Origin: a virus
Virus record (IMG/VR): IMGVR_UViG_3300010400_000001
Location: 32,001-96,000 of that record
Strand: one strand, 5' to 3'
DNA length: 64,000 bases
Shown here: piece by piece, positions 1-64,000 of the stretch
Position numbering within the stretch: position 1 is the first letter of the stretch
Layout: every line of letters begins with the position of its first letter
Translations under genes and position numbers: made by a program
Notes under the pieces: generated by a model
Databases searched by the model: none
Told to the model about the DNA's origin: nothing
What the model saw: only the letters and a program-made list of their open reading frames with translations

Positions 1-215
1 CTTTCCGAGGAGCGAGTCGACCCATGCTTTCTTTCGGTTCGGCGTCACCGGCGGCGTTTCTTTCGGATCTTCCTCACCGACCGAAAGCTCCCGTCGTCAT
101 AGTACTCGCGGCAGGCCTTGCGGAGCTGCTCTCCGTTCCTTGCGATAGCGCCAGGATGCCGCCGCTCCTCGTCGATGAGAAGAGCGAGGCGGTTCACTTT
201 CACGATTTCGAGCAT

Positions 216-884
216 TCAGAAGAGCCTCGCTACTTGCCAGGGGAGCTTAGGCGCCTTCGCGAGCCCTACGATCACCGCCGCTGCGTAGAGCCCGGCAGCG
301 CCGAGCGTGAGGCCGAGCATGAGGTGCGGACGACGAAGACTCAAGTACATGACGGCGGCGTTGTTCCACCGAATGACGTTCCCCGCGTAGTCGTCGGCCA
401 TCGCGAGGTTCCATTGGTTTTTGCCTGGACTGCAGACGCTGCCGCTGTTGTAGGCCGCGGCCATCTCGGGAAGCTCACCGCCGCGGCGGTCCCGTAGCTC
501 GGCGAGGAGGGCGACGCCGACGTCGATGTTCGAAGCCGGATCGAACATGGCGTCCGGATCGGCTCCGAAGAGCCGCGCCGTGGCCGGCATGATCTGCATA
601 AGTCCCCGCGCACCCGCGTACGATACCTTCGACGCTTGATCAGCCGGATCGTCCGACCAGAGGCCCGTCTCCTCGGTCATGATGGCGATAATCCACGCGG
701 GCGGGATGCCGTAGCGCTCGGAAGCGTCGAGGATGAGTCCCGACCAGTTCTTCCACGACCGCTCCATTTCGATGAAGTGAGCGCTCCCTGGTTCGAACGC
801 GGGCGTGCCCGAGCCTTCGACCTCGATGAGGCCGTCCGGCCTCATGTCCCACCTTTGGCCACCGCAAGCGTTCGTCAGCATCAA
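216..884 (-). CDS. Lytic transglycosylase (SLT/GH23-like) with C-terminal membrane anchor
   Basis: AIMTEET catalytic Glu, GARGLMQIMPATA, NIDVG, AAYNSG motifs; C-terminal hydrophobic helix followed by basic tail. Confidence 0.9.
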   Translation of the reverse strand: MMLTNACGGQRWDMRPDGLIEVEGSGTPAFEPGSAHFIEMERSWKNWSGLILDASERYGIPPAWIIAIMTEETGLWSDDPADQASKVSYAGARGLMQIMPATARLFGADPDAMFDPASNIDVGVALLAELRDRRGGELPEMAAAYNSGSVCSPGKNQWNLAMADDYAGNVIRWNNAAVMYLSLRRPHLMLGLTLGAAGLYAAAVIVGLAKAPKLPWQVARLF

Positions 885-1117
885 AAGTACTTTTCGTCGT
901 CGGGGTCGACGTGATCTTCGCTCACTTCGGCGAGCGCGCGGAGAGCGCCGACCGCCGCGATTACCCCAGCGGCTGCCCTTTGGGCGGCGACTTCTACCCT
1001 TTCGGGTACTTCGTCGCCATCTTTGATCGCTACGCGGAGCTCGTGCACAGCCGCCTCTAGACGCACCATGTCGCGCTTCAGTTGCTTGTCAATGTCCGCG
1101 ATTAACTCTGCAACCAT
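881..1117 (-). CDS. Hypothetical helical protein
   Basis: ORF coupled by ATGA overlap to the SLT gene; start trimmed to MVAEL. Confidence 0.55.
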   Translation of the reverse strand: MVAELIADIDKQLKRDMVRLEAAVHELRVAIKDGDEVPERVEVAAQRAAAGVIAAVGALRALAEVSEDHVDPDDEKYF

Positions 1118-1162
1118 CCACCGGATTCTACTCCGAAGGAGGCCTCGTGGTAACATCCCTCC

Positions 1163-1732
1163 GTGGACAGACGCTGGCTCCTTGGAGGGCTCCTCATCAT
1201 CGGAGGCGTGGGACTCGTTGCCGCTGCGACGAGAAGGCCCAAACTATCGGACAAAAGCCGTGTCCTTCTCTTCGGTGACAGCATGGCCGTCGGGCTCGGA
1301 CCCCACATGAAAGAGCTCGCGGAGGAAACCGGGGTCGACGCGTACGAGGGCAAGGGCATCGTCGGAAGCCGCATCGACCAGTGGGCGCGCGATCCGTGGC
1401 TCGACGAGGAACTCGTCGCGTTCGCGCCGACGCTGATTCTCGTGTCACTCGGAACGAACGACGAGGCGCTCGGCGACGGCGCGGCGGACCGGCAGGCGGA
1501 GGCGCTCGAGACGCTTCTCGGAAAACTCCTTCACACGGGCGCCGAGGTCGTCTGGATTGGTCCCCCGGCGCTCCCGTTTCCGCGCCATGGCGTCTCCGAC
1601 ATGATCCGCGAGGAAGCGCCGTTTTATTTTGCGAGCGAAACGCTCGACATTCCGAGATCGCCCGACGGACTTCATCCGAACGCCGTCGGCTACGCTGGCT
1701 GGGCTGGAGCAATCTGGAGGTGGCTTTCCTAA
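1163..1732 (+). CDS. SGNH/GDSL hydrolase with N-terminal membrane anchor
   Basis: Blocks FGDS, LGTND, DGLHP; N-terminal hydrophobic segment. Confidence 0.9.
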   Translation: MDRRWLLGGLLIIGGVGLVAAATRRPKLSDKSRVLLFGDSMAVGLGPHMKELAEETGVDAYEGKGIVGSRIDQWARDPWLDEELVAFAPTLILVSLGTNDEALGDGAADRQAEALETLLGKLLHTGAEVVWIGPPALPFPRHGVSDMIREEAPFYFASETLDIPRSPDGLHPNAVGYAGWAGAIWRWLS

Positions 1733-2107
1733 ATGGCAAAACCCGGAGAGATGCCTGGATTTTTCGATCGCTACTCGGTGGGGCACGCCGCGCTCGGCAT
1801 GGTGTTCGAAGCCTCCCGCATCCCTGCGCCGATTGCGCTCGGGAGCCACGTCCTCTTCGAGCTCGTCGAAGACGACGCCAAAAAGCTCATAAAGCCACTC
1901 TTCCCCGACACGCGGCCCGAGTCGCTCGAGAACCACACGGGCGACGTCGTCGCCTTCGCCGCCGGCTACTACGCGACGCGCGCCATGCGGGGGCAAGTCG
2001 AGAGCGAGCTCTTGCTCTCGGCCTTCGTGGGGCTCGGCGCGGCCATCTGGATGTGGTCGCTCCTTCGCTCGCCGGGCGGCGCGCCGCGGCCGGCGGCGGA
2101 GCTCTAG
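1733..2107 (+). CDS. Small integral membrane protein (possible metal-binding membrane hydrolase-like)
   Basis: Hydrophobic helices with D..S.GH, FELVE, ES..N..GD pattern; abuts previous stop. Confidence 0.6.
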   Translation: MAKPGEMPGFFDRYSVGHAALGMVFEASRIPAPIALGSHVLFELVEDDAKKLIKPLFPDTRPESLENHTGDVVAFAAGYYATRAMRGQVESELLLSAFVGLGAAIWMWSLLRSPGGAPRPAAEL

Positions 2108-2419
2108 ATGGATTCGAAGACGAAGGACCCCACCGAAGTCGCGCTCGAAGAAGCGATCGAGGTCCTCCTCAAGCTCGAAAAGCTCCTGCAGGCGCTCGAC
2201 CGAGAAAACCTCCGGGCCCTCGTCGAAGCCATCCCTTCGACCGAGCTCGACATGCGCATGGCCCGCCTCCGGCTCCAGCGAGTCCTCGACTCCCGAAGGC
2301 CCTGGGCAGACGAGAAGACCCCCGTAGATCCGATCCTAAAGCGCCGCGAAAGCTCGAATCGCATCCATACGCAGAAGATGCCGTTCCCGATGCCTCCGAA
2401 GGATCCGGAAAAGAAGTAA
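2108..2419 (+). CDS. Hypothetical protein
   Basis: Directly follows previous stop; helical composition. Confidence 0.6.
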   Translation: MDSKTKDPTEVALEEAIEVLLKLEKLLQALDRENLRALVEAIPSTELDMRMARLRLQRVLDSRRPWADEKTPVDPILKRRESSNRIHTQKMPFPMPPKDPEKK

Positions 2420-2424
2420 CCCTA

Positions 2425-2446
2425 GGCTAGCACTGCTAGCTATGGT
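2425..2446 (+). promoter_or_regulatory. Palindromic operator GCTAGCAcTGCTAGC followed by -10-like TATGGT
   Basis: Intergenic palindrome; identical 17-mer recurs at 41589-41605. Confidence 0.65.
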
Positions 2447-2458
2447 ACGAAAGGCGCT

Positions 2459-2644
2459 GTGCCGAAGGACAAAGAACGCGCCGACAAGAGGCACGTCATC
2501 TACCTCCGCATCCGGTCGGATCTCAGGGACAAGCTCCGTCGCATGGTCTCTGCCGAGCTCATGAACGGTGACGACGAAGCGAGCATGAACTCCGTCGTCA
2601 CCGAACTGATTGAATCGGCGAAAGACCCCGTGCTCGACGGCTAG
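2459..2644 (+). CDS. Arc/ribbon-helix-helix DNA-binding protein
   Basis: IYLRI..DLRDKL...SMNSVVTELIE, Arc-like pattern. Confidence 0.75.
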   Translation: MPKDKERADKRHVIYLRIRSDLRDKLRRMVSAELMNGDDEASMNSVVTELIESAKDPVLDG

Positions 2645-3495
2645 AGACTGACGCGGAGCGTTGCCGAGCGCACGAAGCCCGCGCCGCCGGCAACGACCTG
2701 AAGCCCGAGCTTCGAAAGCGCCGCATCGAACGGAGTGAGCGGCGCGAAGCCGAGCACGGACACGTTGTCGAATTCTCCGGCAGCCGTATGCGTGACGGCA
2801 TCGGCCAGAACGGTCGCGGCGCCGAGCGGGTCCTGAACGATCGACACCGTGACGTCGTTTGCGCCCGTCTCGTTGACGGTGACGCTCGCTTCCACGTGAG
2901 CAAAGATCGCTCGCTGCCCGGTGTACTGAAGCGTCTGACCCGCATCTGCCAGCGCGAACCCGTTGGCGTTCGCGATTGAATCGAACGTCAGGATCGTCGT
3001 CCCGCCCGCGATGGCCTGATTCACGCTGATGATGCCGCGAGCCCTGGGCTCGGACAGGCCGACACCCTGGGCGTTACTGGAAAACACCGTCATGCCCATG
3101 AACACCTGGCCCTTAGCGCCGCCGGCAAGCTGCTCGTCGACGATGCCGAAGGGGACAGAGGCAAACGGCGCGGGCTCCCCAGCCGCCGTCTTCGCAGCCA
3201 GGAAGGCCTCTGGGCTACCTCCCATGTAGCAGCGCACCTGCGTCGCCTGAAGACCTCCAGCAGTGCCGAAGAGACCACCGAACTCGACGTCGGTGCCGGC
3301 TGCCGTTTCGATGATCACAACGAACGTGTGCCCATCGCCTGCTCCGGCAAGCGTGATCGACGTGATGAACGTCGTCGTTCCGTCGACATTAAGCAGAACC
3401 TCGTTCACCAGATTCTGCAGAGTCTCTGGATCTGCGCCTTCGACGAAGATTGGGTCTAGTGACGCCGTGGACGTAACATTTCCAAATTGTGTCAT
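2641..3495 (-). CDS. LAGAGDG-domain protein with C-terminal beta-sandwich (BclA-CTD/C1q-like) head, no collagen
   Basis: [12 protein letters not shown] and GGAKGQVFMGM motifs; beta-rich C-terminus. Confidence 0.7.
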   Translation of the reverse strand: MTQFGNVTSTASLDPIFVEGADPETLQNLVNEVLLNVDGTTTFITSITLAGAGDGHTFVVIIETAAGTDVEFGGLFGTAGGLQATQVRCYMGGSPEAFLAAKTAAGEPAPFASVPFGIVDEQLAGGAKGQVFMGMTVFSSNAQGVGLSEPRARGIISVNQAIAGGTTILTFDSIANANGFALADAGQTLQYTGQRAIFAHVEASVTVNETGANDVTVSIVQDPLGAATVLADAVTHTAAGEFDNVSVLGFAPLTPFDAALSKLGLQVVAGGAGFVRSATLRVSL

Positions 3496-3944
3496 GTTGT
3501 TGGGTCTCCCTGCTCCTTCACTCCTGCAACGAACGCCATAAAGCGTGTTGTCCGTCCGGATCCGGAAACACCCATGGTCATGGAAGAAATCCGCGTCGCT
3601 CCATTCCTCAGCGCAGCAATCGCGGACTCCTGATACTCCGAGAGCGCCTCGGCGTCAGCGCCGAGCCAGAACTTCGCCGTCACGCGCTCGAGTTCTTCTG
3701 CCTCCCATTCTCCCTCTGTGTGATCGCAGAGGAAGAAATGGAACGCAAAGACGTCACCCGAGCTCGAGAGGCCGACGTCGACGACCGAGAGGGGCTTCTT
3801 CCCGAGCTTTTTTCTCTCGGCGTTTTCGCTGATGATCTCCCGCATCTTCTGAAGAAAGTGCTGCTCCATTGCAGGGCCCTCGGTGCCCTGAATGAAGTCG
3901 ACGCGAGCGGTAGCGTCAGACGGGGTGTTGAACTTGAACCTCAA
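3492..3944 (-). CDS. Divergent stand-alone LAGAGDG-family domain
   Basis: DVGLSSSGDVFAF, FWLGADAEAL, GSGRTTRFMAFV align with the family motifs. Confidence 0.6.
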   Translation of the reverse strand: MRFKFNTPSDATARVDFIQGTEGPAMEQHFLQKMREIISENAERKKLGKKPLSVVDVGLSSSGDVFAFHFFLCDHTEGEWEAEELERVTAKFWLGADAEALSEYQESAIAALRNGATRISSMTMGVSGSGRTTRFMAFVAGVKEQGDPTT

Positions 3945-3956
3945 ATGCGCTTCTCG

Positions 3957-4496
3957 TTAGCCGGGGTTTTGCGGGGGCGGGATCAGCCCGACGACGCCGC
4001 ACATGAAGCGCGTCCCCTTGGCGGCTCCCGCTACGGCGAGGAACGGAGTGAAGAGCGTTGCGTCTCCGCCCGGAGTGCCCGCCAGCTGATCGAGGAGCGC
4101 AGTGATGGCGACGTTCATCGACGCTTCCACACTCTCCTGATCGCTCGCGAGCGCGAACTTGGCTACAAAGAGCGAGGGATCCAGAAAGACCGCGGTGGGA
4201 TTTAGCGGCAGCGAGGCTGACTCACCCAAAAGGACGTTCTGCACGCCGGCCAGCGCCACGCGCGTGAACGTCACCGTGAAGATGAACGTATGGCCGTCGC
4301 CGGCGCCCGCGAGGTTTGCGTCGACGGGCGTGAATTTGTTTTGCGGATCTTCGATCGTGTCGTTCAGGGCGACGATCTCCGCCAGGTGAAGCGCCACCAC
4401 GCGCGCCATCTCTTCCGGATCGGCTGCCTGCGCATGCCGAACGATGTAGTTACTGACGCCGCTTGTGCGCGAAAGAACCGCGATCGTAAGTGCCAT
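3957..4496 (-). CDS. Stand-alone LAGAGDG-family protein
   Basis: ADPEE, DANLAGAGDGHTF, GAAKGTRFM; start trimmed to MALTIA. Confidence 0.75.
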   Translation of the reverse strand: MALTIAVLSRTSGVSNYIVRHAQAADPEEMARVVALHLAEIVALNDTIEDPQNKFTPVDANLAGAGDGHTFIFTVTFTRVALAGVQNVLLGESASLPLNPTAVFLDPSLFVAKFALASDQESVEASMNVAITALLDQLAGTPGGDATLFTPFLAVAGAAKGTRFMCGVVGLIPPPQNPG

Positions 4497-4546
4497 GGGA
4501 TTTTCCCTTTTGTGAGGCCACGGTCCGGCTTTGGCGCGGACCTCGG

Positions 4547-5050
4547 CTAAAAGAGAGCGTATCCGGTTCGCAGGCGTCGCGCTAGGTAGAAGCCGCCGCC
4601 AGCCAAAAACGCCCCTAGTGCGAGCTGCACTCCCGGTCGGGAGAGGAGCGGCCTGTCGTCCGCCCACGGCGCGCCGGGGACCGGGCACTCGGTCGTCGTC
4701 GGGCACACATCGCTAATTTTCACGCCCGGGTGCCACTCGAAGTGCCCTAAGTCGCCGAAGGAAAAGTCGCCGCCCCAAACGCCGCCCATCCGTTTCCATT
4801 CATGGCCGAGAAGGGCGTACTCGCTCTCGGTCCCGTCAATCTCCAGGTCAGCAGCACGTCCCCACACGTGCCACGATTGGCAGCCCCGCGCCTGAGTGAC
4901 GACGCCGGCGCCGCCTTCGTAGATAGCATTCTGCTCGGCGCAGGTCCTCCGAGTCGAGACGACGCGTGCCAGGATGCCGTTCTTCTCCGCAAAACGGAGA
5001 AGCTGCCCGAGCTTCTGCTCCATCCATGGCGTGAGCTCGTCGGAGGACAA
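4547..5050 (-). CDS. M15-family peptidoglycan peptidase with C-terminal membrane anchor
   Basis: R..EQ, SWH..GRAAD, WGGDF, D.GHFE motifs; C-terminal hydrophobic helix plus RRLR. Confidence 0.85.
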   Translation of the reverse strand: MSSDELTPWMEQKLGQLLRFAEKNGILARVVSTRRTCAEQNAIYEGGAGVVTQARGCQSWHVWGRAADLEIDGTESEYALLGHEWKRMGGVWGGDFSFGDLGHFEWHPGVKISDVCPTTTECPVPGAPWADDRPLLSRPGVQLALGAFLAGGGFYLARRLRTGYALF

Positions 5051-5410
5051 TTACTCCCCGCTCGAGATCACTGTCGGGTTCGGATCGAGCGCGACCGGAT
5101 TCGGTGCGAGGTCGGGCTTCTTCCGCGCGCGCCCGCGGTAGACTTCTGCCGTCACGTTCTCTCCGGTCCGTGCCTCGTACTGGGCGATGACCCGAAAGCC
5201 CTGACGGCTCTTCGGGTTCGTAGTGACTGCTCGGTCGTGCTTGCCCTGGGTTGCGCCGATGCGAGCCAGATCCTTTGCGGCAGAAAGCACGAGCGGATTG
5301 CGATTCACGTGACGGACAGGATGCTTTCTGTCGCGCACCCCCATTTCCCACACGTGATAACGAGCACTGCGGATCACTTGTTTTATTTTTTTCGGCGTCA
5401 GAAGAGCCAT
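5051..5410 (-). CDS. Basic protein with repeated NP motifs
   Basis: Lys/Arg-rich; start trimmed to MALLTPKK. Confidence 0.6.
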   Translation of the reverse strand: MALLTPKKIKQVIRSARYHVWEMGVRDRKHPVRHVNRNPLVLSAAKDLARIGATQGKHDRAVTTNPKSRQGFRVIAQYEARTGENVTAEVYRGRARKKPDLAPNPVALDPNPTVISSGE

Positions 5411-5429
5411 TACAGATCTCCTTTGATCA

Positions 5430-6242
5430 TCACGCCGCCTTTGCCCAATCGAGAACGACGTCCTTCGGATAGTTCGGGCCGGGGTCCGTGTGCGTCGTCT
5501 GGTGGAATGCCTGCGTAACGTCCACGTGCGTGCAAAGACCTCGGCCTCCCGCCTTGAGCTCGGCGACCGTGAGCCACGTGAGAGGGATCGACCACTTCCT
5601 CGCCTCGAAGGCGACGAGCCTGGCAACGAGCTTCAACATTCGCTGGCCGTATTCGTCGAGCCACTCGTCGCGCGTCTGCTTCGAGTAGCCTGCCTGCTCG
5701 ATGCCGATCGAGCGCTCGTTCGGCGGCGCGTGGTAGGCGATGTGCTCGTCCTTCACGGACTGGATGATGCTATCCAAGTCGACGATGTAGTGAGCGCTCG
5801 CCGGCTTCGGAGGACCGAGCTTGAAGTACGAGGCGATCGCCTCGGCGCTGTTGAAGTACTCGCCGTCCTCTGCCGCGTGGAGCACGATGATATCGACGGC
5901 TTTCCTGTCGGCCCACTGCCAGTACTTTGCAGGGATGTAGGGGATCGGCGGCAAGTCGCCCGGAAACGGGATCGGCTCATCGAAGAGCAGTGGGTTAATG
6001 GCCGCACGCGTGTCCTTGCCGACGACGCCGTCCACCGGAACGAGCGCCCGGCGCGACTGGAACACTCTCGTGACAGCGTCTGTATGATCGCCGAAGAACC
6101 CATCGACTGCGATCGGCCACTCGTAGGGCCACTTCTCCGGACGCCGCTCGTAGCGCTGCACTTCTTGCCAGGCCGCGACGTCGTGCCCCCGCATGCCCTT
6201 CTTGAGTAGAGGGCGCCAGAGAGACGGCGCTGGCTTGATCAC
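5430..6242 (-). CDS. Endolysin: peptidoglycan-binding domain plus Amidase_2 (N-acetylmuramoyl-L-alanine amidase)
   Basis: G.DV..WQ / VDGFFG..T / FQ..VDGVVG; IVLH, SAHY, SIGIE, H..DPGP. Confidence 0.92.
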   Translation of the reverse strand: MIKPAPSLWRPLLKKGMRGHDVAAWQEVQRYERRPEKWPYEWPIAVDGFFGDHTDAVTRVFQSRRALVPVDGVVGKDTRAAINPLLFDEPIPFPGDLPPIPYIPAKYWQWADRKAVDIIVLHAAEDGEYFNSAEAIASYFKLGPPKPASAHYIVDLDSIIQSVKDEHIAYHAPPNERSIGIEQAGYSKQTRDEWLDEYGQRMLKLVARLVAFEARKWSIPLTWLTVAELKAGGRGLCTHVDVTQAFHQTTHTDPGPNYPKDVVLDWAKAA

Positions 6243-6974
6243 GCTTCCTCCTCTTCGTTTGGGCAGAGGATGATGAGCTGATCGGCCGCTTCACGAAGGA
6301 GCGCCGCCTCATCGAGGTACGCCGAGCGGCCGGGCTCGCTCTCCCCCGCGTGCCTCTCGTGGAGATCGGCGCGCTCTCGCAAGCGTCGAATGAGACGGCG
6401 AATACGGCGCTCGTTGTCGCTCACTGTCCCTTGTCCTCTGGTAGTGACGGGATCCCAGTCTCGAGCTCCGTGACCCAGCGACGGAGCTCGTCCGCGAGAA
6501 GCACCGCTTCCGCCTTCGTTCTGAACTCGAGCCGCACTCCCGGCATCGGCGCTTTGACGAGAGTGGCAGTGACGCCTTCAGGAAGACGCATCACCGTCTG
6601 CCAAAGCCACGTGCGATCCGGATCCGTCATTGGAAGAGCTCGCGCCTCGCCCTCAAACGTTTGGCAACGCCCTCCCAAGTATCGGACTGGTGGAGTTCGA
6701 TTCCGAGCTCGAGAGAAGCGCCAGCAAGAGCGCAGATGCCCTCGATCGTCACGCGCCCCTCGATTGTCTCGAGCACGTTCGAGAGCGGCTGTCCGTTCGC
6801 AACCCAGAGCAGACGCTTCGGCTCGCGGCCCCGCATGTGCCGATGAAGCGCCCGGTAGATGGTCTGGATCTCTTCGTCGTAGCGCTCGGTCACGCTGTCA
6901 TCGGCAATACGAATGCGATCTTCTGTTGCGAGCGCCTTCGCCTCACCGAGCACCGTCTTTGCCTTTTCATCCAC
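6239..6974 (-). CDS. Three small coupled hypothetical genes (6239-6424, ~6421-6630, 6627-6974)
   Basis: Chain of ORFs linked by 4-nt stop/start overlaps. Confidence 0.55.
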
Positions 6975-6980
6975 GACGTT

Positions 6981-7562
6981 TTACCTATCGATCGACACCG
7001 ACACGGGAAGGAGCGCGAACGAGCCCTTCTCTGGCTCCTGAAGATTGCACGGGCGCCCGGCGCTCGACGGGACTTCGATGTGCCGCCCTGCTTCGCACCA
7101 CGAGCTACCGCTTCCCGTGTTCTTCGTCGCGATCTTTTGCCCTCGCGACGCGAGCCACGAGGACGGATCGATGCTCACGATCGCGCCTCCTGGCGTAAAC
7201 CCAGTCACGCCGAAAAAGACCTGGCCGAGCGACGTTCCGATCTCCTGCCCGCGCCCGACGTATTGGCCCTCTTGAAAATCGTGCGGCTCTACCCCGTCGT
7301 ACATCAGAACGACCGGCTCCGAGAGCGACGCGAGGTGGAGGAACCTGTCGCCCACTGCCGCGACGCGTCCGCTCACCGTGGAGTACACCGGAGTACCCTC
7401 CGGGGTAGCAATTGCGAGGCTCGGGTCACATACCTTGGACCTATTAGGGCCCGGACAGGCACTCACCGTTCCCGTTTTGACAACCGCACGGTTCGGTCGA
7501 AAAAAGGTCTTGATGATGGCGACTCCAGCAATGGCTCCGAGGACATACGGCGCTGTGCTCAT
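6981..7562 (-). CDS. M23 peptidase-like protein lacking zinc ligands, N-terminal membrane anchor
   Basis: IATPEGTPVYS...GRV and EGQYVGRGQEIG match M23 fold; HxxxD and HxH absent. Confidence 0.7.
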   Translation of the reverse strand: MSTAPYVLGAIAGVAIIKTFFRPNRAVVKTGTVSACPGPNRSKVCDPSLAIATPEGTPVYSTVSGRVAAVGDRFLHLASLSEPVVLMYDGVEPHDFQEGQYVGRGQEIGTSLGQVFFGVTGFTPGGAIVSIDPSSWLASRGQKIATKNTGSGSSWCEAGRHIEVPSSAGRPCNLQEPEKGSFALLPVSVSIDR

Positions 7563-7628
7563 TTGCCTAAGCATGCCGGAACTAGGCGCGCCGGACAAGT
7601 CTTGGTAGCCTTTGAGGGAAGACGAGCC

Positions 7629-7916
7629 ATGAAGTTCTCGGCGGAAATCCCGTGGGTCTCGGTCGAGCAGTACCAGAGGACGTTCGGCGTTCACTGCGAA
7701 GTCTGCGGTGTCGTCGGGGAAGTGCCGACGCTCGGTTACGTCAATGCTTTCGCCAATGAACATCGCGAGCATCGAGCGGCCTCCGATCACTTCGGCCTAG
7801 GCGACGCCGTCCACCGTCTTGCCGCGCCGATTGCGCGCGCCTTCGGCCAAAAACCATGCACGCCGTGCGAAGCGCGGCGGCGGCAGCTGAACGGACTTGT
7901 CCGGCGTCCCTGGTAA
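7629..7916 (+). CDS. Small Cys/His protein (GLGD...CxPC..RR..LN)
   Basis: CEVC..H...H and CTPC; start trimmed to MKFSAE. Confidence 0.65.
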   Translation: MKFSAEIPWVSVEQYQRTFGVHCEVCGVVGEVPTLGYVNAFANEHREHRAASDHFGLGDAVHRLAAPIARAFGQKPCTPCEARRRQLNGLVRRPW

Positions 7917-7926
7917 GGAGCCACTT

Positions 7927-8133
7927 GTGAAAGACGAACAGGAAGTCCCGACAAACCCAACGAACGAAAATGACCCTGTCATGGCTGCCGTCGCGCGCAT
8001 CGAAGGCAAGCTCGACACGCTGACGGGCATCGCCCGGATGATCGTGGACGAGCTCCAAGTCCAAAAGAAGCAGATCCGGGATCACGAAGAGCGGATTTCG
8101 TATCTCGACATGGTTCCAGGGAGCCCCGCATGA
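7927..8133 (+). CDS. Small coiled-coil protein
   Basis: AAGGAG SD before GTG; heptad pattern. Confidence 0.55.
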   Translation: MKDEQEVPTNPTNENDPVMAAVARIEGKLDTLTGIARMIVDELQVQKKQIRDHEERISYLDMVPGSPA

Positions 8134-8522
8134 TGAGCGACTCACAGGAAGCGCGACTCACGTCCCTCGAGCGCTGGCGAGAAGCCGTCGACCACGAGCG
8201 CGGAGTCATCATGCGTGACCTCGGCTCGTTTCAAGCGACCCTCGACGCCATCTCGAGTCAGGTATCGCAGCTCAACTTGCAAGTGACCACTCGACTCGAC
8301 GGGATCTCCGACAAGCTCGACGACAGACCGAGCCGGAGCGAGTTCGATAGGGACATGGACAGCATCCGAGCGAAGACTCGAATAAAGCCGAGCCTCACGA
8401 AGCTCGATCTCATCCTGCCCGGCAACATCCGAGTGAAGCTTCTCGGCGTGAGCGGCATCACCATCGTGCTCGCGCTCCTGCTCATCGCCTCTGCCATCGT
8501 CTTTTGGATCCTTCACAAGTAG
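8130..8522 (+). CDS. Coiled-coil protein with C-terminal TM helix (holin-like candidate)
   Basis: Heptads then ITIVLALLLIASAIVFWIL. Confidence 0.6.
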   Translation: MMSDSQEARLTSLERWREAVDHERGVIMRDLGSFQATLDAISSQVSQLNLQVTTRLDGISDKLDDRPSRSEFDRDMDSIRAKTRIKPSLTKLDLILPGNIRVKLLGVSGITIVLALLLIASAIVFWILHK

Positions 8523-8527
8523 CCACT

Positions 8528-9198
8528 ATGTCAGAAGGCACCTTCATGCTCGTCGACGAGGCCACCACCCAGGACGGTCTCGTACGCATTCTGGCCGGCA
8601 CGGGCGGCGCTTGGCTCTATCGACCGGGCGAGCCTCCAGAGCGACTTGATATCGACGACGCGAAGGCGCGCATTTTGAGGGCGCGACTCGGGGGACAATG
8701 ACCAAAAAGCCTGACGCGGGACCGAGCATGCCGCCCATGCGACCGGTGACGCAGAAGGACTTTTCGAGGCCGGGGCAGCGCTTCGTATGCTGGCTCCGCT
8801 GCACCGTCGTCGCCTCGCACGGAAAGCACGCCATCCTCGACAACGGAGGGGGCTTCGTGGCGATCGCTGGCTCTGGCTCGAGTGAATACGATTTGCGACC
8901 GGGCGACGAAGTCTTCGTGAGCGTCGACCGAGCGCTCCGCGAAGGCGAGACGGACGACCAAGGCGGCGACCAGAAAGCGTAAGCCTAGGGAATGGACGAC
9001 GAGCCGCAAAAGAGAGCTGCCGATTGGCCGTTCGCAGTGATTGCGCTCGGCATCCTTGCGACCTGGATGTTCAAGTGCTGGCAGTCGCTAAGGAGCGATC
9101 CCGAGCTTTGGCAGAAGGGCGCAGCAGTCCTTGGAATCGTCGCAACGCTCATCCTCGCGTCAATCGTGCTCATCAACACGGTCCGACGGTACCCTTGA
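8528..9198 (+). CDS. Three small hypothetical genes (8528-8701, 8698-8982, 8992-9198; last has two TM helices)
   Basis: Tightly packed co-oriented ORFs. Confidence 0.5.
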
Positions 9199-9223
9199 CA
9201 AGGAAAGAGGGCGGATCCATGGT
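9195..9223 (+). promoter_or_regulatory. Sigma70-like promoter TTGACA-17-CATGGT
   Basis: Perfect -35 at 9195-9200, -10-like at 9218-9223; predicted start near ATG 9231. Confidence 0.65.
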
Positions 9224-9230
9224 GTCCGGC

Positions 9231-9251
9231 ATGCGAAGCTCGTCTCATTGA
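9231..9251 (+). CDS. Putative leaderless minigene MRSSSH
   Basis: ATG at predicted TSS, TGA at 9249-9251 just before terminator hairpin. Confidence 0.45.
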   Translation: MRSSSH

Positions 9252-9279
9252 CAGTCAGCGCCTCGAGCGCTCGATGAGC

Positions 9280-9314
9280 AAAAGGCCTGCGGGAGTATCC
9301 CCGTCAGGCTTTTT
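9280..9314 (+). terminator. Intrinsic terminator/attenuator hairpin upstream of tRNA-like cluster
   Basis: AAAAGGCCTG-CGGG..CCCG-T-CAGGCTTTTT. Confidence 0.75.
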
Positions 9315-9322
9315 CGCATTTT

Positions 9323-29446: not shown

Positions 29447-30319
29447 TCACCTTTCTGCCACGAAGACCGACACGCCGATTTTTCCCTCGGCATGCTTCTC
29501 GACCTTGAAGGCCCACGTTCGAGGCGGATCGCCGAAGGCCATCCGGCGGACGAGCCCGACGCGGAAGTCTTCGCTCTCCTTGAGAGAGAAGGCCTCGTCG
29601 CGAACCTTTTGAGGGATCTCCTGCGGCAGCGCCCTGCGAAAACCTGGCACGTCCGGTTTTTGCTTCGGGCCGAATTTCCCCATGAGCCGCTCCCATTCTG
29701 CGCCGCGCCGCGACATTTCTTCACTCGGCGAGCAGTTACCTCCGCTTCCGTAGCCAGCGAACGCGGCGGCTACGGCGCCCTTGGAAGCGCGGCGACCAAG
29801 GAAGACGCCGCACTGCTTGGCCTGCGAAACCAAAACCATCGTCGTCGCCCGGGCGCAGCGCTCGGTCGCCTCGAGCCCGAGCCCCGCGAGCCGCTGCCAC
29901 TCTTCCCGGGGAACGTTCTTCGATTCATGGTGCTGGCCGAGACACGTCGCGAGACCATCGTCCTGGGTCCAGATCGGATGCTTCTCGCCGGCGTGAATCC
30001 GGCGATCGAAGCGAGTCTCGTTGCCCTCGAGCACCGTATCGGCAAGAGCTATTTCGAACCTGGTCCAGCCTTGTCCGTTTGCGTACTCGGCGGCAGCGCC
30101 GTAGTTTGCCTGCACGATCATCTGTACTCGCTCGGCCCATTCTTCAGGACTTTCTCCTGGCGCCAGGAGATGCGGGATCGCCTCGGCGGCCCTGAAGAGA
30201 GCCGCGACGGCCGCGGTCTCCTTAGCGGTCGGCGCCCGAGGCTCTCCCGCGCTTGGGAGCGTAACCGCCAGCGCTCCAATGATTAGGCCTGCCAAAAAGA
30301 ATCGATGCGACAAATTCAT
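29447..30319 (-). CDS. Secreted protein, possible lysozyme-like fold
   Basis: Signal peptide; ETRF..RIHAG...DDG...CLGQ.H resembles lysozyme-superfamily core. Confidence 0.6.
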   Translation of the reverse strand: MNLSHRFFLAGLIIGALAVTLPSAGEPRAPTAKETAAVAALFRAAEAIPHLLAPGESPEEWAERVQMIVQANYGAAAEYANGQGWTRFEIALADTVLEGNETRFDRRIHAGEKHPIWTQDDGLATCLGQHHESKNVPREEWQRLAGLGLEATERCARATTMVLVSQAKQCGVFLGRRASKGAVAAAFAGYGSGGNCSPSEEMSRRGAEWERLMGKFGPKQKPDVPGFRRALPQEIPQKVRDEAFSLKESEDFRVGLVRRMAFGDPPRTWAFKVEKHAEGKIGVSVFVAER

Positions 30320-31910
30320 GATCTTCTCCGGGTTTGGCTCTGCCTCTGTCAGAGCTTCACCCTTGTACCATTGCACAAGACACGGAGAAACGGCTCTCCG
30401 TTATAGGAAAGCTCGCTCCTATCGAGCGAGTGCGCCCGATACTGCTTTCCGCAGGCGACGCAAATCGATTCTGCAGAAGCGCGAATAAAACCTCGCTGCT
30501 CGTCGAGCCACTCCTGCTCATACCGATCGAGACAATCGGTGCACTCGTTGCCGTTCTCAAAGCGCGGCGGCACTCGTCCGCACGTGACGCAGAGCCCGGC
30601 AGCGCGCCGTGATGCTTGTTCAGGCGTGTCTCCTTCCATCACTTCACCGGAACGACTCGACGGACGTCGTTTCGTCGCTGAGCGATCCGCATCGCGACCT
30701 GCCCGAGCACCGTCGACGTGACAGAGAAGCCGGCAGAGAGCGGAGCGTAGGCCTTACTGACAGCCTCGCACTCTTCGACGGCGGCAGTGAGCCCGGCGAG
30801 GTACGCCTCGGCGAGTGCTCGCTCGACGGCTTCGTTACTGAAGTCCGCCTCAACGAGCTTGGTCACGATCTCCTCGAACCTATTCACGGCTCTTTTTGCG
30901 CGCCTGGATGAGGAGCGCATTGCCGATGGCGACGGCGTCCTCTTCAGTCAGAAAGGCAAGGCCGCTCGGCCCGCTCACACGGAGAGCGACCAGGCCTCGT
31001 TCGACGAGGTGTCCGGGCTCACTTCCGCCCACTTCGATTTCGTAGCCACCTGCAGTGATGAGCTTCATTGGTTTTCTGTTCCTTTTTTGTCCAAGTACTG
31101 ACGAGGGACGACGAGCTCGATTGCGTCGAGCAGTGCCTCTGTCTCCTCAAGGGGCACTGCCGGGGTAGCCTCCACTCGGTACTCGTCCGCAATCCGACAA
31201 AGGAGCGCGTGCGCTCGCGCCAGGAGCGTCCATTCTGACTCCTTGACGTTCTTTCTCAGCCAGTCTTTCAGGCGCCGAAGCTCGGCTTGATTCTTTCTGA
31301 GGTTCGCAATCAGCACCGTCCTCCACGCTTGCGTCTCTTCAACCGAGAGATCGTCCTGGATCTGCTCGATCTCCGCGATGACACGCTCGCGCCGCACCAG
31401 AAACTCCTCGTGAGTCGCCGGCGGCTCGAATTCGACGACTTCGACTCGTTCGCTCACTTGGCTCTCGCCCTTCGGACGAGAGGAGCCCACGGCATCTCCT
31501 CGATTTTCCAGCGACTGCTGTCCTGTCCGTGGTTGTCGTCACAAATGTAGGACTCGTCCGAGATGAGCCTTGTTGCCGGCTCGTCGCAGCCCTCTTCTTC
31601 GCAGCGCGGCATGGCGTCCCGCCATGCATCGAGCTCAGCCGCCAGTCCCTCAATATGCTCAGCAAAGATCCGAGCGCGCGTCTCTTGTTCGTCTCTCTCC
31701 GCAATAAGGTCGTCGAGCTTTGCGAGGGCGCGCCTTCCCGCGGCGATTGCCGGTGACCGCTCCGTCATCGCTTCCTCCGCTTCGGCAACCACTGACCTCT
31801 CGCGACGGGCTTGACACAGCGCTCACAGCACCCGCACAACATACGCCTGCAGTAAATGCCGCACTGGCAGAACCGCTCGGCATGCTTCGGCTCGACTGGA
31901 CAGATGCGCT

Positions 31911-32117
31911 TCATGGCTCTTCCTTCGTTCGGTTCAGAATCCAAGCGCCCCATAACGCAAGCCCCAGGACAACCACGAGCTGGACAACTACCTGCCAGGC
32001 CGGCTCCGGAGGTCGGGGTCGAGGATACTGCTGCAGCGCGAGCGACAGCAGCGCTCCCACCGCCTGAAGCGCGGCCCACACGGCCACAAACCGAACGAAG
32101 GCGCGCGCGGCGTTCAC
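31911..32117 (-). CDS. Small two-TM membrane protein (paralog A)
   Basis: Ends PPEPAWQVVV..LALWGAWILNRTKEEP. Confidence 0.65.
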   Translation of the reverse strand: MNAARAFVRFVAVWAALQAVGALLSLALQQYPRPRPPEPAWQVVVQLVVVLGLALWGAWILNRTKEEP

Positions 32118-32320
32118 GGCCCGTCCTTCGTTCGGATCAGAATCCAAACCCCCCATAGACAAAGGGCAAGGAACATCACAAGGGCGACAACCTCTTGCCA
32201 CGCCTGGACAGGCGGACGCGACACGGGGAACTTCTCGGTAGCAAGAGTCATTAGCTTCGCCATGATGTTGCCCCCGGCCCACATCGTCAGACAGAGCACA
32301 AAGTAGCGGGAGGCATTCAT
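32114..32320 (-). CDS. Small two-TM membrane protein (paralog B)
   Basis: GGAGGAGG SD; ends PPVQAWQEVV..LCLWGVWILIRTKDGP. Confidence 0.65.
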   Translation of the reverse strand: MNASRYFVLCLTMWAGGNIMAKLMTLATEKFPVSRPPVQAWQEVVALVMFLALCLWGVWILIRTKDGP

Positions 32321-34775
32321 GGCCTCCTCCTCTCCGCGCGCCGGCGCGCTGCCTGCTCAGCAACGAGCTGGTCGCGCATCCGCTTGTTGAGGGCTCTCAG
32401 CTGAGGGAGCTCGGCAGCGATCTGCCGCAGCCTAGCTTCGTAGTTTCCGATTTCCTCCTCTTCGGGCGACGCCCAGCCGATGTCGTCGTCGATGATGCTG
32501 CGCAAGCGCCGGAGGCGTTCGGAATCCTCCGGGTCGACGCCGAACCCGCCCACATCGGTCGGCATCGGATAACGGAGCTTCACTTCGCGTGTTTTCGGTT
32601 TCACGGCATCTCCTTTTGCCACCGATTCTCGACTCCAGTCTCCTCCTCGAGTTCGAAGGCACAGAAGCTTTTGCCGTACGCTTTCTCCTTGTCCTCGCCC
32701 CAGCGATCGATGCAGTGCGCGTACCACGTGTGCGCGATGCGAGACTCGGTAAACGCCATGCCGAGCCAAAAGCCGAAGGCCGTCGCGAGGCAGAGCGCCG
32801 TCGTAAAAAGGAGATGAGCGATCATAGACGCCTCGTGTAGGCGTATGCCGCGACAATGCCAGCTGCAAGCACGCCAAGCTGGCTCCACGTCGGCAGCTCG
32901 AGAACTTGGAGGTCACGACCGTTGAACGACACAACGTGGCCTCCGTAGCATTCGAGCCGCACCGCAAGCGGCGGAACTGGCACAGGCATCGGCTGGACGG
33001 CCCAGTGCTCAGCAAAGAACCGTCCTCCCATCGGCCAATCCGGAATGAAGCCCACGTGTGTGTAGTGCACGAAGACCGAACCGCAGCGTGGACAACCGAC
33101 TGACGGTGTCAGAAACGGTGGGAGCTCATCGAGATTTCCCTCGCCCACGCGAATCCAATTCATGGAGTCGCCGCGCTCGGCGCTGCCGCCGCTCATAACG
33201 AGCTCGCCCAGATCGCCTCCTCCAGTCATCGAAGCCACCCGAGGTAAGCGGCGAGCATCAGGAGCAGGACTAAGAGAACGCTCAGCCAAAACACCCCCAC
33301 GTACAGCCATCGGGGCAAAATCGCCTTGTGCTTCTGTCTCATTTTCTCGTCGACCGCGACGAGGATGGCGTCGATCTTACGCTGCTCTTCCTCTGGAGTT
33401 AGCTTCTCGCGCAAGCCGGTAGCCGCATCTTCACGACTGAGCGCACGCTCGTGGTCCGCTGGAGAACTCACCTCGATCCGCTCTGCCGGAATATCCCTGA
33501 ATCCACCTAGCGACTCTTCTATCGTTCGCTTTTCGTAAGACTCGAACGGAAGCGCGAGGAATCCCGGCTTCTGCTCTCCGAGCCTGAAGCTCGTGGGCAG
33601 GGACTGCTGCGAGCGGCGGAGATCTTTCTCCTCGCCGAAGATGCCGCCGAAGATCCCACCGCCCTCGAGCCGCCCGGTCGACTCGAGCTCGTCGGCCATC
33701 TCGAATTGCTTGCGATAGTGCTCGCGCACCGCCGGCTCCTTGATCTTGGCAAGGACCTCTTCCATCTGCTTCTTGTCCATCGCTCTCCTTTTTCAGTGCT
33801 CCTTCGGCACGCCCAAAACAGTCTTGACCTCGATCGCCGGGCAGTTCTTGCACGTGAAGACGAGCCTGGTGGCGCCGGACGCTCGGCGCTCTATAGCCAA
33901 TAGGAGATCCGGCAGCGCCGTCTCTGGCACCTCTCTGATGTTCACGTCCCCAGCTATGGGGATCGCAACGACTTCCGCGCGGAGCTCCCACTGGTGAAGG
34001 CACGGAGCCAACGCCGGGTGACGGCCCCAATGTCTGAGTATCAAGGCCCACACGAAGACCACAAGCGAGAAGGCCAGGGAGAACCCAACGAAGTAGACTA
34101 TGGTCACGACGCCGTCTTCCCCTCTACTTCGTCCGCCTTCTTTTCGTACGCGCGAGAGAGCGCGACACACGCGTCCTTCCGCTGCTCGGCCGAGACTGCC
34201 TGATCGACGTAAAAGCGAGCTAGGTCTCGCCATCCCTCGGCAAGCTCATGCCGCTCGGCGATGATGCGCTCTTGCTCGCGAAGAGCCCTGTCGGCCGCCG
34301 CGATGAGCCCCGAATGCCTAGCACGCTCTCGACCGAGCTCTCGCTGGGCGACAACGCCTTCCTTTGCCGCAGCGATCATCTCGCTCCAGTTATGGAAGCC
34401 CTGCTGCCTGGCGAAGCGCTGTTTATTCATAGCGCTTTCCGTAGAGCCTCTCGGCTGCGTCCCGCACTCCGTCCTGAAGATGGCCGAGGTTTTTTGCCTC
34501 GTGCTCGACGATCGTCGCGAGCAGGCGCCTGGCCTCGACGAGGCGACCGAGAGCCCAGAGCGCTCGCTCTCGACTGTAGGGAGATCCGGTAGGCGTCAGC
34601 GCATCGAGCGTCGCCGCGATGCCGTTCGCCATCTCGAGCGAAGTCGTATCGATCTCGATGTAGCCCGAGGCGATCACCGAGAAGATCTCGACTCCCTTGT
34701 CCCAGTTCTTGCTCTTCCTCACCACCACCGTGCCACTGCTCGACCGATAGCACCCGTCGTCGTCAAAATTAATGC

Positions 34776-35693
34776 TCACCGTTTTCCTCCGATTGTGATG
34801 TTCATCGCCTTTTCAAGAAACCCGAAAGCACGTAGCCCTCGATCCCGAAACCCCCCAAGTGCTCCGCCGACAAGGAGGTCCTTCACTCGGCCGAGCATGA
34901 ACTCCGGAGAGCAGTCGGCGTCGCTGCCGAGCCCCCTGGCAGCGTCCAAGAGAACCTCTGTCGCGTACGCGTTCGTCATCGACATGATGAGAGCGAACGA
35001 CCAGAGCATCTGCTGCTCCTTCGTGTGCTGCCACGTATCCTCTCCCGAGTTCGGAGACCACCGGATGTCCTGCCTCGCCGGCGGCCCGAGAAGCTCGGGG
35101 AGCACCTCGGCTGCAAACGCACACTGCGCGGCGTCCATGGACTCATCGCGAAGGAGCTCGCTCGTCACCGAAACCCAAAGACGGGCGACCGATTTCTGCT
35201 TGCTCGTCCACTTGCCGCGCACGGCGCCGCCGGTGACTAGGGATCGAAGCTCCGTCTCGGTCAGAAGCGGATGCCCCTTCTCGTCCATGAGCGCGATGCC
35301 GCTCGGGCTCTTCGCGCATGGCTTCACGAACACGCCGGTCGCGTGAACCACCGGCGCCAAGACTTCGAGAAATCGAGCTGGGCTCTGTTCGAGACACTTG
35401 TAGAGGAGCTTCTGGGCGTAGCCAGACGAGAGCGTCACACCGAGTCCGCCGAGAGAGAGGATGCCCGAGCCGACGGCGTGGACCTGATCGACGTTGCTAC
35501 CCGCAGCCTGGCAAGCGACAGCGAACGTGGTTTCCCAAAAAGTCTTCGTGCCGAAGCCCGGGGCGCGGGCGCCGGCGGCGCACCAGCCGCTGTCCTCTGC
35601 CCGCATGCACCACCTGACCCACGGCCGGCCCTGAGGCGTCCGTGCGGGCGCATCCTCGGGCACGTACTGGGAGCCCAGGACGTCGAAGATCAT
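34776..35693 (-). CDS. Hypothetical 305-aa protein
   Basis: Long ORF coupled to both neighbours. Confidence 0.7.
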   Translation of the reverse strand: MIFDVLGSQYVPEDAPARTPQGRPWVRWCMRAEDSGWCAAGARAPGFGTKTFWETTFAVACQAAGSNVDQVHAVGSGILSLGGLGVTLSSGYAQKLLYKCLEQSPARFLEVLAPVVHATGVFVKPCAKSPSGIALMDEKGHPLLTETELRSLVTGGAVRGKWTSKQKSVARLWVSVTSELLRDESMDAAQCAFAAEVLPELLGPPARQDIRWSPNSGEDTWQHTKEQQMLWSFALIMSMTNAYATEVLLDAARGLGSDADCSPEFMLGRVKDLLVGGALGGFRDRGLRAFGFLEKAMNITIGGKR

Positions 35694-37946
35694 TCGGCCT
35701 CCTCCGTCGCTGCTTTAAAGCACTTCGACCATGTCGTGTGCATGTCTCGCACTCGCGAGACGGGAATGTAGCGAGCAGAGTCGTCTCCTACGAACGCTCG
35801 AATGCCGAAGAATCCTGTTTTTTGTGTGTGCACGAGGATGTCGCTCAAGCGCGCCACGGCGTCGATGACGTACGCCTTTCCATCCGCGAGGAGCACAACC
35901 CGACCGGTGCATACGAATGACACCTTCTCCCCGTCGTCGAGAGTGAGAAGAATAAAGAGCTTGCCCACGTTGAACTTCTGAGGCTCCGGCGCGGCCGCCG
36001 GCTCTGGTTCCGATGCTGGCGCATCCGGCGCATCCGGCGACGATTGCTTTTTTGCAAACGGCCACATCAGAGCGGCCTCCCTGTAGTCGGTGGGCTACCC
36101 GCGCGGGCACGATGCACAGTGAACCAGAGCACCGCGCTGTCGGTGAGCCTCCTGCAGCGATTACCCGCGGTGGCGCCGCACGTCGGACAGGCGACGAAGT
36201 GCGGCGACGAGCCTTCCTGGTCCTCTGCCACCACGTCGGGCTCCAGATCGCTTTCCCGCCTGGCGCCTTCTTGCCTTCTGATTTTCTCGTGCGCGGCAAA
36301 AATGCTTGACGCAACGGCTAGCGCGCGATCCGGAGGGATCGCGTGGACGACGCGCGTGAGTCCCCACGCGAGAACGACACGAAGCCCGCCGTCGCCGAGG
36401 ACCTCGAAGCTCGATGTGTGCTCTACGTCTTTGGCTATCATCAGTACCGCTTCCCGTTGATGATCTGCACGTTCTCTTCGTCGATGCAGACGACGGTGAA
36501 ACCGAAACCCACGACGGGCACGCCGTGCTTGGCAACGCAGGCATTCCACCGGAGGTTCTTGTCCACCTCGATCTGTCGCTCAGTCGGCTCTTGAATCGCC
36601 TCCGCAGAGTGCACGATCCGAGGCGTCTCGCTATCGAACTCCGCGGGCAGCCACGCAGAGACGCTTGGCGCCGCAGAGGGCGACGGCTTCGCGCTGTCAC
36701 GCAAGCCATCTCGCATGCCCCACAGCGCGCCGGTCGTGCCCGCCGTGGCGCCTACGACGAGAAAAAAGCAGCTGACCACGGTGAATGCGGTCGTGAGCGA
36801 GACCGGGTACTCGAGAATTCGTTGCCTCAGGGTCTTCATCGCCTCTCGCTCCTCCTTCCCTGTTCGGGCGGCGTCTCGTTCTTGAATCCCGGCAGGAAAC
36901 GGACGCCACCGTGCACTCCACCGCGGGCCGCCAGGTGAGGCCACAGTACTGGCACGAGTGCGTGTGATGAGGCTTCGTGGCGAACTCCCCCTCGTCGACG
37001 TGAAGCTCCCCGCAGGCCTCGCATGGCAGTCGCATCGGGATCGGTTCGCGCTCGCTCACGCTTTTCCCCGTTCTCGATCGCCCATCATGGCGTCGAAGAC
37101 TTCCGGGCCGAGTTCCTGCCGCATCTCTTCGATCTGCTCTAGCGTCGGGCTCTCGTCGTCGTATGCGCCATCGACTACCTTCTGCGCCAGATCGACAAAG
37201 CCCGCTGCCTGGAGGTCGGCGACCAACTGTATCTTCGGCGTCGCAAGCTCGGAATCGAAGTCGTGGTAGACGCCGGCCTTAGCTCGCTGCTCGATGTAGG
37301 CGCGCTTGAGCGAGTACGGCTTCTTCCAGAGATCTTCGACGAGCTCTTTCTTGGTCGTTCCCATCAGCGGGCCTCCTGAGCGGTAAAGCGACGGATGAGT
37401 TCCATCACGAGTTCGTCGCCACCCTGGCGCCGGTCAATGTACTCCGATGCGACGTAGTGCTCGTCCGCTACGCCGCGCCCGGCCTTGCGGCGCACGTACC
37501 CGGGCTTGTCGGGATCATCTTCGTTCGTGGAACATGCCCAAACCGTCGGCTCCCCGCCGCCCATCCGCTGAGGCGAGAGCGGTCCGCCGCAAACAGGACA
37601 TGGCGGGATCACGCTCGGCCGATAGCGCTCGGTCAGCTCTTCGACGAGCTCCGCATTGCTCCAGTCCGGCGGTTCCTTTTCGTAGCGCTCGTTTCGTTTC
37701 TTGCGCTCGGCTGGTGTCATCCTGGCCCCCCTCTCGCCGGCGAGTCACTCACGAATCGAATGGCGCGCTTAGGAACAAGCGCGGACCCCAATGCCCCGAG
37801 AAAACGACCGCGCCCACCAAGCCGCACTGCGCGCTCGTCCACTGTTCGGATCCGGTACCGTGTTTTCGTTTCCCCAACGACGAGAACCGCCGTCTCGTGA
37901 TAGCCGGCCCAGTCGTTCATACACAGCCAGGCCATGCGCTCGGTAG

Positions 37947-38801
37947 TCATCTAACCCTCCCTACTTCCTCACCGCAATCCGGACAGCGACCGACGATGGT
38001 ACTCGGGTGTTCGCACTTGGCTGGCGCATCACCGAGAACCGAGCGGGCTTTTTCGAGCCACGGCATGACGAGTTCTTGATTGTGCGGACTGATAGACCGG
38101 GCTGCCTGAGCGAACGGCATTGCCTCCCGCACGAGCGCGCGGAGTTCGTCGAGCGTGGCATCGCCACGAGCCGGCTCAGCCACGGATACGATGTCCGAGC
38201 TCGCGAATGCTGGCGGCCCGTACGGCACATGTGCCTTCGGCTCCCGGTTGCGTTCCCAACATTCGGCGTGGAGCCCCTGCCAAATCGTGGCACCACCGAC
38301 ACGCATTCGGACAAGCCACTCCACCGGCTTGCCGTCATAGAAGCCAGCTTCGTCCCGCGGCTTGTGGCAAATAACACACGAGCAACGGCAGTCCTCGCCT
38401 GTCGCCGGGACTGGTAGGAAGACGAGTTGATCCTGCCTGGCTTCGCGGAGGGCTGCGGCTTCCGCGCGCGCCTCGTTGCGTTGCCCGACCAACACCGCCA
38501 CGGATCTAGGAAGCTGGTAGTCCTCGCTGTCGAATTCGTCGCCGGGCAACGCATCCTCGGTTTGCACGTATGCCTCACATGCCCAGAGAATCTTTCGACC
38601 CTTGCCGACGTCGTCATCCCCGAGACCGAGCCTGCCGTCGATGGCGGAGTAAGCGGCATCGCGGAGCTTTCTGAGCTCGGTGACCTCTCTAGCCAGCTCA
38701 CGTATTACAGCGATCTCTGGCGCCTCTTCCTGCTTCGGCGGACAAATCAGGTGGCGTCCGGGCTGCCCGCAACGCTCGCAGTAGCGAGGAACGAGGCTCA
38801 T
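37947..38801 (-). CDS. Modular hypothetical protein with zinc-finger segments
   Basis: CxxC motifs; shares a C-terminal module with 38798-39040. Confidence 0.65.
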   Translation of the reverse strand: MSLVPRYCERCGQPGRHLICPPKQEEAPEIAVIRELAREVTELRKLRDAAYSAIDGRLGLGDDDVGKGRKILWACEAYVQTEDALPGDEFDSEDYQLPRSVAVLVGQRNEARAEAAALREARQDQLVFLPVPATGEDCRCSCVICHKPRDEAGFYDGKPVEWLVRMRVGGATIWQGLHAECWERNREPKAHVPYGPPAFASSDIVSVAEPARGDATLDELRALVREAMPFAQAARSISPHNQELVMPWLEKARSVLGDAPAKCEHPSTIVGRCPDCGEEVGRVR

Positions 38802-38929
38802 GTGCCGCTCCCATCGCCTAGGACGGAGCGGGCTTTGTCGAGCCACTCTCGCGCATCGTCAGAGCCCCGCACGTCGGCGTACTCGAGTGCATCGCACATC
38901 GGCATTGCCTCCCGCACGAGCGCGCGGAG
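38115..38929. repeat. 30-bp exact direct repeat (38115-38144, 38900-38929) plus near-identical 21-mer (38041-38061, 38826-38846)
   Basis: CGGCATTGCCTCCCGCACGAGCGCGCGGAG seen twice. Confidence 0.85.
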
Positions 38930-39308
38930 CGTATCGATCTCGCAAACGAGCTCTCGCACCATGACCCGAGCGCCCTTGGGGTACTCCGACCTGGCTCCCC
39001 AGTCGCGACATTCAGCCAACTTGCTCTCCTTCATGGCCACTCCGAACAGCCGAGCACCCGCGGCTCGTCGCTATGCTTGAGCTCGTCCCACATGGAGACC
39101 GTTCCACGCTCCGTATCCGTGTTGCACTTCAGTTTCCGGGCGCGCTCTTCTGAGCATTCCGAGATCGTCGCTTCCTCGAAGTCTTCCGGGTCTGATCCCT
39201 GCTCCTCACCCACGACGTAAAGAAGCTCTCGAGCGTGCTCCGGATGCAGGGCAGCGACCCAGTACGTTGCGCCGCCCACCGCGGCCTGGAAGATCTTGAG
39301 CGGCAGCG

Positions 39309-40328
39309 TCATGGCTCGAACCCGAGCCTACCGAGCTCCGCGGCGATGAGGTCGAGGTCCCCCCACGCTTCGTCGGTCACTTTTCCGTGTTTGTTCATCC
39401 AATGGCGCATCATCTGGCACAGGGCGCGGAGCTCGAAGTGCTCGGCGGCGAATTGGCGGCGACTGTATGCCGGACAGAGCCGAGCTTCCTGAATCGCGTC
39501 TTCGATATCGGCGCCGCAGTCGCCGCACATGTCGGCGCCGCCCTCTGCCGGGGTGACAGGACGGTGCGTCTCCACGATGGTGACGAGCGAGTCGTGAACT
39601 CTAGAAACGATCGACTCGAAGTTCTCTTCGTCGGGACACCCAGCTGCTTCGGTTAGGCGCGCCAAGGATGCGCGGAGCGTCGTGTTCTCGGCATGAAGCC
39701 GTTTCAGCGAGTCCCGATCTGCTTCCGCGAGCGCCCTCGGCAGGCGCTGGCGATTGAGCCTCACGATCTGCTCACGCAATTCGACGTTCTCGCGCCGAAG
39801 CTCCTCGACCTCTTTCGTAGGTTCCTGCATTTCCCTCACCTCCATGTGCCGGATTGCGTCCGCGAACACGCGGAGACCAACTTCCGTATCGATGTGGTAG
39901 ACGTCGACCACGATTCGCGCGGCCGCGGCCTTCTTATCGACTACGCATCGCCATGTGTTTTCGATCCATTTAAGCCTTTCGGGCACGCTCTCTTCTCTCC
40001 CATCAGGGTCTTCGTACAAGCGCACGCCGTCAGCGTCGTAGTATTTCGCGCCGTAGGACTCCGGGTGAGGACAGGCGCAATGGCCGCCGCTCCGAATGTC
40101 GGTCCTGCCCACCGGATCGGCGTACAGCTCTCGCGCGAGTTCGATCGGCACCGGCCCCTCGGCTACCCAGTAGGTCCACGCGCGATGGAAGTTAATGAGG
40201 CCGAGTTTGCCCTGGAGCGTTGCCGCTACCTCGCCAGCCAAGCGGGGGCCCTTGACGATCGAAATCCGCGCGCGCGTGAGCTCCTCTCGGATGTGCTCGT
40301 CACACTCGGCCGAGCCGGCTAGATTCAC
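39309..40328 (-). CDS. Hypothetical protein with coiled-coil C-terminal half
   Basis: Long ORF; start trimmed to GTG (MNLAG). Confidence 0.65.
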   Translation of the reverse strand: MNLAGSAECDEHIREELTRARISIVKGPRLAGEVAATLQGKLGLINFHRAWTYWVAEGPVPIELARELYADPVGRTDIRSGGHCACPHPESYGAKYYDADGVRLYEDPDGREESVPERLKWIENTWRCVVDKKAAAARIVVDVYHIDTEVGLRVFADAIRHMEVREMQEPTKEVEELRRENVELREQIVRLNRQRLPRALAEADRDSLKRLHAENTTLRASLARLTEAAGCPDEENFESIVSRVHDSLVTIVETHRPVTPAEGGADMCGDCGADIEDAIQEARLCPAYSRRQFAAEHFELRALCQMMRHWMNKHGKVTDEAWGDLDLIAAELGRLGFEP

Positions 40329-40763
40329 GAGTCCGCTCACTTCTTTTTTCCTTGCGCCGGGTACACGATTCGCACGAAGGCATACTCCCAGATGACAACG
40401 TCCTGGCCGCGCGCCCACTCCTGAATCCCTTCGAGCGGCTCCTTCTCGAGCAGGAAGTGTTCGCCGTTCGGACGGACAATGATCCAGTGATTCGCGCCCG
40501 AGAGCGGAGCGGGGACGAGCGCTTCCGGATCTGCCGTTGCATGCGCGTCCACCTTGGTTGGTTCTTTATTCATGTGCCTCACAGTTTCGCTACTACTACA
40601 GCGATGGCCACGCTCCCCGCGCACCAGCGCGGGCTCGCGCCAAGAGCGAAGGCGCACGCTCCAACGAAGAGCGCGTTACCGAGAATGGTCGTCATGTGCT
40701 CCACTTTCTCTGCCACGAGCTTCATTGCCGGGTCGACCCGTTCCGCTTCGTCGAACACGTCTC

Positions 40764-41279
40764 TCACTTCTCGGCCTCGAGCTCTTTCCTCAAAAGCTCC
40801 TGAAGTCGCGGGAGCGCGACCGTCACCCAGTGCTTGAGCCCGTAGCTCATCCTGTAGACGGCGAACTCGTGCGGCGACTCGAAACTCGTCTCGCGGTACC
40901 AATCGTAAAAGCCCACGATATCGTCCTCGACACTCGAGGCGATTTCCCACTCGCGGAGGGCGTCTTCGTGGCTCAGGCGCTGAGCGCGTCGCTCGGTCCG
41001 GATGTGCTCCCGAATTTTCTCGAACGTTTCCTGCCCGTCGTAGACCTGGAGTTCCTCTTTCTTCCCCATGCCGAACTTCCCGGCAACGTAGTCCGGGCCA
41101 GTGGACTCGAAGAACTGCCGGAAGTCTGGAAACCCCGTGTGCGCAGTCACCCACCGGAAGCACCAGGTCCCGTAGTCCGACAGAACGGCCACGCATCCAG
41201 TCGAATCAATGAAGACGATCGACCACGAGTCGCTTCCGTCCGGAAGCGCGGGAAGTTGGTAGCGCCACGTCGTCGTCAT
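40764..41279 (-). CDS. Hypothetical phage protein
   Basis: SDYG.W.F.W ... DYVAGK pattern; abuts upstream stop. Confidence 0.7.
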   Translation of the reverse strand: MTTTWRYQLPALPDGSDSWSIVFIDSTGCVAVLSDYGTWCFRWVTAHTGFPDFRQFFESTGPDYVAGKFGMGKKEELQVYDGQETFEKIREHIRTERRAQRLSHEDALREWEIASSVEDDIVGFYDWYRETSFESPHEFAVYRMSYGLKHWVTVALPRLQELLRKELEAEK

Positions 41280-41588
41280 CCTAGAGCGTCGCTCCCAAGT
41301 CTTCCAAGACTCTCGCCATGGCGCCGAGCTCCCTCACGTAGCGCTGCACCTTCCTGTTGACGCGGCCAGCGCGGGAGTCGGAGGCAATATTGCCGAGGCG
41401 TTCGGCGCGCCGGAGGACGGCGATCGCTTCCCGCACGTGACGGGCGGCGTCATCAAAAGCGATGAGTTGGTCACCGACAGTCAAAAGCTCAGTGACGTGC
41501 TGCGGAAGCTTCGCGTGCATCGTTTTTCTCCTGGCGCGTCGTTGCTCGGCGCGACAGGACTCGGGCCCAAGGACAATCCTCGAGCTTC

Positions 41589-41625
41589 GGCTAGCACTGC
41601 TAGCTCGCCTGTGATTCACTGTCAA
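41589..41625 (-). promoter_or_regulatory. Leftward promoter (TTGACA at 41625-41620) with palindromic operator over the -10 region
   Basis: At the strand switch; operator identical to 2425-2441. Confidence 0.65.
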
Positions 41626-41671
41626 GCAGGACTGAAGACGCGGGCACCATCCCCCGTCAAAAGGCTACAAA

Positions 41672-42364
41672 ATGGGACGTTTTCTCGTGCGACTATCGAC
41701 CGATGAGATGAAGGAGGCGCGAGGGATCGCGCGCCATCGCGGCGACACTGGACCAATGGAGGCCCTCGGCGAGCAGGCGATTGCGATCGGTTTTCGGCGG
41801 AAGTGGGACGGAGAATTTACGAACCTTCACAAGTGGGATTCGTGGAAGCGGATTGGCGTGACGCCTGCCGGCCTTATCGTGAAGCTCACTAGGTCGGGTC
41901 TTGCAGATCTCGAGCTCGATGAGGCGGTGCCCGGCGACCACGCCGTCGTCCTGGTCGCCACGCCCGAGCCCGGGCTCTTCGTCTTTCTCGGCTGGACGAT
42001 GGCGAGTGAAGCGAAGAAGGAGACCTTCTGGCGCGCTACCACGAAACAGTTCGTGTTTCCGCATGCGTCTCTTCGCTCGTGCTGGGAGCTACGACGTCGG
42101 CCGCGGAACTCGAGCGGACGACTGAACGCAAACGATCCGGCGGACGACTTCGCCGGCGGCGGCCGCTACCCGCACATGCTCGACACGGACACGGGGAAGC
42201 ATCCGGCTACGTACGGGAACATCATCACGTCGAAGTGGGCCCTTCCGTGCCGGCGGTGCCAGAAAATTATCCCCGTTGGGGTAGCTGTCGGTGGTAACCA
42301 GCGTACCGGGACGATCCATGGTGACCCGAAGGACTGCGGCTTCAAGGCGACCACCGACGAGTGA
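41672..42364 (+). CDS. Hypothetical protein, possibly degenerate PD-(D/E)XK fold plus zinc finger
   Basis: GE.A...VK..R...D..VLV...LGW pattern; CRRC...H...C. Confidence 0.6.
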   Translation: MGRFLVRLSTDEMKEARGIARHRGDTGPMEALGEQAIAIGFRRKWDGEFTNLHKWDSWKRIGVTPAGLIVKLTRSGLADLELDEAVPGDHAVVLVATPEPGLFVFLGWTMASEAKKETFWRATTKQFVFPHASLRSCWELRRRPRNSSGRLNANDPADDFAGGGRYPHMLDTDTGKHPATYGNIITSKWALPCRRCQKIIPVGVAVGGNQRTGTIHGDPKDCGFKATTDE

Positions 42365-42379
42365 GCGCGCATTCAGAAC

Positions 42380-42412
42380 TTGACTGGGATATGCCATCGA
42401 CAGTATGTCGAT
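42380..42412 (+). promoter_or_regulatory. Putative promoter (TTGACT) overlapped by palindrome ATCGACA-gta-TGTCGAT
   Basis: Palindrome 42396-42412 immediately upstream of the RHH gene. Confidence 0.55.
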
Positions 42413-42419
42413 AGGTCCC

Positions 42420-42626
42420 ATGTCCGACAAAATTTCTACGATGCCGGTGAGAAAGAAACGCGGGCGACCTCGCCCCAATCACTTCTTCGTCATGCTCGAC
42501 GAGGAAGATCGCATTGCGCTCGAGGAAGCAGCGAAACTCGAGAAGCTTACAAAGAGCGACGTGCTTCGGCGCGCGCTCCGCGCTTACTACCGAGAACTAC
42601 GTAAAACACAGGCCATCGCCAGCTAG
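42420..42626 (+). CDS. CopG/RHH DNA-binding protein with AT-hook-like RGRPR
   Basis: FFVML....IAL...A....LTKSDVLRRAL. Confidence 0.75.
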   Translation: MSDKISTMPVRKKRGRPRPNHFFVMLDEEDRIALEEAAKLEKLTKSDVLRRALRAYYRELRKTQAIAS

Positions 42627-42644
42627 CCCGAGGAGTCAACCAAA

Positions 42645-43487
42645 ATGGGATTCCTCATCGATCCACGCATGTGGGACGACCCGTGGTTTCGTGGGCTCAA
42701 GTCGCCAGGAGCTCGAGAACTCTGGATGGGGTGCCTTCTCAGCCGTATCCGAACGAGCCTTCCTGGGCTCGTAGCGAATGCTGGCGTTCTCGTGCTCGGC
42801 GAGACGTTGGCGAGGCCCGTCGAGTTCATCCAAGAGGGCATCGAAGAGCTGCTTTTGCCGGACAAAAACGGAAAGCAACACTTTTTTTGGGATTCTGATT
42901 CGAGGGTCATTCGCATCCCGATGGCGCCGAAGTACCAAAAAGCCGAAAACCCGAATCAGCTGCTCGGTTGGTACCGAAACTGGCGGGACATCCCAGAGTG
43001 CCAGCTCAAGTGGGACCACCTCGGGACGCTGCCGCTCGGGGTGAACTTCGAAAACAAGAACATGCGGCAGCTGTGGGCGGAGATTTTTGGCCCCATCGTC
43101 GACGCTCACAACCGCGGGGTGAAGCTCACGAGCAACGCCGAGCTTCCAGCAGGCTGGCGGCCGTCGCGAGGCAAGAAGCCTCTGGATCTGGATCTGAAAG
43201 GGGATCTGAAAGGGGATCGGGATCTGGATCTGGATCTGGATCCCACGGTTACCCAAACCGTTTCGAAACGGTTACAAGTTGTTAAAATCACACCAGAACC
43301 CCAGAATCGGAAAAATCCCGCAAGTCGTTCGCAAAATCACAGCACGACCGGTCGTAAAAGTTTAGTGGGGTCGGGCGGGGCCACCGATAGCACCAGTCTC
43401 CGGGCTACCGATGACCCGGAAGTACTTGAAAAGAATGGGTGGAAGAAGACGAAGGGCGGCACGTGGATGCCTCCCGGTTACTGTTAA
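42645..43487 (+). CDS. Phage replication initiator protein
   Basis: MWDD.WF..L....RELW N-terminus, DLDLDL linker, contains iterons, precedes DnaC/DnaB. Confidence 0.7.
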   Translation: MGFLIDPRMWDDPWFRGLKSPGARELWMGCLLSRIRTSLPGLVANAGVLVLGETLARPVEFIQEGIEELLLPDKNGKQHFFWDSDSRVIRIPMAPKYQKAENPNQLLGWYRNWRDIPECQLKWDHLGTLPLGVNFENKNMRQLWAEIFGPIVDAHNRGVKLTSNAELPAGWRPSRGKKPLDLDLKGDLKGDRDLDLDLDPTVTQTVSKRLQVVKITPEPQNRKNPASRSQNHSTTGRKSLVGSGGATDSTSLRATDDPEVLEKNGWKKTKGGTWMPPGYC

Positions 43488-43569
43488 ACCCTTTCGAAAC
43501 CGTTTACCTAACCGTTTCGAAACGGTTACCCAAACCGTTTACCTAACCGTTCCGGAACCCTTCCGAAGG
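43246..43569. repeat. Iteron-like origin: ~12-bp AACCGTT(T/A)-type repeats in two blocks
   Basis: Palindrome AACCGTTTCGAAACGGTT at 43256 and 43510; tandem variants 43484-43569. Confidence 0.75.
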
Positions 43570-43572
43570 CAC

Positions 43573-44466
43573 ATGGACCACGTTCAGAAGTCATTCGACG
43601 ACGTAACTGCCGAATTTTCCTTGGCAAGGTCCAGGGACCAACAAGAACTCAAGGCTGCCTCGAGTGCCGCGGGAAGCCCCGGGAAGGTCCTAGCAACGCT
43701 CGCCCCGCTCGTTTCCGCGGCGTGCCCGGTCGACATCAGCGAAGCGGGTCTCGTGTCGCACCCGACCGTTTGGTACCGGGACTCCGAGCGTCGACTGAAG
43801 CTTTGTGGGCAATGCCCCCCGCACGGCGGCGCCTGCGCGGAGGACGAGACGTCGCTCCGTGTGGGCAAGGTGCCTACCTGGGAGGGCGAGGTACTCCGGG
43901 CGCTGCCGTGCGCGCGCTGGCAAGAGCATCGGGTGCGAGAGCGTCTGCGCGGGAGCGGCGTCCCCCGGGCGCTCCTGAACTCGACCTTCAGCGATTTCGA
44001 TCAGCCAACCGCGGGCTCGGAGCTCTCGAAGCTTCCGGAGTTCGTCTCGAGTCTGCTTCGGCACGAGCCCGGTTGGCTAGTCGTCACGGGTCCGCACGGC
44101 AGCGGCAAGACGCGTCTCTCGGTCGCGACGCTTCGAAGTCTCGTTACACGCGCGCCTCGAGCGCTGCTCTGGTACGCCGACGTCCCGTCAGTCCGTGCGT
44201 TCATGAAACAACGCTACGACTCGGACGAGACGATGGGCGATCCGTTCGAGCACGCGCGCATGGCCGACGTCACGGTGATCGACAATCTCGATCCGCAGAA
44301 AGCCGGAACCGAATCCTGGTTCACAGAGCGGCTCGAGGCCGTACTGCGACAACGCTTTCTCGATGAGCGCGCGACGATCGTGACCACGCGCTCGACCACC
44401 GAAGAGCTCGCCAAACATTTTCGTTCGGTAACGTTCGACGAGGTCCCTGTTTGCAGCCTGCAGTAA
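43573..44466 (+). CDS. DnaC/IstB-like helicase loader ATPase
   Basis: CxxC region, Walker A GPHGSGKT, Walker B VIDNL, TIVTT; start trimmed to MDHVQ. Confidence 0.8.
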   Translation: MDHVQKSFDDVTAEFSLARSRDQQELKAASSAAGSPGKVLATLAPLVSAACPVDISEAGLVSHPTVWYRDSERRLKLCGQCPPHGGACAEDETSLRVGKVPTWEGEVLRALPCARWQEHRVRERLRGSGVPRALLNSTFSDFDQPTAGSELSKLPEFVSSLLRHEPGWLVVTGPHGSGKTRLSVATLRSLVTRAPRALLWYADVPSVRAFMKQRYDSDETMGDPFEHARMADVTVIDNLDPQKAGTESWFTERLEAVLRQRFLDERATIVTTRSTTEELAKHFRSVTFDEVPVCSLQ

Positions 44467-45890
44467 AGCAACCCGCTGAGCTTCGGCCGCGAGAGGGTAG
44501 GCCGCCGCCGCTAGATCTCGACGCGGAGGCTGCGGTGCTGAGCACCGTGCTGCTCGTCCCAGCAGCGTTCGATGAAGTCGCCGGCGTGCTCCAGGCTCAC
44601 ATGTTTTACTCCGAGGCGAACAAACGCATCTTCGAAGCCGCGACCTCGCTCAGGCAAGCCGAGAGCGCGATCGATTTCGTGACGGTCGCCGCGTGGCTCA
44701 ATCGCGAAGGGAAACTCGCCGTCGTCGGTGGGACGCCGTATCTCACGATGCTGACGGACGAGACGCCGTTCGTGAACAACGTTCTCCACCACGCCGAGAT
44801 CGTGCGCGACCGATGGCAACTCCGCCGGCTCATCGTCGAGTGTCAGAATTACGCCGCGCTCGCATACACGTCGAGTGAGCCGGCGATCACGATCGTTCAA
44901 GCCGCGGAGGGCGCGATCGCCGAGCTCTCGGTGCACGGCGCCGGCAAAGACCTCGAGCACGTCGGCACGATCATCGAATCCGAAGTCGAAGTGCTCGCAA
45001 CGATCCAAACCGACGGCGTTCGTAATCACGGGACCGGGATCCCAACCGGCTTCGAAAATCTCGACGGGCTCATGGGCGGTCTCCATCGCGGCGACCTGTA
45101 CATCGTCGCTGGTCGCCCCGGCATGGGCAAATCGTCGCTCGCAAGAAACGTTGCCGTGAACGTAGCGCGCCCCCGCCGTCACGCAGTTGCATTCTTCACG
45201 CTCGAGATGCCGAAGAGCCAAGTCGCGATCGGTTTCGCATGCAGCGAGCGCGACGTCCGAATGGCGAACGTCAGAAAAAATGCACTTGGTCCAGACGAGT
45301 GGGAAAACTTCAAACTCGGCGCGCGCGAACTCGCGTCTTACCCGATTTGGATCGACGACACGCCGGCGCTCTCGCTCTTCGACATTCGGGCTCGCGTGCG
45401 AAAGCTGCAGCGAGACATAGCGGCCAAGCGGACGCCGGTCGAGTGTGAAGAACTCGGTCTCGTTGTCGTGGACTACTTGCAACTCATGCGCGGCGTCAGG
45501 AGCTACAACGACAATCGAGAGAACGAAGTGTCGAGCCTGAGCCGCGGACTGAAAGAGCTCGCCAAAAACTTCAACGTGCCCGTGATGGCGCTCAGCCAAC
45601 TCAATCGCTCCGTCGAAACGAAGCCGAAGAAAGATCGCCGTCCACAGCTTTCAGATCTCCGCGAGTCGGGAGCGATCGAGCAAGACGCCGACGCCGTCGG
45701 GTTCGTTTACCGACCGGAGTACTACGACAAGGAAGCGCGCAAGGGCGACGCCGAGTTCATCATCGCGAAACAGCGTAACGGCCCGCCAGGAACCGTCACG
45801 ATGCACTTCAAGGGCGACTCGATGCGCTTTTACGAACGAGCGCACGAGACCCTCGAAGAGCTCGAGTCCGACTTCATCGAAGACCGATGA
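44451..45890 (+). CDS. dnaB: Replicative DNA helicase
   Basis: EAAVL, GRPGMGKS, LEM, VVDYLQL, LSQLNR, SDLRESGAIEQDAD, AKQRNGP. Confidence 0.95.
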   Translation: MQPAVKQPAELRPREGRPPPLDLDAEAAVLSTVLLVPAAFDEVAGVLQAHMFYSEANKRIFEAATSLRQAESAIDFVTVAAWLNREGKLAVVGGTPYLTMLTDETPFVNNVLHHAEIVRDRWQLRRLIVECQNYAALAYTSSEPAITIVQAAEGAIAELSVHGAGKDLEHVGTIIESEVEVLATIQTDGVRNHGTGIPTGFENLDGLMGGLHRGDLYIVAGRPGMGKSSLARNVAVNVARPRRHAVAFFTLEMPKSQVAIGFACSERDVRMANVRKNALGPDEWENFKLGARELASYPIWIDDTPALSLFDIRARVRKLQRDIAAKRTPVECEELGLVVVDYLQLMRGVRSYNDNRENEVSSLSRGLKELAKNFNVPVMALSQLNRSVETKPKKDRRPQLSDLRESGAIEQDADAVGFVYRPEYYDKEARKGDAEFIIAKQRNGPPGTVTMHFKGDSMRFYERAHETLEELESDFIEDR

Positions 45891-45954
45891 ATCCTGCCGT
45901 ACGCGCGATGGCGCTTGAGCCTGCCCGGGCCTGCCGCTAGTCTGTGACTCACCG

Positions 45955-47439
45955 ATGGCCAGGGACGACGTCACGCTCTACGACATCCCACCTGCGTTTC
46001 AGAAGCGGCTCCTGAAGTGGCTCGACAAGGGCGACGGCGTCCAGCTCACGGCGTATGCGGGAGGCTTCAACGTGCGGGCACTCGGTCCGTACGGCGAGCC
46101 GTTCACTGCGCGCACGTTCGAAGCGGCGCTCCTCGGCGCGATGAAGTCGCGCGCGGAGCAGCAGATCGATCCCGAGTTCGGTCGGCGCGTGCATGCGTGG
46201 CTCGAGGCGCATGACGCGGAGATGACCATCACGTCGCCGAAGACGAATCAGTTTCGTATGCGTCTCCTCGCGGACGACGGTCGCCTTGTCGCCGCCGCGA
46301 TCGACGAAGATCTCGAGGTCGCTCTCGTGTTCGCCGAAGATCAGTTTCTCGCGCTGCTAGGCGAAGAGCCGGAGGAAGAGCCCGAGACCAGTCCGGCTCG
46401 TACTCGTCATCGCGAAGAAGTCGAACCCGAGACGATCGCGGCAGAGACTCGAGCAGCAGAGACACGCGCCATGGATCCGAAAACGACGCGAACGCTCTTC
46501 GACGATCAGCTCACGATGCCCGCGCGCTACTCGCGCAATGCCGACATGCCGCCGCCCAGGCGCGGAGCGCGCCGCTCGCGCGAGCTTCCGAGCGTGCGTC
46601 GCATGGTCGAGCGCGAAGAAGCTCGGCAGCGCAGAGCCGAGCGTCCGTTCGATCCGGAAGCACCACGCGCGCACTACGCGAAGTCGCATCACTTCGCAGT
46701 GAACGAGTCGGGCTATGGCTACGGGCCAAGCGAGACCGGGCGCTACGTGCTGTTTCACGACAGTCGCGAGGTGATGCGCGGAACCGAAGCAGAGATCTGG
46801 AAAGAGCTCCCCCGGCACCCGTACAGCGTGGAGCACGCGCTTCGCCACGAGGGCTATCACATCGAGGCCGAGGTCCCGTCCATGGCGGTGAACTCGTCGT
46901 GGCCCGAGTACTACGAAGACGTCGTTGAGGAACTGAAGAAGCTCGGTCTTCGTCGCTCGGACGCTGACGACTACGCCTCGAAGATCCGCGCGAGCTGGTC
47001 AACGGCGCAATCGCCCGCGCGAGTCGCGCGCGAGATCAAAGCCATCGAGTCGGGCGAGCTTCGACAGAACCAAGAGCGCGACGTGCTTCGTGACGTGATG
47101 CTCGCCGACACGGGCTACCGACTCGTCGTCTGGGACACGCATCGCACGGATCATCGCGGGCAGACGGTCATGGGTTACGAGTTCTTCGAACCAGGCGAGC
47201 CCGAGCCTCTCTTCACCGGCGAAGACTTTGCGGGTTCGCCGATGCACGGGGATGATTCGGACGAGACCGTGCGATCTCTTCTCGGCTTTCTCACGCTCCG
47301 TCCGGGCGATACGGATCGCGAGTACTTCGACGCCTACACGCCGCGGCAGATGGCGTTTGCCGAGGGCGATGCCGAAGAGCTAGCAATGTTCGGCATGGAC
47401 GACCCAGAGTTCGACCCGCCGCCACTGGTCGATCGCTGA
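45955..47439 (+). CDS. Multi-module hypothetical protein
   Basis: 494-aa ORF of short modules separated by low-complexity linkers. Confidence 0.7.
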   Translation: MARDDVTLYDIPPAFQKRLLKWLDKGDGVQLTAYAGGFNVRALGPYGEPFTARTFEAALLGAMKSRAEQQIDPEFGRRVHAWLEAHDAEMTITSPKTNQFRMRLLADDGRLVAAAIDEDLEVALVFAEDQFLALLGEEPEEEPETSPARTRHREEVEPETIAAETRAAETRAMDPKTTRTLFDDQLTMPARYSRNADMPPPRRGARRSRELPSVRRMVEREEARQRRAERPFDPEAPRAHYAKSHHFAVNESGYGYGPSETGRYVLFHDSREVMRGTEAEIWKELPRHPYSVEHALRHEGYHIEAEVPSMAVNSSWPEYYEDVVEELKKLGLRRSDADDYASKIRASWSTAQSPARVAREIKAIESGELRQNQERDVLRDVMLADTGYRLVVWDTHRTDHRGQTVMGYEFFEPGEPEPLFTGEDFAGSPMHGDDSDETVRSLLGFLTLRPGDTDREYFDAYTPRQMAFAEGDAEELAMFGMDDPEFDPPPLVDR

Positions 47440-47506
47440 TCTGGCAGGATTAACGCCCCGGCGTTTCTCTAGACATGTACCCGGGGAGTCCTGTACTCTT
47501 TGGACC

Positions 47507-48025
47507 ATGCCGTTCACCGTCATCTCGTACCAAGACCCCACCTTTTTCGCGAATGCGTTCCCCCCGCCCGCAGTCGCGTTTCTGACCAAGGTAATCGAGA
47601 GTGCGGATCCGGAAGACATGCGAGTGCGCGTTGCCGCTGCGCTCGCGGAAGTCGTCGCGCTGAACGTGCTCATCGCCGCTGCGTTTCCGGATGACAACGA
47701 TCCGCAGCTCACGCTCACCGACTGCGACCTCGCCGGTGGCGGCGACGGTCATCCGTTCGTGTTCACGATGTTCTTCGTTCCGCAGACGGCGAACGTTCTG
47801 GCGGCGATCATCGACCTCACGCCAGGCGACATGGCGCCGCAAAATTTCCGGTTCGAGTTCGCGCTCGCCGGCGAAGGCGAAAAGCTCGATTCGGAAATCA
47901 ACGCCGCTCTCATCCGGGCCATCGGCGGCATCGACGCGACGATTCTTTTCCAGAACACGCGCGGCGCGGCCAAGGGCACGCGGTTCATGTTCTGCGTCGG
48001 CGGCTTGCCCGAAAACATCGGGTAG
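47507..48025 (+). CDS. Stand-alone LAGAGDG-family protein (orphan copy)
   Basis: ESADPE, DCDLAGGGDGHPF, EFALA, GAAKGTRFM. Confidence 0.8.
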   Translation: MPFTVISYQDPTFFANAFPPPAVAFLTKVIESADPEDMRVRVAAALAEVVALNVLIAAAFPDDNDPQLTLTDCDLAGGGDGHPFVFTMFFVPQTANVLAAIIDLTPGDMAPQNFRFEFALAGEGEKLDSEINAALIRAIGGIDATILFQNTRGAAKGTRFMFCVGGLPENIG

Positions 48026-48035
48026 GTTCCCGTAA

Positions 48036-48063
48036 AAAACCGGAGGCATATCCCTCCGGTTTT
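48036..48063. terminator. Bidirectional intrinsic terminator
   Basis: AAAACCGGAGG-catatc-CCTCCGGTTTT. Confidence 0.75.
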
Positions 48064-48104
48064 ATTCGGTTGAATCGCTCGCCCCCGTCCGTATCCTGGA
48101 CGGC

Positions 48105-49228
48105 ATGATCGAAGCCGAGCCGTTCGGTCCGTTTCCGCCGGGGACTCCGGAGCCACCGGCGCACGCGAAAACCATCGAGCTCGGTAACGACGAGGTGCTC
48201 GCGGCCGTGATGGCGTATGTCGGCCGCGAGAGGAATGAGCACTACCCGGGCTACGCTTTCTTGCAGGCCCAGGTCACGAGCGGCCCATCGCCTACCATCA
48301 CGCTGCGCGTGACTTACTGGAAGACCGAGGAAGCGGCGAAGTGAAGAGCGGCACCGCGCACTCTCTCGTCAGCGACGTGACCCCGTGGTGGTGGGCTCAG
48401 CACTGGGAGAAGCGACTGCCCGGCGTCGCGATGACGCTCGACCTCATCGCGGGACGCGAAGACATCGAGACGATCTCGATTTCGCGAGACGGCGTGAAGG
48501 TCACCGTGATGATCGAGGAGGACGAAGACGTGGGCCTGCTCCAGGCGCGCACGGAAGAGCTGCGCTGGAAGCTCGACGAACTCGTGGACGCGGAAGGAGG
48601 GGCGACGTGAGCTGCGACATTGATGGCTACAACGAATTCGAGTCCATCAGCTATCCGAGAGCGCGGAAGGAGCACGAGTGCTGCGCCTGCAAAGAAACGA
48701 TTCGTCGCGGCGATAAGTACGAGCGCATCGCGTTCAAATGGGACGGCGAATTCGAATGCCTCGTGCGGTGCCTTCGCTGCTGCGCCATCGCCGAGGCTTG
48801 TCATGCGCGCTTAGCGGATTGGAACGAGGAGGGCGTGGCGTACCGCCTGAACTGTGGGCACGAGTGGTCGGAGCGCTTTGAAGAAGAGCCCCCGCCCGAG
48901 GTCGCTCGGCTTGCGTTTCTGACTCCGGATGAGGCGCAGCGCGAACTCCTCAAGCCTCCGCTGCGGAAGAGCGATGAGTGAGACAGAGCGCAAGTGGGAG
49001 CTGATCTTCCTTGTCGCTCAGCACGACGGGCCGGGATGGCAACCCCCGTACATCATCGAGCGCGAGGCCTATCATCTGCCCGAGCACAAGTGCTGGAACG
49101 TCAACGTTCGTGAGCCCGGGTGTCGCTCGAGGATGATTCAGTCCGTGCCCGAGGAGCGGGTTTACCGGACGCGAGAAGCCGCGGAGGAGCGCTTGCGAGA
49201 AGTGGCCAAAGAGGAGCCGCGGGAGTGA
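48105..49228 (+). CDS. Four small coupled genes (48105-48344, 48341-48610, 48607-48981 zinc finger, 48974-49228)
   Basis: Stop/start overlaps; ARKEH.C..C...I..G..Y..C..C in third gene. Confidence 0.6.
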
Positions 49229-49749
49229 TCTTCCTGCCGTGGGCGCTCGGCGTCGATCCTGGCTACCGGAATTTCGGCCTTGGGCTCATTACCCGCGACG
49301 CTCCGTCCGAGCCGTGGCGTGCCGTTCATGTGCAAACAGTACGCACGTCCTCGAAGCTCTCGTTTCATGAGCGCTCGGAAGTGATCTACGACGCCCTGGA
49401 GAGAGCCGTCGGGCAGCGCCTCGGCATCTCTAGTGGCGTCATTGGTTGCGAGAGCCAGATTGCGGCAGAGGGAAAGCGGCAACGCGGGCAGACGAGCTAC
49501 GAAGCGATGCTCGTGCAGCAGATCGTCGGCATCGTGCGGGCGATTGCCCTTCGTCACCGCATGCGATTCGAGGAGGTGCCGGTGACCGACGTGAAAGCGG
49601 TGCTCCGCGGCATCCCGCGCACGGCATCCAAGACGCAGGTCGCTCGTGCGACCCGCGCCGTCATCCGCGATTGTCCCGAGAAGATGTCTCCTCACGCCAC
49701 GGACGCTCTGGCCACTGCGCTGGCCGCAGCGAGGCGGTGCGTTCGATGA
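49225..49749 (+). CDS. ruvC: RuvC-like Holliday junction resolvase
   Basis: LGVDPG, E, VK....ASK.QV, H..DALA.A. Confidence 0.8.
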   Translation: MIFLPWALGVDPGYRNFGLGLITRDAPSEPWRAVHVQTVRTSSKLSFHERSEVIYDALERAVGQRLGISSGVIGCESQIAAEGKRQRGQTSYEAMLVQQIVGIVRAIALRHRMRFEEVPVTDVKAVLRGIPRTASKTQVARATRAVIRDCPEKMSPHATDALATALAAARRCVR

Positions 49750-50521
49750 CGTTAGAAGAGATCCCGGTGCTCTACCGGAACGTCTGGGCCATCTACGAGG
49801 CTCTCCGGCGCTTCGGTTTTTCCGATGACCAGATCCTGTACATCGCCGGCCCAGTCGTGCTCGTCACTGGCGAGGCTTATAGCGAGCCGTGGCTCTCCAT
49901 CGAGCTCCAGGCGCAGGGCACGACGTTCGTTGCCAACGTAGGGCCGCTCGATCGCGGGATCGACGAGGCCCGCGTGCTCTGGGAGAAGATCCGAGCTGGG
50001 ATCGGCGACCACTCGATTGAGGATGAGACGCTGCAGCGAATCTGGAAAGAGTCCGCAATGTCCGACGAGCGCGCCGTGCAGTCACTGGCGCTCGCGATCA
50101 TGAACCGAGGGATCGACATCCCGCTTCTCGCGAACTGATGGCAGACGAGCCGAAAGAAAAACGCTGGCTCGTCGCCGATAAGCGTGGCGGCGCGTACGGC
50201 ACCGTGAGGGGGCCCAGTTGGTTTGCGGCCCGACAGAAAGCGGAGCTCCGGTGGCGTGTCCCGCTTGCCTATCTGGCGGCGCGCGAGCAGCCCGTGCTTC
50301 CCGGAGAAGATGGGACAGACGACACGTTGTTCCGGCTTCTTGGAATTAACTACAGAGTCTTTCCGTTGGACTGGGTGTTGGGGGTTACGGATGCGCAGCC
50401 GTCCCCGCTGCCCTCGCTGGTGTGGTTTCCCGAGTGCACGTTGAAGTTTCCCGAGCTACCGCTGCTCCAGAAACGAAAGCCACGGAAGAAACGAAAGCGA
50501 CGACAAAAACATGGCCGATAA
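49746..50521 (+). CDS. Two hypothetical genes (49746-50138, 50138-50521)
   Basis: Coupled ORFs. Confidence 0.55.
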
Positions 50522-50942
50522 CGTGAACCACCCTCCGCACTACACGGCGCACGCCTCCGGCCACGAGGCCGTCGACATCTGCGAGCACATGAACTTCAAC
50601 CTCGGAAACGCCGTGAAGTATCTCTGGCGTCACTCCCACAAGGGAGCGCCGAAGGAAGATCTCAAAAAGTGCGCGTGGTATCTCCGCCGAGAGCGGGAGC
50701 GACTCATGAAGCGCGGGCTCCTCCGGACGCTTGTCGACTGGATCCGCCAGCGACACTTGGACCCAGTCGTGCTCTCGGCGATCGAAGACGTCTACCGAGT
50801 CGACCCGGGGATCCTCGGACAGGTGCTCATGCATCTCGCCGAGATGCCGCCAGCGATCGAAGGCGCACTCGAGCTCGTCGAAGAATTCATTCGCATGCGC
50901 GAGCAGTCGGAGAAAACAGCGACAGAGGAAACGGTGAACTAA
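50511..50942 (+). CDS. DUF3310 protein
   Basis: VNHPPHY..E..DI..FNLGNAVKYLWR...K...EDLKK..WYL. Confidence 0.88.
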   Translation: MADNVNHPPHYTAHASGHEAVDICEHMNFNLGNAVKYLWRHSHKGAPKEDLKKCAWYLRRERERLMKRGLLRTLVDWIRQRHLDPVVLSAIEDVYRVDPGILGQVLMHLAEMPPAIEGALELVEEFIRMREQSEKTATEETVN

Positions 50943-51776
50943 ATGGTCAGAATTCTTACAGAGGAACCAGTCGTCGCGCTCATCGGTCAGATGGCGCTCT
51001 GCCCCGAGGGCGTGAACGAGATGGCGGAGTGGGTTCGTTCACGAAGACCTGAATGCATGCCTGATGATTACGATCCGGCGGACGACGGGCGCTGGCGCAC
51101 GCTTTTCCCTCACAATCACACCGCCTCGCTCAGTGGCAACGAGCTCCTAGTCGAGCTCTCCGGGAGAAAGTGTTACGACTCGTTTGGGCTCAAAGCTGGC
51201 AAGAAGACGAACGCCGAGTACATCGCGAACACGCAAGCAGGCGACGTGCCGCACGCGAGCATCATGTATCATGCGAAGATGAGCTTCTTCATCGCCGGCG
51301 TCTCGCGCCGCGTATCGCACGAGCTCATTCGGCACTACGTCGGCGCCGATCGAACCGAGGAGGGCTCGCCCTCGCAGGAGTCAACACGCTACGTCGAGCA
51401 CTCCGGGTGCTACGTCGCTCACCCGGCGATCTTGGATAACGCGGACGAGCTCGGCGAATTCCACGAATCGATGGCCGATAACTACAGGGACTATCGCCGC
51501 TACATCAACCGACGTAGCGACCATTTCGAAGCGGCGCACGGCAAGCGACCGACCGGCATGGATCGGAAACGCATCTTCGAGAGCGCGAGTCCGTACCTGT
51601 CGCATGCGTGCGAAACCTCGTTCGTGTGGACGACGAACCCGATTGCGCTCGCCAAGATGTTTCGCGAGCGCGACCACGAGGCGGCAGATCTCGAATACCT
51701 CCGTCTCGCGCGGAAGTGGAAGCGGTTCTGCAAGGCGACGTGGCCGGGACTCTTTCCGCAGCCTTGGATGGCGTAG
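50943..51776 (+). CDS. thyX: Flavin-dependent thymidylate synthase-like protein
   Basis: GR.CY.S, H.S...H, SR..SHELIRH....SQESTRY. Confidence 0.8.
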   Translation: MVRILTEEPVVALIGQMALCPEGVNEMAEWVRSRRPECMPDDYDPADDGRWRTLFPHNHTASLSGNELLVELSGRKCYDSFGLKAGKKTNAEYIANTQAGDVPHASIMYHAKMSFFIAGVSRRVSHELIRHYVGADRTEEGSPSQESTRYVEHSGCYVAHPAILDNADELGEFHESMADNYRDYRRYINRRSDHFEAAHGKRPTGMDRKRIFESASPYLSHACETSFVWTTNPIALAKMFRERDHEAADLEYLRLARKWKRFCKATWPGLFPQPWMA

Positions 51777-51787
51777 CCAAGGTGACC

Positions 51788-52336
51788 ATGAGCGCAGAAG
51801 ACGCCGCCGGCATGTACGCGGGTCGTCCGGTGACGATCCAGCGCTGGCCCGTTCTCGAGCGGAAGGTCGACGACGACGGGAAGGTCGTGAGATCGCCCGA
51901 CGGATACATTCGCACCAAAAATCCACTCGAGGAGCGGCAGGTCCGTCTCGTCGAGTTTCCGGGCCCCTCGCGAGTCACCGTGCACTTCATTCTCGGCGAC
52001 TTCCGGAACTTCAGTCTCCGGAGCGGCCGTGGCGTTCGAATGCCCGACTGGGTGCTCTCGAAAGAGTCCCTGAAGGAGCTCCGGAAGCTCGCAAAGGAGA
52101 TCTTCCCGAAGATGCACCAGGCCGGCTATTGCGCCGCCTGCGAGCATCATCATTCGGGACCGGAGCTCGCCAACATCTGCGTCGGCTGTCCGTGTCCGAG
52201 GCGCGGGCCGTTCAAGCGCGAAGTCGACGACGCCGTGGTGCGAGCGATCGACGGAAAGCCCGCGAACGACCTAGCGGCGATGCCCGATGGTGATGCTCCC
52301 GAGTCCGAGGCCGAACACGAGATCGAGGAGCCATAG
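51788..52336 (+). CDS. Hypothetical protein with C-terminal Cys/His cluster
   Basis: CAAC.H.H...C..C.C. Confidence 0.55.
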   Translation: MSAEDAAGMYAGRPVTIQRWPVLERKVDDDGKVVRSPDGYIRTKNPLEERQVRLVEFPGPSRVTVHFILGDFRNFSLRSGRGVRMPDWVLSKESLKELRKLAKEIFPKMHQAGYCAACEHHHSGPELANICVGCPCPRRGPFKREVDDAVVRAIDGKPANDLAAMPDGDAPESEAEHEIEEP

Positions 52337-52462
52337 GCACACCGCGACGATGACGACGACGCGGATGATCTTTGCAATCGTCGCGTCGATCGGAAATTGG
52401 CCAAGTCCCCAGAGCAAGAGCCCGACGATGGCCAGGATGACCACTACATGAATTAATGGCAT
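52271..52462 (-). CDS. Small two-TM membrane protein (Thivi_2564-like)
   Basis: AGGAG SD; IVGLLLW....P.D..I.KII.VVV..LWLL. Confidence 0.7.
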   Translation of the reverse strand: MPLIHVVVILAIVGLLLWGLGQFPIDATIAKIIRVVVIVAVCLWLLDLVFGLGLGSITIGHRR

Positions 52463-52512
52463 GTTCTCTCCTGAGTCGTCAGTGTATCATGTGAGCGAAA
52501 GGGCAGAACGCG

Positions 52513-53064
52513 ATGGCTCAGGATGACGACTTCGAGCAGGCCCTCGAAGCTCTTGCGCGAGTCGAGGGGAAAACCGTTGCCGAGCTGAAGCACGAGATGC
52601 TTCGCGAACGCGTCATGGGAGCGAGACAAAAAGACCCAGCGCCGGCCGCGATCGTTCCAAGCACCGGCGACGCAAGTGCGCCGCTCGCGCGCGTACGGCG
52701 AGACGCGATCGACCGACATCAGCGCCAGGAGTATCCCGGAAGCCCCGTCGTGCGTTACGGGCGCGACCCCTACGGCGAGACGGCCGAAGAGGCCCAAGAG
52801 CGCTGGCTCGAGGAGGAGGCCATGCTCCCGGACGGGGTACACGGGCTCGGTGGCCAGTCTGCCGGCGGCATTTTCGGAGGCGGGGCCATCGCGACGAGCA
52901 TTTACGATCCGGAAGCCATGGGCCGTGCAGACAGCCGCGCCGGCCAACTGGTCAACGCCAAGCTCCTCCAAGTCATCGAACGCCTTGAGCGCCGCCTGCC
53001 CCCCGCTGAGGACGAGCGACCGAGCCTGCCGCGCGGCAGCGACCGCCGGCGCCTCGGGCGCTAA
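52513..53064 (+). CDS. Hypothetical protein
   Basis: ORF after intergenic gap. Confidence 0.65.
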   Translation: MAQDDDFEQALEALARVEGKTVAELKHEMLRERVMGARQKDPAPAAIVPSTGDASAPLARVRRDAIDRHQRQEYPGSPVVRYGRDPYGETAEEAQERWLEEEAMLPDGVHGLGGQSAGGIFGGGAIATSIYDPEAMGRADSRAGQLVNAKLLQVIERLERRLPPAEDERPSLPRGSDRRRLGR

Positions 53065-53073
53065 GCAAGCGCC

Positions 53074-53544
53074 GTGCCAGAACACGTTTCACGTGAAACG
53101 TTCCACGCGGCGGGAACGCTGATTCTCGCGGAAACTAGCGGCCGCGTTCTGCTCCTAGACCGGTCCGACGGGGGCGGCTGGAGTCATCCCGGTGGATGGG
53201 CGGAAGAGGGCGAAACACCAGAGGAAACGGCGATTCGGGAGCTCTACGAGGAGACGGGGCTGCCGGCGATTCTGACGGAGCCCGTCCTGTCATTCTCGCT
53301 CGCCGTAAATGCGGACGGGGTAGTTTTTGTGCCGCCAGCCGACATGTCGCTTCGTGCCGTGTCACTGGTTTACGACCTCTTCGTGGTTACCGTGCGGGAG
53401 GAGTTCGTGCCAGACTTGAACGACGAGCATCGCGACTGGGCATGGGCGGACGCTGCGGCTCCCGGAAAACGGCTGCACCCCGGATGCGCCGTGGCGCTAG
53501 AGTGGATTCAGATGCTCGCAAAAGAGAGAGCCAAATGTCCGTAA
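53074..53544 (+). CDS. Nudix hydrolase
   Basis: Nudix box GGWAEEGETPEETAIRELYEETGL. Confidence 0.9.
   Translation: MPEHVSRETFHAAGTLILAETSGRVLLLDRSDGGGWSHPGGWAEEGETPEETAIRELYEETGLPAILTEPVLSFSLAVNADGVVFVPPADMSLRAVSLVYDLFVVTVREEFVPDLNDEHRDWAWADAAAPGKRLHPGCAVALEWIQMLAKERAKCP
53085..53100. promoter_or_regulatory. parS: parS-type centromere site CGTTTCACGTGAAACG
   Basis: Perfect palindrome containing the 14-bp core of the bacterial parS consensus TGTTTCACGTGAAACA. Confidence 0.7.
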
Positions 53545-54074
53545 TCCCCTGGGTAATTACCGGTTGGGTCGCCGTTTTTGCCCTCGTGCGGGAGCTTCGC
53601 GTGAGAAAACGTGAGGCCCTGACCAGTGCCGCAACTCTCGCCGCGGCGTCGATAGTCCGGCGAACCGACGAGCAGGCCGACTTTCAAAAGCGCCGCGCCG
53701 ACGAGTTTTTCGGAATCATCGAGGGCATCCTCGGCGAGCGCGACCAGTGGAAGACAATGTATTACAAAATGTCGCAACAGGCCGGTGTCGCCCAGGCTTG
53801 GTTACTACGTGAGCTCTCGACTTCGGTCCTCCGGTCGAACCGGTATGCCGAGGTGCTCCGCGAAAAAGGGGTGAACGTCCAGAAAGTGGCCATCGATCCG
53901 GCGCTGAAGACGATCGTCGAAGAGTTTGGCGGACGGCATCCGAGCGCTGGCGATAGTGTTATTGCCTCACCGACGCTCGATGATGCGAACCGGGCCAGGG
54001 ATAGATTCGCGCTCGAAGAGAAACAGATGGCAGAGGCGTCAAAAGGCACCGCAGAGCCTATTTTGCCTGGTTAG
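53535..54074 (+). CDS. N-terminally anchored helical protein
   Basis: MSVIPWVITGWVAVFALV then coiled coil. Confidence 0.6.
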   Translation: MSVIPWVITGWVAVFALVRELRVRKREALTSAATLAAASIVRRTDEQADFQKRRADEFFGIIEGILGERDQWKTMYYKMSQQAGVAQAWLLRELSTSVLRSNRYAEVLREKGVNVQKVAIDPALKTIVEEFGGRHPSAGDSVIASPTLDDANRARDRFALEEKQMAEASKGTAEPILPG

Positions 54075-54133
54075 CCGGAGGGGTAGCTACGAGACTTGCT
54101 CGAAGATGTGCTCGTGCTTAGTCTGAAAAGCAC

Positions 54134-54931
54134 ATGTCCGACGAAACAGAGGGCCCTGCGGGCGAGCCCCGCGATGAGGCTTCGCCTGGCGATTGCGTGA
54201 TCGAGGAGGAATCGGAGGAGAGCGAGACGGAGTTTCATCCGTTCTCGGAGCTCGACGAAGATTTCAAACCGGGGCCAGCTGTCCGGATCATGGGAGAGGA
54301 CGGGCTCCCCGTCACAGTCGATCAAACAGCGACGAGCGACATCCCAGCTCTCTCGACTGAGTCGCTGATCTGCATGGGGGACTTTTCGAAGTTCGTGCTC
54401 CGTGACGAGTGGGGCGATGTCGTTGCCGAATTTCCGCCGTCGTTCGTTAGTCGAGCGCCGAACGGCCAATGGCGTATTCCGACTGACGTGGCGATTTCCG
54501 AGCCCACGCTTGTCGCGTGGCGGGAACGCATCCGAAGTGAGGAAACGTCGGTGCCGTGGACGGACCTCATGCTCTTGCAGCATCTGCTTGGCGTACGAGG
54601 TTTGATGGTGAACAGCACCTGGACCGAAGTCGAGCCGCTCCGTCCGCCGTGCCGCAACTACGTGCAGCAGAAGACGGTGTTTCATCTGAACGCGGAGAAC
54701 CGTCTTTTTCCTCGCCTCTGCTCTGCGCGCCGAACGACGGAGGGCACGTTCATGACGGTGCGTGACTCCGGCATGTGGGCCTGCACGATGCGCGAGCCGC
54801 GTGACATCGAAAGCGAGAAAGCGCTCGAGGCGTTCGATCGTTTGAAGATCGAGCAGGGGAAAAACAGACAGCACCTTCCGATGTTCGGCGGAGGCGCCGG
54901 CATCTTCGACTCCAATGCTGAAAGGAAATAG
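54134..54931 (+). CDS. Hypothetical protein
   Basis: Acidic N-terminus, scattered Cys. Confidence 0.7.
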   Translation: MSDETEGPAGEPRDEASPGDCVIEEESEESETEFHPFSELDEDFKPGPAVRIMGEDGLPVTVDQTATSDIPALSTESLICMGDFSKFVLRDEWGDVVAEFPPSFVSRAPNGQWRIPTDVAISEPTLVAWRERIRSEETSVPWTDLMLLQHLLGVRGLMVNSTWTEVEPLRPPCRNYVQQKTVFHLNAENRLFPRLCSARRTTEGTFMTVRDSGMWACTMREPRDIESEKALEAFDRLKIEQGKNRQHLPMFGGGAGIFDSNAERK

Positions 54932-54937
54932 AGATCA

Positions 54938-55489
54938 ATGACGGACATGGCGGCTCAGGTTTTGGAAGAGGATCCGGACACCGAGGAAGAATTTCGCGCG
55001 CTCTTCATGGAAGCGGAGGAAGCGCAGGCTCGCCTAAAGGCCTTAGGGCTCGCCGAGCAGCAAGCGGGCAGGCCTGAACTTGGGAAGATCTACCAGGAGC
55101 TCGCTGGTACGGTGGTTTCCCTCCTCGGCGACTTTGCCGCGACGAGCGGCGGCGCGTTCCGTGCGCTCGAGGAGACGGTGGATGGGCTTGCCGATCAGGT
55201 CGAGACCGACGCTCCGACCGAGTCGGTGCTCCTCCCCGAAGATGCGGAGGACTACCAGAAGTACTTCGCCCAGATGTCGGAGCTTTTGACCGGCCTCTCG
55301 AAGTCTCTCTCGGATGGCGACGCGGAGCAGCGCACGGTGATCGAGGCTCTGCAGCGCCTGACGCAGGACCGAATCGAGTTCACGAAAGAGATCACGTTCG
55401 AAGAAGAAGACGTGGACGAGCCGCCGGCGCCGAATGGCAAACCGAAGGAAGAGACTGAAGAAGAGGACGAGGACGACGACGAGGAATGA
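54938..55489 (+). CDS. Highly acidic helical protein
   Basis: GAAAGGA SD; D/E-rich tail. Confidence 0.7.
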   Translation: MTDMAAQVLEEDPDTEEEFRALFMEAEEAQARLKALGLAEQQAGRPELGKIYQELAGTVVSLLGDFAATSGGAFRALEETVDGLADQVETDAPTESVLLPEDAEDYQKYFAQMSELLTGLSKSLSDGDAEQRTVIEALQRLTQDRIEFTKEITFEEEDVDEPPAPNGKPKEETEEEDEDDDEE

Positions 55490-58020
55490 CAGAAGCCGCC
55501 CCTCAGGAAAGTCCGGAGCCGCCGCGAGAGCTAGATCGCAAGCTTCTCGCGGAGGCGAATCTCTATGGCGTCGCCTATAAGCCCTATGCGGCGATGACGT
55601 CGCGTGAGCGCGGCGCCGTCAAGGGTCGCTGGGCGCACAAGATCCGATCGGAGGCGAAGCGCCGGGGCATCGACCCTGACGAGTTTCTTGCGATGTCGGA
55701 GGACGCCCGCGAGGAAGTCAGAAAAGAGTATCCCGAGCGTCCGCCCGCGCCGAAGCCGCCGCAAAAGAAACGGTCGATCGAAGACGTCGCCGCAAAGCGA
55801 GTCGCCGCTGAGTACGTGGACGAAGGGCTCACGCGAGGTGACGAGACGTACTCACCGGAGTCGCTCGTGCCCCCTACTGAGTCCGATCCTCGGCTTCGAG
55901 ACAAGCCGACGCTCGGCGAGGTGACGCCGGCGGACAATGAGGATCTGGTCGGTTGGACGCCGCCCTCGAACCTACTCGACATCTACGCTCGCTTCACGAT
56001 CGGCGACGGCCAGCACTTCATTCGTGTCGAACGGCTCGAGCCGAAGATCTGGCAGTCCGTTCCGTGCGCCGGCTACCTCGGAGAGATTCGAGAGCCGATT
56101 TCAGAAGAGCAGTTTCGCGCCTTCTACGGCGGCAGGGTCTACAGCCTGACCGTCTATGGGCCAGATCCGCACGGGCGAAGAGATCCAACGAACGACACGC
56201 CGATCATCAAGGCGAAGACGCAACCCTTCCGGTACACGGTTGCGAACATGCCTTATCCCAATTTCAAGGCGCTTCCGGGAGTCAGCCCGTCGGCGCATGG
56301 AGTAAATCCAATGCAACCGTTTCCAGTAGGCATGTTCCCGAGTGGCGAGATGCCGACGACCCCGGCAGCTGCGCAGCAGTTCAAGTCCACGCTCGACTTC
56401 GTGAGCGACATGGTGGAGCGCGGCGACAAGAAGGCTGAGGAGGCTCGCCGAAACAACGGTCAGACGAGCGACGTCCTGAAAGTCGTGAGCGATGCGGGCA
56501 GGGAGGCGATCGAGCAGGCAAACAAGGCTGCCGCCACGAGGGAAAAGGCTCTGCTCGATCAGCTGGCGAGCGAGCGAGAGGATCGAAAGAAGCTCGAAGA
56601 CAAGATCGACAAGCTTGCCGCTGCGCCGAAGACGAGCTCGGTGCAAGAGGCGACGGAGCTCCTCAAGACTTTGAACCCGGCGGAAAACGCTCAGCAGCAA
56701 GTGGTGCGTCTCGAGCAGCAGCACAAGGACGAGATTTCGCGGATCCGAGAGCAGCACAAGGAGACCCTCGACGCGCTCCGGATCCGTCACGACGACGAGG
56801 TGAAGCGACTTCGCGATCGCATCGACGATATCGAGCGCATGTACAAGAGCAAGCTCGAGGACGCAGAGAAGCGCCTGCTCGAACGAGACCGCGAGCTCCG
56901 GCTCGACATCGACAGAGAGCGCAAGGATGGGCAGGACCGAGTGAGGGAGACCGAGGCGCGAGAGCGGAGCGTCGCTGCCGAACGGATCAAGGAAACCGAA
57001 AAGCTCTTCGAGGGGCGCCTTGCCGATCTCAGGAGTCAGAACGAACGGGAGCTCCGCGACGCAAAAAGCCAGAACGAGCGTGAGCTTCGAATGCAAAAGG
57101 AGCAGTTCGATACCCGCGTCGAGACATCGAAGAGCACGATGGACATGCAGCTCGCCGCGGCCAAGGAGCGAGTGAAGCGGCTCGAAGAAGAGATCGAGGA
57201 AGCCAAGGAGGAACTCGCAGCGGCCAAGGATCCAATCGCGATCATGGAACGAGCGAAGAAGGAAGCAGAAGCGCTCGGGTTCGAGAAGAAGGAGGACGCC
57301 GGTCCGCAGACGACTGGCGAGCGCTTCGCAGCCACGGTCGGCATGGGGCTCTCGAAGGCTCTGGAGACCTTGCCCGAGTGGGGACCGAAGATGATGTCGT
57401 CCTTTGGTCAGCGCTCGCAGCCGGCGCTCGGCTCCGTTCCGGTGCAGCGCCTCCCGCAGGGTCAGCAGGCTCCCGGGCAGAGACCGCCGCAGCAGCGAGT
57501 CGCGAGTCGGCGCACGGTCGCGTGGGCGACGCAGGGCTCTGTGCCGATTGCCGGCCAGGAACCGGTCATCCCGCCCGAAAGACCGAGCGCGCCGCAGGCG
57601 GCCCCGCCCGTAACGGCGCCTCAGGCTGCGCCGCAGGCGGCCGCGCCTCCGCCGCCCGCGACGTCGATTCCTGAATCAGCGGCGGCGCCCGCGCAGGCGC
57701 CTGCCGCTCCGCCCGGACCCGCAACGAATCCGATGGGTCTCATTTTCCCGGACGACGTCGTCGTCGAATTCAGGATGCGAGTCGAGCAAGCGATCAACGC
57801 GAACTATTCGGCGGAGACATTCGCGGATCAATTCCGTGGGCAGTTCCCTGACGCTGCGGTCGCGCTCGCGAGTACCTACAAGCCCGAGCATCTCGCCGAG
57901 GTCGTGAAGGGCATGCCGAATTCCGGCGACTCTCCGATCTTGCGCCGTGACGGCAAGCGGTGGGTCGAAAAGTTCTGGGCGCGCCTCTCGGCGCCGGCCG
58001 GCGCGCCCGCGCCATCGTGA
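55486..58020 (+). CDS. 844-aa protein with long coiled coil and Pro/Gln-rich linker
   Basis: About 300 aa of E/K/R heptads. Confidence 0.8.
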   Translation: MTEAAPQESPEPPRELDRKLLAEANLYGVAYKPYAAMTSRERGAVKGRWAHKIRSEAKRRGIDPDEFLAMSEDAREEVRKEYPERPPAPKPPQKKRSIEDVAAKRVAAEYVDEGLTRGDETYSPESLVPPTESDPRLRDKPTLGEVTPADNEDLVGWTPPSNLLDIYARFTIGDGQHFIRVERLEPKIWQSVPCAGYLGEIREPISEEQFRAFYGGRVYSLTVYGPDPHGRRDPTNDTPIIKAKTQPFRYTVANMPYPNFKALPGVSPSAHGVNPMQPFPVGMFPSGEMPTTPAAAQQFKSTLDFVSDMVERGDKKAEEARRNNGQTSDVLKVVSDAGREAIEQANKAAATREKALLDQLASEREDRKKLEDKIDKLAAAPKTSSVQEATELLKTLNPAENAQQQVVRLEQQHKDEISRIREQHKETLDALRIRHDDEVKRLRDRIDDIERMYKSKLEDAEKRLLERDRELRLDIDRERKDGQDRVRETEARERSVAAERIKETEKLFEGRLADLRSQNERELRDAKSQNERELRMQKEQFDTRVETSKSTMDMQLAAAKERVKRLEEEIEEAKEELAAAKDPIAIMERAKKEAEALGFEKKEDAGPQTTGERFAATVGMGLSKALETLPEWGPKMMSSFGQRSQPALGSVPVQRLPQGQQAPGQRPPQQRVASRRTVAWATQGSVPIAGQEPVIPPERPSAPQAAPPVTAPQAAPQAAAPPPPATSIPESAAAPAQAPAAPPGPATNPMGLIFPDDVVVEFRMRVEQAINANYSAETFADQFRGQFPDAAVALASTYKPEHLAEVVKGMPNSGDSPILRRDGKRWVEKFWARLSAPAGAPAPS

Positions 58021-58061
58021 AAGCTCGGACGAGCTCGGGGAGCCTGAGCTATCATCAGAAG

Positions 58062-58883
58062 ATGAAGCCCACGCTCGCGATCATGAATCGCTCGACTGTA
58101 GTCCCGGACGCCGCCTTCCCACCTGTCGTTGCCGCCAACCAGAAGCAGGTCTCGGGAGACTTCGCCGAGTACTACGGCAAGGACGCCTCACTCGTATTCG
58201 TAGCGAAGTCAGAGCAGCCGCCCGTAGGAAGCTGGCAGATCGTCGTCAGCGACACGGTGCCGATGGCGGGAGCGCTCGGCTATCACGATTTCACGAAAGA
58301 GGGCAATCCCATCGGCAAAGTCGGCGCGATGACGAGCATGAAGGCGAACGCGCTCTGGGCCGTGACGTTGTCGCACGAGATCTTGGAGATGCTCGCCGAC
58401 CCCGACATCATCCGCGCGGCGTTCGTGCAGCAGACGGCGGTCCGAGCGATGATCTTCGCGTACGAGATTTGCGATCCCGTAGAGGCGGACGAGCTCGCGT
58501 ACGAAATCGACGGCGTGAAAGTGAGCGACTTCGTGACGGAGCAGTGGTTCGAACCGCATCGCGTCGGCGTTCCGTTTTCATTCCGGAAGACTGTGCAGCG
58601 TCCGATGACGCTTGCGCCGGGCGGCTACATCAGCGTGTACCGACCCGGCGGCGGCCGCTGGCAGCAGATTAACGCGCGCGCAGATCTGCATCCTCCCGGC
58701 GCCGCGACAGAAGAACTGCGAAACATCGTTTACCTGGCGCACCGCGCCGAGGTCGATGACGAGCGAGCGATCCGGGGTCGCGCCTTGCCGTACTCGAAGA
58801 TCCCGAACGTCGGGAGCCGGCGCGAGCGGAGAAACCGTGCGCGTGCCGAGTGGTGCGTGAGCACGGAGGACAGCGGTTCATGA
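58062..58883 (+). CDS. Zincin-like hypothetical protein
   Basis: ALGYH, SHEILEMLADP, EICDPV, VSDFV. Confidence 0.7.
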   Translation: MKPTLAIMNRSTVVPDAAFPPVVAANQKQVSGDFAEYYGKDASLVFVAKSEQPPVGSWQIVVSDTVPMAGALGYHDFTKEGNPIGKVGAMTSMKANALWAVTLSHEILEMLADPDIIRAAFVQQTAVRAMIFAYEICDPVEADELAYEIDGVKVSDFVTEQWFEPHRVGVPFSFRKTVQRPMTLAPGGYISVYRPGGGRWQQINARADLHPPGAATEELRNIVYLAHRAEVDDERAIRGRALPYSKIPNVGSRRERRNRARAEWCVSTEDSGS

Positions 58884-59125
58884 GCAAGGATCCGAAGGAC
58901 AGTCCGTTCGTGCGGCATGTTCTCTACACGAACGACGTCACTCGCCTGGTCGCAAGCTTCGTGCAGTCGCTGATGACCGTGGCGCCGCCCGAGAACGTGC
59001 GCCAAGCGCTCGAGTCGATGCTCGTAAATTGGCCAGACCGAGTGCGACACACGAAGGAGATGCATGAGGCCCTTGCGGCCCAGCTCGGCGAGCCGTCGGG
59101 GTGGCCTGACGAATCGAAGAACTAG
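58880..59125 (+). CDS. Hypothetical protein
   Basis: GGAGG SD, ATGA overlap. Confidence 0.5.
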   Translation: MSKDPKDSPFVRHVLYTNDVTRLVASFVQSLMTVAPPENVRQALESMLVNWPDRVRHTKEMHEALAAQLGEPSGWPDESKN

Positions 59126-59266
59126 CCTTCGGGGCGGACGGAGCATGATGCGCGGGGAGATCCCGCGATGTGAAAACGGTGAGTCGTTCATGATGAAACA
59201 CTCCGTCCGGCCCGAGTTTTCGGTAAGCGCTTGTCCCCGGGGGCCTTCGTAGATAAAGTTCTCTCC

Positions 59267-59749
59267 ATGCTCCACGGTAACGGGCTTGGTCGAGGCGGCG
59301 GCGGAGGCGGTCACGGTGGCGGTGGTCACGGTGGAGGCGGCGGTCACCACGGCGGTGGCGGAGGCGGGCATCATGGCGGTGGCGGTCACCACGGCGGCCA
59401 TCGCGGTGGACGCGGGCGCGGCTTCGGTCCGACTGTGGTCGTTCAAGATGGCGGCGGATGGTGGGGTCCGGGCTGGTACGCCGATCCGCTCGTCGTCGAG
59501 CGGACGTGCGCGGTCGTCGACACGGAGGGTGTGTGCATCTGTCAGACGCTCAATCCGGACGGCACGTGCGCTCGGCCGCTCGTCGGCTGGGTTGGCGGTC
59601 GTCCCATCTACGGCATTGGAGAGGAAACGCTCTCGGCATCGAGCGGAGCGACGAGCTGGATCGCGGGAGGCCTGCTCGTTGGCCTCGCGATTGGCGTCTA
59701 TGCCCTGGATAAAAAGGGCCCTGGCGGCTCCAGGCGCGCCTCAGCTTGA
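59267..59749 (+). CDS. Gly/His-rich protein with C-terminal TM anchor
   Basis: (GGGGH)n repeat, four Cys, IYGIG motif, TM plus KK. Confidence 0.7.
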   Translation: MLHGNGLGRGGGGGGHGGGGHGGGGGHHGGGGGGHHGGGGHHGGHRGGRGRGFGPTVVVQDGGGWWGPGWYADPLVVERTCAVVDTEGVCICQTLNPDGTCARPLVGWVGGRPIYGIGEETLSASSGATSWIAGGLLVGLAIGVYALDKKGPGGSRRASA

Positions 59750-59772
59750 GTTAGACCGGATCCCCTTGTAGA

Positions 59773-60357
59773 GTGAGGGCTGCTGGGCGCTTCCCGACGC
59801 CAGGCATCGGGAAAGTTGTGCGCCAGCTGTCGAACCAGCCCCCATCGACCCTGTCGGGTTTCCGCGGACACCCGGACACGCTCCGGGCCATGGTTCGGGC
59901 CGTTCACGGTCAGCGAGGCGAGCAGAGCATGCTCGTGAAATCGGTGGCCGAGCACATTGTGCAGAAGGTGCAGCCGAAGGATTACCTCGGAGAGATCTTG
60001 GCGGTGAGGTACTGGGTGACCGAGCACGTCAGGTACCTGAACGATCCGCTGCACGTCGAGGTCGTGAAGGATCCGCAACGCATCGTCGAAGAGATCGATG
60101 CACGCGGCCAAGCGGCGGAAGACTGCGACGGCATCGCGCTCCTCATCGGATGCCTCTGCCTTCTCATTGGCCGCGTGTGCGAGTTCGTCGTCGTCGGTTT
60201 CGGCGAGCCCGGGAGCTACAGCCACGTCTTCGTACGCGTAAAGGAACCCCGGAGCGGGAAATGGATCGTGTGCGATCCGGTTGCGGGCTCTGACGAGCGC
60301 GGCATGCTCGATCGCGTGACGACTTTTTACACGAAGAGTCTCGACGAGGCGGCGTAA
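59773..60357 (+). CDS. Transglutaminase-like (Cys-His-Asp) enzyme
   Basis: VRY.ND, EDCDG, SHVF, W...DP. Confidence 0.85.
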   Translation: MRAAGRFPTPGIGKVVRQLSNQPPSTLSGFRGHPDTLRAMVRAVHGQRGEQSMLVKSVAEHIVQKVQPKDYLGEILAVRYWVTEHVRYLNDPLHVEVVKDPQRIVEEIDARGQAAEDCDGIALLIGCLCLLIGRVCEFVVVGFGEPGSYSHVFVRVKEPRSGKWIVCDPVAGSDERGMLDRVTTFYTKSLDEAA

Positions 60358-61073
60358 TGTCGAATCGATTCAAAAATCTCCGCCCGAACTATCCGCTCTA
60401 CGAGAGTCAGCCGATGTTCGGCGGCGCCCTGCCGACGATCGACGAGATCGGGCCGCCCGACATGCGGCCGAGCGGATTGAACCCGTACTACGACATGTAC
60501 AGAGGGGCTCACGGGCGAAACTTTGCCGGCCTCGGAGGAAATACGATGAGTGCTGATCCAGGGATCCGCGACTATCCGAACGAGCTCAACATGCTCGCGG
60601 AGGCCGACGACGTGCAAGGAAACGGCGTCTTCGATCCTCACGGAAGCCAGGGCAACGTCCACGTCGACCAGGGAGTCTTCGCCGATCACGAAAACCTCCC
60701 GGGCTACATCGTGAAGGACCAGTACTACGCGCCCTCTTCGGTCATCGACGCGACGACGGGAAACCCCGTCATGTACGTCCCGGGCGGCGCAGTGCCGATC
60801 GATCAGAACCAGCTCGACACGTACAGAGAGCGCCAGCTTCTCTGGGAATTGCAGCCAGGCCTCAGCCCCGAGAGCCTGCCCGAGCCGCCCGACGGGGAGA
60901 CGTGGATCCCGCACGAGTACTCGTGGCCCGTGTCGGGCATCGGCGCAGATCCGCCGCCGGGCGCAGATCCCGCGTCGCTCCCGTCATCCGGCTCCAAGGT
61001 TCCTCTCATCGCGTCGCTCGGCATCGTCGGCGTCGCCGTCGGCATCTTCGTCGCCACCCTCATGAAGAAGTAA
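60357..61073 (+). CDS. Putative virion protein with C-terminal TM anchor
   Basis: FAGLG and VSGIG motifs; TM plus MKK. Confidence 0.75.
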   Translation: MSNRFKNLRPNYPLYESQPMFGGALPTIDEIGPPDMRPSGLNPYYDMYRGAHGRNFAGLGGNTMSADPGIRDYPNELNMLAEADDVQGNGVFDPHGSQGNVHVDQGVFADHENLPGYIVKDQYYAPSSVIDATTGNPVMYVPGGAVPIDQNQLDTYRERQLLWELQPGLSPESLPEPPDGETWIPHEYSWPVSGIGADPPPGADPASLPSSGSKVPLIASLGIVGVAVGIFVATLMKK

Positions 61074-61079
61074 CCACGC

Positions 61080-61472
61080 ATGGACCACTACCAGAGCATC
61101 CTGCCCGAGTTCGACGTCTTCACGCCGCCGCCGGCGCCGCGCGAGCCGCCCGGCGGTCAGATGCTTGGCGCCGTGCGCCCGAAGAGAGCCGCGCGCTGGC
61201 TCATGAGCCCAGCGTCCGCTGTCTTTTCCGGTCTCGGGCAGGACGAGCCGGCCGCTGCGCTCGCTGTCGAGCCGCCGTCGACGGGGCACCTCGTCGTTGG
61301 TCTCCTCATCCTCACGGGCCTCGGCTACCTCTGCTACGAGGTCGGGACAGCGATGGCGCCCGCCGGCTCGAAGAAGGTGCAGTGGGGCATCGTCGGCATT
61401 CCCGCGGGTCTTCTTGCTGGGCCGCTTGGCCTCGGCGCGATGGCCGTCTACGCGAATCACGGAAGGGGATAA
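61080..61472 (+). CDS. Putative virion membrane protein
   Basis: FSGLG motif then TM helices. Confidence 0.7.
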   Translation: MDHYQSILPEFDVFTPPPAPREPPGGQMLGAVRPKRAARWLMSPASAVFSGLGQDEPAAALAVEPPSTGHLVVGLLILTGLGYLCYEVGTAMAPAGSKKVQWGIVGIPAGLLAGPLGLGAMAVYANHGRG

Positions 61473-61475
61473 GCG

Positions 61476-61781
61476 ATGGGATGCGGCTGCGCTCAAGGTA
61501 TCGGTGATTCGATGAACACGTACGACGGGCCTGTCCCGTCGGGTGTTCCGAATCCGTTCGGTCCGATGCTGCACTCGTACCCGACCAGGTACCACGGCCC
61601 GATCTACACGCGGCCGATGTTCGGCTTTCCGTGGCGCGAGCGTCCGAACGACTTCGCGCGAGAGCGCGGGCTCGAGGGCCTCGGCGTGGAAGACGTCCCG
61701 TCCGGCACGAGTGACGGGCTCAAGGCTCTTCTCGTGCTCGGGCTCATCGGCGGCGTAGTCATCTTGACGAGGAATCTCTGA
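61476..61781 (+). CDS. Putative virion protein with C-terminal TM anchor
   Basis: AQGIG, LEGLG motifs; TM. Confidence 0.7.
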   Translation: MGCGCAQGIGDSMNTYDGPVPSGVPNPFGPMLHSYPTRYHGPIYTRPMFGFPWRERPNDFARERGLEGLGVEDVPSGTSDGLKALLVLGLIGGVVILTRNL

Positions 61782-62152
61782 TGTACCGAAAAAACGGTCA
61801 CTCGATGCCAGAGCGCGAGGAAGGCGCTGCGTACTTGGGTCTCTTCGGAGACGAAGACGATCGCATCTGGGGCGTGAATCCAAGTCTTCTGACGCGCGGC
61901 TTCGGCGAAGGCGACGCGGCGACCGAGATACCGGAGGTGGCGATCGAGGGAAGCCCCGCGGCGCCGCTCTTTTACGAGACGCCGTTCTGGCGCGTGCTCT
62001 CGATCGCGGGAGCGGCGCTCGGCGCGTATCACGGATACAAGCGAAACGATTCTTTCGGGTGGGCCCTCGGCTGGGCCTTTCTCGGATCGCTCATTCCCGT
62101 CGTGGTGATCCCTGTCGCGTTCGCGCAAGGGATCGGGAAACCAAAGAGGTAA
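61781..62152 (+). CDS. Putative virion membrane protein
   Basis: TRGFG motif; AYHGYKRN.S.GWALGW TM hairpin. Confidence 0.7.
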   Translation: MYRKNGHSMPEREEGAAYLGLFGDEDDRIWGVNPSLLTRGFGEGDAATEIPEVAIEGSPAAPLFYETPFWRVLSIAGAALGAYHGYKRNDSFGWALGWAFLGSLIPVVVIPVAFAQGIGKPKR

Positions 62153-62159
62153 AACGGTC

Positions 62160-63008
62160 ATGCTCCAAGTCAAAACTCGAGGCGGTGTGTTCGGTCCCGG
62201 CGGCTACGGCGGCGGGATCTTCGACGGATCGCAAATGGGATTCGGCGGCCTCGGCAGCGTGGCGTTCGAGCAAGCAGCCGCGGGTATCGGCGCCGACACG
62301 GGCGCCTTCAAGTGGTGCAGCAAGGCGTCGCCGTGCCCTACGGGCGACCCGCGAGTCAGCGCACTTCAGAAGGCTCTGAACACGGCGCTCAAGGCGCACG
62401 GTTTCAAGCCGCTGACGGTCGACGGGAAATTCGGAACGAGCACGTGCGGCGCGATCTCGTGGGCAGGAAATCTCCCCCAGTCCGATCCGCTCTTCACGAC
62501 TGCCGGTGTCGAGTACATGACGCCCGCCTACCTCGTCGATAGCTCGGGCCAGCCAGTCTGCAAGTCCTTCACCTACCCGACGAAGGTCGGATCGACGACG
62601 CCGTACATTCCCCCGTCGACGTTCCGCTCGGGCCTCCCCTGGAAAGAGGTGAGCCCGGAGACGGCGACGGTGCAGCGGAACATAAATAACGATCTCACGC
62701 AGCACGGCTACGATCCGATCAGCGAGAGCGGCATGCTCGACGCGCCGACCTGCGGCGCGATGCGGGTCGCGAAAGACGAGTGGGGTATGGACTACCTCAC
62801 GGCGTACGGCGGTAACTGCCAGGAGTTTCAGGCGCCGCGAAAGCACGCGCAGCCAGTCGTCGTGACTCCGACGCCGACTCCGGCGCATGAAGACGAGCTG
62901 CCGCACGCAGTCAGCTCGAAAAAGAGCGGCGTCTCGACGGCGTGGGTGATCGGTGGTCTTGCCGTCGCCGCCGGCGTCGCAGGTCTCTACGCCGCACGAA
63001 AGAGGTAG
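62160..63008 (+). CDS. Two peptidoglycan-binding-like domains with C-terminal TM anchor
   Basis: V.ALQ.ALN..VDGKFG..T and second degenerate copy; TM plus RKR. Confidence 0.8.
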   Translation: MLQVKTRGGVFGPGGYGGGIFDGSQMGFGGLGSVAFEQAAAGIGADTGAFKWCSKASPCPTGDPRVSALQKALNTALKAHGFKPLTVDGKFGTSTCGAISWAGNLPQSDPLFTTAGVEYMTPAYLVDSSGQPVCKSFTYPTKVGSTTPYIPPSTFRSGLPWKEVSPETATVQRNINNDLTQHGYDPISESGMLDAPTCGAMRVAKDEWGMDYLTAYGGNCQEFQAPRKHAQPVVVTPTPTPAHEDELPHAVSSKKSGVSTAWVIGGLAVAAGVAGLYAARKR

Positions 63009-63017
63009 CCTCCCCCC

Positions 63018-63662
63018 ATGTCGAACTTCGGTCCCATCGCGTACGAGGACATGAGTCAGCTAAATGCTGAGTGGGGACAGCAGCGTCCGCCGATGGCGGG
63101 CCTCGGAGGGCTCCTCGCGGGTCTCGGCGCCGTCGCGCCCATGGCGCAGCACGAGTACGTCGACGTGTCCTTCCTCAATGCTCGGCTCCGTCCGATCGAG
63201 CCGAAGCGGTTCGGCATGGGCTACGGGATCGGCAACGGCGTCGGCAACGGCAGCATCTCCGGGAACAGTCTCGGCATCGTTGCCGGGCTCGGCGGAGACC
63301 CAGACTACCCCTGGCGGGAATACAGCTCCGACACGAAGGCGCTTCAGGAGCAGACGAACGAAGCGCTCATCGCGAATGGGTATGCTCCTATCACGGCCGA
63401 CGGGAAGCTCGGCCCCGCGACGTGCGGCGCTGTCCGCGCGATGTGCGCGACCTTGTCGCCACCGTGCGACACGCCGGGAACGTGCCAATCGTTCACGGCG
63501 CCGAGCCGCCCGGGCGCGATCGTGAAGACTTCATCGTCGAAGCCCTCCGTCGCGCGAGCGAGCATGATGGGCGGCGGCACGAACTGGCTTCTCATCGGCG
63601 GCGCCATCGGAGCGATCGCGATCGGCGGCGCGCTCATGTTCAAGGCGTCGAAAAAGCGATGA
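63018..63662 (+). CDS. Peptidoglycan-binding-like domain with C-terminal TM anchor
   Basis: ALQ..N..L...ADGKLGPAT; MAGLG/LAGLG/VAGLG; TM plus KKR. Confidence 0.8.
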   Translation: MSNFGPIAYEDMSQLNAEWGQQRPPMAGLGGLLAGLGAVAPMAQHEYVDVSFLNARLRPIEPKRFGMGYGIGNGVGNGSISGNSLGIVAGLGGDPDYPWREYSSDTKALQEQTNEALIANGYAPITADGKLGPATCGAVRAMCATLSPPCDTPGTCQSFTAPSRPGAIVKTSSSKPSVARASMMGGGTNWLLIGGAIGAIAIGGALMFKASKKR

Positions 63663-64000
63663 CGACACCGGTAGAGGCGATCCAGCAGCGTCTCGGTGTG
63701 CCGCGGAGCGGCCACTGGGACGGCGTCACGCGCGGCGCGCTCGTCGCCTACCAGCAGAGCCACGGCCTATCGCCGAGCGGGCATCCCGATCCGGCGACGC
63801 TCGCGAGCCTCGGCTACTACAGGCCCGACGATCTCTTCACTCAAAAGTGGGTGAGCTACCTCGAAGGCGGAGACAAGCCCGGAACCTTCGGTCGCGATCT
63901 CAAGACGTCGATCGATCAGGTGCCGCGCTGGGCGTGGGCGACGCTCGCCGCGAGCTTTTCGGTCTTCGCCTACATGGCGTACCGAACGGATCGAAAGCGA
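63659..64000 (+). CDS. Peptidoglycan-binding domain protein with TM helix (runs off window end)
   Basis: Translated by hand: IQQRLGV..G.WD..T..AL..YQQSHGL..SG..D.ATL..LG, then WAWATLAASFSVFAYMAY. Confidence 0.75.
   Translation, partial: MTTPVEAIQQRLGVPRSGHWDGVTRGALVAYQQSHGLSPSGHPDPATLASLGYYRPDDLFTQKWVSYLEGGDKPGTFGRDLKTSIDQVPRWAWATLAASFSVFAYMAYRTDRKR

Follow-up and report, generated by a model that had tools for sequence, protein, structure and literature searches.

The genome of an uncultured bacterial virus (136 kb) contains nine genes which begin with, or consist wholly of, one and the same domain of about 130 residues. This raises the question of what the domain does for the virus. A stretch of 64,000 nt of this genome, hereafter the window, was analysed.

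Copies of the domain and their homology

The original prediction had placed an eight-member paralogous family in the window. All eight open reading frames were found where it had located them, and all are paralogous; the genome as a whole, however, possesses nine members, one of which lies outside the window (genome positions 114168-115733, plus strand). The copies in the window, in which the domain is referred to as the base, are the following:

2641-3495, minus strand: copy A, base (residues 1 to about 150) and a C-terminal part of 134 aa, no collagen; conserved single-copy class ('A-type')
3492-3944, minus strand: copy B, 150 aa, free-standing and divergent, without the Gly-rich first hairpin motif
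3957-4496, minus strand: copy C, 179 aa, free-standing base carrying insertions
13594-14691, minus strand: copy D, base, 34 Gly-X-Y triplets and a head of 119 aa
17369-18412, minus strand: copy E, base, 25 Gly-X-Y triplets and a head of 123 aa
20234-21445, minus strand: copy F, base (sister to the base of D), 28 Gly-X-Y triplets and a head of 182 aa
21470-22858, minus strand: copy G, base, 58 Gly-X-Y triplets and a head of 141 aa; conserved class
47507-48025, plus strand: copy H, 172 aa, free-standing, amid replication genes; conserved single-copy class

The division into copies with stalk and head (D, E, F and G), a copy with a C-terminal part lacking a stalk (A) and copies consisting of the domain alone (B, C and H) agrees with the prediction, and the motifs [SA]DPE.L, LAGAGDG..F, GS.AE.L and G..KG..FM, by which the family had been recognised, are visible in the alignment of the copies. 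The stop codon of B overlaps the start of A. For C, the start at 4496 is favoured over an upstream GTG at 4706, because homologues of 175–181 aa cover 96–100% of the 179-aa form; 62 homologues of C were found, all without a name and none with a Pfam match. A DnaB-like gene (44451-45890) is located near H, and a position among replication genes is an odd place for a structural protein.

Profiles were built with one copy left out at a time and run against all 1,663 six-frame open reading frames of at least 50 aa of the 136-kb genome. Each omitted copy was recovered with E values from 7e-8 to 3e-44 (A 7.7e-20; B 7e-8; C 1.7e-16; D 2.6e-44; E 2.9e-37; F 2.6e-39; G 4.5e-28; H 2.1e-14), and the best unrelated reading frame in these single runs had an E value of at least 1. 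The ninth copy, which was never in a training set, was detected with E 7.5e-45. Copy B is the weak member, as its E value was 0.0089 once B, C and H were all omitted, in comparison to 0.037 for a chance reading frame.

In pairwise BLASTP comparisons, the N-terminal parts of D, E, F and G share 48–74% identical amino acids (D vs F 74%). Copy A is 34–41% identical to these copies, C is 37% identical to H (E 4.7e-17), and B showed weak similarity with a best E value of 6.7e-5 (to C). When SEG filtering was switched on, A, D, E, F, G and the ninth copy were alike over residues 1 to about 138 only. Since the similarity stops at this position, the heads are unrelated to one another at E ≤ 1e-3, as had been predicted for the collagen-containing copies.

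The collagen stalks begin at residues 133–138, and the base directly abuts the first Gly-X-Y triplet. With the collagen model PF01391 (Pfam cut-off 27.2 bits), D (49.8 bits), F (43.4 bits) and G (82.7 bits) scored above the cut-off; E scored just below it (26.9 bits), yet its triplets were counted directly. The head of G is also kept in relatives, with 45–50% identity in three of them.

Fold, internal duplication and distribution

The AlphaFold (AF2) model of the domain (pLDDT 89.2; pTM 0.83) is of the alpha/beta type, and the order strand-helix-strand-strand occurs twice in it. The two halves also align as profiles (hhalign probability 93.3%, E 2.8e-7, 48 columns). The domain is thus an internal duplication of two homologous halves, which had likewise been proposed, and each half closes with a glycine-rich hairpin, the most conserved feature of the domain.

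A search with the whole domain among solved folds revealed no relative (best Z 5.4, an unrelated fungal protein). The half-domain shares its order of secondary structure elements with SHS2-like modules and tandem BMC-T domains. With regard to SHS2/GyrI-like tandem modules, matches were obtained for half-domains only. The fold matches of the half-domain, namely FtsA/PilM/MTH1598 and ACT-type modules (Z 2.6–3.0) and EtuB (Z 2.9), are at chance level. When the profile was compared to all PDB chain sequences, the best match was a designed BMC-T sequence (E 0.24) and no tectivirus protein was matched, at a sensitivity which leaves remote homology possible. As the fold has no solved relative, the structure offers no functional hint.

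The original prediction had not recognised the domain as a named family. Pfam-A, PHROGs v4 and NCBIfam 20 contained no significant match to it: A and H matched no families, B and C gave only matches with E 0.04–0.4 (Pfam/PHROG), and nothing in NCBIfam fell below E 0.0099, a match far below the family cut-off. No occurrence of the motif string was found in the literature searched. Copy D obtained three PHROG alignments which start at residues 36–41 (E 3.7e-9 to 6.3e-5) and continue through the collagen, and collagen-free copies obtained no such match. The 'tail fiber' labels of PHROGs are driven by the collagen part and are uninformative on the base.

Beyond this genome, the domain profile detected 339 protein clusters among 1.84 billion representatives (E ≤ 1e-3). 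In the best 150 of these 339 clusters, the domain is N-terminal in 150 of 150 and starts at residues 1–25; 45 of them are free-standing (≤ 185 aa) and 105 are longer. The C-terminal parts of these 105 longer members fall into 56 BLAST clusters, 46 of which are singletons, and Pfam annotated Collagen in 13 of the 105, a pectate-lyase-like domain in one and BclA_C in one. The heads of the copies in the window gave no match to BclA_C (Pfam). One C-terminal cluster among the best 150 comprises 27 similar A-type proteins of about 270–301 aa. Beta-helix-like and repeat-rich C-terminal tails were noticed by eye in longer members.

Five related virus genomes of 116–140 kb contain 10, 10, 8, 7 and 6 copies, and at least two copies were present at 16 of 24 metagenome loci. 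In the phylogenetic tree, A, B (support 100/98), C (98/89), H (98/91) and G (100/95) form supported clades, each with one copy per genome. The domain is hence conserved throughout the lineage, in four single-copy classes (A and the free-standing B, C and H) and in an expanding fibre group. The genes of C, B and A form one tight operon, and their order C-B-A is identical in the genomes G000, G001 and G002. The crown group consists of 17 fibre bases with C-terminal tails of 112–1236 aa and includes within-genome sister pairs. Among the latter are D and F (support 97/92), despite their unrelated heads. Furthermore, a nearly identical protein from a nearly identical strain differs from E by an indel of 8 triplets in the stalk. 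The modularity of the proteins, with a base that stays constant while stalks and heads are exchanged, had been foreseen and is evident from these sister bases and this indel, as well as from the uniform N-terminal position and the diversity of C-terminal types given above.

Neighbouring genes and virion type

The following genes are located in the vicinity of the fibre-bearing copies:

11027-13597, minus strand: 856-aa protein with a GDSL/SGNH esterase domain (PF13472, 47 bits); 4-nt overlap with the end of D
14759-17365, minus strand: 868-aa protein, directly downstream of E; homologues beside fibre genes in relatives
18413-20218, minus strand: 601-aa collagen fibre with 66 triplets and without the base domain, between F and E
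22855-23691, minus strand: 278-aa protein, conserved beta-sandwich, immediately upstream of G, which it overlaps by 4 nt
23692-24150, minus strand: 152-aa conserved protein whose C-terminal part contains two hydrophobic segments; located upstream of the gene for the 278-aa protein
24189-27717, plus strand: two glycosyltransferase-family-2 fusion genes (GT2+TPR; GT2+methyltransferase), divergently transcribed, beside the Thr-rich collagen genes

Lysin genes were also noticed among the neighbours, and the vicinity is fibre- or virion-like overall. The 278-aa protein is strongly conserved (99 homologues of 252–302 aa) and syntenic with the G-type fibre. Its model is a single beta-sandwich (pLDDT 87) with weak jelly-roll-type fold matches (best Z 6.5, none decisive). 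Its possible role is that of a docking partner, as put forward in the original prediction, or of a vertex protein. The 152-aa protein is putatively a membrane protein, if the hydrophobic segments are read by eye.

The 601-aa fibre (75.2 bits with PF01391) lacks the base domain, and therefore the domain is not the sole possible attachment route for fibres. Collagen helices require a nucleating trimer domain, as is established for bacterial and animal collagens. The domain could be a mere trimerisation or registration nucleus at which folding of the collagen or spike starts from the N-terminal end, with docking performed by something else, and its contact with the first triplet would fit this function. 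However, the free-standing members (45 of the best 150 of 339) have nothing to nucleate, B, C and H are kept as free proteins across several genomes, the A-type proteins have no stalk, and the 601-aa fibre folds without the domain. A purely nucleating function is therefore quite improbable.

Models for the terminase (PF03237, PF03354, PF04466), the portal (PF04860) and the HK97 capsid (PF05065) gave no match at E ≤ 1 in the genome of this virus, and PF03237 and PF05065 had no match in any of four relatives. No match was obtained either with PF09018, PF04451 and PF01580, which represent double jelly-roll (DJR) major capsid proteins and FtsK/HerA-type packaging ATPases of membrane-containing viruses (Varidnaviria). 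A PHROG scan of 50 proteins of this genome besides the eight copies revealed no terminase, portal, capsid or tail family, except for collagen-driven 'tail fiber' labels and two weak matches of the 868-aa protein, one to a virion-structural and one to a tail family. These absences hold at the sensitivity of HMM searches.

It is conceivable, if rather unlikely, that the domain has the same role as a fibre base on a tail, plugging fibres into the baseplate or tail tip of a very divergent tailed phage. Multi-fibre tails with common N-terminal adaptors are a known design, and fibres and tailspikes of tailed phages, including multi-spike phages, combine a conserved N-terminal virion-binding part with exchangeable distal parts. 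The proteins studied here resemble them in their constant proximal and variable distal modules and in the presence of several fibres per genome. In addition, the collagen parts have PHROG tail-fibre matches, the ninth copy closes a long co-oriented block of genes without recognised function, a frequent site of tail fibres, and a shaft segment of the 601-aa fibre aligns with the LME-1 tail fibre (PDB 9EFK; E 1.1e-10; PMC12407071). In contrast to tailed-phage fibres, the base shows no PHROG or PDB similarity, free-standing base copies are conserved, and the hallmark genes of tailed phages named above were not recognised. A tail is a less likely attachment site than a vertex or facet of the capsid, since no gene for a tail was recognised.

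A function outside the virion is highly improbable. In this case, the infected cell would display the fibres on its surface or release them, as an exosporium-like nap or as adhesins; alternatively, the free copies would be strand-helix-strand-strand proteins which bind small ligands or act in regulation. Gly-X-Thr collagen beside glycosyltransferases indeed recalls surface naps of the BclA type from the Bacillus exosporium, in which such collagen likewise links an N-terminal part for attachment to a globular head, genes for glycosyltransferases adjoin as well, and one member of the family has a BclA_C head. Moreover, H sits amid early or replication genes, and FtsA/PilM-type and ACT-type modules occur among the half-domain fold matches. 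However, the attachment part of BclA is a short motif and BclA is cellular, not viral, whereas the base is a duplicated domain of 130 aa. A short conserved strand opens the proteins, and inspection by eye revealed neither a signal peptide nor a membrane anchor. Among 400 other bacterial genomes the domain occurred in one, with a marginal match, and in the single metagenome-assembled genome (MAG) possessing it all six copies are located on one virus-like contig of 122,730 bp. The neighbours are lysins, esterases and fibres, and the fold matches do not exceed chance.

The domain as a possible fibre base

With middling confidence, we regard the domain as the particle-proximal base of trimeric fibres or spikes in an uncultured lineage of bacterial viruses with genomes of 116–140 kb. 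We infer that the base anchors the fibre to the virion, more probably at the capsid, for which the original prediction had proposed a docking socket, than at a tail. In the fibre genes, the triple helix of collagen or a different spike module begins within a few residues of the base. Because the stalk starts right after the base, three base domains presumably meet around a three-fold axis, and a trimer of duplicated domains would form a ring of six half-repeats. Tandem BMC-T proteins are trimers with six-fold pseudo-symmetry, the geometry presumed here, with matches at chance level only. The length of the stalk and the distal head would be swapped freely by duplication and recombination, and the exchange of heads may result in several receptor-binding specificities on one particle. 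The classes A, B, C and H would be fibre-less or short base subunits and, jointly with the fibre-bearing copies, would fill or form the docking sites.

In a more specific arrangement, which is clearly unlikely, the domain would be a structural unit of the particle surface and not an adaptor alone. A, B, C, H and the fibre copies would co-assemble as mixed trimers of six-fold pseudo-symmetry, and the shell tiled or capped by them would be that of a large bacterial virus of an undescribed kind, tailless and possibly membrane-containing. The paralogue entering each position would then set the type and density of the fibres.

The penton base of tectiviruses has an all-beta jelly-roll fold, unlike the predicted alpha/beta fold with two helices found here. 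The P5 spike of PRD1/PR772 consists of an N-terminal base (residues 1–124), followed by a collagen-like motif and, C-terminally, a knob; its base is a paralogue of the free-standing P31 of about 126 aa, and a docking site of three P5 and two P31 resolves the symmetry mismatch of the trimeric fibre (PMC6750898). Both systems have base-stalk-head spikes plus free base paralogues, and by analogy the free copies would be counterparts of P31, which stands beside P5 in the penton as a base subunit without a fibre. In contrast to the two paralogues of tectiviruses, nine in five or more classes are present here. Large paralogous sets of trimeric fibres with diverse tips, which recognise many surfaces, are also described for the mosaic adhesive trimer (MAT) fibres of Bdellovibrio, which are cellular surface proteins of a predator (PMC10769870).

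A previously unannotated domain is now delimited, which would mark host-recognition genes across a whole lineage of uncultured viruses, and fibres and spikes in these genomes would therefore be detectable with a single profile. The base-stalk-head design with free and fused bases, so far documented in small tectiviruses, occurs here in genomes ten times larger and with as many as ten paralogues. Should the capsid prove to be the site of attachment, the domain would provide a handle on the architecture of viruses without a recognisable capsid, portal or terminase. With its constant base and freely swapped heads, the family may serve as a natural system for studies of host-range diversification.

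Membership and fold of the base domain

An unnamed N-terminal domain of approximately 130 amino acids, here called the base domain, is present in eight proteins encoded in the window and in a ninth encoded elsewhere in the same genome:

2641..3495 (-): copy A, base domain with a stalkless C-terminal part of 134 aa
3492..3944 (-): copy B, free-standing
3957..4496 (-): copy C, free-standing
13594..14691 (-): copy D, base domain, collagen stalk and head (the part after the stalk)
17369..18412 (-): copy E, base domain, collagen stalk and head
20234..21445 (-): copy F, base domain, collagen stalk and head
21470..22858 (-): copy G, base domain, collagen stalk and head
47507..48025 (+): copy H, free-standing
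genome 114168-115733 (+): ninth copy, outside the window (profile E 7.5e-45)

The translations of the eight ORFs agreed with the original prediction, which had described them as a paralogous family. When the N-terminal parts were compared pairwise by BLASTP, identities among D, E, F and G were 48-74%, and A shared 34-41% identity with these four. C and H were 37% identical and both weakly similar to the remaining copies, and B was the most divergent copy. The profile search proposed as a check was run, and, of the genome's 1,663 six-frame ORFs, the eight-copy profile matched exactly nine. Leave-one-out profiles recovered every omitted copy (B weakest with E 7e-8, D strongest with 2.6e-44; unrelated ORFs E >= 1), and C and H, when both were left out, scored 1.7e-7 and 4.8e-9. 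When B, C and H were all left out, B reached only E 0.0089, beside a chance ORF at 0.037, and its membership therefore rests on its likeness to C and on the full profile. B also lacks the first of the glycine-rich hairpins. The free-standing copies are connected to the fibre copies less strongly, but the connection is there. ORF 59286-59771 (profile E 0.037-4) was rejected as a family member; its translation is an Ala/Arg-rich low-complexity frame.

Residues 1-132 of D were modelled by AlphaFold2 from an alignment of the nine paralogues only (pLDDT 89.2, pTM 0.83). The first modelled half consists of a strand (15-22), a helix (25-37) and two strands (43-52, 59-67), and the second of a strand (80-86), a helix (89-99) and two strands (106-113, 120-126). 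The proposal that the domain comprises two half-repeats is backed by this model and also by sequence: when a family alignment of the nine copies and the 150 best database matches was split into halves, hhalign aligned 48 columns of the two half-profiles in register (probability 93.3%, E 2.8e-7), with both glycine-rich hairpins superposed. The domain is thus a duplicated one, with a predicted alpha/beta fold.

Structure searches with the base-domain model yielded no relative. Foldseek returned nothing at E <= 0.001 from the PDB and BFVD, the best VIA-align match had a Z of 5.4 (7tpu_A; all others <= 4.4), and the ESM Atlas gave no usable feature match, the nearest structure being an archaeal HTH cluster (TM 0.52). 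Half-domain VIA-align matches to FtsA/PilM, ACT, EF-1beta and neck proteins had a Z of about 3, which is the stated chance range of the tool; likeness to SHS2, GyrI or BMC-T modules was rejected as evidence, since the scores were at chance level. Among PDB sequences the base-domain profile found nothing below E 0.24. Pfam, PHROGs and NCBIfam held no credible match to the base domain either, in line with its earlier description as an unnamed family; the many PHROG 'tail fiber' matches of D-G fall on the collagen part. The motif string of the domain was not found in the literature searched, and topic searches listed no paper on the domain or, under the names used, on the lineage. The base domain is a new family, so far without a fold relative.

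Distribution and classes of the base domain

The nine-copy profile matched 339 clusters (50% identity; database of 1.84 billion representatives) at E <= 1e-3, 214 at <= 1e-10 and 43 at <= 1e-30. Among the best 150 of the 339, the match began at residues 1-25 in 150/150; 45 were free-standing (<= 185 aa), and the other 105 reached lengths of up to 845 aa. Beyond residue 140, the sequences of these 105 grouped into 56 BLAST clusters, including 46 singletons; the largest cluster (27 members) is the A-type protein of about 270-301 aa. Pfam domains recognised among the 105 were Collagen (13 members), SO2946-like_C (two), and pectate-lyase-like, BclA_C and CDC48_2 domains (one each). All 62 C-type homologues were unnamed or 'hypothetical', and none had a Pfam domain. 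The domain is always N-terminal, and it is free-standing or directly followed by a trimeric stalk or spike. We infer that it trimerises at the foot of each fibre and that it would anchor the fibre to the particle.

Neither D, A nor a 278-aa protein encoded next to G had a tblastn match in 50,697 deposited phage records, window 11000-24200 had no megablast match in deposited phage records, and no IMG/VR locus was found for the distant 845-aa family member. A related virus-like contig (122,730 bp), whose homologue of the 278-aa protein is 49% identical, lies in a metagenome-assembled genome (MAG) labelled Pseudomonadota and holds all six matches of this MAG. Among 401 sampled genomes of that phylum, only this MAG matched, besides one marginal 38-position match. 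The label gives only a weak hint at the host, since the bin to which a virus contig is assigned says little.

The window spans positions 32001-96000 of an IMG/VR virus record of 136,226 bp that carries a 123-bp terminal repeat; the GC content is about 63%. Ten base-domain matches each were found in relatives of 138,414 bp and 140,124 bp, seven in a relative of 116,237 bp (85% complete), and eight, two of them identical, in one of 130,395 bp (G003). The identical matches (3544-3936 and 124052-124444) are 120,508 bp apart on a 'linear' contig and probably represent one gene that was assembled at both contig ends; the terminal redundancy is then probably about 9.9 kb and the true genome about 120.5 kb. 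At least two copies were present in 16/24 metagenome loci, mostly contigs < 7 kb.

Five genomes supplied the 42 base domains of a maximum-likelihood tree, in which each of the classes B (support 100/98), C (98/89), H (98/91) and A (98/91) formed a one-per-genome clade, and G grouped with its orthologues (100/95). The branching order within a crown of 17 fibre bases, with C-terminal tails of 112-1,236 aa, was unresolved; it contains within-genome sister pairs, namely D+F (97/92) and further pairs in G001, G002 and G003, three of the relatives. The domain is multi-copy in every relative, with conserved classes beside a fast-turnover fibre class. In G001, an open frame of 1,457 aa with a base domain (21098-25471, minus strand; locus L012) and another of 921 aa were observed; this base therefore also serves very large spikes.

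The genes C, B and A form an operon, whose order is identical in the three genomes where all three were identified. In the window, the stop of B overlaps the start of A, and C ends 12 nt before the start of B. The H class is kept in 4/5 genomes of the tree; H itself lies in a replication block near a DnaB-like gene, past a 494-aa unknown protein and away from the fibre genes. The recognisable genes, which also include a thymidylate-synthase-like gene, comprise in these regions:

5430-6242: amidase/PG-binding endolysin (PHROG/Pfam)
6981-7790: M23-like peptidase (PHROG/Pfam)
43411-45890: DnaC-like and DnaB-like genes

The C-B-A trio lies about 1-3.5 kb from the endolysin and the M23-like peptidase (window 2641-7790), and on a distant 76-kb contig (L057:7900-10900) an endolysin-like gene is located between trio-like copies. 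The trio may therefore be linked to cell-wall enzymes.

That the base domain is purely a trimerisation nucleus, as its position below trimeric stalks would allow, is improbable, because the conserved free copies speak against it. If the domain anchors the fibres, B, C, H and A, the conserved copies that are free or short, would be fibre-less subunits of the same docking structure.

Stalks, heads and neighbours in the fibre cluster

Direct counts gave 34 Gly-X-Y triplets in D, 25 in E, 28 in F, 58 in G and 72 in the ninth copy, with Thr at position Y in 68-90% of the triplets of D-G. With low-complexity masking, A, D, E, F, G and the ninth copy resembled one another only within residues 1-138; the heads are therefore unrelated at E <= 1e-3. 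Triplet counts and masked comparison (E <= 1e-3) both agree with the predicted collagen stalks of unequal length and unrelated heads on four copies. The head of G recurs at 45-50% identity in three relatives, that of D at 60% in one, and that of the ninth copy at 43% in one. The heads of E and F were unmatched in the virus loci first compared, while the bases of E and F match all of these loci at 45-67%; the head of F was matched at 36% identity in one metagenome locus examined later. Heads and bases have evolved in different ways. A near-identical homologue of E from another sample (P0010) differs by a 24-residue (8-triplet) stalk deletion and two substitutions, so stalks vary in length between close strains.

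The neighbours of the stalked copies are, in minus-strand order (152-aa, 278-aa, G, F, 601-aa, E, 868-aa, D, 856-aa) and followed by the adjoining plus-strand genes:

23692-24150 (-): 152-aa protein with two hydrophobic segments
22855-23691 (-): 278-aa protein, between the 152-aa gene and G
18413-20218 (-): 601-aa collagen fibre without base domain, between F and E
between E and D (-): 868-aa protein
after D (-): 856-aa protein with a GDSL esterase domain (Pfam)
24189-27717 (+): two glycosyltransferase-2 (GT2) fusion genes, GT2+TPR and GT2+methyltransferase

The GT2 fusion genes are divergent from the adjoining fibres (11027-22858, minus strand). The location of Thr-rich stalks beside them suggests that the stalks are O-glycosylated, as in BclA. 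An antisense ORF (13649-14365, plus strand), long and GC-rich at third positions, overlaps the collagen part of D and was favoured by a crude GC3 gene caller; it looks like a composition artefact of collagen-coding DNA, because homology backs the frame of D.

Relatives have counterparts of the 152-aa and 278-aa genes at 55-70% identity, and in four metagenome loci this pair lies ahead of a fibre gene whose base is of G type; a G-like head was matched in one of the four. None of the 99 homologues of the 278-aa protein (252-302 aa) is named. It is modelled as a beta-sandwich (pLDDT 87, pTM 0.83), for which Foldseek found nothing at E <= 0.001 and VIA returned mixed sandwiches and jelly rolls (Z <= 6.5; XepA C-domain, GOLD domains, picornavirus-like capsid proteins), with a Z of 4.8 for the C-domain of STIV A223; its profile had no match among PDB sequences. 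These fold matches of the model are compatible with a vertex or capsid protein and prove nothing.

The part of the 601-aa fibre after the collagen matches the 'orf22' chain of PDB 9EFK (E 1.1e-10), the portal-tail complex of Legionella phage LME-1, in which an 18-copy component is described as the tail fibre (PMC12407071). Tailed phages and this virus therefore have fibre modules in common.

Virion type and putative role of the base domain

In a PHROG scan of 50 further proteins of the genome, including all crude-call ORFs of at least 400 aa except G and the ninth copy, families for terminase, portal, capsid, tube, sheath and baseplate were all absent. Apart from fibre labels driven by collagen, the only exception was the 868-aa protein, with weak matches to two families, one virion-structural and one tail. 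Nothing at E <= 1 was found when the whole genome was searched in six frames with PF03237, PF03354, PF04466, PF04860, PF05065, PF01580, PF09018 and PF04451, and PF03237 and PF05065 were absent from the four relatives. By these Pfam and PHROG searches, no terminase, portal, HK97/DJR capsid or FtsK-type ATPase was found in this lineage with genomes of 116-140 kb. Around the copy trio of the distant 76-kb contig lie lysin-like genes and a collagen fibre; none of ten proteins scanned there matched a tail or capsid family. One capsid candidate, located beyond the window at genome 104906-105949, matched only unnamed viral clusters in the ESM Atlas and nothing in the PDB.

Anchoring of the fibres at a capsid or vertex site is the reading we favour, with chances that we put at about even. 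The same anchoring role on a tail is clearly less probable. The site of H by the DnaB-like gene, the 601-aa fibre without the domain and the missing first hairpin of B are counted against anchoring or left unexplained by it. Roles outside the virion are very unlikely.

The closest documented precedent for fused and free base paralogues is the tectivirus vertex. Residues 1-124 of spike P5 are its N-terminal base, beyond which come a collagen-like motif and a knob. The free 126-aa protein P31 is paralogous to this base, and the penton consists of three P5 and two P31 (PMC6750898). The fold predicted here differs from that of the tectivirus base, which would make this an analogy of design and not membership. 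Keeping the proximal base constant and exchanging stalk and head is an already known principle. What sets this case apart is that the base is internally duplicated, has as many as ten paralogues in one genome and includes conserved free-standing classes, and that it occurs in a lineage of viruses whose structural genes are not recognisable. Duplication of the base together with replacement of the distal parts would have diversified receptor binding in these viruses.

What the first reader, a model, noticed from the sequence alone, without database searches (positions are those of the whole stretch)
59267..63662. Adenovirus-protease-like cleavage motif repeated across virion membrane proteins flanking a Cys-His-Asp enzyme
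Seven otherwise dissimilar membrane-anchored proteins around the transglutaminase-like gene carry x-x-G-[LIF]-G, usually with a hydrophobic first residue and followed by small or acidic residues: IYGIGEE, FAGLGGN, VSGIGAD, FSGLGQD, AQGIGDS, LEGLGVE, TRGFGEG, FGGLGSV, AAGIGAD, MAGLGG, LAGLGA, VAGLGGD (also PDGLGAT in 23692-24150). The motif sits at the junction between a low-complexity N-terminal part and the anchored domain. Known: adenain cuts (M/L/I)xGx-G and (M/L/I)xGG-x during maturation, and transglutaminase-fold proteins can be cysteine proteases. Inference: a bacterial virus with adenovirus-style proteolytic maturation (or cross-linking) driven by the 59773-60357 product.
Basis: partly seen in the sequence, partly recalled or inferred. 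Interest (0 to 1): 0.85.

Follow-up and report, generated by a model that had tools for sequence, protein, structure and literature searches.

The report
Shared Gly-Leu-Gly motif beside viral transglutaminase-fold enzyme
A family of uncultivated large bacterial viruses marks many of its membrane-anchored proteins with the same short hydrophobic-x-Gly-Leu-Gly tag and always encodes a cysteine enzyme of the transglutaminase fold at the head of that gene block, which most likely cuts at the tag during particle assembly, although no cutting has been shown.

Summary
All 13 quoted heptads are present. G[LIF]G occurs 19 times in 1,377 aa of the eight cluster proteins and 62 times in 38,575 aa of the other 214 called proteins; 0 of 2,000 within-protein shuffles reach 19. 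Outside TM segments GLG is the third most enriched of 125 tripeptides in the 25-kb block, after the low-complexity GGG and RRR. Control patterns are not enriched in this way.

The enrichment recurs in two complete relatives. It also recurs in a separate group of 33-42-kb viral contigs that share almost nothing else with this genome. About half of the window's sites are conserved islands in orthologs; the rest are not retained.

The 59818-60357 product has a transglutaminase/papain-like fold (VIA Z 14.8) and an invariant Cys-His-Asp triad. A copy lies just upstream in 24 of 24 loci found through a neighbouring tail-anchored protein. In distant viruses the enzyme is itself tail-anchored, often with the motif in its linker.

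Cleavage, virion location and a membrane-containing particle are all inferred. The enzyme is not related to adenain. Other first readers of this scan noted the same motif here and in another genome.

The parts
59231..59749 (+). Tail-anchored protein (172 aa as longest ORF) with a Gly/His-rich N-terminal part. The IYGIGEE motif is at aa 126-132 (nt 59606-59626), 13 aa before the TM (aa 141-159).
   Evidence: The motif is retained in 3 of 4 orthologs. The true start is uncertain; my codon-score caller preferred 59435.
59818..60357 (+). Transglutaminase-fold Cys-His-Asp enzyme of 179 aa, the candidate protease. The catalytic residues are Cys in GxDCD, His in SHVF and Asp in CDPV. They are C118/H151/D168 in the numbering of the 194-aa ORF that starts at 59773.
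   Evidence: Pfam PF01841 E 0.009, 16.7 bits, below the cutoff of 23. 233 homologs. The triad is invariant in 35 of 35 and 25 of 25 aligned sequences. AF2 pLDDT 88.9. Foldseek and VIA hits fall in the transglutaminase-like superfamily. The start is inferred from homolog N-termini and the DNA.
60357..61073 (+). Tail-anchored protein (238 aa) with a conserved core (DDVQGNGVFDP...LPGY). The core is flanked by FAGLGGN (nt 60522-60542) and VSGIGAD (nt 60930-60950); the TM is at aa 217-235 and the protein ends in KK.
   Evidence: The motifs are retained in 14/23 and 13/23 orthologs. For the second site the Gly columns are 0.83 and 0.78 identical to the query, against 0.23 in the flanks.
61080..61472 (+). 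Small protein with two TM segments (130 aa). FSGLGQD (nt 61224-61244) lies 18 aa before the first TM.
   Evidence: Retained in 6 of 9 orthologs, with flank identity 0.23.
61476..61781 (+). Tail-anchored protein (101 aa) with a conserved MGCGC N-terminus. It carries AQGIGDS (nt 61491-61511) and LEGLGVE (nt 61671-61691), the latter 10 aa before the TM.
   Evidence: LEGLG is retained in 14/20 orthologs (Gly columns 0.90, flanks 0.28). AQGIG is retained in 5/20.
61781..62152 (+). Small membrane protein (123 aa, probably a helical hairpin). TRGFGEG is not conserved. The C-terminal AQGIGKP is conserved.
   Evidence: TRGFGEG is retained in 0/6 orthologs and AQGIGKP in 6/6. Relatives of this protein are also found in three distant loci.
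62160..63008 (+). Tail-anchored protein (282 aa) with N-terminal FGGLGSV and AAGIGAD (nt 62241-62297). It has two stretches resembling a peptidoglycan-binding domain.
   Evidence: PG_binding_1 scores 21.2 bits, below the cutoff of 23. It is a paralog of the next gene. FGGLG is retained in 11/17 orthologs.
63018..63662 (+). Tail-anchored protein (214 aa) carrying MAGLGG, LAGLGA and VAGLGGD (nt 63093-63299).
   Evidence: PG_binding hits are below the cutoff. MAGLG is retained in 8/15 orthologs with flank identity 0.15; LAGLGA is retained in 0/15.
63659..64000 (+). Peptidoglycan-binding protein (117 aa; it runs 12 nt past the window end) with a C-terminal hydrophobic stretch and a basic tail. It has no motif.
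   Evidence: PG_binding_1 scores 34.6 bits against a cutoff of 23.

Best explanation
The hydrophobic-small-Gly-[Leu>Ile/Met/Phe]-Gly-[Ala/Asp]-[Asp] motif is a real, conserved short linear motif. It marks the tail-anchored proteins, and several soluble ones, of a 25-kb morphogenesis-like gene block.

It is most likely the recognition and cleavage site of the transglutaminase-fold Cys-His-Asp enzyme encoded at the head of the block (59818-60357). That enzyme would act as a papain-type thiol protease, as LapG and vasohibin do on the same fold.

The proposed mechanism is as follows. The substrates insert into a membrane through their C-terminal anchor, with the N-terminal part on the cytoplasmic or particle side. 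The enzyme has no signal peptide or TM in this genome and is tail-anchored in distant relatives, so it sits on the same side. Cutting then removes short N-terminal leaders of 5-60 aa and frees domains from their anchors at sites 10-20 aa before the TM.

Shown: the motif, its enrichment, its partial conservation, the fold, the triad and the synteny. Inferred: protease activity, the scissile bond, the timing, and that these are virion proteins.
For: 1. Specific enrichment against composition, shuffles and control patterns.
2. Replication in complete relatives: G001, with the enzyme 57% identical, shows 30 against 50 sites (2.8x); G004, 53% identical, shows 35 against 37 (4.0x). Controls there range from 0.6x to 1.35x.
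3. Conserved islands in poorly conserved flanks for 7 window sites.
4. Flank preferences fit a protease subsite pattern and disordered linkers: I/M/L/V/F at -2 in 59% of sites, A/S/G at -1, A/D/G/E at +1, and G/A/P/S around.
5. Fold and triad.
6. Synteny: 24 of 24 loci found through the neighbouring protein have the enzyme gene 0-2.8 kb upstream on the same strand; 9 of these contigs are new.
7. An independent group of 33-42-kb contigs shares essentially only the enzyme with this genome. There the tail-anchored genes again cluster next to it. GLG is the third most enriched of 271 tripeptides in tail-anchored against other proteins, 24 against 41.
8. In those viruses the enzyme itself ends in a TM plus a basic tail in about 15 of 21 loci. 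In 9 of these the motif lies between the catalytic domain and the TM, as expected for self-release.
9. In the distant genome G003 the middle residue is Phe in 11 of 24 sites, against 12 of 99 in the three nearer genomes (Fisher p 5e-4). This would fit co-variation of enzyme and site.
10. Precedents from passages read: adenain cuts (M/I/L)XGX|G, including IVGL|G (PMC4246237). Vaccinia I7L cuts AG|X in core proteins and at both ends of the membrane protein A17 (PMC1959187). LapG, on this fold, cuts at a di-alanine (PMC10990149). T4 removes 10-residue N-terminal targeting leaders (PMC9026906).
Against: - No experimental or proteomic evidence of cleavage exists.
- The superfamily also holds cross-linking, deamidating, acyl-transfer and cell-wall enzymes, and the fold does not tell them apart.
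- In the capsid candidate c267 the motif follows a confidently modelled strand and its 23 N-terminal residues are highly conserved, which is not typical of a discarded leader.
- In G001 GLG is not among the top 8 of 104 tripeptides. In G003 the control G[AVSTP]G is as enriched (2.3x) as G[LIMF]G (2.3x).
- Orthologs and paralogs are not independent, so the counts overstate the support. Three of the G003 Phe sites are paralogous N-termini.
- Gene calls rest on my own codon-score or longest-ORF callers.
- Four of about 15 tail-anchored enzymes lack the motif in the linker.
Confidence: 0.45

Rival explanations
1. The motif is a docking peptide, not a cut site. Many block proteins would use it to bind one common partner, such as the capsid shell, a scaffold, or a chaperone like the J-domain protein of the block. 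The transglutaminase-fold enzyme would then do something else, for example act as a cell-wall endopeptidase for entry or lysis alongside the peptidoglycan-binding neighbours.
For: - The motif behaves like any short linear motif: conserved islands with turnover.
- It is repeated three to seven times in the C-terminal tail of the Arg-rich 828-aa protein and its orthologs, as multivalent binding sites would be.
- In c267 it sits in a structured, highly conserved N-terminal part.
- Pseudomurein endoisopeptidases of archaeal viruses share the fold (PeiP Z 8.2, PeiW Z 7.7; psiM2 Pei).
- Three neighbours carry PG-binding-like domains.
Against: - The motif has only one hydrophobic residue between two glycines plus a weak P4-like preference. 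This is closer to thiol-protease sites than to typical anchor-rich docking peptides (the comparison is my inference).
- This reading does not explain why the enzyme's own linker carries the motif in 9 distant loci.
- The enzyme has no signal peptide, so it would not reach the wall from inside a cell.
- The genome already encodes SLT and Amidase_2 enzymes.
Confidence: 0.22
2. The enzyme is a transpeptidase or ligase rather than a simple protease. It would form a thioester at the motif and pass the freed carboxyl to an amine, such as a Lys of a shell protein, a lipid head group or peptidoglycan. This would be sortase-like and would exchange the membrane anchor for a covalent link.
For: - Animal transglutaminases are among the closest folds (Z 10.7-11.2), and arylamine N-acyltransferases also match (Z 8.0).
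- Substrates have a motif followed by a TM and a basic tail, which loosely recalls C-terminal sorting signals (the comparison with sortase signals is from my own knowledge).
Against: - The distance from motif to TM varies from 10 to more than 200 aa, and many sites are N-terminal.
- There is no N-terminal signal peptide.
- There is no conserved Gln or Lys in or near the motif.
- No acceptor is identified.
Confidence: 0.12
3. The motif has no specific reader. It would be a by-product of Gly-rich flexible linkers in small membrane proteins, carried along by shared ancestry.
For: - The block is richer in Gly, and GGG is the most enriched tripeptide.
- Several sites are not retained.
- In G003 a control pattern is as enriched as the motif.
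Against: - G[AVSTP]G (1.7x), G[LIMF]A (0.96x) and A[LIMF]G (0.96x) are not enriched like G[LIMF]G (4.7x), although Leu is rarer in the block.
- 0 of 2,000 shuffles reach the observed count.
- Conserved islands lie in flanks of 0.15-0.28 identity.
- The motif recurs in a group of viruses that shares almost no other detectable gene.
Confidence: 0.12
4. The sites are cut, but by another protease, of the host or the virus, and the transglutaminase-fold protein is a bystander.
For: The enzyme-site link rests only on synteny and co-occurrence.
Against: - No protease family was seen among the families listed for the 223 called proteins at E <= 1e-4. Only 25 of 35 families were shown for the first half.
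- The strict linkage holds across two virus groups.
Confidence: 0.06

Closest known systems
Adenovirus protease (adenain, AVP) and its consensus sites
   Same: Both are thiol enzymes encoded among the assembly genes. One short Gly-based site of the same form, (M/I/L)XGX|G (for example IVGL|G in pVI), is spread over many unrelated particle proteins, including basic DNA-condensing core proteins. Source: passages of PMC4246237; motif form.
   Different: There is no detectable homology. Pfam gives only Transglut_core for the window protein, and the fold is transglutaminase/papain-like. The substrates here are mostly tail-anchored membrane proteins, and the host is bacterial (SLT, Amidase_2, PG_binding, DnaB). 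Cleavage is not shown.
Poxvirus I7L core protein proteinase (AG|X sites)
   Same: It cuts a small-residue motif in core proteins. It also trims a viral membrane protein (A17) at both its N- and C-terminal ends, usually within the first 60 residues. Source: passages of PMC1959187. The positions of the sites here are similar.
   Different: The enzyme family, the motif (AG|X against hydrophobic-x-G-L-G) and the host domain all differ.
LapG and other bacterial transglutaminase-like cysteine proteinases (BTLCP)
   Same: They share the fold (LapG Z 9.4, rmsd 4.1 over 136 residues; Foldseek E 3.4e-3). They are true proteases that cut at a pair of small residues (di-alanine) and thereby release an anchored protein. 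Source: passages of PMC10990149.
   Different: LapG is periplasmic and calcium-dependent and has one adhesin substrate. The viral enzyme has no signal peptide, appears to have many substrates, and uses a different motif. No Pfam or NCBIfam hit to the LapG family was listed.
T4 prohead protease gp21 and the capsid targeting sequences of internal proteins
   Same: Short N-terminal leaders of about 10 residues, shared by unrelated proteins, end in the protease site and are removed after assembly. Source: passages of PMC9026906. Here many block proteins carry the motif at residues 4-30.
   Different: gp21 is a serine protease of another fold (my own knowledge). T4 has no membrane proteins of this kind.
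Putative proteases 3kd4 (BDI_1141) and 3isr
   Same: These are the closest solved structures: Z 14.8 (rmsd 2.5 over 138 residues) and Z 10.6; Foldseek E 6.5e-5 and 5.1e-5.
   Different: Both are structural-genomics entries whose names are predictions. Sequence identity is 14-17%. A profile of the viral family finds no PDB sequence below E 0.88.

Membership tests
Transglutaminase-like superfamily (Pfam PF01841 Transglut_core) | Profile match above Pfam's gathering score | tested here: inconclusive
   The window protein scores 16.7 bits, E 0.009, against a cutoff of 23. Many homologs carry a precomputed PF01841 hit. A distant viral homolog (L083) scores 49.9 bits.
Transglutaminase-like superfamily (Pfam PF01841 Transglut_core) | Cys-His-Asp catalytic triad in the canonical order | tested here: met
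   C118, H151 and D168 are invariant in 35 of 35 close homologs. The DCD Cys, His and Asp are invariant in 25 of 25 distant homologs.
Transglutaminase-like superfamily (Pfam PF01841 Transglut_core) | Transglutaminase/papain-like core fold | tested here: met
   AF2 model with pLDDT 88.9. VIA Z 14.8 to 3kd4, 10.7-11.2 to TG3, factor XIII and TG2, 9.6 to PNGase, 9.4 to LapG. Foldseek gives 5 hits at E <= 1e-3, all in this superfamily.
Adenain (peptidase C5) | Sequence or fold relation to adenain | tested here: not met
   Pfam at E <= 0.1 lists only Transglut_core and Transglut_core2 for the window protein. The model's clear structural matches are all to the transglutaminase-like superfamily.
Adenain (peptidase C5) | Substrate site of the form (M/I/L)XGX|G or (M/I/L)XGG|X in many particle proteins | tested here: inconclusive
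   The sequence form fits: I/M/L/V/F at the P4-like position in 85 of 143 sites, with G-x-G fixed by the search. Whether these sites are cut cannot be tested with these tools.
BTLCP / LapG-type proteases | N-terminal signal peptide and periplasmic location | tested here: not met
   There is no N-terminal hydrophobic segment. The only hydrophobic window in the 194-aa ORF is the catalytic helix at residues 114-132.
BTLCP / LapG-type proteases | Cleavage at a di-alanine site; calcium dependence | not testable with these tools
   The enriched motif is G-[LIMF]-G, and A[LIMF]A is not enriched (0.8x). Activity and metal dependence would need experiments.
Tail-anchored membrane proteins | A single hydrophobic segment within the last ~20 residues, with no N-terminal signal | tested here: met
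   By a Kyte-Doolittle 19-residue window, 20 of 40 block proteins qualify (24 at a laxer cut), against 11-12 of 184 elsewhere. This is a hydropathy rule of my own, not a trained predictor. Insertion and topology are untested.
Peptidoglycan-binding domain PG_binding_1 (PF01471) | Profile match above the gathering score | tested here: met
   The 63659-64012 product scores 34.6 bits against a cutoff of 23. The 62160 and 63018 products score 21.2 and 16.2 bits, below the cutoff.
Jelly-roll capsid proteins (for the candidate c267, outside the window) | Structural match to viral jelly-roll capsid proteins | tested here: inconclusive
   The AF2 model is a beta sandwich with pLDDT 73.7. Foldseek finds nothing at E <= 1e-3. 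The best VIA Z is 6.0; the list mixes calicivirus, picornavirus and SPV1 capsid proteins with TNF/C1q and GOLD domains.

The most novel reading that the evidence does not exclude
At least two groups of uncultivated bacterial viruses, about 130 kb and about 35 kb in size and both without recognisable capsid, portal or terminase genes, would share an undescribed assembly module. In it a transglutaminase-fold thiol protease, tethered by its own tail anchor in the small viruses, processes a whole suite of tail-anchored membrane proteins, a protamine-like core protein and capsid candidates at hydrophobic-x-Gly-Leu|Gly. That specificity would have converged on adenovirus protease. It would be the first maturation protease of this fold in any virus, and the first maturation code for membrane proteins of a bacterial virus.
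Probability: 0.35. Interest if true: 0.85.

Novelty: new variant of a known kind. Interest (0 to 1): 0.7.

Why it matters
Known maturation proteases of bacterial viruses belong to serine or herpesvirus-like families and act on head proteins of tailed phages (my own knowledge). A thiol enzyme of the transglutaminase fold acting on a shared Gly-Leu-Gly code in membrane-anchored proteins would be a new enzyme-substrate system.

It would also give the first functional handle on a widespread set of viral genomes. The enzyme family has 3,763 representative clusters at E <= 1e-3. The structural genes of these genomes match no Pfam or PHROG family, and no GenBank phage matches the two proteins searched.

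The motif predicts exact, testable cut sites in more than 20 proteins. That makes the question directly testable by co-expression and mass spectrometry without a cultured host. Even if the motif proves to be a docking peptide, it points to a common partner around which the particle is built.

Tried and rejected
**Complex prediction.** I submitted enzyme residues 25-194 with residues 35-80 of the 60357-61073 product. The job gave no answer (ipSAE 0.00 and 0.01; the mark is 0.32). This is neither support nor evidence against.

**Family and structure searches that found nothing:**
- PHROGs, Pfam and NCBIfam found nothing for the seven motif proteins.
- Ten large downstream proteins also gave nothing.
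- A profile of the enzyme family against PDB sequences gave only a chance-level hit (E 0.88).
- tblastn of the enzyme and of c267 against 50,697 GenBank phage records found no match.
- The ESM Atlas search for the 312-aa capsid candidate returned only unnamed viral clusters and no structure search.
- Adenain, Ulp1-like and poxvirus I7L-like proteins do not appear among the listed structural matches of the enzyme model. That is an absence from lists, not proof.

**Ideas considered and dropped:**
- Classical Gln-Lys cross-linking at the motif: no conserved Gln or Lys.
- Rhomboid or signal-peptidase sites: the positions and spacing do not fit (the subsite rules are recalled, not checked).
- The 58062-58883 product as an alternative enzyme: it has an ortholog in only 1 locus.
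- The TPGIGKV motif in the 5' extension of the enzyme ORF: it lies upstream of the likely start.

**Literature.** Full-text searches listed no paper on this virus group, on the motif, or on a viral transglutaminase-fold maturation protease. These were three keyword searches of open-access text only. Supplements were not consulted.

**Limits.**
- Gene sets come from my own callers.
- TM calls come from a hydropathy window.
- The counts pool related sequences.
- Loci with GC below 0.60 were left out.
- L012, L018 and the duplicate loci of the same contigs were left out of the ortholog sets.

Full report
**Setting.** The window is bases 32001-96000 of a 136,226-bp IMG/VR virus record with direct terminal repeats. 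The record is about 63% G+C. My codon-score gene caller gives 223 genes covering 89% of the record.

Recognisable genes are collagen-like fibre proteins and a DnaB helicase. Others are SLT, Amidase_2, GDSL lipases, glycosyltransferases, Cpn10, an integrase, ThyX, RuvC and a Cas12f/TnpB-like protein. These point to a bacterial host.

No capsid, portal, terminase or protease family appeared in the families listed at E <= 1e-4 over the 223 proteins. For the first 112 proteins only 25 of 35 families were shown. The enzyme and the best capsid candidate have no relative among 50,697 GenBank phage records.

**The observation.** In the eight products of 59231-64012, G[LIF]G occurs 19 times in 1,377 aa. 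In the other 214 called proteins it occurs 62 times in 38,575 aa. Shuffling each cluster protein gives 5.2 ± 2.2, and 0 of 2,000 shuffles reach 19.

The cluster is the start of a + strand block (genome 91.2-116.1 kb) of 40 genes.
- 20 of the 40 (24 at a laxer cut) end in a hydrophobic segment plus a basic tail, against 11-12 of the 184 other genes.
- 19 of the 40 carry the motif outside TM segments.

An unbiased count of tripeptides outside TM segments ranks GLG third of 125 (22 against 15, 6.4-fold, p 3e-8) and GIG fourth. Only GGG and RRR rank higher. GGG comes mostly from one Gly/His-rich protein and RRR from an Arg-rich 828-aa protein.

G[LIMF]G is 4.7-fold enriched. The control patterns are lower: G[AVSTP]G 1.7, G[DEKRNQH]G 2.2, A[LIMF]A 0.8, G[LIMF]A 0.96 and A[LIMF]G 0.96. 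Leu is rarer in the block than elsewhere. The enrichment is therefore specific to Gly-hydrophobic-Gly.

**What the motif looks like.** I pooled 143 unique sites in tail-anchored proteins of this genome and its relatives.
- Two positions before the first Gly: I/M/L/V/F in 59% of sites (39% in soluble proteins).
- One position before: A/S/G.
- The middle residue: Leu in 64%.
- The next positions favour A/D/G/E, then D, then P, set in G/A/P/S-rich surroundings.

Sites lie preferentially in the first 30 residues (47 observed, 25 expected) and 10-20 residues before the TM (17 observed, 8.5 expected). Several block proteins beyond the window carry the motif at residues 4-20. The Arg-rich protein has seven copies of the type AAG[LM]G[EQ][YF] after its TM segments.

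**Conservation.** Against orthologs from up to 23 related loci, seven window sites are islands of conservation. For example, LEGLG of the 61476 product is retained in 14/20 orthologs, with Gly columns 0.90 identical against 0.28 in the flanks. The others are:
- VSGIG of the 60357 product, 13/23 (flanks 0.23);
- MAGLG of the 63018 product, 8/15 (flanks 0.15);
- FAGLG 14/23, FSGLG 6/9, FGGLG 11/17 and IYGIG 3/4.

Sites that are not retained are TRGFGEG 0/6, LAGLGA 0/15, AQGIGDS 5/20 and AAGIGAD 5/17; VAGLGGD is retained in 6/15. In distant orthologs the second Gly is often replaced. This is the behaviour of a short linear motif with turnover.

**Replication.** Two complete relatives were compared over the 25 kb after the enzyme gene against the rest of each genome.
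- G001 (enzyme 57% identical): 30 against 50 sites, 2.8-fold.
- G004 (enzyme 53% identical): 35 against 37 sites, 4.0-fold.
- Controls range from 0.6 to 1.35.

GLG is the top tripeptide of 98 in G004, but it is not among the top 8 of 104 in G001.

In the more distant G003 (48% identical) the enrichment is weaker (2.3-fold) and a control pattern is equally enriched. The middle residue is Phe in 11 of 24 sites there, against 12 of 99 in the three nearer genomes (p 5e-4; three of the Phe sites are paralogous N-termini).

**The enzyme.** The ORF from 59773 most likely starts at GTG 59818, because the homolog N-termini align from there.

Pfam gives Transglut_core below threshold (16.7 bits against 23). 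However, 233 homologs were found, many with a precomputed PF01841 hit. The Cys (in GxDCD), His and Asp are invariant in 35 of 35 close and 25 of 25 distant relatives.

The AF2 model (pLDDT 88.9) matches the following structures (Foldseek):
- the putative protease 3kd4 at Z 14.8;
- animal transglutaminases at Z 10.7-11.2;
- 3isr at Z 10.6;
- PNGase at Z 9.6;
- LapG at Z 9.4;
- a CPR cysteine protease at Z 9.1;
- pseudomurein endoisopeptidase at Z 8.2;
- vasohibin at Z 8.0.

The fold is settled. The reaction is not, because this superfamily contains proteases, cross-linkers, amidases and acyltransferases.

The family is large: 3,763 representative clusters at E <= 1e-3. One homolog (P0074), and at least a dozen of the best 150 representatives, are split by an intein-like insertion at the catalytic Cys. 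A site like that is typical of a conserved, functionally important position.

**Linkage of enzyme and motif.** A search with orthologs of the neighbouring 60357-61073 product, and not with the enzyme, found 24 loci. All 24 have the enzyme gene 0-2.8 kb upstream on the same strand. Nine of the contigs had not been found through the enzyme.

A search with distant enzyme homologs found 44 more loci, many on contigs of 33-42 kb. Apart from one 125-kb relative, these share with this genome only the enzyme by tblastn at 1e-5. In a few loci they also share one small two-TM protein or DnaB.

Three patterns hold in these distant loci:
- Nearly all tail-anchored genes lie next to the enzyme gene.
- In 12 such loci G[LIMF]G outside TM segments is 3.8 per 1,000 aa in tail-anchored proteins (observed/expected 2.2), against 1.4 per 1,000 (1.1) in the others. 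GLG is third of 271 tripeptides, behind the enzyme's own GDC and AAA. The sites read L[RH]GLG[DEQ] at residues 13-76.
- The enzyme, which passes Pfam's threshold here (49.9 bits), is itself tail-anchored in about 15 of 21 loci. In nine of these a site such as STGLGQD, LRGLGQD or VSGMGSY lies between the catalytic domain and the TM.

An enzyme that carries its own presumed site in the tether is what one expects of a self-releasing protease. This is the strongest single argument for the link.

**Mechanism proposed.** The steps that are shown are the motif, the fold, the triad and the linkage. The rest is inferred:
- The tail anchors insert with the N-terminal parts on the same side as the enzyme, which has no signal peptide.
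- The enzyme then cuts at the motif.
- Cutting removes short leaders and frees domains from their anchors.

Four known systems offer parallels:
- Adenain, with sites (M/I/L)XGX|G and IVGL|G (PMC4246237, passages).
- Vaccinia I7L, which trims the membrane protein A17 at both ends (PMC1959187, passages).
- LapG, which releases an anchored adhesin by cutting at a small-residue pair on this very fold (PMC10990149, passages).
- T4, with leaders removed by gp21 (PMC9026906, passages).

I put this reading at 0.45. The rivals, with their evidence, are given in the Rival explanations section: a docking motif with an unrelated enzyme role (0.22), a transpeptidase (0.12), a linker by-product (0.12) and another protease (0.06).

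**Context that remains open.** Other first readers of this scan proposed that the particle is tailless and membrane-containing (e1-6163770, e1-6163778). This fits the 20-24 tail-anchored proteins and the lack of tailed-phage hallmarks.

It is not shown. The most conserved capsid candidate is c267 (genome 104065-104868, 658 homologs). It folds as a beta sandwich at pLDDT 73.7. Its matches to jelly-roll proteins are only middling (best Z 6.0) and it has no Foldseek hit.

**Verdict.** The system is not a relative of adenain. At most it works like it.

Noticed in passing
L002:6403-8889 (genome 101403-103889, beyond the window end): An 828-aa protein with about 500 residues of extreme Arg/Lys content. 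These are followed by hydrophobic segments and a tail with seven motif copies of the type AAG[LM]G[EQ][YF]. Orthologs in G001 and G004 keep the repeated motif (MSGMGEY, VNGLGEY, VSGLGEY).
   Followed up: partly
Protein P0074 and at least 12 of the best 150 hits: An intein-like insertion of about 130-350 aa lies directly at the catalytic Cys of the transglutaminase-fold enzyme, seen as two matched stretches in proteins of 325-541 aa. An earlier follow-up of this scan (e1-5356051) described one such case.
   Followed up: partly
L082-L109 (33-105-kb viral contigs): In distant relatives the transglutaminase-fold enzyme is itself a tail-anchored protein of about 280-400 aa. The viruses carrying it again have no Pfam or PHROG match for their large presumed structural proteins; this was tested for L083 only.
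   Followed up: partly
window 61476-61781: A conserved N-terminus M-[GA]-C-x-[GP]-C lies directly before the first motif (MGCGCAQGIG, MGCPCAGGLG, MACVPCMAGLG in orthologs). This is a Cys pair of unknown role, possibly metal binding or lipidation.
   Followed up: no
L002:15772-16368 (genome 110772-111371): A 199-aa protein inside the block carries a C-terminal J domain (DnaJ, 34.3 bits against a cutoff of 27.8). This suggests recruitment of host Hsp70 during assembly.
   Followed up: no
L002:9065-9865 (genome 104065-104868): This is the most conserved protein of the block (658 homologs at 60-96% identity), a beta sandwich with weak jelly-roll-like matches. Its invariant N-terminal part reads ...RT[SA]G[LMIF]G, with R21 and G24 invariant. 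It is the first of three adjacent beta-rich capsid candidates.
   Followed up: partly
whole record (223 called proteins): No capsid, portal, terminase, packaging ATPase or protease family was listed by Pfam at E <= 1e-4, and there is no GenBank phage relative for two core proteins. This appears to be an undescribed virus lineage of about 110-180 kb, with many metagenomic relatives.
   Followed up: partly
window 59231-59749: The N-terminal part of the longest ORF is a run of about 45 residues made of Gly and His (GGGGGGHGGGGHGGGGGHH...). Whether it is translated is uncertain, because the codon-score caller started the gene at 59435.
   Followed up: no
window 58062-58883: A 273-aa protein just upstream contains SHEILEMLADP, which loosely recalls a metal-binding motif but is not HExxH. 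It has no family hit and an ortholog in only one of the related loci.
   Followed up: partly
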